This document shows positions 1 to 64,000 of a DNA stretch of 64,000 nucleotides, in pieces. Both the position numbers and the translations under genes were made by a program. The DNA is taken from positions 1,922,001 through 1,986,000 of the forward strand of contig UYFQ01000001.1 of assembly GCA_900617105.1 (NCBI GenBank), read 5' to 3'. This DNA is from Hydrurus foetidus (lineage: Eukaryota). The notes under the pieces were generated by a model. It saw only the letters and a program-made list of their open reading frames with translations, had not been told where the DNA came from and did no database searches. The stretch's first letter is position 1, and each line of letters opens with the position of its first letter.

Positions 1-1086
1 TACGCCAGCAACCTCACGCCTGACGTTGCCAACGGCATTGGCAGCTGGACCAGCCACGACTTTTGGCGCGCGCTGCACAACGGCAAGTCAAAAGATGGCC
101 GCTTGTTGTACCCGGCTTTTCCGTACACCAACACCACACTGGTGACCCGCGCAGACTCTGATGCGCTGTTTGCTTACCTGTCGCGGCTACCGGCTGCAGC
201 GCAGCCCAACACGGCGCACACGGTGCGCTTTCCATACAACTCGCCACTTGCCTTGGCCGTGTGGCGGGCGCTGTACTTCAAGCCCGGCGTTTTTAAAGAC
301 GACCCTGCGCAAAGCGCCGAGGTTAATCGCGGTGCCTACCTGGTCGGCGGGCTGGGCCATTGCAGCGCCTGCCACGCCGCGCGCAACGCACTGGGCGCCA
401 CAGCCGGGCCTGACTTGGCAGGCGGGCTGATACCGCTACAAAACTGGTACGCGCCGTCGCTGGTGTCAAAGCTTGAGGCGGGCTTGGGCGACTGGGCCAT
501 TGCCGACATTAAAACCCTTTTTAAAAGCGGCGTAGCTGCCAACGCGTCTGTGATTGGGCCGATGGCAGAAGTGGTGCTGGGCAGTACCCAGCACTGGACG
601 GACGCAGACTTAACCGCCATGGCGCAATACTTAAAAGCGCTCGGCCAAGCGGCGCCAACCCAGCACACCGCAGCCGAACCGGCGTTGTCATTGATGTCGA
701 CATCACCCACCGTGCAAGCCAATGCAGCGCCGCAAGGGTCGTCAGAACTGGGGGCCAAGCTCTATGACCAGCACTGCGCGCAATGCCACGGCGCGGGCGG
801 CGAAGGCCAGCGCGTGGGCAACCAGCTGGCTTACCCCGCCCTAAAAGGAAACCGCGCCGTGCTGATGGCGCAAACCACCAACCTGGTGCAAATTGTGCTC
901 AAAGGTGGCTATGCGCCCGCCACCGCCAGCAACCCGCGCCCTTTTGGCATGCCGCCCTTTGTATTGACGCTGCAAGACAACGAAATTGCCGCCGTGCTGA
1001 CCCACGCAAGATCTCAATGGGGCAACCAGGCCAGCAGCATCAGCGCGCTGGACGTCAACCGGGTGCGAGACAATCCGGGCAGGTAG
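1..1086 (+). CDS. Multiheme cytochrome c (gluconate/alcohol dehydrogenase cytochrome subunit-like), 5'-truncated by window
   Basis: Frame open from base 1 (YASNLTPD..GIGSW..LYPAFPY); CSACH and CAQCH heme motifs; WYAPSL and GPMAEVV family motifs. Confidence 0.85.
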   Translation, partial: YASNLTPDVANGIGSWTSHDFWRALHNGKSKDGRLLYPAFPYTNTTLVTRADSDALFAYLSRLPAAAQPNTAHTVRFPYNSPLALAVWRALYFKPGVFKDDPAQSAEVNRGAYLVGGLGHCSACHAARNALGATAGPDLAGGLIPLQNWYAPSLVSKLEAGLGDWAIADIKTLFKSGVAANASVIGPMAEVVLGSTQHWTDADLTAMAQYLKALGQAAPTQHTAAEPALSLMSTSPTVQANAAPQGSSELGAKLYDQHCAQCHGAGGEGQRVGNQLAYPALKGNRAVLMAQTTNLVQIVLKGGYAPATASNPRPFGMPPFVLTLQDNEIAAVLTHARSQWGNQASSISALDVNRVRDNPGR

Positions 1087-1120
1087 TTATGCGGCTATCG
1101 CATGGGGGCATGACACAACA

Positions 1121-1178
1121 GCTATTACTTTCATAGCTGCTCGCGCCCATATTTGTTGCGCTATTGGGCTAAAATGCA
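1121..1178 (+). repeat. 56-bp dispersed element, copy 1 (intergenic)
   Basis: gctattactttcatagctgctcgcgcccatatttgttgcgctattgggctaaaatg. Confidence 0.85.
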
Positions 1179-1219
1179 TATAAAAAAAGCAACTTTTGCG
1201 TAAATCACAGCGGCAAAGT

Positions 1220-1303
1220 AAGCGACTGGGCAAGCGACTGGGCAAGCGACTGGGCAAGCGACTGGGCAAGCGACAGGGTAAGTGACAAAGAAAGTGACAG
1301 AGG
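1220..1303 (+). repeat. 12-bp tandem repeat (AAGCGACTGGGC x4 plus 3 degenerate units)
   Basis: Perfect units at 1220, 1232, 1244, 1256; degenerate units at 1268, 1280, 1292. Confidence 0.95.
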
Positions 1304-1309
1304 AAATGT

Positions 1310-2620
1310 ATGCAACGTATCGTGATTATTGGCGGCGGGGCCGGCGGGTTGGCACTGGCTACCCAGCTAGGCAAGCGCCTGGGCAAGAAAAAAAAGGCCC
1401 AGATCACGCTGGTAGACGGTGCCCGCACGCACGTGTGGAAGCCGCTGTTTCACCAGTTGGCGGCGGGCAGCTTTGACACCCATGCCGAAGAAATTGAATA
1501 CCTGGCCCAAGCCCGCTGGAACCATTTTAAATTTCGCCTGGGCCGGCTGACCGGTGTTGACCGCGCCAATAAAACCGTGCAACTGGCCGCTAGCCACGAC
1601 GCCGCGCGCCGCGAAATCACGCCAGCGCAGTCGCTTGCTTACGACACCCTCATCATTGCTGTGGGCAGCCAGACCAACGATTTTGGCACGCTGGGTGCGG
1701 CAGAGCACACCATCAAACTCGACAGCCCCGCGGCAGCCAAGTACTTCAACGCCCGTCTGGTCAACGCGTGCCTGCGCGCACAAACCTTGCCCCGGGTGGA
1801 AGGCAAAGCCATGTTGACCGTCACCATCGTTGGCGGCGGCGCTACCGGGGTTGAGCTGGCGGCTGAGCTGCATTCGGCAGCCCGCATCATGGGCAACTAC
1901 GGCTTCGACAATATCGACCCTGAAAAAGACCTGCAAATTGTGCTGGTGGAAGCCGGGCCGCGCCTGCTGGCCCAGTTGCCCGAGCGCCTCGGCCACGCCG
2001 CTGAAAAAGAGCTGCGCAAGCTGGCCATTGACGTGCATGTCAATGAAAAAGTAGTGTCGGTCACTGAAAACGGCCTGACCATGGCCAGCGGCAAGCAAAT
2101 ACCCACCACGCTCACGGTATGGGCAGCCGGCGTGAAAGCCGCCGACTTTTTGGCAACCCTTGGCGGCACAGACCCGCTAGAGGTCAACAGGCTCAACCAG
2201 CTGATGGTCAATGGCAATTTGCAAACCACCCGCGACCCGAGCATTTATGCCTTTGGTGACTGCGCGGCCTGCCCGCAACCCGATGGCACCTGGGTGCCCC
2301 CGCGCGCGCAGTCGGCTTACCAGCAAGCGATGTATCTGGCGCGCCACCTGCCCGACCTGATGGCAGGCACGCCAGTCAAGCCCTACCTGTACACCGACCA
2401 GGGCTCGCTGGTGTCACTGGCAGAGTATTCGTCGGTCGGCAGCCTGATGGGGTCTTTGAGCAAAGGCAGCTTTTTTGTGGAAGGGCAAATCGCCAAACTC
2501 ATGTACTGGGCGCTGCACAAGCAGCACCAACTGGCGCTGGGCGGGGTGAAGAAAACGGCGTTGATTACGCTGTCTGAGCTGCTAGACCGCACGCACCGCC
2601 CGCGCATCAAACTGCATTGA
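1310..2620 (+). CDS. ndh: Type II NADH dehydrogenase
   Basis: GGGAGG and GGGATGVELAAE Rossmann motifs, VPPRAQSAYQQA, C-terminal RPRIKLH. Confidence 0.9.
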   Translation: MQRIVIIGGGAGGLALATQLGKRLGKKKKAQITLVDGARTHVWKPLFHQLAAGSFDTHAEEIEYLAQARWNHFKFRLGRLTGVDRANKTVQLAASHDAARREITPAQSLAYDTLIIAVGSQTNDFGTLGAAEHTIKLDSPAAAKYFNARLVNACLRAQTLPRVEGKAMLTVTIVGGGATGVELAAELHSAARIMGNYGFDNIDPEKDLQIVLVEAGPRLLAQLPERLGHAAEKELRKLAIDVHVNEKVVSVTENGLTMASGKQIPTTLTVWAAGVKAADFLATLGGTDPLEVNRLNQLMVNGNLQTTRDPSIYAFGDCAACPQPDGTWVPPRAQSAYQQAMYLARHLPDLMAGTPVKPYLYTDQGSLVSLAEYSSVGSLMGSLSKGSFFVEGQIAKLMYWALHKQHQLALGGVKKTALITLSELLDRTHRPRIKLH

Positions 2621-2663
2621 TTTCACACATAATCTAGGCTTTAAAAACCTGACGGAGAACGCG

Positions 2664-2807
2664 ATGGCAAAAGGTCAACAAAACACCAGCAAGATGGTTA
2701 AAAAACCGAAAAAAGACACGTCACCCCCAAAAGCCGTGTCTCCTGACGCCGTGCGCCCCACCATCGTCACGCAGGTGCCGGTGCGCGGCAAACTGAAGAA
2801 TAAGTGA
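2664..2807 (+). CDS. Small basic hypothetical protein (47 aa, [17 protein letters not shown]...)
   Basis: GGAG upstream of ATG 2664; stop 2 nt before next ATG; below ORF-track cutoff. Confidence 0.65.
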
Positions 2808-2809
2808 CC

Positions 2810-3106
2810 ATGAGCGACCAGCCTGAAAATACCCAGGCTGGTAATCCGTTGCATGGGGTTACTCTCGAAAGCGTGGTGACGGCGCTGGAGGCGCACTACG
2901 GTTGGGACGAGCTGGGCCAGCGCATTCCGATTCGCTGCTTTCAAAGCGAGCCAAGCGTGGGCTCTAGCCTGAAGTTTTTGCGCCGCACGCCGTGGGCGCG
3001 TGACAAGGTTGAAAGCCTGTATTTGTTCATGCTGCGGGACATTAAACGAAGCGGCCCCACGGTGCATAACTTTCCCCCACCCAAGGGCAAAGCAGCTGGT
3101 GTCTGA
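2810..3106 (+). CDS. VF530/DUF2132 family putative DNA-binding protein
   Basis: [37 protein letters not shown] signature. Confidence 0.88.
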
Positions 3107-3749
3107 CGGCCCCGCCGACCTGGAAATAATTTACGCAGATGCGCACCTGCTGGTGCTTAACAAGCCCGCCGGCTTGTTATCAGTACCCGGGCGGGGCGAA
3201 GACAAACAAGACTGTTTAAGCAAGCGCGCGCAAACGAAGTTCTCCGACGCATTGATCGTTCACCGGCTCGACATGTCAACATCTGGGCTGATGTTGATGG
3301 CGCGCGGTGCGGCCATGCAAACCGCATTGAGCAAACTGTTTGAAGCGCGGCAAATTACCAAGCGCTACATTGCCGTGGTTGACGGACATTTGGCTATTCA
3401 AGTCGACTGGCAGCTGATTGACCAGCCAATTGCCCTTGACTGGCCACGGCGGCCGCTGCGAATCATCAGCCTTGATGGCGGCAAGCCCAGCCAAACTCGC
3501 TGGCGGGCGGCCAGCCACGACGCACAAGCAAACACCACCCGGCTTGAGCTTGAACCCATCACCGGCCGGTCGCACCAGTTGCGTGTGCATTTAAAAGCGC
3601 TGGGGCATGCAATCTTGGGCGACGTGCTGTACGCGCCGCCCGACGTGCAGGGCAAGTCGGCACGCTTGCTGCTGCACGCCCGTGAGTTGCAATTCAAGCA
3701 CCCGGTAAACGGCGAGCAGATGGGTTTTGTAAATGACGCCGAGTTTTAG
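3099..3749 (+). CDS. rluA: RluA-family pseudouridine synthase
   Basis: [34 protein letters not shown] start overlapping upstream gene. Confidence 0.88.
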
Positions 3750-3798
3750 GAACTTCAACATGCGCCAAGCTATCCGATAACGCAAACAGGAGAACACC

Positions 3799-4446
3799 AT
3801 GCCCGCTTGCCGCCCGCTTCCTTTAATCAGCGCTCAACTGCCGCGCCGCACAATTGCCGCTGCATTGGTTATTACGCCGGCAATGTGGCTTGGCGTACGT
3901 GCGCAGCCTGCACCCAGCTTGCGCGCCACACCCGCCCAAACTGAAGGGCCGTTTTACCCGCTGGCGCTGCCCAAAGACACTGACTTTGATTTGCTGCGCA
4001 ACGGCGAGCAAAACTACCCCAAAGGCCAGGCAGCCTGGGTTGAAGGGGTGGTGAAAGACACCAACGGCAAACCCATGGCGGGCGCGCAGGTAGATATTTG
4101 GCAATGCGATCACGACGGCCATTACCACCACCCTCTGGATGGCGGCAACGCTGACCCACGCTTTCAGGGCTTTGGTCGCGTAACGGTGGGCGCTGACGGC
4201 AGTTACCGCTTTCGCACCCTGCGGCCCGTGGCTTATTCGGGGCGCACGCCGCATATTCATGTGAAGGTTAAGCTCGGCGCGCGTGAGTTGCTCACCACGC
4301 AGCTTTATGTGGCGGGCGATGCGGCCAATGCACGCGATTTTTTGTGGCGCGGTTTAAGCCCGGCTGACAAGGCAGCACTCAGCGTGGCCTTCACTGCGAA
4401 TGGCGACACGCTGAAGGCTAACTTTCCCATCGTGGTGCCCGGCTAG
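3799..4446 (+). CDS. Intradiol ring-cleavage dioxygenase family protein, Tat-like leader
   Basis: TEGPFYP, IWQCDHDGHY, Y..RTPHIHVKV; RRT in leader; AGGAG RBS. Confidence 0.85.
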   Translation: MPACRPLPLISAQLPRRTIAAALVITPAMWLGVRAQPAPSLRATPAQTEGPFYPLALPKDTDFDLLRNGEQNYPKGQAAWVEGVVKDTNGKPMAGAQVDIWQCDHDGHYHHPLDGGNADPRFQGFGRVTVGADGSYRFRTLRPVAYSGRTPHIHVKVKLGARELLTTQLYVAGDAANARDFLWRGLSPADKAALSVAFTANGDTLKANFPIVVPG

Positions 4447-4549
4447 CCGGGCGGGCCTGTTTACGGTTTTTTACGACGCTGTTAACCTCGGCAGCAGTAA
4501 CAACTCGAGTGTCGACACTAGTACCGGTATCACTTTGACCACCCTCATC

Positions 4550-5323
4550 ATGACTACAGCAAGCAACCCCAGCACACACCTTTTTGTTTTAACGGGCGCG
4601 TCTCGCGGCATGGGTTTGGCCATGGCGCAGCAGCTACTGGTGCGAGGCAATACATTGCTGTGCATTTCTCGCGGCGGCAGTGATGCGTTGGCCGCGCAGG
4701 CTTCTCAGTCTGGTGGCACGTTGCTGCAGTGGTCACAAGACCTGGCACTTAGTGCCCGCGCTGGCGCCCGGCTTGAGCAGTGGCTGCGCGAACAAAACGG
4801 CGCCCACTTTGCCAGCGCCACACTGATCAACAACGCCGGTGTCATCGCCCGTATTGGCCCACTGAGTGATGCCGACGCTGATGACCTGAGCCGCGCGCTG
4901 CGGGTTGGGCTGGAAGCACCGATGCAATTGACCAGCGCTTTTCTGCGTGCGACGCGGCAGTGGACTGGCGTGCGCAAGGTGCTTAATATTTCGTCAGGCC
5001 TTGGCCGCCGCGCCATGGCAGCCCAGGCAGGTTACTGCGCGGCCAAAGCGGGCGTGGACCATTTCACACGCTGCGTAGCGCTAGACGAAGCATTAAAGGC
5101 CAACGGTGCCAAAGTGTGTTCGTTAGCGCCAGGCGTGATTGACACCGATATGCAGGTGCAATTGCGCAGCGCAAGCGCTGAAGCGTTTGCCGACCGGGCA
5201 GCTTTTGTACAACTCAAAGACAGCGGCTCGCTGACGTCGCCCGACCAGGCAGCGACCAATGTGCTGGCATTTTTAGCGCGCAGCGATTTTGGGAATCAAG
5301 CTGTGGCAGACATTCGCGGCTAA
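4550..5323 (+). CDS. SDR oxidoreductase (sepiapterin/benzil reductase-like)
   Basis: TGASRGMG, INNAG, YCAAK, APGVIDTDMQ. Confidence 0.88.
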   Translation: MTTASNPSTHLFVLTGASRGMGLAMAQQLLVRGNTLLCISRGGSDALAAQASQSGGTLLQWSQDLALSARAGARLEQWLREQNGAHFASATLINNAGVIARIGPLSDADADDLSRALRVGLEAPMQLTSAFLRATRQWTGVRKVLNISSGLGRRAMAAQAGYCAAKAGVDHFTRCVALDEALKANGAKVCSLAPGVIDTDMQVQLRSASAEAFADRAAFVQLKDSGSLTSPDQAATNVLAFLARSDFGNQAVADIRG

Positions 5324-5356
5324 TTGAGGAGCTGCAAAAGGCAAGCTAGTGCGCAG

Positions 5357-5596
5357 TTAATCTCGCTGCAAAATCGCATAAATTTCGTCTTTAACCAGCA
5401 GCCGTTTTTTCTTTAATTCCTCCAGCGCCTCATCGCTGATGGCGGCCGCGCCCAACTCGTACTTTTTAACGTCATGGTTGCCCTCGTCGTACTCAGCAAA
5501 CAGCTTCGAAAAATGTGCATCATTGGCTTTCAGCTCACGCATTTTCTCCAAATATTCTGGAAACTCGTGAGCCAAATCGTGGTTAAGCAAATCCAT
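5357..5596 (-). CDS. YdcH/DUF465 family protein
   Basis: HDLAHEFPE..LK..DAHF..LKKKRLLVKDEI. Confidence 0.85.
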   Translation of the reverse strand: MDLLNHDLAHEFPEYLEKMRELKANDAHFSKLFAEYDEGNHDVKKYELGAAAISDEALEELKKKRLLVKDEIYAILQRD

Positions 5597-5729
5597 GGTC
5601 AGTGTTCAATCTTGTTGTTGCCAGCGCGAGAAGCCGCCCAGCGAATAAGATTTCAGTGTGACGCCTTTGCATGGCTCGCACCATCAGACAACGCGCCGAG
5701 ATGGCGGCTAGCGCAGCAGTATTGCGCTG

Positions 5730-6011
5730 TCAGGGCTCAATTTTCACGCCCTTCCAAAACGCAACGTGCCCTTTAATTTCTTCAGCTTCGGGCTTGGGGT
5801 TAGGGTAGAACCACACGGCGTCGGTGTTCATCTCGCCATTGACCAGCAGCGAGTAGTAGCTGGCTTGGCCCTTCCAGGCGCACATGGTGTGGTGGTTGCT
5901 GAAGGTGATGTAGTCACGGTTAAGCGACGCTTCAGGAAAGTAGTGGTTGCCCTCCAGCACTACGGTGGTGTCACTTTCGGCAATGGTGGTGCCGTTCCAG
6001 ATTGCTTTCAT
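5730..6011 (-). CDS. DUF427 protein
   Basis: MKAIWNG..IAES..EGNHYFP..C.WKG.ASYY..AFWKGV. Confidence 0.9.
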   Translation of the reverse strand: MKAIWNGTTIAESDTTVVLEGNHYFPEASLNRDYITFSNHHTMCAWKGQASYYSLLVNGEMNTDAVWFYPNPKPEAEEIKGHVAFWKGVKIEP

Positions 6012-6096
6012 GGGGTGTGTCCTGCTGCTTGGGTTGTAGAAGTTAAAAACTCCCCCACTTTAACGCCGCAGGCAAAACAACGCTGTACTGCATCGG

Positions 6097-6115
6097 CTAA
6101 TCGTCACCTTTGTGT

Positions 6116-6146
<31 letters not shown>

Positions 6147-6651
6147 GATGCTTGTCTTTTTTCTGCTTGTATTCTTTGCCCTCTTTGTATTCTTTGTTCT
6201 TTTGGTACTGCACGCGTTCAAAGTTGTCGTCACCGTCGACTTTGACAAAGTAAACCGGCCTGCCGCAGGCGTTGTACCGGCCGCAATGCTTTGACCACTT
6301 TTTGGCATGGCCCGGCGGCACATGCAAATAAAGCGGCTGCTGCTGCACCAGTACCGGTTGCTGAATGATCACGATGGGCTGCGGGTACAGCAAAGGCGGT
6401 GGCGGAGCGGTGCCAATTTCGATTCGGCCATAAACACCGGGAATCAGCGCGCCTTCAACTGATGCGCTGGCGTACGGCGTAGCTGCAATGGCTACGTTGG
6501 CGGCCACTGCCAGCAGCGTGATGCCCACCACGGCAAGCCAAGTGAGTACGGGCCGGCCTTGGCGGCGCAGCGACAAGCGGCCAAGACCGATACCAAGCTC
6601 TGGCGGTTGTTCAAAGTAAGTTTCAAGCGGGTGTTGTTGTGTATTTTTCAT
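6097..6651 (-). CDS. Hypothetical exported protein with PPGHAKK motif and Gly-Asn/His tail
   Basis: GGAG before ATG 6651; GVYGRIEIG, YLHVPPGHAKKWSKHC; GGCAAC repeats encode GNGNGNG. Confidence 0.7.
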
Positions 6652-6778
6652 TGCTAACTCCAGTGATTTCATCAATAGGACTATTGTTAACAACAACGCG
6701 CGGTCTCGCGTGTAGGACGACGTCAACTTGTAAGCAAATAACGCATCTATCGCCTTTTGCTTACATAATTCGTTCAGC

Positions 6779-7810
6779 TCAAGCGTAGCGTTCGCGCGCC
6801 AGCGCGGCACCCAAGCCCAGCGCATGCAGTTTTTTAATCGCGATTTCGCGGCTCATGGGTGCCAGGCCGCAGTTTGTGCAGGCAATCAGGCGGTCTTTGG
6901 GCACATACTGCAGTGCTTTCCCGATGGTGTCCGCAATTTGCTCGGGCGTTTCTACTTCATCACTCGCCACATCAATCACGCCAACCATCACATCTTTACC
7001 TGCCAGCAATGCCATTAAGTGCGGCGGCACATGCGAGTGGTAGCACTCCAGGCTGACCTGCTGAATGCTGCTTTTGGCCAGTGCGGGCAATACTTCTTCA
7101 TACTGCCGCCACTGCTCGCCCAGTGTTTTTTTCCAGTCGTCGTTGGCCTTGATGCCGTAGCCATAGCAAATGTGTACGGCGGTTGTGCAGGTTAAGCCGC
7201 GCGCAGCGACTTCAAGCGCCTTGACGCCCCAGTCAGCGGCTTCTTTCATGTAGACATTGAACGCCGGTTCGTCGAACTGAATGATGTCTACGCCATCGGC
7301 CTGCAAGGCCAAGGCCTCCTCATTCAACAGCTCGGCAAAGGCCATTGCCATGGTGACTTTGTCGCCGTAAAACTGATCGGACACGGTGTCGACAATCGTC
7401 ATGGGGCCGGGCAGCGTGAACTTGATTTTTTTACCGGTGTGCGCGCGCAGCAATTGCGCTTCAGCCGCATGCACGCGGCCTTTTAGTTTGAGTGTGGATA
7501 CCACCTGCGGCACCATGGCGTCGTAGCGGTTGTTGCGAATGCCCATTTTGACTTTGTGATCGAAATCAATACCTTCGACCTGCTCTAAAAAGCCGTGCAC
7601 AAAATGCTGGCGCGACTGCTCGCCGTCACCAATCACATCCAGCCCCGCATCTTCTTGTGCCTTGATCCACAGCAGCGTTGCGTCTGCTTTGGCTTGGCTT
7701 AACTCTTCGCCCTCGGCCTTCCATTGTGGCCAGAGTTTGTTGGTTTCGGACAGCCAGGCGGGTTTGGGCAGGCTGCCGGCGATGGCGGTGTTAAAAAGTT
7801 GGGTGGTCAT
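6779..7810 (-). CDS. Cobalamin-independent core methionine synthase (MetE C-terminal domain only, MesD-like)
   Basis: AGSLPKPAWL, DGEQSRQHFV, LPGPMT, IQFDEPAFN, Zn ligands HICYGY and TNCG. Confidence 0.88.
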   Translation of the reverse strand: MTTQLFNTAIAGSLPKPAWLSETNKLWPQWKAEGEELSQAKADATLLWIKAQEDAGLDVIGDGEQSRQHFVHGFLEQVEGIDFDHKVKMGIRNNRYDAMVPQVVSTLKLKGRVHAAEAQLLRAHTGKKIKFTLPGPMTIVDTVSDQFYGDKVTMAMAFAELLNEEALALQADGVDIIQFDEPAFNVYMKEAADWGVKALEVAARGLTCTTAVHICYGYGIKANDDWKKTLGEQWRQYEEVLPALAKSSIQQVSLECYHSHVPPHLMALLAGKDVMVGVIDVASDEVETPEQIADTIGKALQYVPKDRLIACTNCGLAPMSREIAIKKLHALGLGAALARERYA

Positions 7811-7891
7811 GGGCTGGGTTGTCTCGTTTGTAGTTAAAAATTGAATGCTGCACAACCCGATTCGACTGCGAATAATCGCTGTGCACGCTTA

Positions 7892-8896
7892 TTATAAAAA
7901 CTCGCGCGCCAGCAATTCATAAGAGTGCCGCTGCACTTGCGGGTCATGCGCCCAGGTAATCACCACCAGCTCGTCAACGCCCAGCGACCCTGCCAGCGCC
8001 CGCAGCTTGGCGGCGACTTGTGGGCGACTACCGACCAGCGCGTTGGCGCGCAGCTGGTCAACCTGCACCTGCTCTGCTGCGCTGTAGGGGCGCTTGGCAA
8101 CGTCTGATGGCAATGGCAGTGGCCCAATCGAGCCCAGGTTTCTGTCGAGCCGCCAACGCTCGCGGCTTGTAAATTGGTGCCACGCATCAGCTTCTGTGTC
8201 AGCGGCCAGCGCCCACACGCACAGCACAGCTTGCGGGTTGGGGTGCAATGCGCTGGGGCGATACAGCTGGCGGTATAAATCAAGTGCTTGACGAGCGCCC
8301 TGCCCGTCAGTGATGAAATAAGCAAATGCATACGGCAGGCCGTAGTGCGCGGCCAGCTGCGCGCCGTAGTCAGAGCTGCCCAGCATCCACAGCGCAGGGG
8401 TGGTCGGCCCGGTGGGGTTGGCTGTTACGCCGTGGCCGGGGTGGCCCTGGGGCATGTCAATGCCGGAGACCCAAGCCTGTAATTCACGTACCTGAACTGG
8501 AAAATCATCGCTTGACCGCTGGGGGTCTTGCCGAAGCAGCCGCGCTGTGCGCATGTCTGAGCCCGGCGCACGGCCCACACCCAAGTCGATGCGGCCGGGG
8601 GCCAGCGCCTCAAGCACCCGAAATTGCTCAGCCACTTTCAGCGGCGCGTAATGCGGCAACATCACGCCCGCGCTGCCGATGCGAATACGGCTGGTGGTGG
8701 CGGCAATAGCAGCCATCAATACTTCAGGGGCCGAGCCAACAATGCTCGGGTGGCCGTGGTGCTCACTGACCCAAAACCGGTTGTAGCCCAGCGTCTCGGC
8801 ATGTTGCGCCAAGCTGAGGGTTTGGCGGATGGATGCGTCTTCGCCTCGACCCATTGCGGCAACGGATTGGTCTAAAACGGATAACTTGATGGACAT
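7892..8896 (-). CDS. Luciferase-like (LLM) flavin-dependent oxidoreductase
   Basis: MSIKLSVLDQ, WVSEHH, RIGSAGVMLPHY, RIDLGVGRAPG. Confidence 0.9.
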   Translation of the reverse strand: MSIKLSVLDQSVAAMGRGEDASIRQTLSLAQHAETLGYNRFWVSEHHGHPSIVGSAPEVLMAAIAATTSRIRIGSAGVMLPHYAPLKVAEQFRVLEALAPGRIDLGVGRAPGSDMRTARLLRQDPQRSSDDFPVQVRELQAWVSGIDMPQGHPGHGVTANPTGPTTPALWMLGSSDYGAQLAAHYGLPYAFAYFITDGQGARQALDLYRQLYRPSALHPNPQAVLCVWALAADTEADAWHQFTSRERWRLDRNLGSIGPLPLPSDVAKRPYSAAEQVQVDQLRANALVGSRPQVAAKLRALAGSLGVDELVVITWAHDPQVQRHSYELLAREFL

Positions 8897-8983
8897 GGGA
8901 AGACTATAGCCAGCGCAGTTAACCAGTGCCGTGCTGCGCTCTGTTCCAATATGTGCATCAGTATTTAAAAAAAGAAGATTGCC

Positions 8984-9541
8984 ATGGCACTTAAAGCCAC
9001 TATTTACAAAGCACAGTTGGCTATTGCCGACATGGACCGCGGCGTGTACGCCGACCACAACGTCATCATTGCCCGGCACCCGTCTGAGGCCGACGAGCGC
9101 ATGATGATTCGGCTGCTGGCCTTTGCCTTGAATGTGCCCGCTGACGACAAAAACGGCAAGCTGGAATTTGCCAAAGACCTGTGGGACGTGGACGAGGCCG
9201 CGCTGTGGCACAAGGACTACACCGAGCAAATATTGCACTGGATAGACGTGGGCCAGCCCGACGACAAACGCCTGATGAAAGCAGCAGGTAAGGCAGACCG
9301 CGTTACGGCCTACAGCTTTTCAAGCAGCACGCCGGTGTGGTGGAAAGGGATAGAGACCAAACTCACCCGCGCCAGCAACTTGGTGGTGTGGCAAATTGAA
9401 GCCGCGCAAAGCCAGGCGCTGGCCAAGCTGGCCGAGCGCAGCATGCAATTGCAGGTAACCGTGCAAGACGGCACGGTGTGGATGAGCACGACGGCTGATT
9501 CGGTGGAGATCACGCCGAAGCGGTTGACGGCTGGCGGTTGA
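8984..9541 (+). CDS. yaeQ: YaeQ family protein
   Basis: MALKATIYKA..IADMDR..ARHPSE..ERMMIRLLAF. Confidence 0.92.
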   Translation: MALKATIYKAQLAIADMDRGVYADHNVIIARHPSEADERMMIRLLAFALNVPADDKNGKLEFAKDLWDVDEAALWHKDYTEQILHWIDVGQPDDKRLMKAAGKADRVTAYSFSSSTPVWWKGIETKLTRASNLVVWQIEAAQSQALAKLAERSMQLQVTVQDGTVWMSTTADSVEITPKRLTAGG

Positions 9542-9564
9542 GGGCTCAGCGTTGGCTTTCAGAC

Positions 9565-9620
9565 GCTATTAATTCAGGAGCTGCTTGCGCCCGTATTTAT
9601 TGGACTAGATGCACTTTCTA
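9565..9620 (+). repeat. 56-bp dispersed element, copy 2 (intergenic, left flank of TA islet)
   Basis: gctattaattcaggagctgcttgcgcccgtatttattggactagatgcacttt. Confidence 0.88.
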
Positions 9621-9633
9621 TACTATAAAACGA

Positions 9634-10419
9634 CTATTTTTCAGGTTTCAAGTCGCTTTTTTTCTGATTAGAGAAAGTTTGCTTGCCTTCATGTGAGCGC
9701 CTTGCTGTGTGCGTCATAGCGCGGAGATCCTTGGATTCCGCCATCATGCGCGCTACGACACGCACAGGCGGTGCCGAACGTAAAGAGATCGCCTTTAGCC
9801 CCTCCGGAAACGGCTGAGCGTCAACTTTCACGTATGCGACGGTCTCGCCGAGGTACAACCTGTATGCGTTAACGCCAGACCACTTCTCACGCGACGGGTC
9901 AAGAATAGCCTTGGTTGGAATATCCTCGCTCTTATCTTTTCATCTTGATAGGACTGCGTCAAATACTTCAGATAGATTGAAGCCCGGCGTGTCTACCGCC
10001 AAGCGTGCGAGAGGTTCGTAGCAACCGAGGTCGACCTTTGAGTAGAAGGACTGCGTAGACGCCGAAGCACGCCAAAGTACCGTCACCAAGAACTGCAGAA
10101 GTCGCGTTGGGTCTGCTACCGCAGATTCAAAGCCAGCGATCTGGTCACCTTGCGAAATTGGCTGAAATTCAGAATGAAAGTCTTTGAGGAATACATTGAC
10201 TCCGTAATCGTCAATCGCTCCAAACATTGGTTCGCAAACTTCACACAGGATTCCTTCGTCGTACACCCCAATCGGTGCCTTTTTAGGGAACTGACCTTGC
10301 ACCCCAGAAATGAGAAGAGGGATTTCATCGCCTGTGCGTAGCTCGCGGAAAAACGCCTCAGGTATGGCGTGCGCCTTGATAAGTTTGCGGTCTAGCCCAC
10401 AGCGAGCGCATGGTGGCAT
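9634..10419 (-). pseudogene. Hypothetical HNH-like protein split by an in-frame TGA at 9940-9942
   Basis: Track ORFs 9940-10437 and 9634-9858 are in one frame with no other stop between; CARC..HAIP..CEVCE pattern. Confidence 0.65.
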
Positions 10420-10425
10420 GAAGCG

Positions 10426-10483
10426 TCCTAACGTCAAATTTCAACAACGCGCGCAGCACGACTGTTGGAACGCCCGGTCAAAT
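10426..10483 (-). mobile_element. Degenerate integron attC-like site (58 bp)
   Basis: Minus strand ATTTGAC-CGGGC-GTTCCAAC-18nt-GTTGAAA-TTTGAC-GTTAGGA fits R''/5/L''/var/L'/6/R' architecture. Confidence 0.65.
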
Positions 10484-10781
10484 TTCTTGCTGATCGCACT
10501 TTTTGAACCAGCCGAATCTCCAGCTTGCAGCCAAGCGCCTCGGCATACCTGGACAGGGTTGCCAGAGAAGGTGAATGTTTTCCGCTACCTGATTCCATCC
10601 GGGCCACCGCAGACTGCGTGGTGCCGATTTTTTCTGCTACCTGCGCCTGGGTTAGCCCCTGCGACGCTCTGGCTCTCAAGAATTCATCCAACAGCGCAAA
10701 CTCGTCTCCCAGCTTGCCGTATTCGGCTTTCACCTCGGCGTTACCGAGTGCCTTGGTGCGTAGTTGCTTATGCGTCAACAT
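10434..10781 (-). CDS. XRE-family HTH antitoxin
   Basis: GLTQAQVAEKIGTTQSAVARMESG..PSLATL; overlaps end of toxin gene. Confidence 0.85.
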   Translation of the reverse strand: MLTHKQLRTKALGNAEVKAEYGKLGDEFALLDEFLRARASQGLTQAQVAEKIGTTQSAVARMESGSGKHSPSLATLSRYAEALGCKLEIRLVQKVRSARNLTGRSNSRAARVVEI

Positions 10782-11111
10782 CTTTCCACTCCTTCATGAG
10801 CTTGCGCGCTGCTGCTAACTCTTTGGGAGGTGTTTTGTCAGTCTTTTTCACGAACTGATGCAGCATGACAATTTGCCGCCCTACAAGAATGCAATAAAAC
10901 ACTCGACCCCCATTCACGGGACTACTTCACGCGATTTCAAGCGCAACTCAAACAAGCCTGCGCTCATAGCCCGCGTGTGGGGCATACCCAAATCAGGACC
11001 AAATTCCAGCATCCGATCAGTGCAGTGAAAGTACCTTGCCAAAATTCCCTTTGGCAATGCAAGCACCTCCTGCTGCAGCTTTTCATCGTGGTATTTGATT
11101 TCCCAATTCAT
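10768..11111 (-). pseudogene. RelE/ParE-superfamily (Gp49/DUF891-like) toxin, frameshifted near 10908-10930
   Basis: N-half ..LGMPHTRAM..GLFELRLK; C-half GRVFYC..MLHQFVKKTDKTPPKEL lies in another frame ending at TAA 10768. Confidence 0.8.
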
Positions 11112-11119
11112 GTTTTAAA

Positions 11120-11137
11120 TATAGCATATTTGCTATA
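11120..11137. promoter_or_regulatory. Palindrome TATAGCA-N4-TGCTATA, probable TA autoregulatory operator
   Basis: Perfect 7-bp inverted repeat just upstream of the toxin ATG. Confidence 0.6.
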
Positions 11138-11219
11138 AATGAATAACCTCGATGCATGCAGATTTTCGGCTTTTCCACCGCTGGACGCTCTGACCGTTTG
11201 GCTTCAGGCTGCTGAAATC

Positions 11220-11275
11220 ACTATTAATTCAGGAGCTACTTACGCCCGAATCCAATGGGCTACAAGCACCTTTAA
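11220..11275 (+). repeat. 56-bp dispersed element, copy 3 (intergenic, right flank of TA islet)
   Basis: actattaattcaggagctacttacgcccgaatccaatgggctacaagcaccttt. Confidence 0.85.
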
Positions 11276-11312
11276 CATCTAAAAATGGCTTTTTTAGCAA
11301 TTTTTGATGCTT

Positions 11313-13052
11313 TCAGGCCGTTTTAGAACCAGCGTCTGCCAGCTCCGCCTCTTGCAGCGCCCGCCACATGACCTTGCCTGCGCCGCTTTTTGGCAGTGCG
11401 TTAACGAATTGCACCACGCGCGGGTATTTGTAGGCGGCCATGTTGTCTTTGCACCAGGCAATGATTTCGTCGGCGCTGACCGTGTCTTTGAACGCCGCGC
11501 GCAGCACGACCACGGCTTTGACTGACTCGCCGCGGTACGCATCCACGGTTGAAATAATGCATGCTTCCTGGATCGCGGGGTGCTTGAACATTAGCGCTTC
11601 GACTTCTGCCGGCCACACTTTAAAACCTGACGCGTTGATCATGCGTTTTAGGCGGTCGGTGATAAAAAAGTAGCCGTCTTCGTCGACCCGACCCAAATCG
11701 CCTGAGCGAAAAAACCGTTTGCCGTCAACCTCAATAAATGCGTCTTTGGTTGCATCAGACCGCTTCCAGTAACCGCTAAAAATTTGCGGGCCACTCATGA
11801 TGATTTCGCCTTGCTCGCCTTGCGGCATTTCAAGCAACGTGGTCGGGTCAATCACCCGCGAATCGACACCAATAAACGGCACGCCCAAACATTGCTGCTT
11901 GGTCGCGTCGTGTGGGTTGCTGTGTGAAGGCGCAGCGGTTTCTGTCAGGCCGTAGCCCTCGGCGTAATGCAGGCCGTAGTTGTCAAACAAGCGCTGCGCA
12001 ACCGCCTGCGGCATGGCTGCGCCGCCACCGCCGATGTAGACCAGGCTGCTCACGTCGAACTTGTCGAAGTTGGGGCTGGCCAGCAGGTCAATCACCATGG
12101 TGGGAATATTCGTCCAGTGGGTGACGCGCCATCGCGAAATTAAATGCCCGGCTAGCTCACGATCCCAGCGCGGCATGATGACCAGCGTTGCGCCGCCATA
12201 AATAGTGGCGTGCATCACCGACACATGGCCGGTAATATGAAACATGGGCACAACAGACAAAATCACGCTTTCAAACGTGGCGCTGCCCCACAGCGCGGTG
12301 CCTACTGCGTTGTGCATGATGGACGCGTGCGTGTGCATGCAGCCTTTGGGCAGGCCGGTGGTGCCGCTGGTGTACGGCAGCACAGCAAGGTCTGGACCCT
12401 TGGCCGTTGGCTCAGGCAAATTCAACGCTGATTGTTGAACAGCATCCAGCCACTGCACCACCTTGCCGCTGGGTAAAACTGGCAGCGCGTGCCGCGTGCC
12501 AAGCCAGTCGCGCCAGGCGGCGGGCATCATTTCTTCAGGGGTGGCGTCAAAATCAAAGCCGTCGCGCAAATGGGTCACGACTATGCCGGTCAGTTGCTCG
12601 GCAGGCGCAAGCTGCGCGTTCGCTTTGGCCAGCTCACTGGCCAGGTCTGCCGAGGTAATGGCCACCTTGGCGTCGGGGTCCAATATGTAATGCTTGAGCT
12701 CTTCTGCCCGGTTCATGGGGTTGACCGGCACCACCACCGCGTCAATCCGCAAGATCGCAAAGCAGGCAATCACCCACTGCGGCGAGTTTTGCATGTTGAG
12801 CACCACTCGGTCGCCTTTTTTAACGCCTAAATTAACCAGTGTGGCGGCCAGCGATTCGGCCTGTTGCACCACTTGGCCGTACGTGTAGATTTGCTCAAAA
12901 AACACCAGCGCGGCTTTGTCTGGAAATCGCAGACTGGACACCGCCAGGTTGTGCCACAGCGATGTAGCAGGCGGCGTGATGCTGAGTGGCACGCGCTTGG
13001 GCCAGATGGCGTAGTGGCGTTGGTGAGATGGGAATGACAAAAAATGCTCCAA
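11313..13052 (-). CDS. Long-chain fatty-acid--CoA ligase (start uncertain)
   Basis: YTSGTTGLPKG AMP-binding motif, EGYGLTE, FRSGDLG, PKSGAGK. Confidence 0.9.
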   Translation of the reverse strand: MEHFLSFPSHQRHYAIWPKRVPLSITPPATSLWHNLAVSSLRFPDKAALVFFEQIYTYGQVVQQAESLAATLVNLGVKKGDRVVLNMQNSPQWVIACFAILRIDAVVVPVNPMNRAEELKHYILDPDAKVAITSADLASELAKANAQLAPAEQLTGIVVTHLRDGFDFDATPEEMMPAAWRDWLGTRHALPVLPSGKVVQWLDAVQQSALNLPEPTAKGPDLAVLPYTSGTTGLPKGCMHTHASIMHNAVGTALWGSATFESVILSVVPMFHITGHVSVMHATIYGGATLVIMPRWDRELAGHLISRWRVTHWTNIPTMVIDLLASPNFDKFDVSSLVYIGGGGAAMPQAVAQRLFDNYGLHYAEGYGLTETAAPSHSNPHDATKQQCLGVPFIGVDSRVIDPTTLLEMPQGEQGEIIMSGPQIFSGYWKRSDATKDAFIEVDGKRFFRSGDLGRVDEDGYFFITDRLKRMINASGFKVWPAEVEALMFKHPAIQEACIISTVDAYRGESVKAVVVLRAAFKDTVSADEIIAWCKDNMAAYKYPRVVQFVNALPKSGAGKVMWRALQEAELADAGSKTA

Positions 13053-13142
13053 GAGTTATTGCTAGCCTACCCGCAGTTGGCCGTTGGTGCATCGGGGAAG
13101 GGCCTGATGGGACAGTGTGTATGGGGTTGTGCGACTGAATCC

Positions 13143-13348
13143 GCAACCGGTACGGTGCATCCCCTTCCGCTCATGTCCTCCGCCCCTTTGGGGCTCCTCC
13201 TTGACTTCGCTGCGGGGCATACACCGTACCGTTTGCTTGACAGTGTGTTGTGTTCAAACTTTATGCAGAAGACAGGTGGCAAAGTGAGCGGGCTGCTGAT
13301 GCGTTTTGCGTAGGTCAAGGAGGAGGGCCATAGGCCCGGGGGACACGA
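13143..13348. repeat. Intergenic REP-like inverted-repeat structure
   Basis: Stem GCAACCGGTACGGTG (13143) / CACCGTACCGTTTGC (13222); internal TGTCC..CTCCTCCTTGAC recurs inverted at 13314. Confidence 0.6.
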
Positions 13349-13410
13349 AGCAAAACGGATCGGCAGCCCGCTCGCGCACACAAACCAAGCTCAAGCTACC
13401 GGGAAATCAG

Positions 13411-13890
13411 TCAAACCCCAAGCGGAAGCCGCGTCGTGTTTTTAACCTCTTCCATCACCGCATAAGTTCGCGTTTCCCGCACGCCGGGCAACTGCCAGAG
13501 CGCACTGCCCGCAAATGCGCGGTAGGCGGCCATGTCGCGCATGCGGGTTTTCAGCAAGTAGTCGAACCCACCCGCCACCATGTGGCATTCGGTGATTTCG
13601 GGGTACACCTGCACGGCCGCTTTGAAGGCATCAAACACGTTGGCGGTGGTGCGGTCTAGCAGCACCTCTACAAACACCGTCAGCCCCAAGCCCAATTTAA
13701 TCGGGTTCAGCCGCGCCTCATAGCCCAACAAATAGCCGTCCCGGGTCAAGCGCTGCACGCGTGCCAGTACCGCTGTGGGCGACAGCGCCACCACTTCCGC
13801 CAGCTTTAAATTACTAATGCGCCCATCGGTTTGCAACGCGTTCAAAATGCGTATATCGAGGCGGTCTAAGTCGGTGGTTGAAGTTGTCAT
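13411..13890 (-). CDS. Lrp/AsnC regulator divergent from putA (PutR-like)
   Basis: LDRLDIRIL..LQTDGRISN, ECHMVAGGFDYLLK, ETRTYAVMEEVK. Confidence 0.9.
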   Translation of the reverse strand: MTTSTTDLDRLDIRILNALQTDGRISNLKLAEVVALSPTAVLARVQRLTRDGYLLGYEARLNPIKLGLGLTVFVEVLLDRTTANVFDAFKAAVQVYPEITECHMVAGGFDYLLKTRMRDMAAYRAFAGSALWQLPGVRETRTYAVMEEVKNTTRLPLGV

Positions 13891-13990
13891 AAGTAGTGAA
13901 CTATACGGTTAAACCAACTTTTTTAGCGAATAAATTTAACTATACCCATTAAAAATAGTGCATCTAACAACATTAATCCTAAAGTCCTTT

Positions 13991-16900
13991 ATGTCACTTA
14001 TGCCGAATTTGCCCATCCATCCACAGCGCCTGCCCACGCCCTATCGAACTGAAGCAGAAGTTGTCAACGCCCATTTGCAGTCGTTAGGCAATGCGCTGAA
14101 TTGGGCGCAAGCTGCCGAAACTGCCAAGCCTTGGGTGGCCGCAGTGCGCGCCAACCCGCCACCGTTTTGGGCGATGGAAAGTTTGCTCAAGGAATACCCA
14201 ATATCCAGCGCTGAAGGCCTGGCTCTGATGCGACTGGCCGAGGCGCTGCTGCGCGTGCCCGACATGGACACTGCCATTGCTTTAACGGCCGACCAATTGG
14301 GCCGCGCTGACTTTGCAGGCAGCGATGAAAAAGCCGTGAAGGTGCTGGCGCGTTTGTCGTCTAGCGCGATTGGCTTGTCGAAGAAGTTTTTGCCTTCTTC
14401 TGATGGCGGTGGTGGCGGCAACTTCGGTGCTGGCGGCGCCTGGAGCAAACTAGGCGCCCGCACCGTAGTGGCCGCCACGCTGCGCGCCGTGCAACTGCTG
14501 GGCAAGCAATTTGTATTGGGCCAAACCATAGCCGACGCAATGGATGAAGCAGCAAGCGCCAAGAAAAAACAAAGCGGCCTGCGCTACAGCTATGACATGT
14601 TGGGTGAAGGCGCGCGCACCGAGCGGGACGCGAAGGCCTATTTGGCCAGCTACACCAACGCTATTACTTCAATAGCTGCTCGCGCCCGTATTGATTACGC
14701 TTGCGAGCTAAATGATGGTATTTCTATCAAATTAAGTGCTCTGCACCCGCGTTTTGAGCACACCCAGCACGCACGGGTGATGGCAGAGCTGGTGCCGCGC
14801 GTGTGGGGACTGTGTGAGCTGGCCGCACGCGCCAACATCAACCTGACGATTGACGCTGAAGAAGTTGACCGGCTTGAGTTGTCGTTAGACGTATTTGAGG
14901 CACTGGCCGCGCTGGTGTCCCTGCACTACCCCGAGTGGCGCGGCTTTGGCCTGGCGCTGCAGGCGTACCAAACCCGAGCGCTGGACCTGGTGCAACACGT
15001 GATTGTGCTGGCCCGCAAACACAAACTGCGCCTGATGTGTCGGCTGGTTAAAGGCGCGTACTGGGACTCTGAAATCAAACGCGCCCAAGAGCTCGGCCTG
15101 CCGCATTACCCTGTCTTCACCCACAAAAACCACACCGATGTGGCCTACCTGGCCTGCGCCAAAGCGCTGCTGGATGCGCCCGATGCCATTTACCCGCAGT
15201 TTGCTGGGCACAACGCGGGCACGATTGCGGCCATCATGAAAATGGCCGCGGCCAACAACGCTCCATTTGAATTGCAGCGCCTGCACGGCATGGGCGAAGG
15301 CGTCTTCCGTGAGGTGCTTAAGAACCCGCACCTGGCATGCCGCATTTACGCGCCGGTGGGCTCACATAAAGACTTGCTGGCGTACCTGGTGCGGCGCCTG
15401 CTTGAAAACGGGGCCAATTCATCTTTCGTTCACCAGCTGGCAGATGAGTCCGTGGGCATGGATGAGCTGCTCACTTCGCCCTTGACGTCGCACCCCGCGC
15501 CGTCATTACCCCTGCCCGCTGACCTGTTTGGACTGAGTCGTCAAAACAGCGCTGGCGTTGACTTGGCGGTTGAAGCGATGCTGGTGCCGCTGCGCATCGC
15601 ATGCGCAGCTACTGAAGTGCCCAGAGTAGCTATTTTCGATACACATTTGGCCTCTAGCTTAATAAATACGGGCGCAAGCAGCTATCAAAAATGGAGTGCC
15701 CAACCCGTGCAGGCGCGCGCAGCTATTTTGCGCAAAGCCGCTGACGCCATGCAACTGGCGCTGCCTATGTTCTGCGCGCTGTTGGTCAAAGAGGCGCACA
15801 AAACACTGGGCGATGCCGTGGCCGAGGTGCGCGAAGCGATTGACTTTTTACGTTATTACGCGGGCGAAGCAGAGCGCATCATGACACCTATAAATTTGCC
15901 ACAGGCGCACGGCGGCGAAGCGTTTGGCATCACGGGAGAAACCAACGTGCTGCAGCTTAAAGCGCGGGGCGTGTGGCTGTGTATCAGCCCGTGGAACTTT
16001 CCCCTGGCTATTTTTGTCGGCCAGGTAGCTGCAGCGCTCAGCACGGGCAATGCGGTGATTGCCAAGCCAGCCGAGCAAACGCCCGGCGTGGCGCAAGCCG
16101 CCGTTAAATTGCTGACTGACGCAGGCGTGCCCAGCGGCGCGCTGCAACTGGCGCACGGTGCGGGCGACACGGTGGGGGCCGCCCTGGTGGCTCAACCCGG
16201 GCTGGCCGGCGTGGTGTTCACGGGCTCCACCCAGGTCGCCAAAATCATCAACCGCGCACTGGCTGCCAAAGACGGCCCCATCACCCCGCTGATTGCCGAG
16301 ACTGGCGGTATCAACGCCATGCTGGTCGACAGCAGCGCCCTGCCTGAACAGGTGGTCGACGCCGTGATGCACAGCGCCTTTAAAAGCGCCGGCCAGCGCT
16401 GCTCGGCGTTGCGGCTTTTGTGTGTGCACGAATCTATCGCCGACCGCGTGATTGAAATGGTGCAAGGCGCAGCGCTTGAACTGGCCACTGGCGATGCAGC
16501 TGACCTGCAAACTGACGTGGGGCCGGTAATTGATGCTGAGGCCTTTGAAGCCATTCAAACACAGGTAAAACGCTTAAATTCGGAGTCAAAAGTGCTCTTT
16601 AGCCAGGAAATGCGGGCGCGAGCAGCTCCTATAAGCGTAGCAAACTGCATCGCTAATTTAGTACCACCAACCGCGTTTGAAGTTAGCAGTATTGCCGCCG
16701 TGCGCGAAGAAATTTTTGGGCCAGTGCTGCAAATAGTGCGCTGGCGCGGTGACCCGCACAACGTGATGACGCAAATCAACGCGCTGGGCTACGGGCTGAC
16801 GCTGGGCATCCAGACCCGCATTGATTCACGTGCCGAAGCACTGGCAGCCAGCGCGCATATCGGCAACGTGTACGTCAATCGCGCCATGACCGGCGCTGTA

Positions 16901-17050
16901 GTAGGCCTGCAGCCCTTTGGCGGCGAGGGTTTGAGCGGCACCGGGCCCAAAGCCGGTGGGCCGCACTATTTGTACCGCTTTTGCGCGGAGCAAACTGTGA
17001 CCGTGAACACCACCGCAGCTGGAGGAAACGCAGCGCTGTTGGGCGGTTAA
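13991..17050 (+). CDS. putA: Bifunctional proline dehydrogenase / P5C dehydrogenase
   Basis: YDMLGEGA, GISIKLSALHPR, RLVKGAYWD, LVRRLLENGANSSF, SAGQRCSALR, GTGPKAGGPHYL. Confidence 0.96.
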   Translation: MSLMPNLPIHPQRLPTPYRTEAEVVNAHLQSLGNALNWAQAAETAKPWVAAVRANPPPFWAMESLLKEYPISSAEGLALMRLAEALLRVPDMDTAIALTADQLGRADFAGSDEKAVKVLARLSSSAIGLSKKFLPSSDGGGGGNFGAGGAWSKLGARTVVAATLRAVQLLGKQFVLGQTIADAMDEAASAKKKQSGLRYSYDMLGEGARTERDAKAYLASYTNAITSIAARARIDYACELNDGISIKLSALHPRFEHTQHARVMAELVPRVWGLCELAARANINLTIDAEEVDRLELSLDVFEALAALVSLHYPEWRGFGLALQAYQTRALDLVQHVIVLARKHKLRLMCRLVKGAYWDSEIKRAQELGLPHYPVFTHKNHTDVAYLACAKALLDAPDAIYPQFAGHNAGTIAAIMKMAAANNAPFELQRLHGMGEGVFREVLKNPHLACRIYAPVGSHKDLLAYLVRRLLENGANSSFVHQLADESVGMDELLTSPLTSHPAPSLPLPADLFGLSRQNSAGVDLAVEAMLVPLRIACAATEVPRVAIFDTHLASSLINTGASSYQKWSAQPVQARAAILRKAADAMQLALPMFCALLVKEAHKTLGDAVAEVREAIDFLRYYAGEAERIMTPINLPQAHGGEAFGITGETNVLQLKARGVWLCISPWNFPLAIFVGQVAAALSTGNAVIAKPAEQTPGVAQAAVKLLTDAGVPSGALQLAHGAGDTVGAALVAQPGLAGVVFTGSTQVAKIINRALAAKDGPITPLIAETGGINAMLVDSSALPEQVVDAVMHSAFKSAGQRCSALRLLCVHESIADRVIEMVQGAALELATGDAADLQTDVGPVIDAEAFEAIQTQVKRLNSESKVLFSQEMRARAAPISVANCIANLVPPTAFEVSSIAAVREEIFGPVLQIVRWRGDPHNVMTQINALGYGLTLGIQTRIDSRAEALAASAHIGNVYVNRAMTGAVVGLQPFGGEGLSGTGPKAGGPHYLYRFCAEQTVTVNTTAAGGNAALLGG
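14660..14715 (+). repeat. 56-bp element copy 4, in-frame in putA (AITSIAARARIDYACELN)
   Basis: gctattacttcaatagctgctcgcgcccgtattgattacgcttgcgagctaaatg. Confidence 0.85.
15642..15697 (-). repeat. 56-bp element copy 5, antisense in putA (HLASSLINTGASSYQKWS)
   Basis: Reverse complement actccatttttgatagctgcttgcgcccgtatttattaagctagaggccaaatg. Confidence 0.85.
16586..16641 (-). repeat. 56-bp element copy 6, antisense in putA (KVLFSQEMRARAAPISVA)
   Basis: Reverse complement gctacgcttataggagctgctcgcgcccgcatttcctggctaaagagcactttt. Confidence 0.82.
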
Positions 17051-17067
17051 AAACTGCTTCTCAACCT

Positions 17068-18501
17068 TCAGCGCAAATTGCCCGTGTGCCCAAATGAAAA
17101 GCGCCCCGGCTGCGGCCATACCGTCAGGCCATGCGGCTCACGGCCCACGGCAATTTTGTCGACTGCGCCGCTATCAGTGTTAAAGCGGTACACCTCGTTG
17201 TCGTAGCGGCCACCCAGCCACAAGTATTTACCGTCGACGCTGATGTTGCCCATATCAGGGCTGCCGCCGCCAGGAACGGGCCAGGTTTTGGTCACTTTTC
17301 GGGTGGCAAAGTCGATCACGCTGACGCTGCCTTTGCCGTTCGGTGTGCCGCGAATTTTATTGCTACCGCGGTTGGCCACGTACATCGACTTGCCGTCTCG
17401 GCTGGGGTACAGGCCGTGCGCACCTTTACCGGTGGGAATGAACCCGATTTGTTTGAAGCTCTCGCCATCAACCACGTGCACGCCGTCGACCATCATGTCG
17501 GCTACATAAAAAATCTTGCCGTCAGGCGATATGCGCACGTCTTGCGGCATGCCGGGCGTGGTGCAAATGTCAGCACCTGCCGGGCTGGCCGGGTCGGGTA
17601 TGTACTTTGCTTTTTTGCCCGGCGTGGCAATCAGGGCCAGCACATCGGGCCGATCAAAATACGCGTTGAGTTTGAGCGTGTCCACCACCTTGCGGTTGAC
17701 CAAGTCAATCTTGGTGAGGGAGCCGTTGAACTCGCAGGTGAACAATACAAACTTGCCGTCGATAGTGAAATCAGCGTGGTTAATACCCGCGCACTTTGGC
17801 GTAGGAATCGTAAATTTCATGGCCATGGTTTTAGCGTCACGAAAGTCAAGGCGCTTGTACGCCTCAGCCACCACAATCGCGAATTGGCCGTCTGGCGACC
17901 AGTACAGGTTGTACGGGTCATCCACCGGAACTGACTTGCCGGGCTTGCCGGTTTTGGGGTCGATGGGCGTCAAGCTGCCGTCAAGGCGGCCTTCAGCATT
18001 GTTGGCTACCCACAGTGTTTTTAAATCCCAGCTTGGCACGATGTGCTGCGGGTGGATACCTACGTAGAACTTGTCGATGACCTTTAGCGTGGCGGGGTCG
18101 ATCACTGACACGGTGTTTTCACCCCGATTGGGCACGTAGACCCGCTCTAAGGCGCCAGCAACATTGGGGCTGAGCTTGTTCGACGCGATTTCGCTGTACA
18201 AATTGATAGGGTTCACGGCTGGCGGCATGCCAGAGACCATGTCTAGCGTGCCCGTGGGCAACGGGCCGGGCGGTGGTATCGCTGATTTTGCGGCGGCAGC
18301 GGGTTTGGCCAGGGCATAAGGATTGGCAGCGGGCGCATCTGGCGCATTTGGCTTGTTGACCGTTGAAGTGGGGGTTGGGTTAGCGGCTGGGTTTGGGTTT
18401 GTGGATGGGGTTTGCGCCACTGCCAACGACACCGCGGCTGCGCAGCCAACGACGGCCACGAGGCCAGTTTTCCAGAATTTATTTAAGCGGAGTTTACGCA
18501 T
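17068..18501 (-). CDS. Exported YVTN/YncE-type beta-propeller protein
   Basis: Signal peptide, Pro/Ala linker, repeated VYVPN/VSVID/HGLYPS blades. Confidence 0.8.
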   Translation of the reverse strand: MRKLRLNKFWKTGLVAVVGCAAAVSLAVAQTPSTNPNPAANPTPTSTVNKPNAPDAPAANPYALAKPAAAAKSAIPPPGPLPTGTLDMVSGMPPAVNPINLYSEIASNKLSPNVAGALERVYVPNRGENTVSVIDPATLKVIDKFYVGIHPQHIVPSWDLKTLWVANNAEGRLDGSLTPIDPKTGKPGKSVPVDDPYNLYWSPDGQFAIVVAEAYKRLDFRDAKTMAMKFTIPTPKCAGINHADFTIDGKFVLFTCEFNGSLTKIDLVNRKVVDTLKLNAYFDRPDVLALIATPGKKAKYIPDPASPAGADICTTPGMPQDVRISPDGKIFYVADMMVDGVHVVDGESFKQIGFIPTGKGAHGLYPSRDGKSMYVANRGSNKIRGTPNGKGSVSVIDFATRKVTKTWPVPGGGSPDMGNISVDGKYLWLGGRYDNEVYRFNTDSGAVDKIAVGREPHGLTVWPQPGRFSFGHTGNLR

Positions 18502-18545
18502 GGTGGTCGACTTTTAAAACAGAAATCATTAGCAAAATAAAGGCG

Positions 18546-19358
18546 CTATCGGGGTGCAGAAGTTACCTTTTTGACAGCTTCAACGGTGATTTTAACAATC
18601 GCATCCACGCCCAATTGCCCATTGGCTGCGCTCGACGGCCTGGGGTCACCGGCCACGCCTGCGCTTTTACCCAACTTGGCTGACTCTGCAAAGCGTTCGG
18701 GTTTGACGAGTGATGCGTCAATTGCCATTAAAAGTGACGTGTCTGCCGTGCCTGCGTGGGTGCCAATCTCCAGCGGCGTCAAGCCTTTTGCTCTTAGCGA
18801 GTCGAGGTAAACGGTTTGCGTGGTGCGGTAGTACTCAGGCAAGTAATGCAGGCGGGTCGACGATTTGGCGGCGCTGCGATTGAACTGCTCAGCCACCTGG
18901 CCCAGTAATTTTTGGTAGTTTCCGCTGTCGCCCAGCAGCACCACGTCAGTAAACCCGTGCTTTTGAAAGCTGCGCGCCGTGCCCAGCAACACTGCTTTAA
19001 AGGTGTCGTCTGGAATCGAAATCGTGCCGGCAAAGCCCATGTGCTCTGTTGGCGGATCAATATTGCCTTCAGGCGTGTAGGCCAGCACGGGGGCAACCAG
19101 CGCATTACCCAGCTGCGCGGCAATCTTGCCCGCGAGTGCTTTGGCCCGCACGTTGTGCTTGCCTATTGCCATGTGCGGGCCGTTTTGCTCGGTGCCGCCG
19201 ATTGGAATCAACACCGTGGTTTTACCGGCCTTCAGCGCCGCGCTCACTTCCTGCGTGGTCAACTCTTCAATGTAGACACTGCCTTGCGCCAGTGCGGCAC
19301 CTTGCAGGCTAGCTGCTGCCCAACAAATAACGATGGCCGCGTAGCGAATTTTTAGCAT
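18546..19358 (-). CDS. Creatininase-family protein with signal peptide
   Basis: IEELT..EV, IPIGGTEQNGPHM..GKH, HAG..DTS. Confidence 0.82.
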   Translation of the reverse strand: MLKIRYAAIVICWAAASLQGAALAQGSVYIEELTTQEVSAALKAGKTTVLIPIGGTEQNGPHMAIGKHNVRAKALAGKIAAQLGNALVAPVLAYTPEGNIDPPTEHMGFAGTISIPDDTFKAVLLGTARSFQKHGFTDVVLLGDSGNYQKLLGQVAEQFNRSAAKSSTRLHYLPEYYRTTQTVYLDSLRAKGLTPLEIGTHAGTADTSLLMAIDASLVKPERFAESAKLGKSAGVAGDPRPSSAANGQLGVDAIVKITVEAVKKVTSAPR

Positions 19359-19441
19359 GCGTTCTTTTGAGTCAAAAAGACATTGTCGCTGGCAGCGCAG
19401 CGCGCCGAACGCAAAGGCGGCGTAGTCGGCACAATTGGGCG

Positions 19442-20599
19442 ATGCCAAAAATTTTGTATTTCTTTTCCCTGTGCAATCTCGTCATTGGCAGCGGCGCATT
19501 TATTTTGGGCGGTATCTTGCAGCCGGTCAGCACCGGGTTGGGTATCAGCGTGGCGGCGGCCGGTCAAGCCATGACTGTCTACGCATTGGCAACCGCTGTA
19601 CTTGCGCCGCTGCTGATTGTGGTGACCGCCGATTGGCCGCGCAAACGCGCCGTTCAATTGGCGTTGGGCCTGTTTGCGGCGGGCAATCTGGTGTCGGCAT
19701 TGGCACCGAGTTTGACAGTTTTGTTGATGGGCCGCGCGCTGATGGGCGCAGGTGCCATGTTTACGGCTGCGGTGTCAGCGCTAGCGGTCACGCTGGTGGC
19801 CCCTAGGCTGGTCGGGCGGGCGCTGTCCACCACCTTTTTAGGCATGAGCATCAGCTACGCAGTGGCGCTGCCGATTGGCGCCTGGCTGGGTTTTGAATTC
19901 GGCTGGCGCGTGCCTGTGTGGCTGTGCGTGGCGGCAAGTGCGCTAGCGCTACTGGCCGCAACGGTGCTGCTGCCCAAAGGCGCGGCAACTGCACGCATTA
20001 ACTTCAGTGGTTTCAAAGCGGCTGCAAGCCAAAGCGCGGTGTTGCGCGTGTGGCTGCGCACGCTGCTGTTTTTTGTCGCTATCTTCAGTGTGTTTACTTA
20101 TGTTGGGCCGGTGTTGTTGGCGTTAAATGCAATGAACTCTGTGGTGCTTTCAGTGGTGCTGGCTTTTTTTGGCGTGGCCGGTGTGGTGGGTACGCTGCTG
20201 GGCGGCTGGGCCAACGACCGATTTGGTTCATTGAGAACCATCACCGTTCAGCTTATCGTGCTGGTCAGCATGATGTGCGTACTGCCATTGACAGCCGGTA
20301 GCCTGGCTGCGACGGTTTGCACGCTGGTGGTGTGGGGCGTGGCCGGTTTTGGATTAACCGCGCCACAGCAAAGCCGACTGGTCAGCCTGTCGCCTAAAGA
20401 CGCGCCACTGCTGCTCAGTTTGAACAGCTCCATGCTGTACGGCGGCACAGCGCTGGGCGCGGTGGTCAGCGGCGCCATGATCAACACCGTGGGTCTGGCA
20501 AATCTGGGCTGGGTGGGCGCGCCGTTTGCGCTGGCGGCACTGGCCACGCTGGCGTTTGACCGTGCGCCGACTGCTAAGGCTTTGCCGAAAACCAGTTAG
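19442..20599 (+). CDS. MFS transporter (DHA1-like)
   Basis: About 12 hydrophobic segments; GQAMTVYAL, GGWANDRFG. Confidence 0.85.
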   Translation: MPKILYFFSLCNLVIGSGAFILGGILQPVSTGLGISVAAAGQAMTVYALATAVLAPLLIVVTADWPRKRAVQLALGLFAAGNLVSALAPSLTVLLMGRALMGAGAMFTAAVSALAVTLVAPRLVGRALSTTFLGMSISYAVALPIGAWLGFEFGWRVPVWLCVAASALALLAATVLLPKGAATARINFSGFKAAASQSAVLRVWLRTLLFFVAIFSVFTYVGPVLLALNAMNSVVLSVVLAFFGVAGVVGTLLGGWANDRFGSLRTITVQLIVLVSMMCVLPLTAGSLAATVCTLVVWGVAGFGLTAPQQSRLVSLSPKDAPLLLSLNSSMLYGGTALGAVVSGAMINTVGLANLGWVGAPFALAALATLAFDRAPTAKALPKTS

Positions 20600-21078
20600 A
20601 CATGGCGCTTGCCTGACCCAGCGCGAGTACCTTTTGGCAGCCAATCAGCCCGCTCATGCAGCGCTTCAATGATGTGGCAAGTGGTGTCCAGCCCATCACA
20701 GCGCCCCCGCAGTGCTTTCAAATCTTTTTCAAGGGCCTTCAGCTCAGCCAGTCTGGCGCGCACATGGCCCAAATGCGCATCTAGCGAGCCACGCGCTGTA
20801 GCGCAATCGGCTTTGTCGTTCAGGTTCAGGCCTAGCAGCGTGCGCACTTCGCTAAGGGACATATCCAGGGCCCTGCACGCACGTATAAAACGCAATTGGT
20901 GAACGTCCCCATCGCTATACATTCGGTAGCTGTTGTCGCCCCGCAGCGTTGGCCTGAGGAGCTTTTCTTTCTCATAAAAGCGAATGTTAGCGGGCGTGAC
21001 GCCGCTTAGCGTTGCCGCCTGGCTGATACGGTAATTGAGCGCCGCTGACGACTCAATGCTGGTGGCGGTGGTGGGCAT
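20596..21078 (-). CDS. cadR: Cd(II)/Pb(II)-responsive MerR-family regulator (start uncertain)
   Basis: IRFYEKEKLL..NSYRMY..FIRACRALDMSLSEVR; Cys ligands ADC..RGRC..TCHII. Confidence 0.82.
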   Translation of the reverse strand: MPTTATSIESSAALNYRISQAATLSGVTPANIRFYEKEKLLRPTLRGDNSYRMYSDGDVHQLRFIRACRALDMSLSEVRTLLGLNLNDKADCATARGSLDAHLGHVRARLAELKALEKDLKALRGRCDGLDTTCHIIEALHERADWLPKGTRAGSGKRHV

Positions 21079-22120
21079 CGGGGAAATGCGCATGGCTGTG
21101 CTCCAGCGGGTCGTGTTGATGCGCGTGTGAATGGCTGCCGTTGGCAGGCACACCGTCCACGTCAAGGTGCGCGTGTTGGTGGTGCTCGTCATGCGTATGA
21201 AGATGCGTATGCGCTAGAGCCGTATGCTGATGCAAGTGGCCGTGGTCTTCTGTCAAATGCAGCCACACGCCCACCCCCATCAATGCGCTGGCCAGCCCCA
21301 ATTGCCCTGTGATCGGCTCTGCAAAAAACACAACCGAAATTGCAGCCCCCACAAAAGGCGCTACTGAAAAGTACGCCCCCGAACGTGATGCACCTAAATA
21401 CCGCAGCGCCACGACAAACAGCGCCAGGCTAACGCCGTAAGCCAAAAAGCCAACCAGCATGGCAGCGCTAATTGCCGCTAGCGACGGCCACGCCGCGCCC
21501 AGCACAAAAGCCAGCAGCAAATTGGTTGTGCCTGCCGCCAGGCCTTTAACGCAGGCAATCCACGACGCATCAGCATGCGCTACCTTGCGCGTAAAGTTGT
21601 TGTCCAGTGCCCAGAAAGCGCAGGCCAGCAGCACCGCCAGCGCGGGCCAAAATTGCGCGGCCTGCAGGTCTGCATTCACGGCACCCTGCGGCCAGCTAAG
21701 CAAAAATGCGCCCGCCACAATCAGCGCCATGCCCAGCACAATGCGGCGGCCCAAGTGCTCTTTAAAAAGCGTCCAAGCCAAAAACGTAGTAAGCACCGCT
21801 TCGGCATTGAGCAGCAGCGATGCATAGCTGGCCGCCATGCCTGACAAGCCAAACATCAACAACACAGGCGCCGCCCCGCCGCCGCAAACCACGGCCGCGA
21901 CCAGCCAAAGTGCTTCATTGCGATTCAGGCGCGGCGTTGGCAGCCCTTTTATCAGCCGATACACCAACAGCCCCAGGCCCGAGCCCGCGTACAACAAACC
22001 AGCCAGCAGCCACGGGCTAACCTGACCCAACGAGCCACCCAGCAGCGCTTTGGCCAATGGCGTGCCCGCGCCGAATAAAAAAGCCGACGCCAATGCGGCC
22101 CACACGCCGATGTTTCCCAT
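21053..22120 (-). CDS. EamA/DMT transporter with His-rich C-terminus
   Basis: About 10 TM; WALDNNFTRK; tail HTHLHTHDEHHQHAH..HFPDAHHRHQH. Confidence 0.87.
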   Translation of the reverse strand: MGNIGVWAALASAFLFGAGTPLAKALLGGSLGQVSPWLLAGLLYAGSGLGLLVYRLIKGLPTPRLNRNEALWLVAAVVCGGGAAPVLLMFGLSGMAASYASLLLNAEAVLTTFLAWTLFKEHLGRRIVLGMALIVAGAFLLSWPQGAVNADLQAAQFWPALAVLLACAFWALDNNFTRKVAHADASWIACVKGLAAGTTNLLLAFVLGAAWPSLAAISAAMLVGFLAYGVSLALFVVALRYLGASRSGAYFSVAPFVGAAISVVFFAEPITGQLGLASALMGVGVWLHLTEDHGHLHQHTALAHTHLHTHDEHHQHAHLDVDGVPANGSHSHAHQHDPLEHSHAHFPDAHHRHQH

Positions 22121-22155
22121 ATCCTTAGCGTTTAACCGTGTTATTTTCAAAGTTC

Positions 22156-22186
22156 TTGACCTTCAAGTGGCTTTAGAGTTTCCAAT
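22156..22186 (+). promoter_or_regulatory. MerR-type promoter with 19-bp spacer upstream of CDF gene
   Basis: TTGACC-[TTCAAGTGGCTTTAGAGTT]-TCCAAT with imperfect dyad in the spacer. Confidence 0.75.
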
Positions 22187-22220
22187 CATGCCATTGAAGC
22201 AAAAATCAGGAACCAAACCC

Positions 22221-22850
22221 ATGTCAGCCCACTGCGGACACTCACACGCCGACGACAGCAAAAACGCCAACAGCCCCCGCCACCGCAATATTTTGTGGAT
22301 TGCGCTGGTGGTCAACTTGGCCATGTTTGCCGTTGAAATTGGCGCAGGCTTCAGGTCAGGCTCAACCTCGCTGTTGGCCGATGCGATTGATTTTTTTGGT
22401 GATGCGGCCAACTACGGCGTGTCGCTGGCCGTACTGTCGGCAGGTGTCGTTTTGCGCGCGCGCGCGGCACTCATCAAAGGCGCTTGCATGATCGGTTTCG
22501 GCATATTTGTGTTGGGTCGCGCAGCGTGGATGTTTAACCAAGGCGGCACGCCCGAAGCACTCACCATGGGCAGCATTGGCCTGCTGGCGTTGATAGCCAA
22601 CGTAGCAGTAGCGGCCATGCTGTATGCGTACCGTGAAGGCGATGCCAACATGCGTAGCGTATGGCTGTGCTCACGCAACGACGCGATAGGCAACATTGCT
22701 GTGATGCTGGCGGCGCTTGGCGTGCTGGGCACAGCCAGCGCTTGGCCCGACTTGCTGGTGGCCAGCGGCATGGCTGTACTGGCACTTAGCGGTGGCTGGT
22801 CGGTCGTTAGGCAGGCCGTTGGCGAAATCAAACAAACACAAACCAGCTAA
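22221..22850 (+). CDS. Cation diffusion facilitator (Co/Zn/Cd) lacking C-terminal domain
   Basis: SLLADAIDFFGDAANY, NMRSVWLCSRNDAIGN, WPDL. Confidence 0.88.
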   Translation: MSAHCGHSHADDSKNANSPRHRNILWIALVVNLAMFAVEIGAGFRSGSTSLLADAIDFFGDAANYGVSLAVLSAGVVLRARAALIKGACMIGFGIFVLGRAAWMFNQGGTPEALTMGSIGLLALIANVAVAAMLYAYREGDANMRSVWLCSRNDAIGNIAVMLAALGVLGTASAWPDLLVASGMAVLALSGGWSVVRQAVGEIKQTQTS

Positions 22851-22866
22851 TCAACAAAAGCGCAAC

Positions 22867-23652
22867 ATGACAATTGCAACTTATCCACTGTCTGGCCTGC
22901 ACTGCGGCGCTTGCGTTAAAAAAGTAAGCCAAGCGTTAGCGCCATTGGCAACTAGCGTTGCCGTTAGCCTGCAGCCGATGCAAGTAGTGTTGACGGATGC
23001 AACGGTTGGCTTTGATGCGTTGAAATCTGCCGTAGAGAGCGCTGGAAAGTACGTCCTGTTGCCTAATTCAGTGCCAAATAATGCATTAAATATGCCTGTA
23101 GCCCAATCAATACGGGCGCAAGCAGCTCCTGAAATAATAGCGAATTCAGAGCTCACACCAAGCTGGCTGGCCACCTATTACCCGCTGCTTTTAATAGTGG
23201 GGTACATCTTTGGTGGGAGTTTGCTGGTGCAAATTGGCGTGGGCGGCCTGGCTAGCATCAACACCATGGACACCATGCGCTACTTCATGGCCGGTTTCTT
23301 TTTGGTCTTTTCGTTTTTCAAGCTGCTGGACATCAACGCCTTTGCTGACGCCTATGCAGGTTATGACTTGCTGGCAAAGCGCTGGCGCGGCTGGGGTTTG
23401 GTTTACCCGTTTGTTGATCTGGCACTTGGCGCGGCCTATCTGGCCAACTTCAATCCAGCGCTGACCCACTGGGCGACCATTATCGTGATGGGGTTTTCAG
23501 CCATTGGCGTAATCAAGGCAGTGCTGAGCAAAACCCAAATTCAGTGCGCCTGCTTGGGCACAGTCTTCAAGCTGCCAATGAGCACGGTGACGATTGTTGA
23601 AGATGTGGGTATGGTGGCGATGGCGGCTGCGATGTTGGTTTTTACAGTTTGA
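22867..23652 (+). CDS. HMA domain + MauE/DoxX-like membrane protein
   Basis: GLHCGAC; FMAGFFLVFSFFKLL; IQCACLGTVFKLPMSTVTIVED. Confidence 0.85.
   Translation: MTIATYPLSGLHCGACVKKVSQALAPLATSVAVSLQPMQVVLTDATVGFDALKSAVESAGKYVLLPNSVPNNALNMPVAQSIRAQAAPEIIANSELTPSWLATYYPLLLIVGYIFGGSLLVQIGVGGLASINTMDTMRYFMAGFFLVFSFFKLLDINAFADAYAGYDLLAKRWRGWGLVYPFVDLALGAAYLANFNPALTHWATIIVMGFSAIGVIKAVLSKTQIQCACLGTVFKLPMSTVTIVEDVGMVAMAAAMLVFTV
23086..23141 (-). repeat. 56-bp element copy 7, antisense in HMA-MauE linker (NMPVAQSIRAQAAPEIIA)
   Basis: Reverse complement gctattatttcaggagctgcttgcgcccgtattgattgggctacaggcatattt. Confidence 0.9.
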
Positions 23653-23655
23653 CTA

Positions 23656-23683
23656 TTGAACTTTTACACGCCTGCCCTATCAT
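23656..23683 (+). promoter_or_regulatory. Candidate leaderless promoter TTGAAC-N16-TATCAT-N6-ATG
   Basis: Identical architecture at 31693-31720 before the paralogous ORF. Confidence 0.65.
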
Positions 23684-23689
23684 TAACCC

Positions 23690-24115
23690 ATGCGCCATTT
23701 TGTCCTCGCCCTCATGATTGCCCTGCTGCCGTTGCGCGGCTGGGCGGGGGACGCGATGGCTACGCAAATGGCCAGCAATGCAATTGCTATGGAATCAGGA
23801 GCTGCTCGCGCCCATGAAATGGTCGCTGGAGCCACTTTTTACTCCCAAAAAGAGCATGTGGAGGCTTCGCACGCGGTTCCTGATTGCCATGAGCTTCCTG
23901 CAGCTCAGCCTACCGGTCAAGGCGAGGCAGAAACCGTTGCAGCCAGCGACCATTGCGGCACTTGCCAAGCCTGCCAGGCTTGCCATACAGTGGCGTTGTC
24001 ACCTTCTGCCTTTGCAGTAACGGCGTCTTTCACGCCACCCCAGCTGCGGCCAATGCGCACCGCAGCATTTACCAGCGCAGCCGCAGCGCTGGGTCAAAAA
24101 CCACCGATTTCCTAG
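23690..24115 (+). CDS. Cys-rich exported leader protein (DUF2946/CutF/CzcI-like), paralog 1
   Basis: ALMIALLPLRGWAG signal; HCGTCQACQACH; ends GQKPPIS. Confidence 0.75.
   Translation: MRHFVLALMIALLPLRGWAGDAMATQMASNAIAMESGAARAHEMVAGATFYSQKEHVEASHAVPDCHELPAAQPTGQGEAETVAASDHCGTCQACQACHTVALSPSAFAVTASFTPPQLRPMRTAAFTSAAAALGQKPPIS
23786..23841 (+). repeat. 56-bp element copy 8, in-frame in leader paralog 1 (AMESGAARAHEMVAGATF)
   Basis: gctatggaatcaggagctgctcgcgcccatgaaatggtcgctggagccactttt. Confidence 0.8.
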
Positions 24116-24239
24116 ACTTCAGGCCCAAACTGGGTCTGTACTTTGCCGTTTGGCGCGCGCTTGCATAGCGTTCGCTTGAACACCGCGATTTTTAACAATC
24201 GTTTGTGATTATTTGCAATAGTTTTAGGGAAGTTTCATC

Positions 24240-24557
24240 ATGGTTTTATCCGCCTTAACCAAGCGCCATTGGCTAGCCGTCTATGCACTTAGCATGACAC
24301 TGGCTGGCGCTGCAAACGCTCAAACTCCGGCTCCGCCGGCGTCAGTATTTGATAGCTACAAGCCGTACACCGACGAGTCAGTGGCCAACTGGAAAGCAGC
24401 CAACGACACCACGGCCCGCATTGGCGGCTGGCGTGAATACGCCAAGCAAGCGCAAGAGCAGCCAGGCAAGCCTGCAAACATCCTCGTGCTGCCGACTACA
24501 CCAGCTACCAAGGCAAGCGACGCCAGCGTTGAGCCCGTCAAGAAAGCCAAGCCATGA
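24240..24557 (+). CDS. Small exported protein of copper-resistance operon
   Basis: Signal peptide; SVFDSYKPY..WKAANDTTARIGGWREYAK; overlaps TolC start. Confidence 0.78.
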   Translation: MVLSALTKRHWLAVYALSMTLAGAANAQTPAPPASVFDSYKPYTDESVANWKAANDTTARIGGWREYAKQAQEQPGKPANILVLPTTPATKASDASVEPVKKAKP

Positions 24558-25984
24558 ACAAGCTGATGACACCCAGATTTTTTAAACTGCCGGGTCTGGC
24601 TGCGGCAGCGCTGGTGCTGGCAGGTTGCGCGTCGGTTGACTTCGACCAGGCCGTAGGCGATGCCAACCAAACGACCAGCAGTTTTACGGGCGGCAAGCTG
24701 GCGCTGAATCGCACCGCCGAGCAGCGTGATGCTAAAGCTAAGCTGGCAACCGATTTTCTGGCCAAGCCTTTGAGCGCTGACGATGCGGTGCAGCTTGCCC
24801 TGGCCAACAGCCCGACCGTGCAAAGCATGCTGGCGCAAAGCTGGGCTGACATGTCGGCGGCCAACCAGGCTGCCCGCATTGGCAACCCGCTGTTCACGGT
24901 TGAGCGCATCACTTTTAAAGACGAGCTTGAGTTGGGCCGACTGCTGTCGTTTGGTCTGCTTGATTTGTTGACCTTACCGCGCCGTTTTGCCATTGCCCAA
25001 AGTCAAATCGCACAGTCGCAAGTGCAGCTATCAGCCAGCGTGATCGATCAGGTGACGCAAACTCGCCAGGCATGGGTGAAAGCGGTAGCCGCCAGCCAGG
25101 TGTTGCAATACGCAGAGCAAATCAACGCTGCTGCTGAAGCCAGTGCCGAGCTGGCCAAGCGCATGCAGCAAGTGGGTAACTTCAACAAGCTACAGCGTGC
25201 ACGCCAGCAGGTTTTTTACGCTGACAGCACGGCGCAACTGGCAGCCGCGCAGCACAGCGCATTGGCTGCACGTGAAGAACTGGTGCGGCAACTGGGCCTG
25301 ACCGACTCACAAGCAATGCAACTCAAATTGCCAGATCGCCTGCCAGACCTGCCAAACGCGGCGCGCGCGCCTAGCCAAGTCAGCAGCGCTGCCCTGGAGC
25401 AACGGCTAGACGTGCAGTTGGCGCGCGGTCAGCTCGATGCGGCGGGCAAAGCCCAAGGTCTGAACCTGCTCACCAGCCTGATAGATGTGGAGTTAGGCGT
25501 GCGGCGCGACACGGTTTTTGACAACCCGGCGGGCACCTCTACCCCCAGACGCGGCTACGAGCTGGGCATCAGGCTACCTATTTTTGACTGGGGCAATGCC
25601 AGGCGCGATGCCATGAACGCGCAATCGCTAACAGCGGCCAACCGCTACGAAGGCACCGTGCGCAGCGCCACATCACAACTGCGTGAAAGTTATTCCGCCT
25701 ACCGCACGGCGTACGACGTGGCCCGCCACTATCGTGACGAAGTGGTGCCGCTGCGCAAAACTATGGCGGAAGAAAATTTGCTGCGCTACAACGGCATGTT
25801 GATTGGCGTGTTTGAGCTGCTGGCCGACACGCGCGACCAGATAAGCAGCGTGGTGACCGCAATTACCGCTTACCAACAATTTTGGCTGGCCGATGCCGTA
25901 CTCAGCGCGTCCATGACAGGCAGGCCCACGCCTGTGATGATGGCCGCCCCAGCTGCAGGCAGTGCTGAAAAGCAAGCTCACTAA
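24554..25984 (+). CDS. TolC-family outer-membrane lipoprotein (copper resistance)
   Basis: LAGC lipobox; LPIFDWG; ENLLRYNGMLIGVFELLAD. Confidence 0.9.
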   Translation: MNKLMTPRFFKLPGLAAAALVLAGCASVDFDQAVGDANQTTSSFTGGKLALNRTAEQRDAKAKLATDFLAKPLSADDAVQLALANSPTVQSMLAQSWADMSAANQAARIGNPLFTVERITFKDELELGRLLSFGLLDLLTLPRRFAIAQSQIAQSQVQLSASVIDQVTQTRQAWVKAVAASQVLQYAEQINAAAEASAELAKRMQQVGNFNKLQRARQQVFYADSTAQLAAAQHSALAAREELVRQLGLTDSQAMQLKLPDRLPDLPNAARAPSQVSSAALEQRLDVQLARGQLDAAGKAQGLNLLTSLIDVELGVRRDTVFDNPAGTSTPRRGYELGIRLPIFDWGNARRDAMNAQSLTAANRYEGTVRSATSQLRESYSAYRTAYDVARHYRDEVVPLRKTMAEENLLRYNGMLIGVFELLADTRDQISSVVTAITAYQQFWLADAVLSASMTGRPTPVMMAAPAAGSAEKQAH

Positions 25985-26006
25985 ATTCATTTGATAAAGA
26001 TTCACC

Positions 26007-27449
26007 ATGAACAACAGACGAAACTTTTTAAGCGGTGCAGGGGCAATCGCAACGGCAGTAACTGCAGCCGCCGTCAGCCGCGTGGCCATGGCCGCCCTGC
26101 CCGAACCGGTACTGCAAACCAAGCCCGACACCATGGCGCCACTGGTGCCCAACACCGGCCGCCCGTACAACCCGGTGGTCACGCTCAACGGCTGGACATT
26201 GCCCTGGCGCATGAACAACGGCGTCAAAGAATTCCACTTGGTAGCAGAACCCGTGGTGCGGGAATTTGCTCCTGGTTTTAAAGGCCACCTGTGGGGCTAC
26301 AACGGCCAGTCACCCGGCCCGACGATTGAGGTTGTTGAGGGCGACCGCGTGCGAATTTTTGTGACCAACAAATTGCCCGAGCACACCAGCGTGCACTGGC
26401 ACGGCCAGCGCCTGCCCAACGGCATGGACGGGGTCAGTGGCTTGAACCAGAAAGCCATACCCGTCGGCAAAACTTTTGTGTACGAGTTTGTCGCGCGCCG
26501 ACCGGGTACTTTCATGTACCACCCGCACGCCGACGAGATGACGCAAATGGCCATGGGCATGATGGGTTTTTGGATCACGCACCCCAAGGCAAAACATCCA
26601 CTGATTGATGAAGTAGACCGCGACTTTGTGTTTTTGCTCAACGCCTACGACATTGACCCCGGTGCGTACACCCCCAAAATCATGACCATGCTGGACTTCA
26701 ACATCTGGAGCTGGAACAGCCGCGTGTTCCCTGGCATTGACCCACTGGTGGTGCGGAAAAATGACAAGGTGCGCATCCGCTTTGGCAACCTGACCATGAC
26801 GAATCATCCGATTCACATTCACGGCCATGAGTTCACCGTGACGGGCACTGACGGCGGCGCAACGCCCAAAACAGGCCGCTGGCCCGAGGTAACGACCGAC
26901 GTGGCTGTGGGCCAAATGCGGCAAATCGAATTTGTGGCGGATGAAGAAGGCGACTGGGCCTTTCACTGCCACAAGAGCCACCACACCATGAACGCCATGG
27001 GTCACGATGTGCCAACGCTGATTGGTGTTGATCACCGCGAGATCGTCAAAAAAATCACCAACGTGATTCCTGACTACATGGTGATGGGCGAGCGCGGCAT
27101 GGCCGACATGGCGGAAATGGACATGCCTCTGCCCGACAACACCGCCAAGATGATGACCGGCGAAGGCCCGTTTGGCAGTGTCGAGATGGGCGGCATGTTC
27201 AGCATGGTCAAAGTGCGCAAAGACCAAAAGCCGGGCGACTACAAAGACCCGGGTTGGTACAAACACCCTCCTGGCACTGTGGCGTATGAATGGACGGGTG
27301 CATTGCCCAACCCGGCGCGTTTTGCATCAGAAGGCGGACAGTCCATGAGGGTGCAAAACATGCCCTTAAAGCAAGTTGAAGTGCAAGTGCGTAAGCCTGT
27401 GATGGGTACCAAAGGCACAGGCATCAAGCACGAAGGCATGAAGCATTAA
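26007..27449 (+). CDS. Tat-exported multicopper oxidase
   Basis: NRRNFL Tat motif; HWHG, MYHPH, HPIHIHGH, HCHKSHH. Confidence 0.93.
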   Translation: MNNRRNFLSGAGAIATAVTAAAVSRVAMAALPEPVLQTKPDTMAPLVPNTGRPYNPVVTLNGWTLPWRMNNGVKEFHLVAEPVVREFAPGFKGHLWGYNGQSPGPTIEVVEGDRVRIFVTNKLPEHTSVHWHGQRLPNGMDGVSGLNQKAIPVGKTFVYEFVARRPGTFMYHPHADEMTQMAMGMMGFWITHPKAKHPLIDEVDRDFVFLLNAYDIDPGAYTPKIMTMLDFNIWSWNSRVFPGIDPLVVRKNDKVRIRFGNLTMTNHPIHIHGHEFTVTGTDGGATPKTGRWPEVTTDVAVGQMRQIEFVADEEGDWAFHCHKSHHTMNAMGHDVPTLIGVDHREIVKKITNVIPDYMVMGERGMADMAEMDMPLPDNTAKMMTGEGPFGSVEMGGMFSMVKVRKDQKPGDYKDPGWYKHPPGTVAYEWTGALPNPARFASEGGQSMRVQNMPLKQVEVQVRKPVMGTKGTGIKHEGMKH

Positions 27450-27478
27450 ATTTTTAATCCTTATACAAAGATCACATC

Positions 27479-27979
27479 ATGAAACATATCACTCTTAAAT
27501 TAATAGCTGCTTGCGCTCTAATAACGTGGGCTACAGGCTCTTTTGCGCATGAAAAAACGCCTCACAAGGCTAAAACCGCTGCTGTCGTGAAGGAGCAAAA
27601 AGACTGGGGCATTGCCGGCGATGCCAAGTCCGTGAAGCAGGAGATCACGTTGGTCATGAACGACAGCATGCGTTTTACACCCAGCGCTATTACGGTCAAG
27701 CTGGGCGATACGGTTCGCTTTGTTGTCAAAAATCAGGGAAAGCAGATGCATGAGATGGTCATCGGCACCAAGAAAGAACTGGAGGCACATGCCGCGCTGA
27801 TGGTGAAGTTCCCCACCATGGAGCATGACGAGCCTTACATGGCGCACGTTGCGGCTGGCAAAACGCAAGACCTGATCTGGACATTCAACCGCGCAGGCGA
27901 GTTTGAGTTTGCTTGCCTGATTGCAGGCCATTACCAAGCCGGTATGGTCGGCAGGATTTCCGTGCTGAAGACGCAATGA
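27479..27979 (+). CDS. Periplasmic cupredoxin (CopI-like)
   Basis: MRFTP, HEMVIG, FACLIAGHYQAGM type-1 Cu site. Confidence 0.88.
   Translation: MKHITLKLIAACALITWATGSFAHEKTPHKAKTAAVVKEQKDWGIAGDAKSVKQEITLVMNDSMRFTPSAITVKLGDTVRFVVKNQGKQMHEMVIGTKKELEAHAALMVKFPTMEHDEPYMAHVAAGKTQDLIWTFNRAGEFEFACLIAGHYQAGMVGRISVLKTQ
27491..27546 (+). repeat. 56-bp element copy 9, encodes cupredoxin signal-peptide core (TLKLIAACALITWATGSF)
   Basis: actcttaaattaatagctgcttgcgctctaataacgtgggctacaggctctttt. Confidence 0.8.
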
Positions 27980-28026
27980 CAGTCAACTTACTAATTTTTA
28001 AACTTTTTAACCTTTGAAAGAAAACC

Positions 28027-28395
28027 ATGAAAAATACCAAAACCGTTTTGATTCTGGCCACCCTGCTGACCGCCAGCGCATCGCTGTTTGCTGCATCACA
28101 CGCCGGCGCGCCTATGACCAAAAGTGAAACCAAAGAGGAAGCCAAAAAAGACACGCCAGCGGCAGCAGCTGTTGATATGGCAGACGGCGAAGTGCGCAAA
28201 ATTGACAAGGAAAACAAGAAAATTACGCTGAAGCACGGCGTGATCAAGAACCTGGACATGCCAGGTATGACGATGGTTTTTGCTGTCAAAGACGCTGCGA
28301 TGCTGGACAACCTGAAGGCTGGCGACAAGATTAAATTTAAGGCCGAGCAGACGGGTAGTGCAATTACTGTGACTGAAATTCAACTGGCTAAATAA
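28027..28395 (+). CDS. cusF: CusF-family periplasmic copper-binding protein
   Basis: GEVRKID..ITLKHG.I.NLDMPGMTMVF. Confidence 0.88.
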   Translation: MKNTKTVLILATLLTASASLFAASHAGAPMTKSETKEEAKKDTPAAAAVDMADGEVRKIDKENKKITLKHGVIKNLDMPGMTMVFAVKDAAMLDNLKAGDKIKFKAEQTGSAITVTEIQLAK

Positions 28396-28421
28396 GCCTG
28401 GAACGGCATGGCCTCGCCAAA

Positions 28422-28595
28422 CCCTCACCCCAGCCCTCTCCCGCTGGCGGGAGAGGGAGCAAGACAGACCACGCTTTACGAACGTTTGTTACTCCCTCTC
28501 CCCCCGGGGAGAGGGCTGGGGTGAGGGAAAGCCCAGAACAAATTCAAGCATCGCGCGTGCCCCCATCCCAACCTTCCCCCAGCGGGTAAAGGAGC
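28422..28595. repeat. REP-like cluster (CCCTCACCCCAGCCCTCTCCC..GGGAGAGGG family), three alternating units
   Basis: Units at about 28422(+), 28491(-), 28560(+); same family at 40179 and 42641. Confidence 0.85.
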
Positions 28596-28606
28596 AAAAG
28601 ACACCG

Positions 28607-30971
28607 TCACTTCACCTTTGCACCCCGCAACCGCAACGCATTAAAAATCACACTTGCTGAACTCAGACTCATCGCCAGCGCGGCAATCATGGGCGACAGC
28701 AGCCAGCCTGTGAAGGGGTACAGCAACCCCGCAGCAATCGGTATGCCAAGCGCGTTGTAGACAAACGCAAAAGCCAGGTTTTGCTTCATGTTGGCAACCG
28801 TGGCGTTTGACAAGCCAAGCGCGATTGAAATACCGCGCAAGTCGCCTTTGACCAATGTGACCTGCGCACTGTTCATCGCCACATCGGTGCCCGTGCCCAT
28901 GGCTATGCCGACATCAGCCTTGGCCAGCGCAGGGGCATCGTTGATGCCGTCGCCCGCCATCGCGACCACATGCCCGTCGGACTGCAATCGCTCAATTAAC
29001 GTCAGCTTGTCGCCGGGCTTGACTTCACCGTGTACTTCTTCAATGCCCAATCGTTTGCCAATTGCCTTGGCAGTGGTCAAACCATCGCCTGTGGCCATGA
29101 CGATGCGAATACCTGCGGCTTTCAGTGTTGCAAGCGCTTCAGGCGTGCTGGCTTTGACCGGGTCGGACACCGCCAGCAAGCCCGCGAGTCTGCCGTCTAC
29201 GGCCAGGTACATCACGCTTGCGCCTTCTGCACGTAAAGTTTCTGCTTGCGTCAGCATGCTTTCGACGGGCACGCTAATTTGCTGCATCAACGTCGTGTTG
29301 CCCAATGCCAATTGTTTGCTATCGACTCGTCCTTTCACGCCAATGCCTGAGCCTGAGTCGAAGTTTTCAGGTTTGCTTAAGCCCATGTTTTTTTCGCTTG
29401 CGGCCCGCACAATGGTTTCAGCCAGCGGGTATTCACTGCCTTGATCCAGACTCGCCGCAAGGCGCAGCACTTCGTCAACCTCAAAACCAGCCGCTGCTAC
29501 CGCCCGGTCAAACGCCGGGCGACCTTCTGTCAATGTGCCGGTTTTATCAATCACCAGCGTGTCGACCTTGCGCAGGCTTTCAATCGCAGCGGCATCACGA
29601 AACAGCACGCCCTGCGTAGCGCCCCGCCCCGTCGCCACCATGATAGACATCGGCGTAGCAAGGCCCAGCGCACACGGGCAGGCAATGATGAGCACCGACA
29701 CGGCGTTGATCAAACCAAACACCCAGCTAGGTTCAGGCCCAAACATGCCCCATACAAAAAACGTCAGCACTGCCGCCACCACATCAGCCATTCGGTGCAT
29801 CGGCGCCTTTGACCGCTGGGCCTGCGCGACCATTTGCACGATTTGCGAGAGCATGGTGGCACTGCCGACGTGGTCCGCGCGCATCACCAGTGCACCGCTG
29901 GTGTTCAAAGTCGCGCCAATCAGTTTGTCACCGACCCGCTTGCTGACGGGTAGCGGCTCGCCTGTCAACATCGATTCGTCGAGCGCGCTGCTGCCTTCCG
30001 TCACCACACCATCGACAGGCACCTTTTCACCCGGCCGCACGCGCAGCATGTCGCCCACGTGGACGTTGCTTAACGGAATGTCTTCCTCCTTACCGTCAGC
30101 ACCAATTCGCCGGGCGGTTTTAGGCGACAAGCCGAGCAGTGATTTGATAGCCGCGGACGTTTGCGAGCGGGCTTTCAATTCCAGCAACTGCCCCAGCAGC
30201 GTCAATGAAATGATGACCACCGCCGCCTCAAAATACACCGCCACCCGGCCCATTGAAATGAAAGAATCTGGGAAGACCTGCGGGAACAACAGCGCCACCA
30301 CGCTGTACACAAAGGCCGCGCCTGTTCCCAAGCTAATAAGCGTCCACATATTCGGGCTGCGGTTGACCACCGACTGCCAGCCACGTTTAAAAAACGGCGC
30401 ACCCGCCCACAGCACGACGGGTACTGACAGCGCAAACTCAACCCAGCTCTGTGTGCCAATGCTGAACAAATTCAGCTTGTGCCCCACCATCGCCAGGGAA
30501 GCCACCACCACCGTTAACGGCAACGTCCACCAAAAACGGTGCTGAAAGTCAATCAGCTCTTTGTTTTCGCCTTCTTCCAGCTCGGGGATCAAAGGCTCCA
30601 GCGTCATGCCGCATATCGGGCAATTACCGGGCTTGTCTTGCCGAATTTCGGGGTGCATGGGGCAGGTGTAGATTGCGCCCGCCACGCTTGGCTGCGGGGC
30701 ACCGCCTGCTGGCGCTGTTACTGGTCCAACGTCAACCGGCTTGGCCGTCGTGTATTGAGCCGGGTTGGCATTGAATTTGGTCTTACAACCAGCGCTGCAA
30801 AAGTAATAGCGCTTGCCGACGTGCTCTTGCTGGTGCGCTGACTGGTCAGTCACCGTCATGCCGCACACCGGGTCTTTTAACGGCTGCAGTGCAAGGCCTG
30901 CATCAGGTGCGGCTTGCTTATCCACAGCAGCCACCGTTCATGCTTAAAACTTGACGACAAATGTTATGCAT
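28607..30971 (-). pseudogene. Cu(I)-translocating P1B-ATPase with YHS and heavy-metal-binding domains, probably degenerate
   Basis: TGE, CPCALG, DKTGT, GDGIND, YN..MSLSS present; SEYPL instead of SEHPL; apparent TM deletion; RBS-linked ATG 30971 out of frame with ORF 28607-30934. Confidence 0.65.
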
Positions 30972-31084
30972 GATGAACTCCTTCGACCATCTTCGGGGGT
31001 ACCGAAGGCGGTATTTTGATGCCGATCAACCTAGCTCTACCTAAAACCTTTGTCTGCTAAAAATATGAAGGTCCTTGACTAGCT

Positions 31085-31570
31085 TTATTTGTTCATCGGC
31101 ATGGAAGGGCCGCCCATCTTCATGCCGGGCTCCCCGCGTTTGGCTAAAAACTTGTCAAACATAGCAATCTCTTTTTTCTGCGCACGAATGATGTCTTTGG
31201 CCATCACGCGCATTTGCGGATCCTTGCCGTTTTGCAGTTCAGCTTCAGCCATGGTGATGGCCGACTGGTGGTGTACGCGCATCATCCTGGCAAAATCTAC
31301 ATCGACGTTTCCGCTTGACTTCATGCCCGACATCTTGTCTTGCATCTCCATCATCATGGGTTTCATGTCCATGCCCTGCTGCATACCCATGCCCTGCTTC
31401 ATGTCCATGCCAGTATTCGGCACAGGCTTGACAATGTCAGCCGGCATCGGCTTTGCAGCATCAGTGGGCGTTGGGGCAGATGACTGAGCGCTGACCGCTG
31501 CCATCAGCAAACCTGCACCCGATGCGACTACCGCTGACCGAAACAGATTGAAAAATTGATTGCCTGTCAT
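31085..31570 (-). CDS. DUF305 (CopM-like) Met-rich exported protein
   Basis: DVDFARMMRVHHQSAITMA..I.RAQKKEI; signal peptide. Confidence 0.87.
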   Translation of the reverse strand: MTGNQFFNLFRSAVVASGAGLLMAAVSAQSSAPTPTDAAKPMPADIVKPVPNTGMDMKQGMGMQQGMDMKPMMMEMQDKMSGMKSSGNVDVDFARMMRVHHQSAITMAEAELQNGKDPQMRVMAKDIIRAQKKEIAMFDKFLAKRGEPGMKMGGPSMPMNK

Positions 31571-31692
31571 GATGAGGTTTCCTTGCGAATGAGAAGTTGA
31601 ATGAGGTTGCGGCCGGTAGCTCTTTACAGCCACTGTGTTCCTCGGCGCGGCGCGTGGGCGTCAGGTAACAGCCCGACCTGACGCGGGACAGA

Positions 31693-31720
31693 TTGAACTT
31701 TTTGCTTTGCGTCGTATCAT
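31693..31720 (+). promoter_or_regulatory. Candidate leaderless promoter TTGAAC-N16-TATCAT-N6-ATG
   Basis: Same hexamers and spacing as 23656-23683. Confidence 0.65.
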
Positions 31721-31726
31721 TACTGG

Positions 31727-32110
31727 ATGCCTCGCACCACGCGTTTCCTGTTCGTTGCCCTGATGATCGTTTTGTTGCCCCTGCGCGGCTGGGCGGGCAA
31801 TATCATGGCTGTGGAAATGGCTTCAATGGCCTTCGCGCAAGCTGGGGTTGCCATCGATGCCAGCCAAACAGCCATGCCTGCAGACTGCCCAATGCTTTCG
31901 CAGATATCTAGCGGGGCAGGCGATCAAAACGAAGCGGCTCTGCCTGCTGGCTGCAATTGCGACACCTGCGAGTTGTGCCTGGCGGTTGCCAACTTGGCTG
32001 ATATTTCCTGGTCTGCCAGCCCCTTGCTTAGGCATTCGTCCCCGCCAGCGTTTAGCACCCGCTTTATAAGCGCCATCAGCGCACTGAATTTCAAACCTCC
32101 GATCGCCTGA
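31727..32110 (+). CDS. Cys-rich exported leader protein (DUF2946/CutF/CzcI-like), paralog 2
   Basis: ALMIVLLPLRGWAG; GCNCDTCELC; ends NFKPPIA. Confidence 0.75.
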   Translation: MPRTTRFLFVALMIVLLPLRGWAGNIMAVEMASMAFAQAGVAIDASQTAMPADCPMLSQISSGAGDQNEAALPAGCNCDTCELCLAVANLADISWSASPLLRHSSPPAFSTRFISAISALNFKPPIA

Positions 32111-32197
32111 GCTCCCTGCCCAAGGCGCGCCTGCGTTTAAACCGCCGGCGTTTTGATACGAGTGACCACTGCGTCGCTCGTCTTTAGGAGGAACTCT

Positions 32198-32833
32198 ATG
32201 AAACTATTTTTGGTGGCACTTGCAGTGTCAGTCAGCAGCTGCGCGCACGCTGGCCCGATGGGCTTTAACGGCAGCACCATGGCGATGGGTGACTTTTCAC
32301 CCAACTGGAAAGAAGCCTGGGTCAACTACGCCGTGACGCCGCGCGATGCTTTTGGCGCTGGGGGCGTTGCAATGCGCTCGGACGACAAGCTGGTAACCCG
32401 CAACTTCAGCGAAGTGACCTACACGCGGCTGCTTCACCGCATCAACGGCGAGCATTCGCAGGCTAACTTTTGGCTGGTGGGTGGTGTGGGGCGCGTGACT
32501 GGCAACACCTTTGATGGCGGTAAAACCATGCTGGCGCCAGGTGTTTCAGCAGACTATGAAACCACCCGGTTTTACGCGTCTGCGTCGGCGCGCCTTTACC
32601 GCGCACCAGGCATCAACCACGACTTCATATCTGCCCGTACCGGCTTTTCATTTTACGAGGTTGACTACGACGAGACCCAGCCGTGGCTGATTGTGGAGGC
32701 GCGGCGCATGCGTGGCCTGTCTGAAAAAATTGAAATCACGCCGATGCTGCGGCTGATTCACAACCGCTACTTTGTGGAGTTCGGCGTGAACAACATGCGG
32801 CAGGGGCGGTTTAATTTTATGTACATTTTTTAA
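32198..32833 (+). CDS. Hypothetical exported, probable outer-membrane beta-barrel protein
   Basis: AGGAGG RBS; signal peptide AHA-GPMG; alternating beta pattern; terminal FMYIF. Confidence 0.7.
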   Translation: MKLFLVALAVSVSSCAHAGPMGFNGSTMAMGDFSPNWKEAWVNYAVTPRDAFGAGGVAMRSDDKLVTRNFSEVTYTRLLHRINGEHSQANFWLVGGVGRVTGNTFDGGKTMLAPGVSADYETTRFYASASARLYRAPGINHDFISARTGFSFYEVDYDETQPWLIVEARRMRGLSEKIEITPMLRLIHNRYFVEFGVNNMRQGRFNFMYIF

Positions 32834-32858
32834 ATTTTCAACCTTAACGAGCAACATC

Positions 32859-33221
32859 ATGAAAACATTTGTCAATTTATTTACTATTAAATCAGTAGCT
32901 GCTTGCGCCCTGATTTATTCGGCTACAGGCACTTTTACCTCTGCAATTGCGGCTGAAAGCGTTAAAGCAAGCGTTAACGGGATGGTGTGTGCGTTTTGCG
33001 CACAGGGCATTGAAAAAAGCCTGCTGAAAATGCCCGAAACGAAAGCCGTATTTGTAGATTTAAAGAAAAAGATCGTGGCGGTTGAAGCCAAAGACGGCCA
33101 AACGCTAGACGGCAAAAAAATCAGTGCCGAGATAAAAGACGCAGGCTATGACGTGGTCAAACTTGAAACGGTTGCGCTGTCGGTGGACGACATTAAAGCC
33201 GCCATGAAAGTCAAAAAATGA
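32859..33221 (+). CDS. Periplasmic HMA-domain (MerP-like) protein
   Basis: VNGMVCAFCAQGIEK; IKDAGY. Confidence 0.85.
   Translation: MKTFVNLFTIKSVAACALIYSATGTFTSAIAAESVKASVNGMVCAFCAQGIEKSLLKMPETKAVFVDLKKKIVAVEAKDGQTLDGKKISAEIKDAGYDVVKLETVALSVDDIKAAMKVKK
32883..32938 (+). repeat. 56-bp element copy 10, encodes HMA-protein signal-peptide core (TIKSVAACALIYSATGTF)
   Basis: actattaaatcagtagctgcttgcgccctgatttattcggctacaggcactttt. Confidence 0.88.
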
Positions 33222-33604
33222 GTGATACACCACTTGTAGAACCGTCGGGCAAGTGGCTTGCATTCGCCAGCTTATTCACCAGCACCAGCACGCTGTTGTG
33301 TTGCGCCCTGCCAGCGCTGCTGGTGGCGCTGGGTGCTGGCGCAGCGCTGTCAACACTGGTGGCTGCCGTGCCAGGTTTGGTGTGGGTCAGCGAGTACAAA
33401 GAAGCCGTGTTTGGCTTTGCAGCGGTGATGCTGGTGGGCGGCGGCTGGCTGCAATGGCGCGCCCGCTTTGCCCCCTGCCCAATAGAGCCTGCACTGCGCG
33501 ATACCTGCTTGCGAACCCGAAAAACATCGCGGCGCATTTATATCGTCAGCGTAGCGATTTATGCGGTGGGCGGGTGGTTTGCGTTTGTGCAACCGCTGCT
33601 GTGA
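33218..33604 (+). CDS. MerT/MerF-like small metal transporter
   Basis: STLLCCALPALLV; three hydrophobic segments; CP..C loop. Confidence 0.78.
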   Translation: MSDTPLVEPSGKWLAFASLFTSTSTLLCCALPALLVALGAGAALSTLVAAVPGLVWVSEYKEAVFGFAAVMLVGGGWLQWRARFAPCPIEPALRDTCLRTRKTSRRIYIVSVAIYAVGGWFAFVQPLL

Positions 33605-33616
33605 ACCCTACTTAGC

Positions 33617-33673
33617 GCTATTTATTCAGTAGCTGCTCGCGCCCGAATCAATTGGCTTAAAGACGCTATTTAC
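33617..33673 (+). repeat. 56-bp element copy 11 (intergenic)
   Basis: gctatttattcagtagctgctcgcgcccgaatcaattggcttaaagacgctattt. Confidence 0.88.
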
Positions 33674-33730
33674 TCTTAGAAAGCAGTGTTTTTTGGCGCT
33701 GGGTGGCCCCAGTGTGCTAAGGTCAAGCCT

Positions 33731-35068
33731 ATGCCTAAAGCCATCCGCCACACCCTGCTTTCTATTCGTGATCTGGCTATATCGCTGGGCCCTTTTGTCT
33801 TTCTGGCAGTCGCGCTGCTGGCGCTGGCGTACTGGTGGCTAGACCCCAATCCGCCCAAACGCGTTACGTTGGCCACTGGCCCCGCCCAAAGCGCTTACGA
33901 AGAGTTTGGCAAACGCTACGCCAAGGAGCTGGCGCTGGAAGGAATCACCGTCAACCTGCTGCCCACCGAAGGCTCTGCTGCCAACTTGCAATTGCTGCGC
34001 GACGGCAAAGCCGACATGGGTTTTGTACAGGGCGGTACCTGCGTTTATACAGACGCAGACCAAGAGTCGCTGAGCTCACTGGGCAGCTTGTTTGTCGAGC
34101 CGGTCTGGCTTTTTTATCGCGAGGACGCGGCGCGCAAAGTAGCGCCCGCTGGCAATTTGAATTCGCTTACGCAGCTAACCAGCTTAAGAGTCAATTTGGG
34201 TACGCCCGGCAGTGGCGTTCCCGCCTTGATGACCAAGCTGTTTGAAAGCAACCGCGTTGAGCTAACTAGCTTGAAAATTTCAACGCTAGACCAAACGCCA
34301 GCCACTGTTGCTTTGCTGGGCGGCGAACTAGACGCAATTGTGTTCGCCTCGGCACCGGAATCACTCATGGTGCAAATGCTGCTGCAAACACCTGGGGTCA
34401 AGCTCATGAATTTTGCGCAAAGCGATGCGTATTCACGCCGTTTTGATTTTTTAAGCGGCGCCAGGCTTCCGCGCGGCGTGGTCGACTTGGCTGGCAATCT
34501 GCCGCCCGATGATGTACAGCTGGTGGCGCCCACCACCGCGCTCCTGACCCGAAACACCACCCACCCAGCCCTGCTGCAGTTGTTTGCACAGGCCGGCAAC
34601 CAAATTCATGGCAGCGCGGGCTGGTTCAAGCGTGCGCGCGCTTATCCCAATATTGAAAACAACGAATTGCCGATTGCCAAAGAGGCTGAGCGCGCAATTA
34701 AAAACGGCCCGCCGTTGCTACAGCGCTATTTGCATTTTTGGGTCGCTAATTTGATTGACCGCATGTGGCTGGTGCTGAGCATTATCCTGGCGCTGCTGCT
34801 GCTGCTGCCGCTGTCGAGGATTGTGCCGCCGCTGTACGCCTTTCGGGTTCGGTCACGCATCTTCAGGTGGTACGCGCAACTGCGCAGCATTGAGCTGCGC
34901 AGCGCCCACGACGATCAGCACGCGCTTTTAAAAGAGCTCGACGCCCTTGAGGGCCGTGCCGAAAAAGTGACCGTGCCACTGTCGTACACAGACGAGCTTT
35001 ACTCGCTGCGCAGCAACATTCACCTGGTGCGAAAAAAGCTGCTTCGCACTGAGGTCGCCTCTCCCTGA
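33731..35068 (+). CDS. TAXI-family TRAP solute-binding protein, membrane anchored
   Basis: PPKRVTLATG..SAY, GSAANL..L, SLFVEPVWLFY, YSLRSNI.LV. Confidence 0.82.
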   Translation: MPKAIRHTLLSIRDLAISLGPFVFLAVALLALAYWWLDPNPPKRVTLATGPAQSAYEEFGKRYAKELALEGITVNLLPTEGSAANLQLLRDGKADMGFVQGGTCVYTDADQESLSSLGSLFVEPVWLFYREDAARKVAPAGNLNSLTQLTSLRVNLGTPGSGVPALMTKLFESNRVELTSLKISTLDQTPATVALLGGELDAIVFASAPESLMVQMLLQTPGVKLMNFAQSDAYSRRFDFLSGARLPRGVVDLAGNLPPDDVQLVAPTTALLTRNTTHPALLQLFAQAGNQIHGSAGWFKRARAYPNIENNELPIAKEAERAIKNGPPLLQRYLHFWVANLIDRMWLVLSIILALLLLLPLSRIVPPLYAFRVRSRIFRWYAQLRSIELRSAHDDQHALLKELDALEGRAEKVTVPLSYTDELYSLRSNIHLVRKKLLRTEVASP

Positions 35069-35070
35069 AT

Positions 35071-37581
35071 TTACTTGGCGACGCTGCACCATTTGCCTTG
35101 CTGGTATTTTGAAATCTCAAGCCCCTGTTCAACATCAGTTTGCATTTGAAACAAATGCAGCCACTGGTTAACCACCAACTGCTTGACGACCGCATGCCTG
35201 GCGATGATGCTGTCAATCGCCGTTTTCGGCGCTTCAATGAACACACTCAAACGCAACGGCGTGTGCTGCCAAGCGTGTCCGTCGTGTAGAGATTGCATAG
35301 GCAAGCCGATGCGCAAGTCGCCACCGTTGCCTTCAAACACACCCAGGCGCCCGCCGACCACGTTGTGCAGCACCTTGTTGCCGCTGCCGTATTTAACGTT
35401 GTCAACCACGCTGGCGTAGTACTGCATGTTGATCCAGTTGGTCACGACCATGGGCGCGGTCATGATGAGCGTCAGCACGCCCAGCTCGGTGTCTTGCGCG
35501 CGGTCATAGTCGTGCAAAAACGCCCGGCCTGCCAAGTTAAGGTGCTGGGTGCGCGAACGCGGCGCAACGATAAACGCAGCGTTGTTGGCTAGGCCCCATT
35601 CAGGCCGCACCTGCGCCCAATCGTTGGAGCGGGCCTTGATGCTGGCTTCAAGCTGGGCGGCATTGCCCGCCAGATGGGCCAGGCCCAGCGTCGGCGCGCG
35701 CTCGGCGCGGGCTTTTTGGCCCGCCAAAATTAGTGTTGCCGTGAGATGCTGCAAGTCTGCCGCATGGCTTGCAGGCAGCAAGTCAGTGTCGTACAGCGCC
35801 ATCTCATCTGTTGTGGTGTTGTGCATGGCGCCCAAAAACCAGGTGGTGCTGGGGATGATGATGCCTTTGGCTACAAGCGCAGCACGCACATCCGCATCAT
35901 TGAGCAGTGCTGCCAGCGCCCGCGCATTGACCTCACCGGTTTGCCCGCCGCAAGCGCCGCAGTCCAGCCCGGCCGCGTGTGGGTTGTTGGCCGTCTGGCT
36001 GCCGTGGCCGGCCAACAGTACGATGCGGGCAAAGTCTTTGGTCAAGCCAATGCCGCCCAAGATGAACTCAGCCATGCCTGCGCGCGATTGCAGCTCGGCA
36101 TGCACGCTTGCCCCTGGCAGGTTTTGCAGGCGCGGCCGGGTGGCCATGACTTCGTCAGCAGACAAGCCGGTCTGCTCCACGGTGTGGGGCGTGGCCTGGC
36201 TGGGCAGCGTTTTTTTGATCAGTTTGCCGGCGTAGAGCAGGCCGCAGTTCTCGACAAAACTAAAGCCGCTGCTGGCGGTGCTGCGAAAGTTTTGAAGCGT
36301 GCTGCGCCATTGCAAGCCCTGCTTGCGCTTTTTGGCAATCACTTCACCCAGCGAAGGAGAATCGCATTCGTCAGTCACGCAGCGGCTGGACGCCAGCAAG
36401 CCCGGCAGTTGTGGGCGGCTTAACGCGGTGCCAGTGGGTGAGTAGGAAATAAACAGGCCAAAAAATCCTGCAAAGCCACGTGTGTGAATGGTTGGGCTGG
36501 TGGCTTCCAGCGCGCGCCTGAAGACTTCTGAGCGGACGTCAATGCAAAAAATGGCCTGAACTGTGGGTGGTGATGGGACAGTCGGCGTGCGCATTAATTG
36601 CTGACACAGCGGTTGCTGATACGCCAGCTCCAGCGCATTCTGCAGTAGCCAGTCGTGCCTGTTTTGCATGTCAAACCTTGGCTCCGACCACGCATTCATT
36701 GCGCTGGCAGATCTCCATTTAATAGCAATCTGGATGTTTTGAGAATCTTGCAACAGCAGCCATTCCCAACCCAGCCGGATGGCCAGCAGCTCAATGATGT
36801 CATCGTCATCTGTTCTGCCAGGCACCGTCCCCAGCCGCGCCTGCCAGCGCTCGTAAGCGCACCACGAAGCCCAGCCGTTGATGCTCATCAACAGCGCCGT
36901 ATAGTAGTCAGCACATTGCTCAGGTTTTAAGCCTAGGGCCTGCGTCGCAGCAGCAATCAGTGCGCGGGGGTCTTGCGGCAGTGCGGCTGCTTTTTGGCTG
37001 AAGCCGGTGTAGCTCATCAGCAGCGCCGTGCTGTGGTCACTGGCCAGCTGGCGGGCCCAGCTGGCGTACAGCCCCACGCGTTCGGGGTTCCACGCGGCCT
37101 GGCTGACATCAAAGTAGGCCGCGCAGTGCTGGCTGATCTGGTGCGTGACAAAGTCTGCCCAGGCCATGGCATGGCTTAAATCGCGTTGGCTGTCTGCCAC
37201 TGCGGTGACCAGCATGGGTTTGAGCAGTCCATCGGCAGCCTGGCGGTTAAGCAGGGACAAAGCATCAATCAGTTCATCGGCAGTGCAGTCAGACGCGGCA
37301 CTGGCAATGGCGCTTTGCAAATGCTCCCTTGTCAATCGCCCTGCTTGCCACTCGGCCCTGTAAAACGAACGCGGCATGACCAGCGGCGTGCCAGATAGCC
37401 GGGACAATTGTCTGGCGGCCTGCGCAATCGGTTGCTCGACAAATCCCCAGTACGGGTTGACAGCAATAAACTGGTCCAGCGGCCAGGTGGGCGCGATGCG
37501 CTGGCAGGCCGCTGTGACGCTGGCCTCCAGTTGGGTGAAGTCAAATGTTGGCGTGATAATTTTTTCAGCAGTGGCATTCAT
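35071..37581 (-). CDS. dabA: Inorganic carbon pump subunit DabA (DUF2309)
   Basis: IAPTWPLDQFIAVNP, FCIDVRSE, GHGS..NNP..LDCGACGG, WAQVRPEWGLA, FLHDY. Confidence 0.92.
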   Translation of the reverse strand: MNATAEKIITPTFDFTQLEASVTAACQRIAPTWPLDQFIAVNPYWGFVEQPIAQAARQLSRLSGTPLVMPRSFYRAEWQAGRLTREHLQSAIASAASDCTADELIDALSLLNRQAADGLLKPMLVTAVADSQRDLSHAMAWADFVTHQISQHCAAYFDVSQAAWNPERVGLYASWARQLASDHSTALLMSYTGFSQKAAALPQDPRALIAAATQALGLKPEQCADYYTALLMSINGWASWCAYERWQARLGTVPGRTDDDDIIELLAIRLGWEWLLLQDSQNIQIAIKWRSASAMNAWSEPRFDMQNRHDWLLQNALELAYQQPLCQQLMRTPTVPSPPTVQAIFCIDVRSEVFRRALEATSPTIHTRGFAGFFGLFISYSPTGTALSRPQLPGLLASSRCVTDECDSPSLGEVIAKKRKQGLQWRSTLQNFRSTASSGFSFVENCGLLYAGKLIKKTLPSQATPHTVEQTGLSADEVMATRPRLQNLPGASVHAELQSRAGMAEFILGGIGLTKDFARIVLLAGHGSQTANNPHAAGLDCGACGGQTGEVNARALAALLNDADVRAALVAKGIIIPSTTWFLGAMHNTTTDEMALYDTDLLPASHAADLQHLTATLILAGQKARAERAPTLGLAHLAGNAAQLEASIKARSNDWAQVRPEWGLANNAAFIVAPRSRTQHLNLAGRAFLHDYDRAQDTELGVLTLIMTAPMVVTNWINMQYYASVVDNVKYGSGNKVLHNVVGGRLGVFEGNGGDLRIGLPMQSLHDGHAWQHTPLRLSVFIEAPKTAIDSIIARHAVVKQLVVNQWLHLFQMQTDVEQGLEISKYQQGKWCSVAK

Positions 37582-39152
37582 TTTGAAACTCCAGTTTTGT
37601 CAATAGCGGTGGCGGTAGATAGCCTGGCGGGCCAGATGCGAAAGGTGGCCCGAGTGAACCACTCATCCAGATACAGCCCGGCATAAAACCAGGGGTACAA
37701 ACGGCTGGCTACAGCGCCGTGCGGCCGCGCGCGTATCAGGCACTGCATGGCGAACAGCAGCGCAAAACACAGCATGACCCACACCAGGTCAAAGCGGTTG
37801 GCCATGTTTTTTGGAGCATCGATCAACCAGCCAAACGCATGGTGCAGGCCAAAGTAGGCGAGTGCAATGCCCAATGCACCCAGTACTAAGCCCAGTGGCC
37901 ATAAACCGCCCAGCCGCAAAGCCTGCGCTGTGAGCAGCGGCGATAAAGCCAGCGACAGCACGGCGGCCAGCACCCACAGTGCTGAAAATTTATCAAAAGC
38001 CACGCCCCACAGCAGCCCCGCGGCTGCCACGATCACCAGGCCACTGACCGCGCCAACGACCATCGCGCTGACCGTGAGCGGATTCGATGGCGCAGGTGTC
38101 ATGGCCATTAACCGCGCCTGCTCGACTGCACCGCCAGCTGCCAAAAAGGCATGCGCTTTGTACAGTGAATGGGCCACCAGGTGCAGCAGCGCCAGCTCGT
38201 AAGCCCCCAGGCCGCATTGCATCAACATGAAGCCCATTTGCGCGCAGGTTGACCAGGCCAGCATCACCTTCACGCTGATGCGCGTCATCATCACCAGCGC
38301 AGCGACTGCAGCGGTGACACTGCCAACAATGACCAGCAGCGTTTGCGCACCCGCTACATCGGCTACCAGCGGGCTCAGGCGAATCAGCAAAAAGCCGCCC
38401 AGATTCACAATGCCGGCGTGCAGCAGGGCAGACACCGGCGTTGGCGCTTCCATCACCTGTATCAGCCAGCCGTGTACCGGCAGTTGCGCGCATTTAAGCA
38501 GCGCGCTGATGACAATTAAAAATACTGCTGCCTGAATCGCCCGCGGATACGCCGTTAACGCCTGTGCCCTGGCAATGACCTGGTCAATCTGCAGGCTACC
38601 CAGTGTCATCGCTATCAATGCGATGCCCGCAAACAGGCACACATCGCCCAGCCTGCTGGCCAAAAACTTTTTGTGCGCCGCGATCATGGCCGCTGGCCTG
38701 TGACTGAAAAAGGTCAGCAACTGGTGCAGGCACAAAGAGGTGGCCAGCCAGGCCAGGCCTAGCACGGCCAGATGGTTGGTCACTATCACCACCACCACAG
38801 CAGCCAGCGTGGCCATCAGCCAGCGGGTATACCGGGCCTGGCCACTGACTCCACATGTCTGGCCAGCCATGTAGGTTTGGGAATAGCGCGTGATGACCCA
38901 GCCAATAAAAGTGACCAGCAGCAACACCGTGCAGCCCAGCGCATCAGCGCGTACTCCGTTGATGATGAGCGGCCCGCCTACTGACGGTAAAACCAGCAAA
39001 GCCAGCGAAGCAGCCGCCAAGCCCAAAGCCAGTGCACTGCAGGCTAGTGCGACACGCCAGCTGGCAGTCACAGCTGCCAACGCATACAACAGCGGTATGG
39101 CCAGCAACAGCGCGGCCCTGAGCGGCTGCAAGTCGTCAAATGAAAGTAACAA
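37578..39152 (-). CDS. dabB: Inorganic carbon pump membrane subunit DabB (NuoL/ND5-like)
   Basis: AHKKF..SRLGD, KCAQLPVHGWL..MEAPTPVSALLHAG, HSLYKAHAFL; 4-bp overlap with dabA; AAGGAG before TTG. Confidence 0.9.
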   Translation of the reverse strand: MLLSFDDLQPLRAALLLAIPLLYALAAVTASWRVALACSALALGLAAASLALLVLPSVGGPLIINGVRADALGCTVLLLVTFIGWVITRYSQTYMAGQTCGVSGQARYTRWLMATLAAVVVVIVTNHLAVLGLAWLATSLCLHQLLTFFSHRPAAMIAAHKKFLASRLGDVCLFAGIALIAMTLGSLQIDQVIARAQALTAYPRAIQAAVFLIVISALLKCAQLPVHGWLIQVMEAPTPVSALLHAGIVNLGGFLLIRLSPLVADVAGAQTLLVIVGSVTAAVAALVMMTRISVKVMLAWSTCAQMGFMLMQCGLGAYELALLHLVAHSLYKAHAFLAAGGAVEQARLMAMTPAPSNPLTVSAMVVGAVSGLVIVAAAGLLWGVAFDKFSALWVLAAVLSLALSPLLTAQALRLGGLWPLGLVLGALGIALAYFGLHHAFGWLIDAPKNMANRFDLVWVMLCFALLFAMQCLIRARPHGAVASRLYPWFYAGLYLDEWFTRATFRIWPARLSTATAIDKTGVSK

Positions 39153-39212
39153 AATTCGCTCCTTCGGTGTTCGATGCCCTGACTATGCCAATTCAATTTA
39201 ATTCTGTAAAAT

Positions 39213-39233
39213 ACATATTTAAGTTAAATATGT
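39213..39233. promoter_or_regulatory. Perfect palindrome ACATATTTAA-G-TTAAATATGT between dabB and LysR
   Basis: 10-1-10 inverted repeat in the AT-rich divergent intergenic region. Confidence 0.6.
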
Positions 39234-39272
39234 TCTATTAAATAGATCAACAAAACAGATCAATCCACCCCC

Positions 39273-40172
39273 ATGTCGCGTTTGAACTATCACCACCTGC
39301 ATTACTTCTGGGCAGTCGCCAAAGAAGGCAACCTGACCCGCGCCGCAGCGCAGTTGCACGTGTCGCAATCAGCGCTGTCCACGCAGATCAAGCAGCTTGA
39401 AGACCAGCTGGGTCAGGCACTGTTCACACGCATTGGTCGTGTGATGGAATTGACTGAGGCAGGGCGTATGGCATTGACCTATGCCGACACCATTTTTGAA
39501 ACCGGCAATGAACTGACCGCGTTGCTGCGTGACGGCAAGCGCCTGGCGCGCCAGGTGCTGCGCATTGGCGGCGTGGCCACGCTGTCGCGTAATTTTCAGG
39601 AGAACTTCGTCAAACCGTTGCTCAAGCGTGACGACGTTGAATTGGTGCTGCAGTCCGGCGGACTGGACGAGCTGCTCACCCGGCTGGCCGTCCACAACCT
39701 GGACGTGGTGCTCAGCAACCGCAAAGTCCATGCCGATAGCCAGCACCCCTGGCGCTGCCGGCGTATTGCACGGCAGCCGGTCAGCCTGGTGGGTAAACCG
39801 CGCACCAAAGCGAAGGCGTTCAGATTTCCAGATGAACTGGCCGAGCAACCTTTGCTGTTACCTGGCCGCGACAGCGACATTCGTGCTGGGTTTGACGTGC
39901 TGTGCGAGCAACTCGGCCTGCGTTACCAGGTGCTGGCCGAAGTGGATGACATGGCCATGCTGCGGCTGCTGGCGCGGGACTCTGGCAATGTCGCGCTGCT
40001 GCCCTCCGTGGTGGTGCAAGACGAATTAAAAAGCGGCAAGCTGCAGGAGTATTGCGTGGTGCCGCAGCTGCATGAAAACTTCTATGCGATCACGGTGCAG
40101 CGGCATTTTGAGCCGCCGCTGCTGAAGACGTTGCTTAGAAGGTCTGAGGCTGAGGTTTTGGGCTCGCTTTGA
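39273..40172 (+). CDS. LysR-family regulator (NhaR-like), divergent from dabBA
   Basis: LNYHHLHYFW..EGNLTRAA..SQSALSTQIKQLE; AEVDDMAML. Confidence 0.92.
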   Translation: MSRLNYHHLHYFWAVAKEGNLTRAAAQLHVSQSALSTQIKQLEDQLGQALFTRIGRVMELTEAGRMALTYADTIFETGNELTALLRDGKRLARQVLRIGGVATLSRNFQENFVKPLLKRDDVELVLQSGGLDELLTRLAVHNLDVVLSNRKVHADSQHPWRCRRIARQPVSLVGKPRTKAKAFRFPDELAEQPLLLPGRDSDIRAGFDVLCEQLGLRYQVLAEVDDMAMLRLLARDSGNVALLPSVVVQDELKSGKLQEYCVVPQLHENFYAITVQRHFEPPLLKTLLRRSEAEVLGSL

Positions 40173-40178
40173 ATCTTT

Positions 40179-40269
40179 CCCCCACCCTAACCCTCTCCTC
40201 GTAAAGGGAGAGGGGACAAAGCAACTGACTGTGTTGCTCCCTCTCCCTTTGTGGGGAGAGGGAGCCGGG
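40179..40269. repeat. REP-like inverted pair, same family as 28422
   Basis: CCCCCACCCTAACCCTCTCC..GGAGAGGGG then CTCCCTCTCCC..GGGAGAGGGAG. Confidence 0.8.
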
Positions 40270-40281
40270 CGCCGAATTTGG

Positions 40282-40839
40282 TCACGCCAATCCGAGCTCT
40301 TTCCACCCGCGCAACCCCAACTTCTCAAGCGTAGCAATATTCACATCAAAAATCGCATCAGCCTGCGGAAAAGCCTCTACTGCCCGCTCCACACTTTCTT
40401 CCCGCAGCAAATGCAAAATAGCAAACGGTGCGCGGTTGGTGTAGTTGCTGATGTCATCCGGCTCAGTGCCATCAAACTGAAACTGCGGGTGAAAACTGGC
40501 GAGCTGAACGACGCCCTCCAGCCCATGCTCATCAACCACGCCTTCAGCGATCTCCAGAAAATCATTGAAGTCTAAAAAGTCTTCAAACAGCGTAGGGTGA
40601 ATCAGCAGCGTAGTGTCTATCTCGCTCACAGGTGTTGCCACCAGCAAGTCCAGTTCACGGTCTAGCTCTTCCAGCAAATCATCCGCATGGCGCGCCTTGC
40701 TCACGACCAGACGCACCTGATTTTTAACGTAAACGGCTTTGGCGAACGGGCACAGATTCAGGCCGATGACAGCTGCCTCTAGCCAGTGCCTTGTTTTTGC
40801 TAAAACTTCGTCGTCAGTTATCCCCGCATTCCTTACCAT
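40282..40839 (-). CDS. DUF1415 protein
   Basis: AVIGLNLCPFA, QLASFHP, YTNRAP..LHLLRE. Confidence 0.9.
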   Translation of the reverse strand: MVRNAGITDDEVLAKTRHWLEAAVIGLNLCPFAKAVYVKNQVRLVVSKARHADDLLEELDRELDLLVATPVSEIDTTLLIHPTLFEDFLDFNDFLEIAEGVVDEHGLEGVVQLASFHPQFQFDGTEPDDISNYTNRAPFAILHLLREESVERAVEAFPQADAIFDVNIATLEKLGLRGWKELGLA

Positions 40840-40846
40840 TTAAACA

Positions 40847-40933
40847 GGGGCCACGGATCTGGCTCTGCCAGTCCATAGGCGCAGCGGCCCCCTCGGGGGG
40901 CAGCGACCACACGCAGTGGGCAAGCGTGGGGGC
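40847..40933. repeat. GC-rich stem-loop, probable REP-like element (single copy here)
   Basis: GCCCCC-TCGGGGGGCAGCG..GCGT-GGGGGC fold-back between ettA and DUF1415. Confidence 0.4.
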
Positions 40934-40934
40934 G

Positions 40935-42596
40935 TCATTTCAACGCCTTGTACCGCATACGTTTCGGCTTTGCACCTTCTTCACCCAAACGCTTTTTCTT
41001 GTCCGCTTCGTATTCCTGATAGTTACCATCAAAGAACGTCCACTGGCTGTCACCCTCAGCGGCCAGAATATGCGTGGCAATGCGGTCCAAAAACCAGCGG
41101 TCGTGGCTGATGACCATGACCGAACCGGCAAATTCCAGCAGCGCGTCTTCCAGCGCGCGCAGGGTCTCAACGTCCAGGTCATTCGACGGCTCGTCAAGCA
41201 TCAGCACGTTGCCACCAGCAATCAGCGTTTTGGCCAGGTGCAAGCGCCCGCGTTCGCCCCCCGACAGCGTGCCGACCCGCTTTTGCTGGTCGCCGCCGTT
41301 GAAGTTGAAGCGGCCTGCATACGCGCGGCTGGGCATTTGAAATTTGCCCACGTTCAAAATATCAAGGCCACCAGAAATGTCTTCCCACACGGTTTTTTCG
41401 TTCGCCAGGTCGTCACGGTTCTGGTCCACAAATGCCATGCGCACGGTGGAGCCTTTGACAACTTCGCCGCTGTCTGGCTGCTCTTTGCCTGCTATCAATT
41501 TGAACAGCGTTGATTTGCCCGCACCGTTCGGGCCGATGATGCCGACAATCGCGCCAGCTGGCACAGTAAAGCTCAGGTTGTCAATCAGTACCCGGTCGCC
41601 GAATGACTTGGTGACGTTTTTAAATTCAATGACTTGCGCGCCCAAGCGTTCGGCCACGGGAATGAAAATCTCATTCGTCTCGACGCGTTTTTGGTATTCA
41701 AAATCGCTGAGTTCTTCAAACCGTGCCAAACGTGATTTGCTTTTTGCCTGGCGTGCTTTCGGGTTTTGGCGTGACCATTCCAGCTCTTTCTTCAATGCCT
41801 TGGCGCGCGCTTCTTCACCTTTTTGTTCGGTGGCCAGGCGCTCGCCTTTTTGCTCCAGCCAGGTGCTGTAGTTGCCCTTCCACGGAATGCCGTGGCCACG
41901 GTCGAGTTCCAGAATCCATTCGGCGGCGTTGTCCAAAAAATAGCGGTCGTGGGTAATGGCGACGACTGTGCCCGAATAGCGCTGTAAAAATTGCTCCAGC
42001 CAATCGACCGACTCCGCATCCAGGTGGTTGGTTGGCTCATCTAACAGCAGCATGTCGGGTTTGCTCAGCAGCAGGCGGCACAGCGCGACGCGGCGCTTTT
42101 CACCGCCCGACAGCACGCCGATTTTGGCGTCCCATGGCGGCAAGCGCAACGCGTCAGCGGCGATTTCTAGTTGGTGCTCAGAATCAGTACCTGACGTAGC
42201 AATGATGGCTTCCAGCCGTGCTTGCTCAGCGGCCAGCGCGTCAAAGTCTGCATCAGGTTCGCCGTAGGCGGTGTATACGGCTTCAAGCAAACCCTTGGCG
42301 GCAAACACCGCACCCATGCCGTCTTCAACGCTTTCGCGCACAGTGTGCTCATCGTTCAGCTTTGGTTCTTGCGGCAAGTAGCCGACGTTCAAACCCGGCA
42401 TGGGCGTTGCTTCGCCTTCAATTTCCTTGTCAAGCCCGGCCATGATTTTGAGCAATGTCGACTTGCCGGAGCCATTAACGCCCAGCATGCCAATTTTGGC
42501 GCCGGGGAAAAAACTCAGCGACACGTCTTTAAGGATGTGCCGCTTGGGCGGCACTATCTTGCCGACCTTGTTCATGGTGAAAACGTATTGGGCCAT
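40935..42596 (-). CDS. ettA: Energy-dependent translational throttle ABC-F protein
   Basis: MAQYVFTMNKVGKIVPPKRHILKDVSLSFFPGAKIG; two ABC domains; 553 aa. Confidence 0.96.
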   Translation of the reverse strand: MAQYVFTMNKVGKIVPPKRHILKDVSLSFFPGAKIGMLGVNGSGKSTLLKIMAGLDKEIEGEATPMPGLNVGYLPQEPKLNDEHTVRESVEDGMGAVFAAKGLLEAVYTAYGEPDADFDALAAEQARLEAIIATSGTDSEHQLEIAADALRLPPWDAKIGVLSGGEKRRVALCRLLLSKPDMLLLDEPTNHLDAESVDWLEQFLQRYSGTVVAITHDRYFLDNAAEWILELDRGHGIPWKGNYSTWLEQKGERLATEQKGEEARAKALKKELEWSRQNPKARQAKSKSRLARFEELSDFEYQKRVETNEIFIPVAERLGAQVIEFKNVTKSFGDRVLIDNLSFTVPAGAIVGIIGPNGAGKSTLFKLIAGKEQPDSGEVVKGSTVRMAFVDQNRDDLANEKTVWEDISGGLDILNVGKFQMPSRAYAGRFNFNGGDQQKRVGTLSGGERGRLHLAKTLIAGGNVLMLDEPSNDLDVETLRALEDALLEFAGSVMVISHDRWFLDRIATHILAAEGDSQWTFFDGNYQEYEADKKKRLGEEGAKPKRMRYKALK

Positions 42597-42640
42597 TGCG
42601 AAAACTTTAGTTGGTAAATGATCAGTAAAAATTATTGTCT

Positions 42641-42747
42641 TACTCCCTCCCCTCCCGGGGGAGGGCAGGGGTGGGGGCAAGCGCAGAAATAGACATAGCC
42701 AATGTGCGTGCCCCCATCCCAACCTTCCCCCGGCAGGGGAAGGAGTA
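42641..42747. repeat. REP-like inverted pair, same family as 28422
   Basis: Shares GCGTGCCCCCATCCCAACCTTCCCCC with 28555-28580. Confidence 0.85.
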
Positions 42748-42972
42748 AAAACCTCGAATCCGTCATTATCGTTCCGTGAGACAATGTCCCCGTCGTCGGC
42801 TCCAGTTACCGGCGTCGTTTGGGCACTTTTCAGGCTCGCTTCCCAAGCTTCCTGAATCATTTTTAGCCCGTTTTTTGACCCCATCTGCCTATCACTGGCG
42901 GGTTGCTCTTAACCAATAGCACCCAACAGGCCGATCAAAAAAAGCGAAGAGCGTCCATGTGGCGCAATAAAC

Positions 42973-44856
42973 ATGACCTTTGAAGATTTGAATTTGGCCC
43001 CGGCCATCCTGAAAGCCGTGCTTGAGCAGGGCTACGACACCCCCACCCCCATCCAGGCACAAGCCATTCCTGCCGTGTTGGCTGGTGGTGACTTGTTGGG
43101 CGGCGCGCAAACCGGCACGGGCAAAACAGCAGCCTTTGTGCTGCCCATGCTGCAGCGCCTGACAAACGAGCCGCGCCTGACCAACCGCCGCGGCGTGAAT
43201 GCCGTGCGTTGCCTGATCATGACACCCACGCGCGAGCTGGCGGCGCAGGTAGAGGAAAGCGTTCGCCAATATGGCAAATACCTGGACCTGACATCGATGG
43301 TGATGTTTGGCGGTGTTGGCATGGGTGCGCAAATTGAAAAGCTGCGCCGCGGCGTTGACATTCTGGTCGCCACGCCAGGCCGCCTGCTGGACCACGCGGG
43401 CCAGGGTACGCTGGACTTGGGCCAAGTCCAAGTACTAGTACTCGATGAAGCCGACCGCATGCTGGACATGGGCTTTATTCACGACATTAAAAAAGTACTG
43501 GCCTTGGTGCCAAAACAAAAGCAAACCCTGCTGTTCAGCGCCACCTTCAGCGACGAGATTCGTGATTTGGCCAACGGCCTGCTGCGCGACCCGCTGCACA
43601 TTCAAGTTACGCCGCGCAACACCACGGTGCAGCGCATCACGCAAACCATTCACCCGGTAGGCCGTGGCAAAAAGAAGGCACTGCTGACCCACATCATCAA
43701 CGAGCACAACTGGAGCCAGGTGCTTGTGTTCACACGTACCAAGTTTGGCGCGAATAATGTGGCCGAGCACTTGACCAAAAACGGCATTGAAGCCTTGGCG
43801 CTGCACGGCAACAAGAGCCAAACCGCTCGTACTCAGGCGCTGCAAGGCTTTAAAGACGGCACGATTCGGGCGCTGGTTGCTACAGATATTGCAGCACGCG
43901 GTATTGACATTGACGAGCTGCCGCACGTGGTGAACTACGAGATCCCGAACGTCAGTGAAGACTATGTGCACCGAATTGGCCGCACCGGCCGCGCTGGCAA
44001 CAGTGGTGAAGCCGTTAGCTTGGTGTGCCTTGATGAAGAAGGCTTCATGCAAGAAATTGAACGCTTTACCAAGCAAAACATTGATGTGGTGAAAGTGCCA
44101 GGCTTTGAAGCCGACCCAGACGAGCGCGCCGAGCCACTGGCCATGGGCCGCCAAACCATATGGGGCGGCTTGGGCAAGCCGCCCAGCCGCGACGTGATGC
44201 AGGCTGCGGCCAAAGTAGCACGCAGCGAAATGATGACCCGCATCCGTGACACCCGAGCGGGCCAGCCTGCCCGTGGCCATTCAGGTGGCGGCGGTGGTGG
44301 ACGCGGCGGCAATAACGGCGGTGGCCGTGGGCGCGGCCCGCAAGATGGTATGAATGCTGGCGGCAACTTTAGCGGCGGCGAAAACGGTGGTGGACGCGAA
44401 GGCGGAAGAGGTTTTGGCCGAGGCCCCCGCACTCCCAACCCTGGCCAGCCACGCCAACAATCAGGTTTCGATCAAGGCAACGGGAACCAACACCGCGCTC
44501 AGTCGCCGCGGCCACCGCGCGACGAGCAACCACGCGTTCCGCGTGAAGAACAACAACGCCAAGACCCACGCGGCCCCCGCGTTGACATGGGCGAGCAGCG
44601 CAACGATTTTGACGAACGCCAACCGACCAGCCATGTGTCTGCTGGCTTCCCGTCCTCTGGCCAACCGTCACGCGGCGGTGCCGGTGGCGGCGGCGGTGGC
44701 CGAGGTGGTAACCGCAATGGGGGTGGCGGCGGTGGTGTTGGCGGCCGAGGCGGCAATCGCAGCGGTGGCGGTGGAAACTGGGGCGGAGGCGGACCACGCA
44801 CGGGTGGTGGCGGTGGCGGTGGCCGCGGCAACTCGGGTGGCGGGTTTCAGCGCTAA
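42973..44856 (+). CDS. rhlE: DEAD-box RNA helicase with long Gly/Arg-rich tail
   Basis: [31 protein letters not shown]. Confidence 0.92.
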
Positions 44857-44893
44857 TTGTGTCTGCGAGCAGGCTGCTAGTTAGCAGTCAATC

Positions 44894-44918
44894 AAAAGCA
44901 GCCTTGGGCTGCTTTTTT
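44894..44918 (+). terminator. Intrinsic terminator after rhlE
   Basis: AAAAGCAGCC-TTG-GGCTGCTTTTTT. Confidence 0.88.
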
Positions 44919-44932
44919 GTGCTTTTTCGAAG

Positions 44933-44988
44933 CGAAATAAGCTTTTTAATCAATGAATACGGTTGCAAGCAGCTACTAAATAAATAGC
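44933..44988 (-). repeat. 56-bp element copy 12 (intergenic)
   Basis: Reverse complement gctatttatttagtagctgcttgcaaccgtattcattgattaaaaagcttattt. Confidence 0.8.
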
Positions 44989-45126
44989 AATTTATACTGC
45001 CTAATGTGAGCGCCTACAAGCAAAACAGGCTTTAGCTCACACTCGCAGCATGTCAAGCAGCGGCGTGTTTTACCTTTTTCCCAATTACAGTTAATGATAA
45101 AACTTTCGCAACGCAAGGCGGGCCAC

Positions 45127-45819
45127 ATGACTCCAACAACTGACCATTCGCAAGTCGCGGCGCAAGCTTCGTCGGCTTCACGCACTGCACTCATCGCTGG
45201 CGCAACAGGACTGATCGGCCAAGCAGTTCTACAGCTTTTAATGGCTGACGAACGCTACAGCGCCGTTCATGTCGTTGGGCGCCGCGCACCAAATGTGCAG
45301 CACCCCAAACTGGTCGTGTACCTCAGCGCATCTCTAACCAACTGGGTAAGCCCTGAGGTTGATGACGTGTTCATCGCACTCGGCACCACCATCAAAGTTG
45401 CTGGCAGCAAAGCAGCATTCAAAGCCATTGACGGGGACGCGGTGGTTGCCTTGGCACGCGCAGCTAAAGCCGCTGGCGCTAGCCGTCTGGCGGTGGTCAG
45501 CGCGATGGGGGCGAGTTCGCAATCAGGCGTTTTTTACAACCAGGTCAAAGGCGAAATGGAAGACGCGGTGAGCGCGCTCGGTTTTGACACGCTGGTTATC
45601 GCGCGACCTTCCCTGCTGGCAGGCGACCGTGATGCGCTTAAGCAACCCGAGCGGTTGACTGAAAAGCTATCGTTGGTTGCATTCAAACTATTCAAACCGC
45701 TGATTCCTGCTAACTACCGCTCTATCGAAGCCAGCAGCGTCGCGCAGGCGATGATCAAGACGCTGCAAACTGCGGGTGCAGGCAAGCACGTTTTGCTTTC
45801 GGGCCATATGCAAGCCTGA
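45127..45819 (+). CDS. NAD(P)H-binding protein (YraR/TIP30-like)
   Basis: AGATGLIG, ALGTTIK.AGS, FYNQVKGEME, RPSLLAGDR. Confidence 0.87.
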   Translation: MTPTTDHSQVAAQASSASRTALIAGATGLIGQAVLQLLMADERYSAVHVVGRRAPNVQHPKLVVYLSASLTNWVSPEVDDVFIALGTTIKVAGSKAAFKAIDGDAVVALARAAKAAGASRLAVVSAMGASSQSGVFYNQVKGEMEDAVSALGFDTLVIARPSLLAGDRDALKQPERLTEKLSLVAFKLFKPLIPANYRSIEASSVAQAMIKTLQTAGAGKHVLLSGHMQA

Positions 45820-45864
45820 CCGTTCAAATGCCGAAGAATACCCATTTTTAGGTGTTTTTGAGGA

Positions 45865-45920
45865 TATGTTACCCTCCTAGCCCAATAAATACGGGCATAA
45901 GCAGCTATTGAATAAATAGC
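45865..45920 (-). repeat. 56-bp element copy 13 (intergenic)
   Basis: Reverse complement gctatttattcaatagctgcttatgcccgtatttattgggctaggaggg. Confidence 0.85.
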
Positions 45921-45941
45921 AAAAAAACGGCATCAAAAAAC

Positions 45942-46979
45942 TCACGTGCTGCCGCGCACCACCAGGATGTAGCCGAGGTCGATGCAAGGCGACTCAACCG
46001 GCTCGCCCTTCATGAGCTTGATCAGCATGCCTGCAGCCGCTGTACCAATTTCTGCGCGCGGAGTGTGAATGGTGGTCAAAGGCGGCAGCATATGGTCGCT
46101 GCCCGTCAAGTCATTGAACCCGGCAATGGCCACTTTTTCGGGCACCTTGATTTTCATTCGCAGCGCAGCCAGCAGTGCGCCCTGAGCCAGGTCGTCATTG
46201 CCAAAAAAGATGCCGTCAACTGGCGGCTGCTGGCTCATGATTTGCTCAAACATGTGCCTCCCCAGCGCCACTGATGACGGTGCGGGGTTTAACCATTCAA
46301 GCTTGGCATCATGCAGGCCTGCAGCTTGCATGGCTTGGCGGTAACCAGCCAGTCGCTGCATGGTTCTTGAATCTAATTGCGCGCCGGCAAACGCTATGCG
46401 GCGGCGGCCTTTTTGCAGCAGGTGGCGTGTCATGTCAGCACCCGCATCGTGCTGCGAAAAACCCACAGCGTACATACCTTCTATGCCGCTGGCTACCATC
46501 AAGTGCACGCAGGGTATGCCGCTTTGGGCAATCATGCGGCGCGTGGCGTCGCTGCGTTCCAGGCCAGTGACCATCATCCCGGCCGGGCGGTGCAGCAGTT
46601 GCTCACGCAGCAAATGCTCTTCTTCGCTGGCGTCGTAATGCGTTACTGCCATCAGTGTTTGGTAACCCGCCGCGCGCAGCGTGCTTTGCGCGGCCTCGAG
46701 CAGGTCAACAAACAACGCGTTCGACAACATGGGGATCAGCACTGCCACATGCGAGCTGCGCTTTGACGCCAGCGCGCGCGCGGCGGGGTCTGGCACATAA
46801 CCCAGCTTGCTGACCGCCGCTTGCACGCGGGCTACTAAAGCGGCGTCTACCGCACGTTCGCCACGCAAGGCACGTGACACTGTGATCGGGCTGACGTCTG
46901 CTGCGCGCGCCACGTCGGCCAGCGTGGCCCGGCCTGTAGCTCTTGACTTGCTGGCGAGAGGAATATTAGGGACGTTCAT
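45942..46979 (-). CDS. gntR: LacI-family gluconate regulator
   Basis: TLADVA..VSPITVSRAL; NDDLAQG; IAGFND; divergent from gntK. Confidence 0.88.
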   Translation of the reverse strand: MNVPNIPLASKSRATGRATLADVARAADVSPITVSRALRGERAVDAALVARVQAAVSKLGYVPDPAARALASKRSSHVAVLIPMLSNALFVDLLEAAQSTLRAAGYQTLMAVTHYDASEEEHLLREQLLHRPAGMMVTGLERSDATRRMIAQSGIPCVHLMVASGIEGMYAVGFSQHDAGADMTRHLLQKGRRRIAFAGAQLDSRTMQRLAGYRQAMQAAGLHDAKLEWLNPAPSSVALGRHMFEQIMSQQPPVDGIFFGNDDLAQGALLAALRMKIKVPEKVAIAGFNDLTGSDHMLPPLTTIHTPRAEIGTAAAGMLIKLMKGEPVESPCIDLGYILVVRGST

Positions 46980-47027
46980 GGCGTAACAAGGGTAAATACT
47001 GATTCGCAGTGCATTCTCAGGAAGTTA

Positions 47028-47041
47028 GGATAGCGCTATCC
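47028..47041. promoter_or_regulatory. LacI-type operator 1 GGATAGCGCTATCC
   Basis: Perfect 14-bp palindrome with central CG. Confidence 0.8.
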
Positions 47042-47133
47042 AACATTTAATGTTTTTTAACTTTTTCTGGCCTTTAAATTGTAAATCTCTTCGTAAATTA
47101 TGAGAAGCGATTTCTAACCGGGTGAGACTTTTC

Positions 47134-47149
47134 GGGATAGCACTATCCC
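47134..47149. promoter_or_regulatory. LacI-type operator 2 GGGATAGCACTATCCC
   Basis: One mismatch to operator 1, just upstream of gntK. Confidence 0.78.
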
Positions 47150-47162
47150 AGTGATTAAGAAT

Positions 47163-47687
47163 ATGCATCAAAAACAAGAATCAATCGTGATTATGGGAGT
47201 AGCCGGCTGCGGCAAGTCGAGCTTGGGGGTGGCCGTGGCCCGGCAACTTGGGCTGCCGCTGATTGAGGGCGACGACCACCACAGTGCGGACTCGTTAAGC
47301 AAAATGTGCAGCGGCATTGCACTGACCGATGCCGATCGCGATGGCTGGCTAACAGCCCTTGGCGACCAGCTTGCCAGCCAGACAACCGCTGTAGTACTGA
47401 CCTGCTCTGCGCTAAAACGCGCTTACCGCAAGCGCCTTCGGCAAGCCGACCCCGGCCTGCGCTTTGTGTACCTCGACATCAACCGCAGCCAGGCGCTGGC
47501 CCGGGTGACGGCGCGCGCGGCCGAGCACTTTTTTTCAACCAGCCTGGTCGACAGCCAATTTGCCACGCTGGAAGTGCCCACAGGCGAGCCCGGCGTGCTT
47601 CGCGTTGATGCAATGGCGCCGCTGGCTGACCTTCAAGCACAAGTCTGCAGCTGGCTGAGCATGCCCTCCACAAAGGAGACTGTATGA
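47163..47687 (+). CDS. gntK: Gluconokinase
   Basis: MGVAGCGKS, EGDDHH, LTDADR..WL, CSALKRAYR, SQFATLE. Confidence 0.92.
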   Translation: MHQKQESIVIMGVAGCGKSSLGVAVARQLGLPLIEGDDHHSADSLSKMCSGIALTDADRDGWLTALGDQLASQTTAVVLTCSALKRAYRKRLRQADPGLRFVYLDINRSQALARVTARAAEHFFSTSLVDSQFATLEVPTGEPGVLRVDAMAPLADLQAQVCSWLSMPSTKETV

Positions 47688-48214
47688 ACACTCACGACGA
47701 CCATGGCGAGCAAGACAGCGCTGCGCCGCCAGTCACTCGCTTTCAAAAAATATGCAGTGTATTGATGGCCAGTTGCCTGGGCGTGATGGCTGTTGCGGTG
47801 TTTATCAACGTGCTGCTGCGCTACGGCTTTGGCAGCGGCATAGCAGCCAGCGAAGAGCTGAGCCGCCTGCTGTTTGTGTGGATGGTGTTTATTGGCGCCA
47901 CAGCAGCGTACCCAGCTGGCGAACACATGGCCTTCACGTCGCTGGTTGCCGCCCTGCAAAAGCGCCCCGTTGCCATGCGGCTGGCCACGGTGTTGATCAG
48001 GGTGCTGGTGATTTTGGGCAGTGGCCTGGTCGCATGGGGCGCCTGGCAGCAAGTTGTTGTTGGCATGGGCGGCAAGTCGGTGGTGATGGGCTACCCCACT
48101 GCCCTGCTGCCCTTGCCCGCCCTGCTGTGCACGGCGGCGATTGCCCTGATGGCGATTGCCGAGCTAGTTAAACAAACCCCGCTTGAACTGGGTCATGGCG
48201 CAGAAGTGGAGTAA
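47684..48214 (+). CDS. dctQ: TRAP small permease
   Basis: NVLLRY..SEELSRLLFVWMVFIGA; 4 TM. Confidence 0.9.
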   Translation: MNTHDDHGEQDSAAPPVTRFQKICSVLMASCLGVMAVAVFINVLLRYGFGSGIAASEELSRLLFVWMVFIGATAAYPAGEHMAFTSLVAALQKRPVAMRLATVLIRVLVILGSGLVAWGAWQQVVVGMGGKSVVMGYPTALLPLPALLCTAAIALMAIAELVKQTPLELGHGAEVE

Positions 48215-48220
48215 CGATAA

Positions 48221-49522
48221 ATGTTTGGTATGACCCCAGAAGCCTCGGCTTTTATTGTTTTTTCAGTCGGCATGCTGCTGATGATGGGTATTGGCATGAA
48301 CATGGCGCTGGCGCTGGTGCTGACGGGCGCTGGCATGGCCTGGGTACTCGGCTTTTGGAATACCCAATTGCTGGCGCAAAACTTGGTGGCAGGGGTCGAC
48401 AGCTTTCCGCTGCTGGCCGTGCCGTTTTTTATTTTGGCCGGGGAGTTAATGAACTCTGGCGGCATCAGTACCCGCATCATCACCATGGCGCAGGCTTGGG
48501 TGGGCCACATACGCGGCGGGCTGGGCTACGTGGCCATTGGCGCTGCCGTGCTGATGGCGTCCATGAGTGGCTCAGCTCTGGCCGACACCGCGGCGCTGGC
48601 CACTATTTTGCTGCCCATGATGAAGCGCCAAGGCTACCCGATGCACACCTCGGCTGGCTTGATTGCGTCTGGCGGCATCATCGCGCCAATTATTCCGCCG
48701 TCCATGCCGTTTGTAGTTTACGGCGTGACCACCAACACGTCAATTTCAGCGTTGTTTATTTCGGGCATCGTGCCGGGTCTGATCATGGGCGCAGGCTTGA
48801 TCGTTGCGTGGAATATTGTGCTGCGCAAAATGGATTTGCCATCAGGCACCGCCCTGCCCTTTAAAGAAAAAGTGCGCGCTACCGTCAAGGCATTTTGGGC
48901 GCTATTGATGCCGCTGATCATCATTGGCGGCATGAAGACTGGCATTTTTACGCCAACAGAAGCCGCTGTAGTCGCCGCGTTTTACGCACTGGTGGTGGCA
49001 CTATTCATTCACCGCGAAATGAAGTTGCCTGAGATCAATGGCGTGCTAGTGCGTGCCGCCAAAACGACGGCGATTGTGATGTTTTTGTGTGCGGGTGCGC
49101 AAGTGGCCAGCTACATGATCACCCTGGCAGACCTGCCGAGCGTTCTGGTAGCTTGGTTAGGCCCGCTGGTAGACAGCCCACGCCTGCTGATGGCCGTGAT
49201 GATGATTGCCTTGATCGTGATTGGCACCGCACTTGATTTAACGCCCACCATTTTGATTTTTGCCCCGGTCATGTTGCCGATTGCCGTGAAGGCGGGTATT
49301 GACCCAGTGTACTTTGGCCTGATGTTTATTTTGAACGGCGCAATTGGCCTGATTACGCCACCGGTTGGCACGGTGCTCAATGTGGTGGCTGGGGTCGGCC
49401 GCATATCGATGGCGCAAGTGGTCAAAGGCGTGAACCCGTTTTTAATTACTTACCTCATTATTTTGATTACGTTTGTATTTTTTCCGCAGATTGTTACTGC
49501 GCCAGTTGCCTGGATGCGTTAA
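48221..49522 (+). CDS. dctM: TRAP large permease
   Basis: FPLLAVPFFILAGELMN, IIPPS, FTPTEAA, ITPPVG. Confidence 0.93.
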   Translation: MFGMTPEASAFIVFSVGMLLMMGIGMNMALALVLTGAGMAWVLGFWNTQLLAQNLVAGVDSFPLLAVPFFILAGELMNSGGISTRIITMAQAWVGHIRGGLGYVAIGAAVLMASMSGSALADTAALATILLPMMKRQGYPMHTSAGLIASGGIIAPIIPPSMPFVVYGVTTNTSISALFISGIVPGLIMGAGLIVAWNIVLRKMDLPSGTALPFKEKVRATVKAFWALLMPLIIIGGMKTGIFTPTEAAVVAAFYALVVALFIHREMKLPEINGVLVRAAKTTAIVMFLCAGAQVASYMITLADLPSVLVAWLGPLVDSPRLLMAVMMIALIVIGTALDLTPTILIFAPVMLPIAVKAGIDPVYFGLMFILNGAIGLITPPVGTVLNVVAGVGRISMAQVVKGVNPFLITYLIILITFVFFPQIVTAPVAWMR

Positions 49523-49566
49523 CTTTTCTTTTTATTGCTTACTACTTACCACCAACGGAGACAACC

Positions 49567-50586
49567 ATGACCCTTTTTAGACGAACCCTTATCGCTGCCG
49601 CAACTGTGGCCACGCTGGCCGCGCCCTTTGCTGCCCTGTCCCAAGACATCAAACCCCGCCTCATTCGCTTTGGCTATGGCCTGAACGAAGCCAGCAACCA
49701 GGGCCGCGCGGCCAAAGTGTTTGCTGATGCGGTTGACAAAGCCTCTGGCGGCAAAATGAAAGTGCGTGCTGTAGGGGCAGCCGCTTTGGGCCCTGACACG
49801 CAAATGCAGCAAGCCCTGATTGGCGGCGCACAAGAAATGATGGTGGGTTCAACCGCTACGCTGGTCGGCATCACCAAAGAAATGGCGCTGTGGGACACAC
49901 CGTTTTTGTTCAGCAACGTGAAAGAAGCAGACGCCCTGCTTGATGGCCCCATCGGCGACAAAATCAGAGCCAAGCTGCAAGACAAAGGCCTGGTCGGTTT
50001 GGTGTATTGGGAAAACGGCTTTCGCAACCTGACCAACAGCAAGCGCCCCGTCAACAAACTTGAAGACCTGGACGGCATCAAGCTGCGCGTGATGCAAAAC
50101 AACGTGTTTTTGACCAGCTTCAACACGCTGGGCGCGAATGCGGTGCCGATGTCGTTTTCTGAATTGTTCGGCGCGTTAGAGACCAAAACCGTTGACGGCC
50201 AGGAAAACCCGTTCAACACCATCTTGTCGAGCAAGTTTTACGAAGTGCAAAAGTACCTGACCGTGACCAACCACGTCTACAGCCCGTGGATTGTTCTGGT
50301 CAGCAAAAAGTGGTGGGACGGCTTGTCAAAAGACGAGCAAAAAGTGCTGAACGACGCCGCTATGCTCAGCCGCGACTTTGAGCGCAAAGACACGCGTGAA
50401 GAAGCTGCCAAGGCGGTGGCTGACCTCAAAGCCAAGGGCATGGCAGTCAATGAATTGCCCCGTGCAGAAGCCGACCGAATGCGGAACAAGCTGACCCGTG
50501 TGTACGGCCTGATTGCGGCTGAAGTCGGCATGGACACGTGGATTGAAACGCAAAGCCAGCTGGCAAAAATTCGCGGCCAAAAGTAA
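49567..50586 (+). CDS. dctP: TRAP substrate-binding protein
   Basis: WENGFR, GIKLRVM, VDGQENP, YEVQKY. Confidence 0.93.
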   Translation: MTLFRRTLIAAATVATLAAPFAALSQDIKPRLIRFGYGLNEASNQGRAAKVFADAVDKASGGKMKVRAVGAAALGPDTQMQQALIGGAQEMMVGSTATLVGITKEMALWDTPFLFSNVKEADALLDGPIGDKIRAKLQDKGLVGLVYWENGFRNLTNSKRPVNKLEDLDGIKLRVMQNNVFLTSFNTLGANAVPMSFSELFGALETKTVDGQENPFNTILSSKFYEVQKYLTVTNHVYSPWIVLVSKKWWDGLSKDEQKVLNDAAMLSRDFERKDTREEAAKAVADLKAKGMAVNELPRAEADRMRNKLTRVYGLIAAEVGMDTWIETQSQLAKIRGQK

Positions 50587-50605
50587 GCAAAAAAAGCTGC
50601 TTTTA

Positions 50606-50632
50606 AAAAAACCCGGCACTGCCGGGTTTTTT
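50606..50632 (+). terminator. Intrinsic terminator after dctP
   Basis: AAAAAACCCGGC-ACT-GCCGGGTTTTTT. Confidence 0.9.
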
Positions 50633-50730
50633 CGTTTTGCAGTGCTGGCAATTGATGCGAGCCAAGCTGATAATCTTGGGGCGGCGCATGATAGTTTATC
50701 TGCTGGGCATGACTCGGTGAGTACATTCAC

Positions 50731-50786
50731 ACTATTTAATTTATAGCTGCTCGCGCCCGTATTTATTGGTTAAAAGGCAAAAATGA
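50731..50786 (+). repeat. 56-bp element copy 14; tail contains the SDR start codon
   Basis: actatttaatttatagctgctcgcgcccgtatttattggttaaaaggcaaaaATG. Confidence 0.88.
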
Positions 50787-51562
50787 CACTCAATTTAGCC
50801 ATAAATTTCGGTTTGCAAGGCCGTGTGTGCATAGTCACGGGTGGCGCGCAAGGCATTGGCCAAGCTTGCGCGCGGCGGTTTGCGCGCGAAGGCGCACACG
50901 TCGTTATTGTCGATGTCGACAACGCCAAAGGACAAGCGCTGGCAGACGAGCTCAAAGCCAGCTATTTTGAATGTGATGTGGGCAGCAGTGCAGCTGTTCA
51001 GGCCATGGTCAAGCACGCTACTGCCTTGCATGGCCGCATTGATGTGTTGGTCAACAACGCGGGGATTTTTAAAGCGGCTGATTTTTTGGATGTGACTGAA
51101 GCCGACTTTGACGCCGTACTGCGCGTTAACCTCAAAGGGGCGTTTTTAGCCGGGCAAGCGGTGGCGCGTGAAATGACCAAAACTGGCGGCGGGGCCATCG
51201 TCAATATGAGCTCGGTTAATGGCGTGCTGGCTATTCCCAGCATTGCCAGCTACAACGTCAGCAAAGGCGGCATCAACCAGCTAACGCGCGTTATGGCGCT
51301 GGCGCTGGCGCTGGCCGACGCTGGCGTTCGCGTCAATGCCGTCGCCCCCGGCACCATCGCCACCGAGCTGGCGGCGCGTGCCGTACTGACCAGCGAAGAA
51401 GCCCGGCAAAAAATAATGAGCCGCACGCCACTTAAACGCTTGGGTACCCCGGAGGAAGTTGCCGATGTAGTGGCCTTTTTGGCCAGCGACGCTGCCAGCT
51501 ACATGACAGGTGAGATCGTGGTGGTCGATGGTGGCCGTATGGCGCTGAACTACACCGTTTGA
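50783..51562 (+). CDS. SDR oxidoreductase
   Basis: TGGAQGIG, VNNAG, YNVSK, VNAVAPG, VDGG. Confidence 0.9.
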   Translation: MTLNLAINFGLQGRVCIVTGGAQGIGQACARRFAREGAHVVIVDVDNAKGQALADELKASYFECDVGSSAAVQAMVKHATALHGRIDVLVNNAGIFKAADFLDVTEADFDAVLRVNLKGAFLAGQAVAREMTKTGGGAIVNMSSVNGVLAIPSIASYNVSKGGINQLTRVMALALALADAGVRVNAVAPGTIATELAARAVLTSEEARQKIMSRTPLKRLGTPEEVADVVAFLASDAASYMTGEIVVVDGGRMALNYTV

Positions 51563-51586
51563 CGCAGGTTCATACCCGCTCTGCTG

Positions 51587-52339
51587 CTATGCCAACACGC
51601 CATCTGCGGTGTTTTCATTGCGCAGCTGCGCAGTTCGCCGGTTAATCAAACTCGCCGCAATGGTCCACTTGGCCCGGGTAACCCAACTGGATCTGTCCAG
51701 CAAGGAAGGTTGGTTTGCGTAAAAGCACTCTGGGTCGTGCGCCACCCCAAAGTCGATCAGTGGCATGCTCGACGGGTCCTCAAAGGCGTATTGGCTGTGC
51801 GCGTCGTCTAGCCCACTCCAGTAACGACGGCCTTGGGCATGAATGCCGTAACCCAACACGCGGCCTTCTTGTTTCAAACGCTGCAGCGCGCCGGCTTCCA
51901 GTGCATCGTCTACAACGTAGCTGTCGGCTTGCACCCAACGCTCGTTCAAGTACGCCTCGCCTATGGCGTGGGTGATGTTGGTGCTGCCCAAATCAACAAT
52001 GCCGCGTAAAAACGCGCCCTGCAGGCTGACAAACCGCAGCCGCGCCGGTATGCCAGACGAGCGCAGCAACGCCACAAAAAGTGTACCTTTGGTATGGCAA
52101 TCACCGCGTTGGCTTTTAAGCACAACCGCTGCACCTTGATGGCCGTTTAAGGCAATGCAGCCGAAAGGCAGTGCCTTGATGTAGTCGTGCACCAGCGTGG
52201 CTTTGTGCACATCAGTTGACGCAAGCTGGGTAATGCGCATCGCCTGAATTCTGAGCTTGGAGTCGTCCAGGTCAAGCAGGCGTGTACCTGCCAGGCAGGC
52301 GGAAGGATCAAAAAGCGAATCAGGAGGGGAAGGTATCAA
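51587..52339 (-). CDS. Transglutaminase-like domain protein (start uncertain)
   Basis: GDCHTKGTLFVALLRSSGIPARL; H..E..W...D triad pattern. Confidence 0.8.
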   Translation of the reverse strand: MIPSPPDSLFDPSACLAGTRLLDLDDSKLRIQAMRITQLASTDVHKATLVHDYIKALPFGCIALNGHQGAAVVLKSQRGDCHTKGTLFVALLRSSGIPARLRFVSLQGAFLRGIVDLGSTNITHAIGEAYLNERWVQADSYVVDDALEAGALQRLKQEGRVLGYGIHAQGRRYWSGLDDAHSQYAFEDPSSMPLIDFGVAHDPECFYANQPSLLDRSSWVTRAKWTIAASLINRRTAQLRNENTADGVLA

Positions 52340-52747
52340 AGCTAATGTCTGCCAAAGCGTTGGTCACAACATTCTGCAACGGGCGATGTCGCCGAGCACT
52401 GCGGAAAACCCTTGGCACGGATCACAGAACAGCCGTTGTACGGCTACGCCAAAGCAGCATAGAACAAGTTTTTCTACATCGGACAAAAGCATGCGGTGAC
52501 CTATGCCAGCCGGTAAATTGGACCATTTTCAATTCTGGAGGGCGTTCAATGTCAAAAATGCGGCCAAACAAGACGTTGGCCTTGCCTTGCCAAACCACCG
52601 CGCTAAATCGGCAATGCTGGCATACAGCGGCATAGCGTTGCTTTAGTCGTGCAGCGGAAACCGAAGCAGAATCAATGCTGATTTTGTGAGCGACGTGCTA
52701 AATTATGGCTTTAAAAACCATAAACGTATTGCATACTAAGCCATACA

Positions 52748-53023
52748 GTGAAAGCTCAGCTTGTTCTCCGGACTAAAACCAGCCATCAAGGGGGAGTGAT
52801 TGAGATGGTGGTTTGGCAGGTGCCGAAGCCTGTGCCTCCTTCAGAGCATGCTTTTAAATACCGCTTAGTTTTCATCCGTGAGCATAAGTGTCTTGTGGGG
52901 TACGACAACGAGCGCGGTAAAGGTGATCACAAACACTTGGGCACGTTTGAAGTGCCATATAAATTTGTAGATATTGAAACCCTTATGGCGGACTTTCTCC
53001 GCGACGTGGAGGCCAAACAATGA
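52748..53023 (+). CDS. DUF6516 (TumE-like) protein, putative toxin-antitoxin component
   Basis: VIEMVVWQVP.PV..S.H.FKYRL..YDNERGKGDHKH..F..DV. Confidence 0.75.
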   Translation: MKAQLVLRTKTSHQGGVIEMVVWQVPKPVPPSEHAFKYRLVFIREHKCLVGYDNERGKGDHKHLGTFEVPYKFVDIETLMADFLRDVEAKQ

Positions 53024-53403
53024 CAACTAGCAACCAAATTTTAAATGTGACTGTAGGCGAATCTTTGCGCGACGCGGGTGCGCGCGCGGCTGCCACCATG
53101 AAGGCGCTTGCACAAGGTAAAAAAGTACAACCCCACTTTAGCGTGAACTTCGAACAAATCGGCCAGATGCTCGCCGCCTTCACGCCCAAACGCTGGGAGC
53201 TGATTGCCGCATTGCGCCAAGCGGGTCCATTGACCGTGGCTGAATTGGCTCGCCGCTTAAGCCGCGACTATAAAAACGTCCACACCGACGTGAACCAGTT
53301 GATCGAGTGGATGGCCGTAGAGCGCGGCGATGACGGCCGAGTGAATGTGCCTTGGTCGGAGATTGTTGTGGATATGAAGTTGCCGGAACGGGTTGCGGCC
53401 TGA
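53020..53403 (+). CDS. Winged-HTH regulator (HVO_A0114-like), partner of DUF6516
   Basis: TPKRWELI..L..GP.TVAELARRL.RDYKNVHTDV; 4-bp overlap. Confidence 0.78.
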   Translation: MTTSNQILNVTVGESLRDAGARAAATMKALAQGKKVQPHFSVNFEQIGQMLAAFTPKRWELIAALRQAGPLTVAELARRLSRDYKNVHTDVNQLIEWMAVERGDDGRVNVPWSEIVVDMKLPERVAA

Positions 53404-53438
53404 GCATTCAAACTCCTATCGAAAAATACAACGTCGCC

Positions 53439-53801
53439 ATGCAAATATCCCCTGCCGTTCCCATCCTTCGTATCTTTGCTGAAGGCAAGGCAAAAGAGTT
53501 TTATCTTGAATTTCTGGGTTTTACGCTTGAATGGGAGCATCGATTCGAAACTAACTTTCCGCTATACGCTGAAATCAAACGCTCCGATCTGACGCTGCAT
53601 TTAAGCGAGCACCATGGCGACGCGACCCCTGGGGCCGCGGTGTTTGTACCCATGAAATACATCGCTGCATTTCAAAATGAGTTGATTCTCTAGAATTACA
53701 AATACGCTAACCCTGCGATTCAAGATTTGCCGTGGGGACGCGTGATGGAAGTGACCGATCCGTTTGGAAAAAAGATCAGGTTTTGTGAATTGTCAAATTA
53801 A
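53439..53801 (+). pseudogene. Glyoxalase/VOC-superfamily protein with in-frame TAG at 53691
   Basis: PILRIF..KAKEFY..LHLSEHHGDATPG; after the TAG frame continues NYKYANP..PWGRVMEVTDPFGKKIRFCE to TAA 53801. Confidence 0.82.
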
Positions 53802-53826
53802 TGCTGGGTTTTACAAACTACCGAGC

Positions 53827-53855
53827 AAAAAAAGCGGCCCAAAGGCCGCTTTTTT
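53827..53855. terminator. Bidirectional intrinsic terminator
   Basis: AAAAAAAGCGGCC-CAAA-GGCCGCTTTTTT between convergent genes. Confidence 0.9.
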
Positions 53856-53878
53856 AAGACGCAGAGCTGATACAAAAA

Positions 53879-56503
53879 TCAGGCGGCCACAGCGCCTTTG
53901 GTCGCATCTGCCGTAGCCGCCAAGTCCGTGTAATCCTTGACCTTGTCAAAGTTCAAATACTGGTAAATCTGGTCGCTAGATGCCGTCAGCACGCCCATGT
54001 CCGCCATGTATTCAGCCTTGGTCGGGATGCGGCCCAGCTTGGAGCAAATCGCTGCGAGTTCGGCTGAACCCAGGTACACGTTGGAGTTTTTGCCCAAGCG
54101 GTTGGGGAAGTTGCGGGTAGAAGTTGAGAACACCGTTGCGCCTTCTTTGACCTGTGCCTGGTTGCCCATGCACAGGCTGCAGCCTGGCATTTCCATGCGC
54201 GCACCGGCGCTGCCGAGCACGCCGTAATGGCCCTCTTCAGTCAACTGCTTGGCATCCATCTTGGTGGGCGGAGCCATCCAGAGTTTGACGGGAATGTCGC
54301 GCTTGTTTTCAAGCAGTTTTGACGCGGCGCGGAAGTGGCCGATGTTGGTCATGCAGCTGCCGATGAAGACTTCATCGATCTTGCTGCCCGCCACATCTGC
54401 CAATGTTTTCACATCATCCGGGTCGTTCGGGCAGGCGACGATAGGCTCGAGAATATCAGCCAGATCAATTTCAATGACGGCGGCGTATTCAGCGTCTGCA
54501 TCGCCTTTGAGCAATTGCGGGTCGGCCAGCCAGGCTTCCATCGCGGCGATACGGCGCTGGATGGTGCGCACGTCCGAGTAGCCGGTGGCAATCATCCACT
54601 TGAGCATGGTGATGTTGCTGGTGATGTACTCGATGATCGGCTCTTTGTTCAGGTGCACGGTGCAACCACCAGCTGACCGTTCAGCTGATGCGTCGCTCAA
54701 TTCGAACGCTTGTTCGACTTTCAGATTTGGCAGGCCTTCAATCTCAAGGATGCGGCCAGAGAACACATTGACTTTGCCCTGCTTGGCAACCGTCAGCAAA
54801 CCAGCCTTGATGGCGTACAGCGGAATGGCGTTAACGAGGTCACGCAGCGTGATGCCAGGCTGCATTTCACCTTTGAAGCGCACCAACACTGACTCCGGCA
54901 TGTCCAGCGGCATCACGCCTGTGGCCGCACCAAAAGCCACCAGACCAGAGCCTGCGGGAAAGCTGATGCCAATCGGGAAACGGGTGTGGCTGTCGCCACC
55001 CGTGCCGACTGTGTCTGGCAACAACATGCGGTTCAACCAGCTGTGAATAATGCCGTCACCCGGGCGCAAGGGAATGCCGCCGCGCGTGCTGATGAAGTCT
55101 GGCAGCTCGTGGTGCATTTTCACGTCAACTGGCTTGGGGTATGCCGCTGTGTGGCAAAACGACTGCATAACCAGGTCAGCGCTAAAGCCCAGGCAGGCCA
55201 GGTCTTTCAACTCATCACGCGTCATCGGGCCGGTAGTGTCTTGTGAACCAACGGAGGTCATTTTTGGCTCGCAATAGGTACCGGGGCGCACGCCCTGGCC
55301 TTCAGGCAAACCGACGGCGCGGCCGACCATCTTTTGTGCGAGGGTAAAGCCACGCCCGTTATCCAGCGGGTCTTGCGGCAGGCGGAACTGGGTTGATGCG
55401 GGCAAGCCCAATGCAAAGCGTGCCTTGGCGGTCAGGCCACGGCCAACAATCAAAGGAATGCGGCCACCGGCGCGCACTTCGTCGAACAGCACCTCGCTTT
55501 TCAATTTAAATTCAGCGATGACTTTGCCGTCTTTCAGTGCCTTGCCGTCATACGGACGCAACTCAATCACGTCGCCCATTCGCATATCGCTCACGTCCAA
55601 CTCAATCGGCAACGCGCCTGAGTCTTCCATCGTATTGTAGAAAATTGGCGCAATTTTTGAGCCCAAACACACACCACCAAAACGCTTGTTCGGCACAAAC
55701 GGAATGTCTTGACCGGTGAACCACAACACCGAGTTGGTGGCTGACTTGCGTGATGAACCCGTGCCGACCACGTCCCCCACGTAGGCGACCAGATGGCCTT
55801 TGGCTTTGAGTGAATCGATGAATTTGACAGGGCCGCGCTTGCCTTCTTCTTCTGGCGTAACACCAAGGCGCGGGTTTTTGTGCATAGCCAAGGCGTGCAG
55901 CGGAATGTCTGGGCGGCTCCAGGCGTCAGGTGCAGGAGACAAATCGTCGGTGTTGATTTCGCCCGCGACTTTAAAGACAGTCAGCATGATGGACTCAGGC
56001 ACTTCAGGGCGCGTGGTGAACCATTCGGCATTTGCCCAGCTTTGCATCACGGCTTTGGCGTAGGTGTTGCCCTTGTCGGCTTTTTCTTTGACGTCGTGGA
56101 ACTGGTCAAACATGAGCAGCGTGTTTTTCAAACCGGCTGCGGCTTGCGTGGCCACGCTGGCCTCGGCATCGTCAAGCAGTGCAATCATTGGGCTGATGTT
56201 ATAGCCGCCCAGCATGGTGCCCAGCAGTTGTGCTGCGTGCTCGCGTGAGATCAGCGCGCATTTTTCAGTGCCGTGCGCCACAGCGGCCAAATAGCTGGCT
56301 TTAACCTTGGCGGCGTTGTCTACGCCTGCTGGCACGCGGTGGGTAATGAGCTCGACTAAAAAAGTCTCTTCACCTTTAGGTGGCGCTTTCAGCAGCTCAA
56401 TGACATCAGCCGTTTGTGCAGCAGACAACGGCAGTGGCGGAATGCCAAGCACTGCGCGCTCGGCCACATGGTTGCGGTAGGTTTGAAGGAAAGTTGACGA
56501 CAT
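53879..56503 (-). CDS. acnB: Aconitate hydratase B
   Basis: [45 protein letters not shown]. Confidence 0.97.
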
Positions 56504-56556
56504 GTTTTTTCTCTCTCTAGCGGTGGCGGTCAATAAAAAATTGTGATGCGGGTCAG

Positions 56557-57159
56557 TTACTTGACGAAAGTTGGCGCATCGAGCAGGCCGGGGCGCGGGT
56601 TTCTTTTGATGTCATCAGCCACGGTAGCTTGCGACGGGCTCATGCATTCATCGGCCAGGCGCTTGCCAAGCTTTTGGCTCATCAACATGGACTTGTTGCC
56701 CAGCTGCAGCCAGATAGCGCCGGCTTTGGGGTCTTCAAGCCGAACAGCGCCGGTGCGGCTGTCGACCGGGTGCATTCTGAAGCGCGCGCCCTGGGTTTGC
56801 ACCACAAAAAAGCCCGGCCTGCGGGTGCTGGGCGTAACGGTGACTGACGCGCCAAATTCGCACGGAATGCTGCCAACAAAAACACGCTGCGCCATTTCAA
56901 GGTCTTGCGCGCTTAGCGTGATGGTCGGGTCTTCATCAATCGGCGTGACTTCTTCGACAGCCTTTAATGCAGAGCGTCGCACCGCTGCGGGCGATTTGTC
57001 GGCGTTGGGTTTGGCTGCGGCTTTTTTGGCAGCTGTGGGGGCCGCGCTGGTCGCGGGCGATGTAGTCGAAGTGGGCGAAGGCGCAGCGGTTTGTGCCAGC
57101 AGCACAGCGGGGACAGTCAATAGGGCTAAATTAACCAATGCAGCAAGTGCAAACTTCAT
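56557..57159 (-). CDS. Hypothetical exported protein in TCA cluster
   Basis: Signal peptide; [30 protein letters not shown]. Confidence 0.78.
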
Positions 57160-57186
57160 GAGCGCTCCAGATTAAAAAAAGAAAAG

Positions 57187-58176
57187 TTAAACACACGGCG
57201 ACGAAAAGAACGCCTGCGCCTCAGGCGGCAGTACCCTGCCGGTGCGGTGCGCGCGCTCCAGCACCTGCCAAAAGTAGCGGTAGCTGGCGCGGTCATGCAA
57301 TTGGCCGTTAAAACTGATCGGAGCCCAATTAATACGGGCGCAAGCAGCTATTATTTTAGTAGCGACATCGATTTCTGCTTCAGTCGGGGCAAAGGCCTCC
57401 AGAATCGGCCGAATCTGGTTGGGGTGAATGCTCCACATGCGTGTGTAGCCGAACGATCGCGCAGCTTGCCGGGCCGCTGCCTTGACTGCATCGAGATCGT
57501 TAAACTCGGTCACCACGCAGTGCGAAGGCGTTTTGCCGTGCGCGTGGCAGCTGGACGCAATATCCAGCTTGGCGCGGGTCACCAACGGATGGGTGAACTG
57601 CCCGTGGCTGCTCATGGCCTCAGCCGGAATAGCGCCGCCGTGGCTGGAGACAAAATCCATCAGCCCAAAACTGATCGACTGCACGCGCGGGTGGGCCGCA
57701 ATTTCAAAGGCGCGGTGAATGGCTGCCGGGGATTCCAACAACACATGCAAGGGCAAATGCGCGCCCTTGGCGGCGTCCAGCGCTGCTTCAGCTGTCGTCA
57801 CGTCGGCTCTAGACTCCACTTTTGGCACCATGATGTGGCACAGCCTGTTGCCCGCTTGGCCAACAATCGCAGCAACATCTGCAGCAAACGCAGGATGGTC
57901 TATCGCGTGAACCCGTACTGCCACACGGGCACCTGCCGGGGCCGATTGCGCCATTGCCACGACCATGGCTGCGTGGTCGGCCTCGCCACCTATGGGCGCG
58001 CCGTCTTCGCAATCAAGCGTGACATCAAAAACACTCGCGCCAAACTCTTGAGTCATCTCGGCCTGCAATTGCAGGCTTTTGCGCATGCGCGACTCCACCC
58101 CGCTGTAGTGGTCGCACACTGGTAGAAAACCAGTGGCGGCCTGAGCTTTGATAAGAATGTCGCGCGGGTGGCTCAT
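57187..58176 (-). CDS. HpcH/HpaI aldolase / CitE-like lyase
   Basis: TLDCEDGA, FGLMDFVS, MWSIHP.QI, HDRASYRY. Confidence 0.88.
   Translation of the reverse strand: MSHPRDILIKAQAATGFLPVCDHYSGVESRMRKSLQLQAEMTQEFGASVFDVTLDCEDGAPIGGEADHAAMVVAMAQSAPAGARVAVRVHAIDHPAFAADVAAIVGQAGNRLCHIMVPKVESRADVTTAEAALDAAKGAHLPLHVLLESPAAIHRAFEIAAHPRVQSISFGLMDFVSSHGGAIPAEAMSSHGQFTHPLVTRAKLDIASSCHAHGKTPSHCVVTEFNDLDAVKAAARQAARSFGYTRMWSIHPNQIRPILEAFAPTEAEIDVATKIIAACARINWAPISFNGQLHDRASYRYFWQVLERAHRTGRVLPPEAQAFFSSPCV
57308..57363 (-). repeat. 56-bp element copy 15, in-frame in CitE-like gene (ATKIIAACARINWAPISF)
   Basis: Reverse complement gctactaaaataatagctgcttgcgcccgtattaattgggctccgatcagtttt. Confidence 0.88.
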
Positions 58177-58382
58177 CACAGCAAGTGTTTAACGCCGTCT
58201 TGCTCGCCCTGCAACTCAGCCAGGGTTTTGTTGATGCAGGTCTGGCTGAACTCGTCAATTGCCAAGCCCTCAACCAGCTTGTATTCGCCGCCTTCACAAG
58301 TCACAGGAAAGCCAAACATGGCGCCCGCCGGAATGCCGTATTGACCGCTTGATGCAATGCCCATCGTCACCCATTTGCCGTT

Positions 58383-58415
<33 letters not shown>

Positions 58416-59162
58416 GGCTGCGTTGGCAGCTGATGCGGCTGAGGACACACCGCGCGCTTCAATGATGGCAGCGCCGCGTTTGCCAACGGTTGGTAAAAAG
58501 GTGTTGGCGTTCCAGTCTTGGTCGTTGATCATGGCGGCAACGCTCTCGCCCTTGATAGTGGCAAAGCGGTAGTCCGCGTACATGGTGGGTGAATGGTTGC
58601 CCCATACGCAGAGCTTTTCAATGTCGGCCACCGCTTTGCCGGTTTTAGCAGCAACCTGGCTGGCCGCACGGTTGTGGTCCAGGCGCAGCATGGCGGTAAA
58701 GTTTTTTGCAGGCAAATCGGGTGCGCTTTTCATGGCTATCCACGCGTTGGTGTTGGCCGGGTTGCCGACCACCAACACTTTGACGTTGCGGCTGGCTACA
58801 GCGTTCAGTGCCTTGCCCTGCGCGATGAAAATAGCGCCATTCACGGCCAGCAGCTCGGCACGCTCCATACCCGGGCCGCGTGGGCGCGAGCCGACCAGCA
58901 AAGCGTAGTCGGTGTCTTTGAAAGCGGTCATGGGGTCGCTGTGGGCTTCGATGCCCACCAGCAGCGGAAAGGCGCAATCGTCCAGTTCCATCATCACGCC
59001 CTTGAGCGCTTTTTGTGGGCCTTCAACCGGGACTTCAAGCAGCTGCAAAATCACGGGCTGGTCTTTGCCCAGCATTTCGCCAGAGGCAATGCGAAACAGC
59101 AGCGCGTAGCCAATTTGGCCGGCTGCACCAGTAACGGCAACGCGGACGGGCTTTTTAGTCAT
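58176..59162 (-). CDS. mdh: Malate dehydrogenase
   Basis: [40 protein letters not shown]. Confidence 0.97.
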
Positions 59163-59272
59163 GATCAAGGGCTTTCAAGGTGGTTGGAAATGAGATTGCG
59201 GCAGGTTTTCTGCGACTTTTAACGAGTATTCGCTGATGATTTTACGCCCGAAAAAGCCTCTTGGGTGATTTG

Positions 59273-59291
59273 TCTTATGTCTTATATAAGA
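59273..59291. promoter_or_regulatory. TCTTATGTCTTATATAAGA site, probable operator of the adjacent GntR/HutC (SdhR-type) regulator
   Basis: Direct TCTTAT repeat plus palindrome TCTTATATAAGA between divergent mdh and regulator. Confidence 0.72.
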
Positions 59292-59318
59292 TAAGATTGA
59301 GATCAATCCAAATTTGCC

Positions 59319-60149
59319 ATGGCCGCACTTTTACCCCCCCTTTCAGCCGCCCCACACACGCCTGCACCGACTGCAGTTGCGGCTGGTGCAGCCGCGGCGT
59401 TCAATGAAGGGCCTGGCGCGTTAACGCCTGCCTTTAGCCCGCTTTACCAACAAATCAAAGCGCTGATTTTGCAAAGCCTGCAGTCAGGCGAATGGAAGCC
59501 TGGCGAAGCCATACCGTCTGAAATGGACCTGGCCACCCGCTACCGGGTGAGCCAGGGCACGGTGCGCAAAGCCATAGACGAGCTAGGCGCCAGCAACCTG
59601 GTGGTGCGCCGTCAAGGCAAGGGCACATTCGTGGCCACGCATGCCGCGCAGCAAGCGCAATTCAGATTTTTAAAACTGGTGCCCGACAGCGGCTTGCCAG
59701 GCAGTGAAGGCCCCGCCCAGCGCGAAATCATTGACTGCCGCCGCGCTAGAGCCAGTGCCGAGGTGGCCAAGGCCTTGAAGCTGCGCGCAGGCGACGCAGT
59801 GCTACAGGCGCGGCGCGTACTGAGCTTTGCCGGAACGCCCACTATTTTGGAAGACCTGTGGCTGCCTGCCGCGCCGTTCAAAGGCCTGACGGCTGAGCGC
59901 CTGGCCAGCTACGACGGCCCCATGTATGCACTGTTTGAAACCGAATTTAACATGCGCATGCTCCGTGCTGAAGAGAAAATACGTGCGGAATCAGCCATTG
60001 ACGGGCGCGACCAGCTATTAAAAGTAGAGCACGGCACGCCGCTTTTGGGTGTAGAACGCATCGCCTACACCTACCAGGACGTGCCCATGGAGCTGCGCCG
60101 CGGTTACTATCGCACCGACACGCACTATTACAGCAACACGCTTAACTGA
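59319..60149 (+). CDS. GntR/HutC-family regulator of TCA genes (SdhR-like)
   Basis: PLYQQIK..IPSE..VSQGTVRKA..QGKGTFV; UTRA-like C-terminus. Confidence 0.9.
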   Translation: MAALLPPLSAAPHTPAPTAVAAGAAAAFNEGPGALTPAFSPLYQQIKALILQSLQSGEWKPGEAIPSEMDLATRYRVSQGTVRKAIDELGASNLVVRRQGKGTFVATHAAQQAQFRFLKLVPDSGLPGSEGPAQREIIDCRRARASAEVAKALKLRAGDAVLQARRVLSFAGTPTILEDLWLPAAPFKGLTAERLASYDGPMYALFETEFNMRMLRAEEKIRAESAIDGRDQLLKVEHGTPLLGVERIAYTYQDVPMELRRGYYRTDTHYYSNTLN

Positions 60150-60162
60150 TCACACCACATCG

Positions 60163-60351
60163 ATGCCGCCCCAATCCGGTTTTAAAGGAAACAAAGCTGG
60201 TTTGCCTAGCAAGATTTGCGTTACCTGCGGCCGCGAAATGACCTGGCGCAAAAGCTGGGCTAAAAACTGGGCCAACGTGAAGTATTGCTCTGACGCTTGC
60301 CGCGCAAACAAATCTAAATCCCCCGCACCCGGCACGGCGGCAAAGCAATAA
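60163..60351 (+). CDS. DUF2256 protein
   Basis: LPSKICVTCGREMTWRKSW..NW..VKYCSDACR. Confidence 0.88.
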   Translation: MPPQSGFKGNKAGLPSKICVTCGREMTWRKSWAKNWANVKYCSDACRANKSKSPAPGTAAKQ

Positions 60352-60418
60352 CCCCCAACGTGGTGCGGCGCGTTGTTTGCAGCCGCAGACATGGCAGTCA
60401 CTTGGCATAATTTAGCGT

Positions 60419-62032
60419 ATGAAAAACATACCGTGCCGTCATTCGGTGTTGATATTGGGTGACCAGCTTGACGAGGCCTCTTCTGCGTTTGACGGCTTTG
60501 ACCCCCAACTCGACGCCATCGTGATGATTGAGGCTTTTGAAGAGTCCACCCACGTCTGGTCTCACAAAATTCGAACCACGCTTTTCTTATCTAGCATGCG
60601 GCATTTTGCTGAAGGCCTCAGAAATCGCGGCTGGCGGGTTCATTACCGCGCACTAGACACCCACGCCGACAAAACGTTGGCAGCGGGCCTGCAAGCGGCC
60701 ATTGAAATACACCAGCCGCAAGCGGTAATTGGCGTGGAGCCGGGCGATCAACGGGTCAAGGTACAGCTTGAAGATGCTATTAAATCAATAGCTGCTCGCG
60801 CCCATAAAACGGGCGCCAAAGCACTAAAAGACCCTCAAAAATCGTCGAATTTGCACATTGACTGGCGCGAAGACAAGCACTTTTTATGCAGCCTGCCCCA
60901 GTTCAGAAAGTGGGCGGGCACATCTGCCAGCCTGCGCATGGAGTTTTTCTACCGCACCATGCGTAAACAGTACAAGGTGCTGGTTGAAGGCAAAGCCAGC
61001 GACGAGCCGGTTGGCGGCCAATGGAATTTTGACGCCGACAACCGCAAAAGCTTTGGCAAAGCCGGGCCACAAAATGTGCCCACCGCAATTCAATACAAGC
61101 CAGACACGATCACCAAAGACGTCATCAAACTGGTCAATACCCATTTTGCTGGCCACCCCGGTCAGCTGGATGACTTCAACTGGCCAGTTACCCGCAAACA
61201 GGCGTTAGCGGCTTTAAAAGACTTCATCGACAACCGCCTGCCGCAGTTTGGCCCGCATGAAGACGCGATGTGGACCAACCTTGACTTTGGCTGGCATTCT
61301 CTGCTGTCAAGCTCGCTCAATTTAAAGCTGCTTAACCCACTAGAAGTGGTGCTAGCCGCTGAAGCCGCTTACAAAAAACATGACCTCGATTTAGCCAGCG
61401 TCGAAGGCTTTATTCGGCAAATTTTGGGCTGGCGCGAGTTCATGCGCGGTGTGTACTTCATCGATATGCCTGAGCTGAAGACCGCCAACCACTACGGCCA
61501 CACCAACGCCCTGCCCAAGTGGTACTGGACAGGCGACACGCACATGAACTGCATGAAGCAGGCCATTGGCCAAACGCTTAAAAACGGTTACTCGCACCAC
61601 ATTCAGCGACTGATGATTACCGGCATGTTTGGCGTCACGGCGCAAATCAGCCCGCAAGCCATGTGCGATTGGTACCTAGCGGTATATGTTGACGCAGTGG
61701 AATGGGTTGAGCTGCCCAACGTGGCTGGTATGGCGCTGTTTGCCAACGGCGGGCGGTTTACTTCCAAGCCGTATGTTGCCAGCGGCGCTTACGTCAAACG
61801 CATGAGCAACTACTGCAGCGGCTGCAAATACGAACCCGAAACACGCGTGGGCGCTGCCGCCTGCCCGCTGACCACGCTGTATTGGAACTTTTTAGACAAG
61901 CACGAAGCAACGTTTGGCAGCAACCCACGCACGGCGCTGATGGTCAAAAACCTCCAGCGCATGACGCCTGAGCTGCGCGCGCAAGTCCGGGAGCGGGCAG
62001 GCGAGATGCTTGGCGATTTGGACAGCCTGTAG
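60419..62032 (+). CDS. FeS-cluster bacterial cryptochrome/(6-4) photolyase family protein
   Basis: LILGDQL, H..K..FLSSMRHFA, RMEFFYR, GGQWNFD..NR, HHIQRLM, Cys in MNCM / YCSGC / ACP. Confidence 0.92.
   Translation: MKNIPCRHSVLILGDQLDEASSAFDGFDPQLDAIVMIEAFEESTHVWSHKIRTTLFLSSMRHFAEGLRNRGWRVHYRALDTHADKTLAAGLQAAIEIHQPQAVIGVEPGDQRVKVQLEDAIKSIAARAHKTGAKALKDPQKSSNLHIDWREDKHFLCSLPQFRKWAGTSASLRMEFFYRTMRKQYKVLVEGKASDEPVGGQWNFDADNRKSFGKAGPQNVPTAIQYKPDTITKDVIKLVNTHFAGHPGQLDDFNWPVTRKQALAALKDFIDNRLPQFGPHEDAMWTNLDFGWHSLLSSSLNLKLLNPLEVVLAAEAAYKKHDLDLASVEGFIRQILGWREFMRGVYFIDMPELKTANHYGHTNALPKWYWTGDTHMNCMKQAIGQTLKNGYSHHIQRLMITGMFGVTAQISPQAMCDWYLAVYVDAVEWVELPNVAGMALFANGGRFTSKPYVASGAYVKRMSNYCSGCKYEPETRVGAAACPLTTLYWNFLDKHEATFGSNPRTALMVKNLQRMTPELRAQVRERAGEMLGDLDSL
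60776..60831 (+). repeat. 56-bp element copy 16, in-frame in photolyase (AIKSIAARAHKTGAKALK)
   Basis: gctattaaatcaatagctgctcgcgcccataaaacgggcgccaaagcactaaaa. Confidence 0.85.
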
Positions 62033-62223
62033 ATTGGGAGCGCTTCAGAGGTTAATGAACGCGCCGTCAGCCCCTATTCAGACAAAAACTTTAAGCTATT
62101 GCCTTGCAAATGAAAGCAGATGCTGCGTTGCAATAGAATTTGAGGGTTTACCAGAATCCACGACACCCACCACCAGTTACGCAGCGGTTACTGAAACTTT
62201 TAAAACAATATTGAAAGCCACGC

Positions 62224-62667
62224 ATGTCTGAATCTGCAACCACTGCCAAGAAGCGGCCCGAGTTCCGCAATATCAACGCGTTTACCGACCTGCCCAGCTA
62301 TCGCTTGCCGGTGGCGGGCATCGTGTCCATCCTGCATCGCATCAGCGGCGCGATCATGTTCATTTTGCTGCCGTTTATTTTGTGGATGTTTGACAAGTCG
62401 GTGTCGTCTGAGATTTCGTTTTCAACTTTTAAAGCTGCTTTTAATGTCGGCATGTTGGGCTTGCCCGGCTTTATGTGGAAGCTGGTTGCGCTGGCGCTCA
62501 TTTGGGCTTATTTGCACCACGCGGTTGCAGGCTTGCGCCATTTGTGGTCTGACACACACCATTCGGCGGTGACCAAAGAATTCGGCAAAATCTCGGCCAT
62601 TGCCACGCTGGCGATCAGCGTCACGCTCACTGTTGTACTGGGTGCCAAGCTGTTTGGCCTGTACTAA
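62224..62667 (+). CDS. sdhC: Succinate dehydrogenase cytochrome b556 subunit
   Basis: YRLP..GIVSILHRISG; HH..AGLRHL. Confidence 0.95.
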   Translation: MSESATTAKKRPEFRNINAFTDLPSYRLPVAGIVSILHRISGAIMFILLPFILWMFDKSVSSEISFSTFKAAFNVGMLGLPGFMWKLVALALIWAYLHHAVAGLRHLWSDTHHSAVTKEFGKISAIATLAISVTLTVVLGAKLFGLY

Positions 62668-62726
62668 TTTAAATTTTTGCGGGTTAGATCTTCAGCTCTG
62701 ACCCCTACTGATCAGGAATCATATTT

Positions 62727-63092
62727 ATGGCAATCAATCACGGTACAAAACGCATTGTTGTAGGCGCACATTACGGCTTGCGCGACTGGCTGGCCCAGCG
62801 CATTACTGCGGGCCTGATGGCGCTTTTCACCACCACCGTGGTAGCGCAGGTTTTGTTCAGCAAGGGCCCCATTGGTTACGATAAATGGGCAGGTATTTTT
62901 TCATCGCAGTGGATGAAAGTGCTGACCTTCACGATCATCATTGCCCTCACGTATCACGTGTGGGTCGGCATGCGCGACATCTGGATGGACTACATCAAAC
63001 CCGTTGGCGTGCGCCTCGGTTTGCAAGTGTTCACCATTGTTTGGCTCACGGCTTGCGCGGCCTGGGGCGCGCAAGTATTAATGCGTCTGTAG
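62727..63092 (+). CDS. sdhD: Succinate dehydrogenase membrane anchor
   Basis: GAHYGLRDWLAQRITA; HVWVGMRDIWMDY. Confidence 0.95.
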   Translation: MAINHGTKRIVVGAHYGLRDWLAQRITAGLMALFTTTVVAQVLFSKGPIGYDKWAGIFSSQWMKVLTFTIIIALTYHVWVGMRDIWMDYIKPVGVRLGLQVFTIVWLTACAAWGAQVLMRL

Positions 63093-63154
63093 ACATAGAT
63101 TTGACGAGTTTTTTGCTATTTTGCGTTGACCCCTCATTGAGTTCGAAAAAATAA

Positions 63155-64000
63155 ATGACTTCTCTCACCCCAACACCGGCCGCAGCATCCTCCAAGCTTC
63201 CTTCGCGTAAATTTGATGTAGTCATCGTCGGCGCTGGCGGCTCCGGAATGCGCGCCTCACTGCAGTTGGCACGCGCTGGCCTGAACGTTGCCGTGCTGAC
63301 CAAAGTGTTTCCGACTCGCTCGCACACAGTGGCTGCGCAGGGCGGCATCGGCGCGTCGCTCGGCAACATGAATGAAGACAACTGGCACTACCATTTTTTC
63401 GACACCGTCAAGGGCTCAGACTATTTGGGCGACCAGGACGCCATTGAATACATGTGCCGCGAAGCCCCCAAAGTGGTTTACGACCTGGAACACATGGGCA
63501 TGCCGTTTGACCGCAACCCGGACGGCACTATTTACCAGCGCCCTTTTGGTGGCCACACCGCCAACTACGGTGAAAAATCAGTCGAGCGAGCCTGCGCTGC
63601 CGCTGACCGTACCGGCCATGCCATGCTGCACACGCTGTACCAGCAAAATGTGAAAGAAAAAACCAACTTCTTCGTTGAATGGCTGGCGATGGACTTGATC
63701 CGCGACGCCGCCGGCGACGTCGTCGGTGTGACCGCACTCGAGATGGAAACCGGCGACGTGCATATTTTTGAAGCTAAAACCACGCTGCTGGCCACGGGCG
63801 GCGCGGGCCGTATTTTTGCAGCGTCAACCAACGCATTTATTAACACCGGCGACGGCCTAGGCATGGCCGCGCGCGCAGGCATTCCGCTTGAAGACATGGA
63901 GTTTTGGCAGTTTCACCCCACCGGCGTGGCCGGTGCAGGCGTGCTGCTGACTGAAGGCTGCCGCGGCGAAGGCGCAATTTTGCGCAACAGCGATGGCGAG
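63155..64000 (+). CDS. sdhA: Succinate dehydrogenase flavoprotein, 3'-truncated by window
   Basis: [43 protein letters not shown]; absent from ORF track because no stop in window. Confidence 0.96.

Follow-up and report, generated by a model that had tools for sequence, protein, structure and literature searches.

The window, that is, the whole stretch of 64,000 nucleotides analysed here, carries a dispersed repeat that lies both between and inside genes. An earlier note on this DNA had listed 16 copies of an element of about 56 bp, and all 16 were confirmed at their places, the minus-strand copies having been listed by their low end (15642 = 15697-55). When profiled over the first 30 columns, these copies score 31-48 bits; in 30 order-5 Markov simulations of the window, the top score was 15.3 bits and a single simulation reached 15 or more. 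The same profile detects a clear 17th copy in gntR (60030, minus strand, 32 bits), and a pooled profile adds two weak copies in merR and dabA, neither of which passes a 56-column profile. Even though the repeat itself stands, its length does not: the motif reaches about 65 bp with fixed spacing, continuing beyond the end first noted with an extra GGC, a T-tract and an A-tract, and carries some 60 bits of information (about 57-69 per site). The copies are listed below, with the lineage variants of the motif called dialects; G001 is the nearest genome, and served as a stand-in for the window's own genome in whole-genome comparisons.

1121..1185, plus strand: intergenic copy between a cytochrome c gene and a FAD oxidoreductase gene; 41.6 bits; same site in G001
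9565..9629, plus strand: intergenic copy after yaeQ; 48.3 bits; same site in G001
11220..11284, plus strand: intergenic copy after an AMP-binding enzyme gene; 40.3 bits
14660..14724, plus strand: putA copy, sense, from residue 235; as long as the motif-poor orthologue
15633..15697, minus strand: putA copy, antisense, residues ~559-580; length-neutral
16577..16641, minus strand: putA copy, antisense, residues ~874-895; 4-9 residues longer than the orthologues
20914..20978, plus strand: weak merR copy, antisense, overlaid on conserved residues; 13.6 bits (30-column profile), 24.7 bits (pooled profile); length-neutral
23077..23141, minus strand: copy in the HMA-MauE linker, antisense; 46.5 bits; motif also in all aligned orthologues
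23786..23850, plus strand: copy in the gene for a 141-aa leader protein, sense; 2 residues shorter than in G536, in a poorly conserved stretch
27491..27555, plus strand: copy in a cupredoxin gene, N-terminal signal-peptide-like stretch; length-neutral
32883..32947, plus strand: copy in an HMA protein gene, N-terminal stretch; G417 and G510 have their own dialect at the same site
33617..33681, plus strand: intergenic copy before an NMT1-like gene; 46.4 bits; G417 has a copy upstream of the orthologue
36662..36726, minus strand: weak proto-site in dabA, sense; 20.4 bits (pooled profile) versus 31.1 in G001 at the same gap-free position
44924..44988, minus strand: intergenic copy after a DEAD-box helicase gene; 42.5 bits; same site in G001
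45856..45920, minus strand: intergenic copy between convergent genes; the sole copy with both stems perfect
50731..50795, plus strand: copy just before a short-chain dehydrogenase gene; 43.8 bits; also upstream of the G417 orthologue, eroded in G536
57299..57363, minus strand: copy in a CitE-like gene, sense, from residue 273; length-neutral, conserved residues kept
59966..60030, minus strand: gntR copy (UTRA domain), antisense, absent from the first list; 32.1 bits; length-neutral
60776..60840, plus strand: copy in a photolyase-related gene, sense, from residue 120; extra loop

The nine in-gene copies that had been described as causing no frame break do lie in open frames, and Pfam identifies all their genes but one, that of the 141-aa leader protein, for which it gives no match. 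The first putA site (14660..14724) is also occupied in G001, G417 and G510, each with its own dialect, and the merR position holds a stronger copy in G510. A G417 intergenic copy considered as the orthologue of the copy at 11220 was not confirmed as such by a later comparison.

The motif consists of a 17-bp dyad and a 48-bp extension. The left dyad, GCTAY-N7-RKAGC, is the family-wide part, the right part is lineage-specific, and A and T tracts stand at fixed offsets; the four bases preceding the core differ among the window copies. The double hairpin is not supported as the form in which the repeat functions: the first stem is perfect in four of the 16 copies, the second in four, and both in one, and the stems, whose covariation had been proposed as a check, show no compensatory change in pair counts within each of five genomes. 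When compared with shuffled sequences, two of the 16 copies fold with z below -2 as RNA and three as DNA. A match to an already described Rfam family had also been envisaged, and the Rfam search gave none overlapping any window copy. An RNA hairpin for termination or mRNA stability would agree with the intergenic copies, which lean to one orientation (70 versus 45, p 0.025) and favour gene ends (38 convergent versus 16 divergent gaps). However, in-gene copies run in both orientations (47 sense, 55 antisense) and, with so few copies folding better than shuffles, no covariation and no Rfam match, this reading is largely refuted and we regard it as very improbable.

The scan of related Comamonadaceae genomes that the earlier note had suggested found the dyad over-represented in this family: 71 of the 251 genomes scanned have 30 or more matches per strand (up to 716; controls, at most 16), whereas none of 294 genomes from 59 other families exceeds 11. 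The motif occurs once per about 3-4 kb in many Comamonadaceae. These counts depend on the dyad pattern, as the first search pattern missed dialects and gave 32 matches in G417, versus 488 per strand with the dyad. The presence of the motif differs even between close relatives, G417 being motif-rich and G536 motif-poor, and likewise G516 and G388. Positions 19-45 are enough to assign 346 of 363 copies to their own genome in a leave-one-out test, and where a site is common to more than one genome, 57 of 58 scores favour the dialect of the copy's own genome, a count that is not leave-one-out and comes from non-independent pairs. Old sites are converted to the current dialect of each genome.

How the copies arose inside genes can be read from motif-lacking orthologues. 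At 11 of 25 in-gene sites, the protein has the length of its motif-free orthologues and keeps their residues, with silent codons shifted toward the motif, while at nine the protein is longer, by as many as 25 residues; in the window, the length-neutral copies are those of putA (two sites), the CitE-like gene, gntR, merR and the cupredoxin gene. In 15 gap-free in-gene copies at 10 different sites, the residue is that of the motif-lacking orthologue in 125 of 270 cases, when 51.6 would be expected had a copy from the same genome been pasted in, and for 11 of the 15 no pasted copy matched the observed retention. Pasting cannot account for the residues retained at gap-free sites. At residues shared with the orthologue, the synonymous codon that best fits the motif is used in 103 of 117 cases, versus 31.6 expected and 36 in the orthologues, a count that is partly circular because the copies were chosen by score. 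When six intergenic copies of the window are aligned with their G001 counterparts, changes are found at 6 of 114 high-information positions versus 31 of 105 low-information ones (p 1e-6); for coding copies, the changes in conserved (8 of 160) and variable (12 of 144) columns do not differ significantly. From these alignments, the motif appears not to be mainly a jumping element, and to be often written into genes by base changes.

The earlier note had also proposed a short non-autonomous element of the REP or RPE kind. Here an enzyme would insert or copy the element onto look-alike targets, and repeated short-patch conversion would update old copies. A minority of the evidence goes in this direction: the nine longer in-gene sites, with element-sized in-frame gains of 21 and 25 residues in two G510 genes and of 19 in the photolyase-related protein (38 residues between anchors versus 19 in the single homologue lacking the copy), as well as partial gains of 3 to 17; five intergenic copies that are missing as gaps of 70-164 bp in the close relative G536, a difference whose polarity could run either way; the presence of only two of the window's seven intergenic sites in G417; and a second dyad that differs on both arms between the G319 and G378 dialects. 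Against it, besides the retained residues and the lack of compensatory change in any of the five genomes, the G510 dialect has no second dyad, all 15 window copies alignable to G001 sit at the same site there, only one of 9,443 copy pairs is at least 90% identical, with no master sequence or young subfamily among those pairs, and no doublets or clusters occur among 321 copies. A RAYT-like HUH gene, found in 61 of 80 Comamonadaceae genomes, could have supplied the enzyme, but it is also present in motif-free genomes (this half of the RAYT and PF16732 samples was picked with the first pattern and includes at least one motif-positive genome: G352, 72), the motif-poor genomes G388 and G536 also have it, intact in the latter, and no motif lies within 1.5 kb of it in G001. 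The suggestion that such a gene would track the motif or be flanked by it was consequently not borne out, and RAYT as the mobiliser gained no support. Overall, we consider a mobile element of this kind quite unlikely.

The motif was also compared with known repeats. Rickettsia palindromic elements (RPEs) place repeat-coded peptides in frame inside unrelated proteins, and some motif copies likewise form extra loops (the photolyase and the two G510 genes); however, many others add no residues and keep those of the host, and old copies are updated to the current dialect. REP and REPIN sequences, with their RAYT (PMC3733652 and PMC6006769, from the parts available), are also short, dispersed, partly palindromic, often located after genes and scarce on plasmids and phages, whereas the motif copies are non-identical singletons, about a third or more of them in genes, without a flanked RAYT. 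The REP hairpin stands behind a GTAG or CGTC tag, while the motif has no fixed tag and its hairpin is lost in G510. The visible portion of the strain list in PMC3733652 includes one Comamonadaceae strain, under CGTC elements, a tag absent from the motif consensus, and a literature search on REP and RAYT in Comamonadaceae gave no match. The Betaproteobacterial repeat element BRE, according to the accessible text of PMC3110155, occurs in Polaromonas, Acidovorax, Rhodoferax and Delftia and has some in-gene copies, but it is about 90 bp long, 69% GC, present in at most 29 copies, often tandem, and found in Bordetella; it is by these properties, and not by sequence, that it is set apart. VeiPR1 of V. 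eiseniae, a palindromic repeat found in Comamonadaceae at very high copy number (2.3% of the genome), is called unique to that species in the part of PMC3975124 available, which cites a 2009 work by Pinel; it is compared here by description, and could be either a dialect of the motif or a separate repeat.

On the genome scale, orientation relative to the replichores is unbiased (45 versus 58, p 0.24), which rules out a replichore-polarised signal. The spacing is more even than random, with six gaps below 300 bp versus 23.1 expected for 321 copies, and copies are depleted in acquired DNA such as prophages and plasmids. The density of further copies is 0.027 per kb in viral loci versus 0.26-0.34 in four host sets, and two of 20 windows of G319 are empty, both resembling acquired DNA (a prophage and an IS/ICE-type region). 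Two large plasmids of 360 and 257 kb contain 3 and 0 dyad sites, counts made on the plasmids alone, and a blastn search of one copy against plasmids gave chance matches only.

The other proposal of the earlier note, a genome-wide protein-binding or uptake-type site, fares better, given the in-gene overlay without length change, the conserved intergenic columns and the shared sites written in each genome's own dialect. In what is available of PMC2817400 and PMC3458573, uptake sequences are described for two families, the USS of Pasteurellaceae and the DUS of Neisseriaceae. As far as these texts go, they resemble the motif in being restricted to one family, with hundreds to about a thousand copies in both orientations, spaced more evenly than random and scarce in acquired DNA; in being under-represented yet common in genes, with preferred frames; in arising in place by mutation and recombination, which for the motif holds at 11 of 25 in-gene sites; in having lineage variants; and in combining a GC-rich core with A/T tracts placed at constant distances. 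The motif shows the genomic behaviour of DNA uptake sequences. The differences lie in its size and form, since the known cores, in the portion of PMC2817400 at hand, are of 9-10 bp (about 30 bp with flanks for USS), non-palindromic, present at 0.8-0.9 per kb and not spread by insertion, whereas the Comamonadaceae motif is six times longer, occurs at about 0.14-0.34 per kb, contains dyads, shows some element-sized gains and is known here from sequence alone. Element-sized gains, the lean of intergenic copies in orientation and toward gene ends, and coding columns that are not significantly better kept are also observations that sit uneasily with uptake.

The frequent recurrence, the origin of many copies by base changes and the lineage variants of the motif make it a likely tag for the recognition of self DNA. 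That it would be a DNA uptake sequence, kept at hundreds of sites per motif-rich genome, is a proposal that we hold with about even confidence. A putative receptor would favour incoming duplex DNA bearing the motif, recognised perhaps partly by its shape, whereupon each improvement of the match would be fixed through homologous recombination. The driving force would be biased transfer by natural transformation, a form of molecular drive, and the element-sized gains could be loops and spacers that this drive retains, with trimming around the motif, or the result of occasional ectopic integration.

Candidate receptor genes are widespread: comEC and a PilE-type pilin (PF16732, in the sample with the reservation given above) are found in 80 of 80 genomes, and a ComEA-like gene in 70, with a query that missed three motif-rich genomes. 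All three occur in motif-free genomes too, comEC is broken in two motif-rich ones (G446 and G307), and none tracks the motif across the 80 genomes. The best TIGR00426 matches, frames of about 800 aa, were discarded as not being ComEA. Among the matches listed, no pilin family is present in motif-rich G417, G510 and G516 and missing from G536 and G388, and no pilin locus of these five genomes and G001 tracks the motif. According to the available part of PMC4212676, two genera of Comamonadaceae transform naturally, with evidence of selective uptake in one: transformation was reported for two Acidovorax species and for Verminephrobacter eiseniae, where it is pilus-dependent and salmon-sperm DNA competes poorly. 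Its discussion and the accessible part of its results name no uptake sequence, and literature searches on DNA uptake sequences in Comamonadaceae and over-represented uptake sequences in Acidovorax gave no match; the papers that other searches returned do not describe the motif in the parts available.

A different receiver of the signal has to be weighed here, namely an intracellular, lineage-specific DNA-binding protein or complex acting in chromosome organisation, topology, repair or replication, whose sites selection would build and keep one by one. It would account equally well for sites that build up where they stand and are then maintained, for the dialects, for the regular spacing and for the scarcity of copies in mobile DNA. 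A 5-7-5 dyad is the shape that dimeric helix-turn-helix proteins usually bind, two motif-free genomes have two of these dyads in tandem next to a small regulator gene, and the spacers carry A-runs or T-runs above expectation in four of five genomes. However, regulator sites usually carry roughly the information needed to locate them, here about 13 bits and not 57-69, and hundreds of sites that alter enzyme residues or add loops would be costly if each adds little. Moreover, Chi, KOPS, matS and parS show strand or regional bias, unlike the motif, and no candidate protein was identified, so that we find this alternative unlikely.

Returning to uptake, a bolder version, to which we give rather less than even confidence, would make the motif a third, unrelated class of uptake sequence: a two-part barcode of 65 bp, whose left arm is common to the family and whose right arm is particular to each lineage. 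Such a barcode would be powerful enough to remodel enzymes, loops and signal peptides at roughly a thousand sites, and would act as each lineage's password for DNA exchange. Whatever the force behind it, the motif clearly exemplifies a signal in DNA that rewrites protein sequence, and it accounts for peptides that recur, and for extra loops, in the proteins of Comamonadaceae. The pairs G417/G536 and G516/G388, in which one member has the motif and the other lacks it, offer a natural experiment from which the responsible protein could be found. If true, the uptake reading would add a third signal, much longer and dialect-forming, in a major family of freshwater, soil and wastewater, and would mean that DNA self-recognition evolved once more, with a different design. 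The same reading would account for the selective transformation reported in V. eiseniae, an earthworm symbiont in which it is directly testable, point to a new DNA receptor with a long footprint, and imply that a simple tag could raise the transformation of these strains.

All 16 copies that the earlier note had placed in the window are present where it put them, scoring 31-48 bits when profiled over columns 1-30; the best score in 30 simulated windows was 15.3 bits. One further clear copy and two weak ones add to these:

60030, minus strand: clear motif copy, gntR
20914, plus strand: weak motif copy, merR
36726, minus strand: weak motif copy, dabA

Open frames hold 10 of the 17 clear window copies, and no Rfam match overlaps any window copy. 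Within putA, a weak core match at 15724(-) lies 41 bp upstream of the copy at 15697(-) and is possibly a second proto-site. Two neighbourhoods stand out in the window:

20596-33221: metal-handling cluster (domains by Pfam) with MerR regulator, cation efflux, HMA-MauE, outer-membrane efflux protein, multicopper oxidase, cupredoxin, CusF, P-type ATPase, DUF305 and HMA protein
35071-40172: DabA inorganic-carbon transporter subunit, membrane partner and LysR regulator

The second is only ~72% identical to G001, the genome nearest the window, against 85-99% for most neighbours, which suggests allele replacement.

Profiles built from six sequence sets (the window, G001, G417, G510, G319 and G378; 19-127 copies per set) describe a motif of ~65 bp holding 57-69 bits, the small sets being inflated by sample size. 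Positions 1-17, common to all six sets, form the dyad GCTAY-N7-RKAGC, whose spacer is A/T-rich; the next part, positions 19-45, varies with lineage, and beyond it a GC word, a T-tract and an A-tract sit at constant offsets. In G319 and G378, positions 19-45 form a second inverted repeat, altered on both arms between the two genomes, which is weaker in G001 and G417 and mostly lost in G510. Scored on these positions with leave-one-out, 346 of 363 copies fell to the genome they came from. The double hairpin proposed from the sequence did not hold up: the first stem is perfect in 4 of the 16 window copies, the second in 4 and both in 1, and covariation was absent, departures on one arm being uncompensated on the other within each of five genomes. 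Given so few perfect stems and uncompensated changes, we read the dyads as putative duplex binding sites rather than folded hairpins; possibly, one protein reads both the sequence and the fold.

Two genomes of genus g257, G416 and G535, have 44 and 77 core-pattern matches and only 10 and 7 forward dyad-pattern matches; their motif is a dialect in which the left arm has changed, and a ComEA-like query had no match in either. In the otherwise motif-free G537 and G418, the 17-bp dyad occurs twice in tandem with a distance of 31 bp (L375:6618-6665 and L376:6592-6639), next to a small regulator gene, which we take to be HxlR/MarR-like. The pair is probably the operator of this regulator, and a dimeric helix-turn-helix protein could read the dyad.

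A 25-base pattern with at most one mismatch matched G001 448 times and its reversed control 0 times. Among 251 Comamonadaceae genomes, the dyad pattern reached at least 100 forward matches in 52, lay between 30 and 99 in another 19 and peaked at 716; controls gave at most 16. Outside the family, 294 genomes from 59 other families of the order gave at most 11 dyad matches per strand; three of them, flagged unpublished (G204, G287 and G026), were used in that count only. Named motif-bearing records include Polaromonas, Rhodoferax, Ottowia, Simplicispira, Giesbergeria, Hylemonella, Xylophilus and Xenophilus, five of these records having 231-497 matches per strand. Close relatives contrast sharply, with 488 in G417 against 26 in G536, and 474 in G516 against 5 in G388. 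The motif also occurs on two contigs (L006, L123) of a MAG titled Candidatus Kapabacteria, possibly misbinned Comamonadaceae contigs, which suggests that it could serve as a binning check.

Across 20 evenly spaced windows of G319 there was no replichore bias. Two of these windows are motif-empty, and their gene content suggests a prophage and an IS/ICE-type region. Among 321 copies, 6 gaps were below 300 bp against 23.1 expected; 102 copies lie in genes (47 sense, 55 antisense), by a crude gene caller that undercounts (6 against 10 in-gene copies in the window). Copies between co-directional genes split 70 to 45 by orientation, and convergent gaps hold 38 against 16 in divergent ones. Viral loci with a single match number 85, some overlapping, and contain 28 further copies in 1.05 Mb; three plasmids of 360, 257 and 31 kb have 3, 0 and 0 sites.

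All 15 window copies alignable to G001, the weak merR copy included, occupy the same site there. In six intergenic copies, differences fall at 6 of 114 high-information and 31 of 105 low-information positions; in eight coding copies this contrast was not significant. At sites shared between genomes, 57 of 58 scores favoured the dialect of the copy's own genome, and only 1 of 9,443 copy pairs is at least 90% identical. The copies are thus not recent products of transposition, nor are they neutral relics, and these comparisons indicate that something currently acts on each. Motif-poor G536 keeps the flanking synteny of 18 of 27 G417 copies. Eight of the 18 are eroded with their length unchanged to within 5 bp, five, all intergenic, are missing as 70-164-bp gaps, and five are intermediate. 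The gaps may be gains in G417 or losses in G536, given that G417 shares just 2 of the 7 intergenic sites in the window.

Within genes, 61 motif-bearing frames were aligned to orthologues; after shadow-frame duplicates were removed, orthologous sites merged and 4 sites whose comparators all bear the motif left out, 25 sites remained. Gene labels outside the window are presumptive, assigned by recognition rather than domain search. Length equals the orthologue within one residue at 11 sites (among them putA aa 235, where G510 alone is 10-11 residues longer), exceeds it by 3-25 residues at 9, falls short at 4 and is mixed at 1. The 15 gap-free copies, at 10 distinct sites, agree with the motif-lacking orthologue at 125 of 270 residues, where pasting in other copies from the same genome gives 51.6; the motif-best codon is used at 103 of 117 shared residues against 31.6 expected, a partly circular measure. 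Judging from these alignments, the gap-free copies were built in place on pre-existing codons. Two G510 genes show true gains of 21 and 25 residues, approximately one motif length, and such element-sized gains are best fitted by a targeted copying element, a reading we consider unlikely overall. Of 119 photolyase homologues, 118 have a loop of 31-51 residues and one has a loop of 19. The competence gene comEC itself bears the motif at two loop positions (L401-L430). Of 30 genomes, 11 share the one and 12 the other, every genome using its own dialect, and the 4 motif-free genomes have no copy there.

No partner protein emerged among RAYT-like, comEC, pilin and ComEA-like candidates. A Y1_Tnp gene turned up in 61 of 80 genomes, some with and some without the motif. 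The RAYT-like HUH gene is single-copy, ~240-250 aa and conserved across Comamonadaceae without flanking repeats (L265, L572-L574); in G001 the nearest motif copy is more than 1.5 kb away, and the gene is intact in G536 and present in G388, both motif-poor, so that it found no support as mobiliser. Genes for comEC, PilE-type pilin and ComEA-like protein are almost universal, and among the pilin loci compared from six genomes no family was seen to track the motif. In two motif-rich genomes comEC is disrupted, split by ~20 kb (G446:C1:3227819-3248429) or in three pieces (G307:C1:1836740-1837544), a suitable pair in which to ask whether loss of competence is followed by motif decay.

In the freely readable article text, no description was found, and the motif is apparently undescribed, an earlier description being possible. 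No genus of Comamonadaceae is named in the main text of PMC3733652, PMC6006769 or PMC12306157, by term search; a supplement of the first lists a Polaromonas strain under CGTC elements, and the accessible parts of PMC2755013 and PMC12378983 held nothing relevant. BRE is unlike the motif in the properties compared, its length, GC content and copy number (PMC3110155), and VeiPR1, described without sequence in the sections available, could be a dialect (PMC3975124). Of the two readings first offered, a REP- or RPE-like element fits only in part: the motif fails the REP/RAYT tests, and RPE likeness is limited to a minority of sites. The binding- or uptake-type site is supported.

Of the traits reported for uptake sequences (USS/DUS) in the available sections of PMC2817400, the motif has upkeep, dialect tracking, even spacing, lack of polarity and scarcity in acquired DNA, and, at 11 of the 25 in-gene sites, in-place build-up. 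Genomic uptake-sequence copies hold more information than uptake strictly needs (PMC3458573, in excerpt), which fits the motif's 60 bits against ~13 needed to find sites, and the accessible parts of PMC4212676 describe pilus-dependent transformation in V. eiseniae, for which foreign DNA is a poor competitor, as well as two transformable Acidovorax species. Together these favour molecular drive, in which biased uptake of motif-bearing DNA would maintain the motif; we infer the step from pattern to uptake and give this reading an even chance. An intracellular binding site fits the same genomic pattern and seems possible, if rather unlikely. Although it behaves like USS/DUS in the genome, the motif lacks their short non-palindromic core and its uptake role is putative, so we do not file it with them. 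The Comamonadaceae motif is a real, family-wide DNA signal with lineage dialects that rewrites proteins in place, and by analogy it would most likely be a new kind of uptake sequence.
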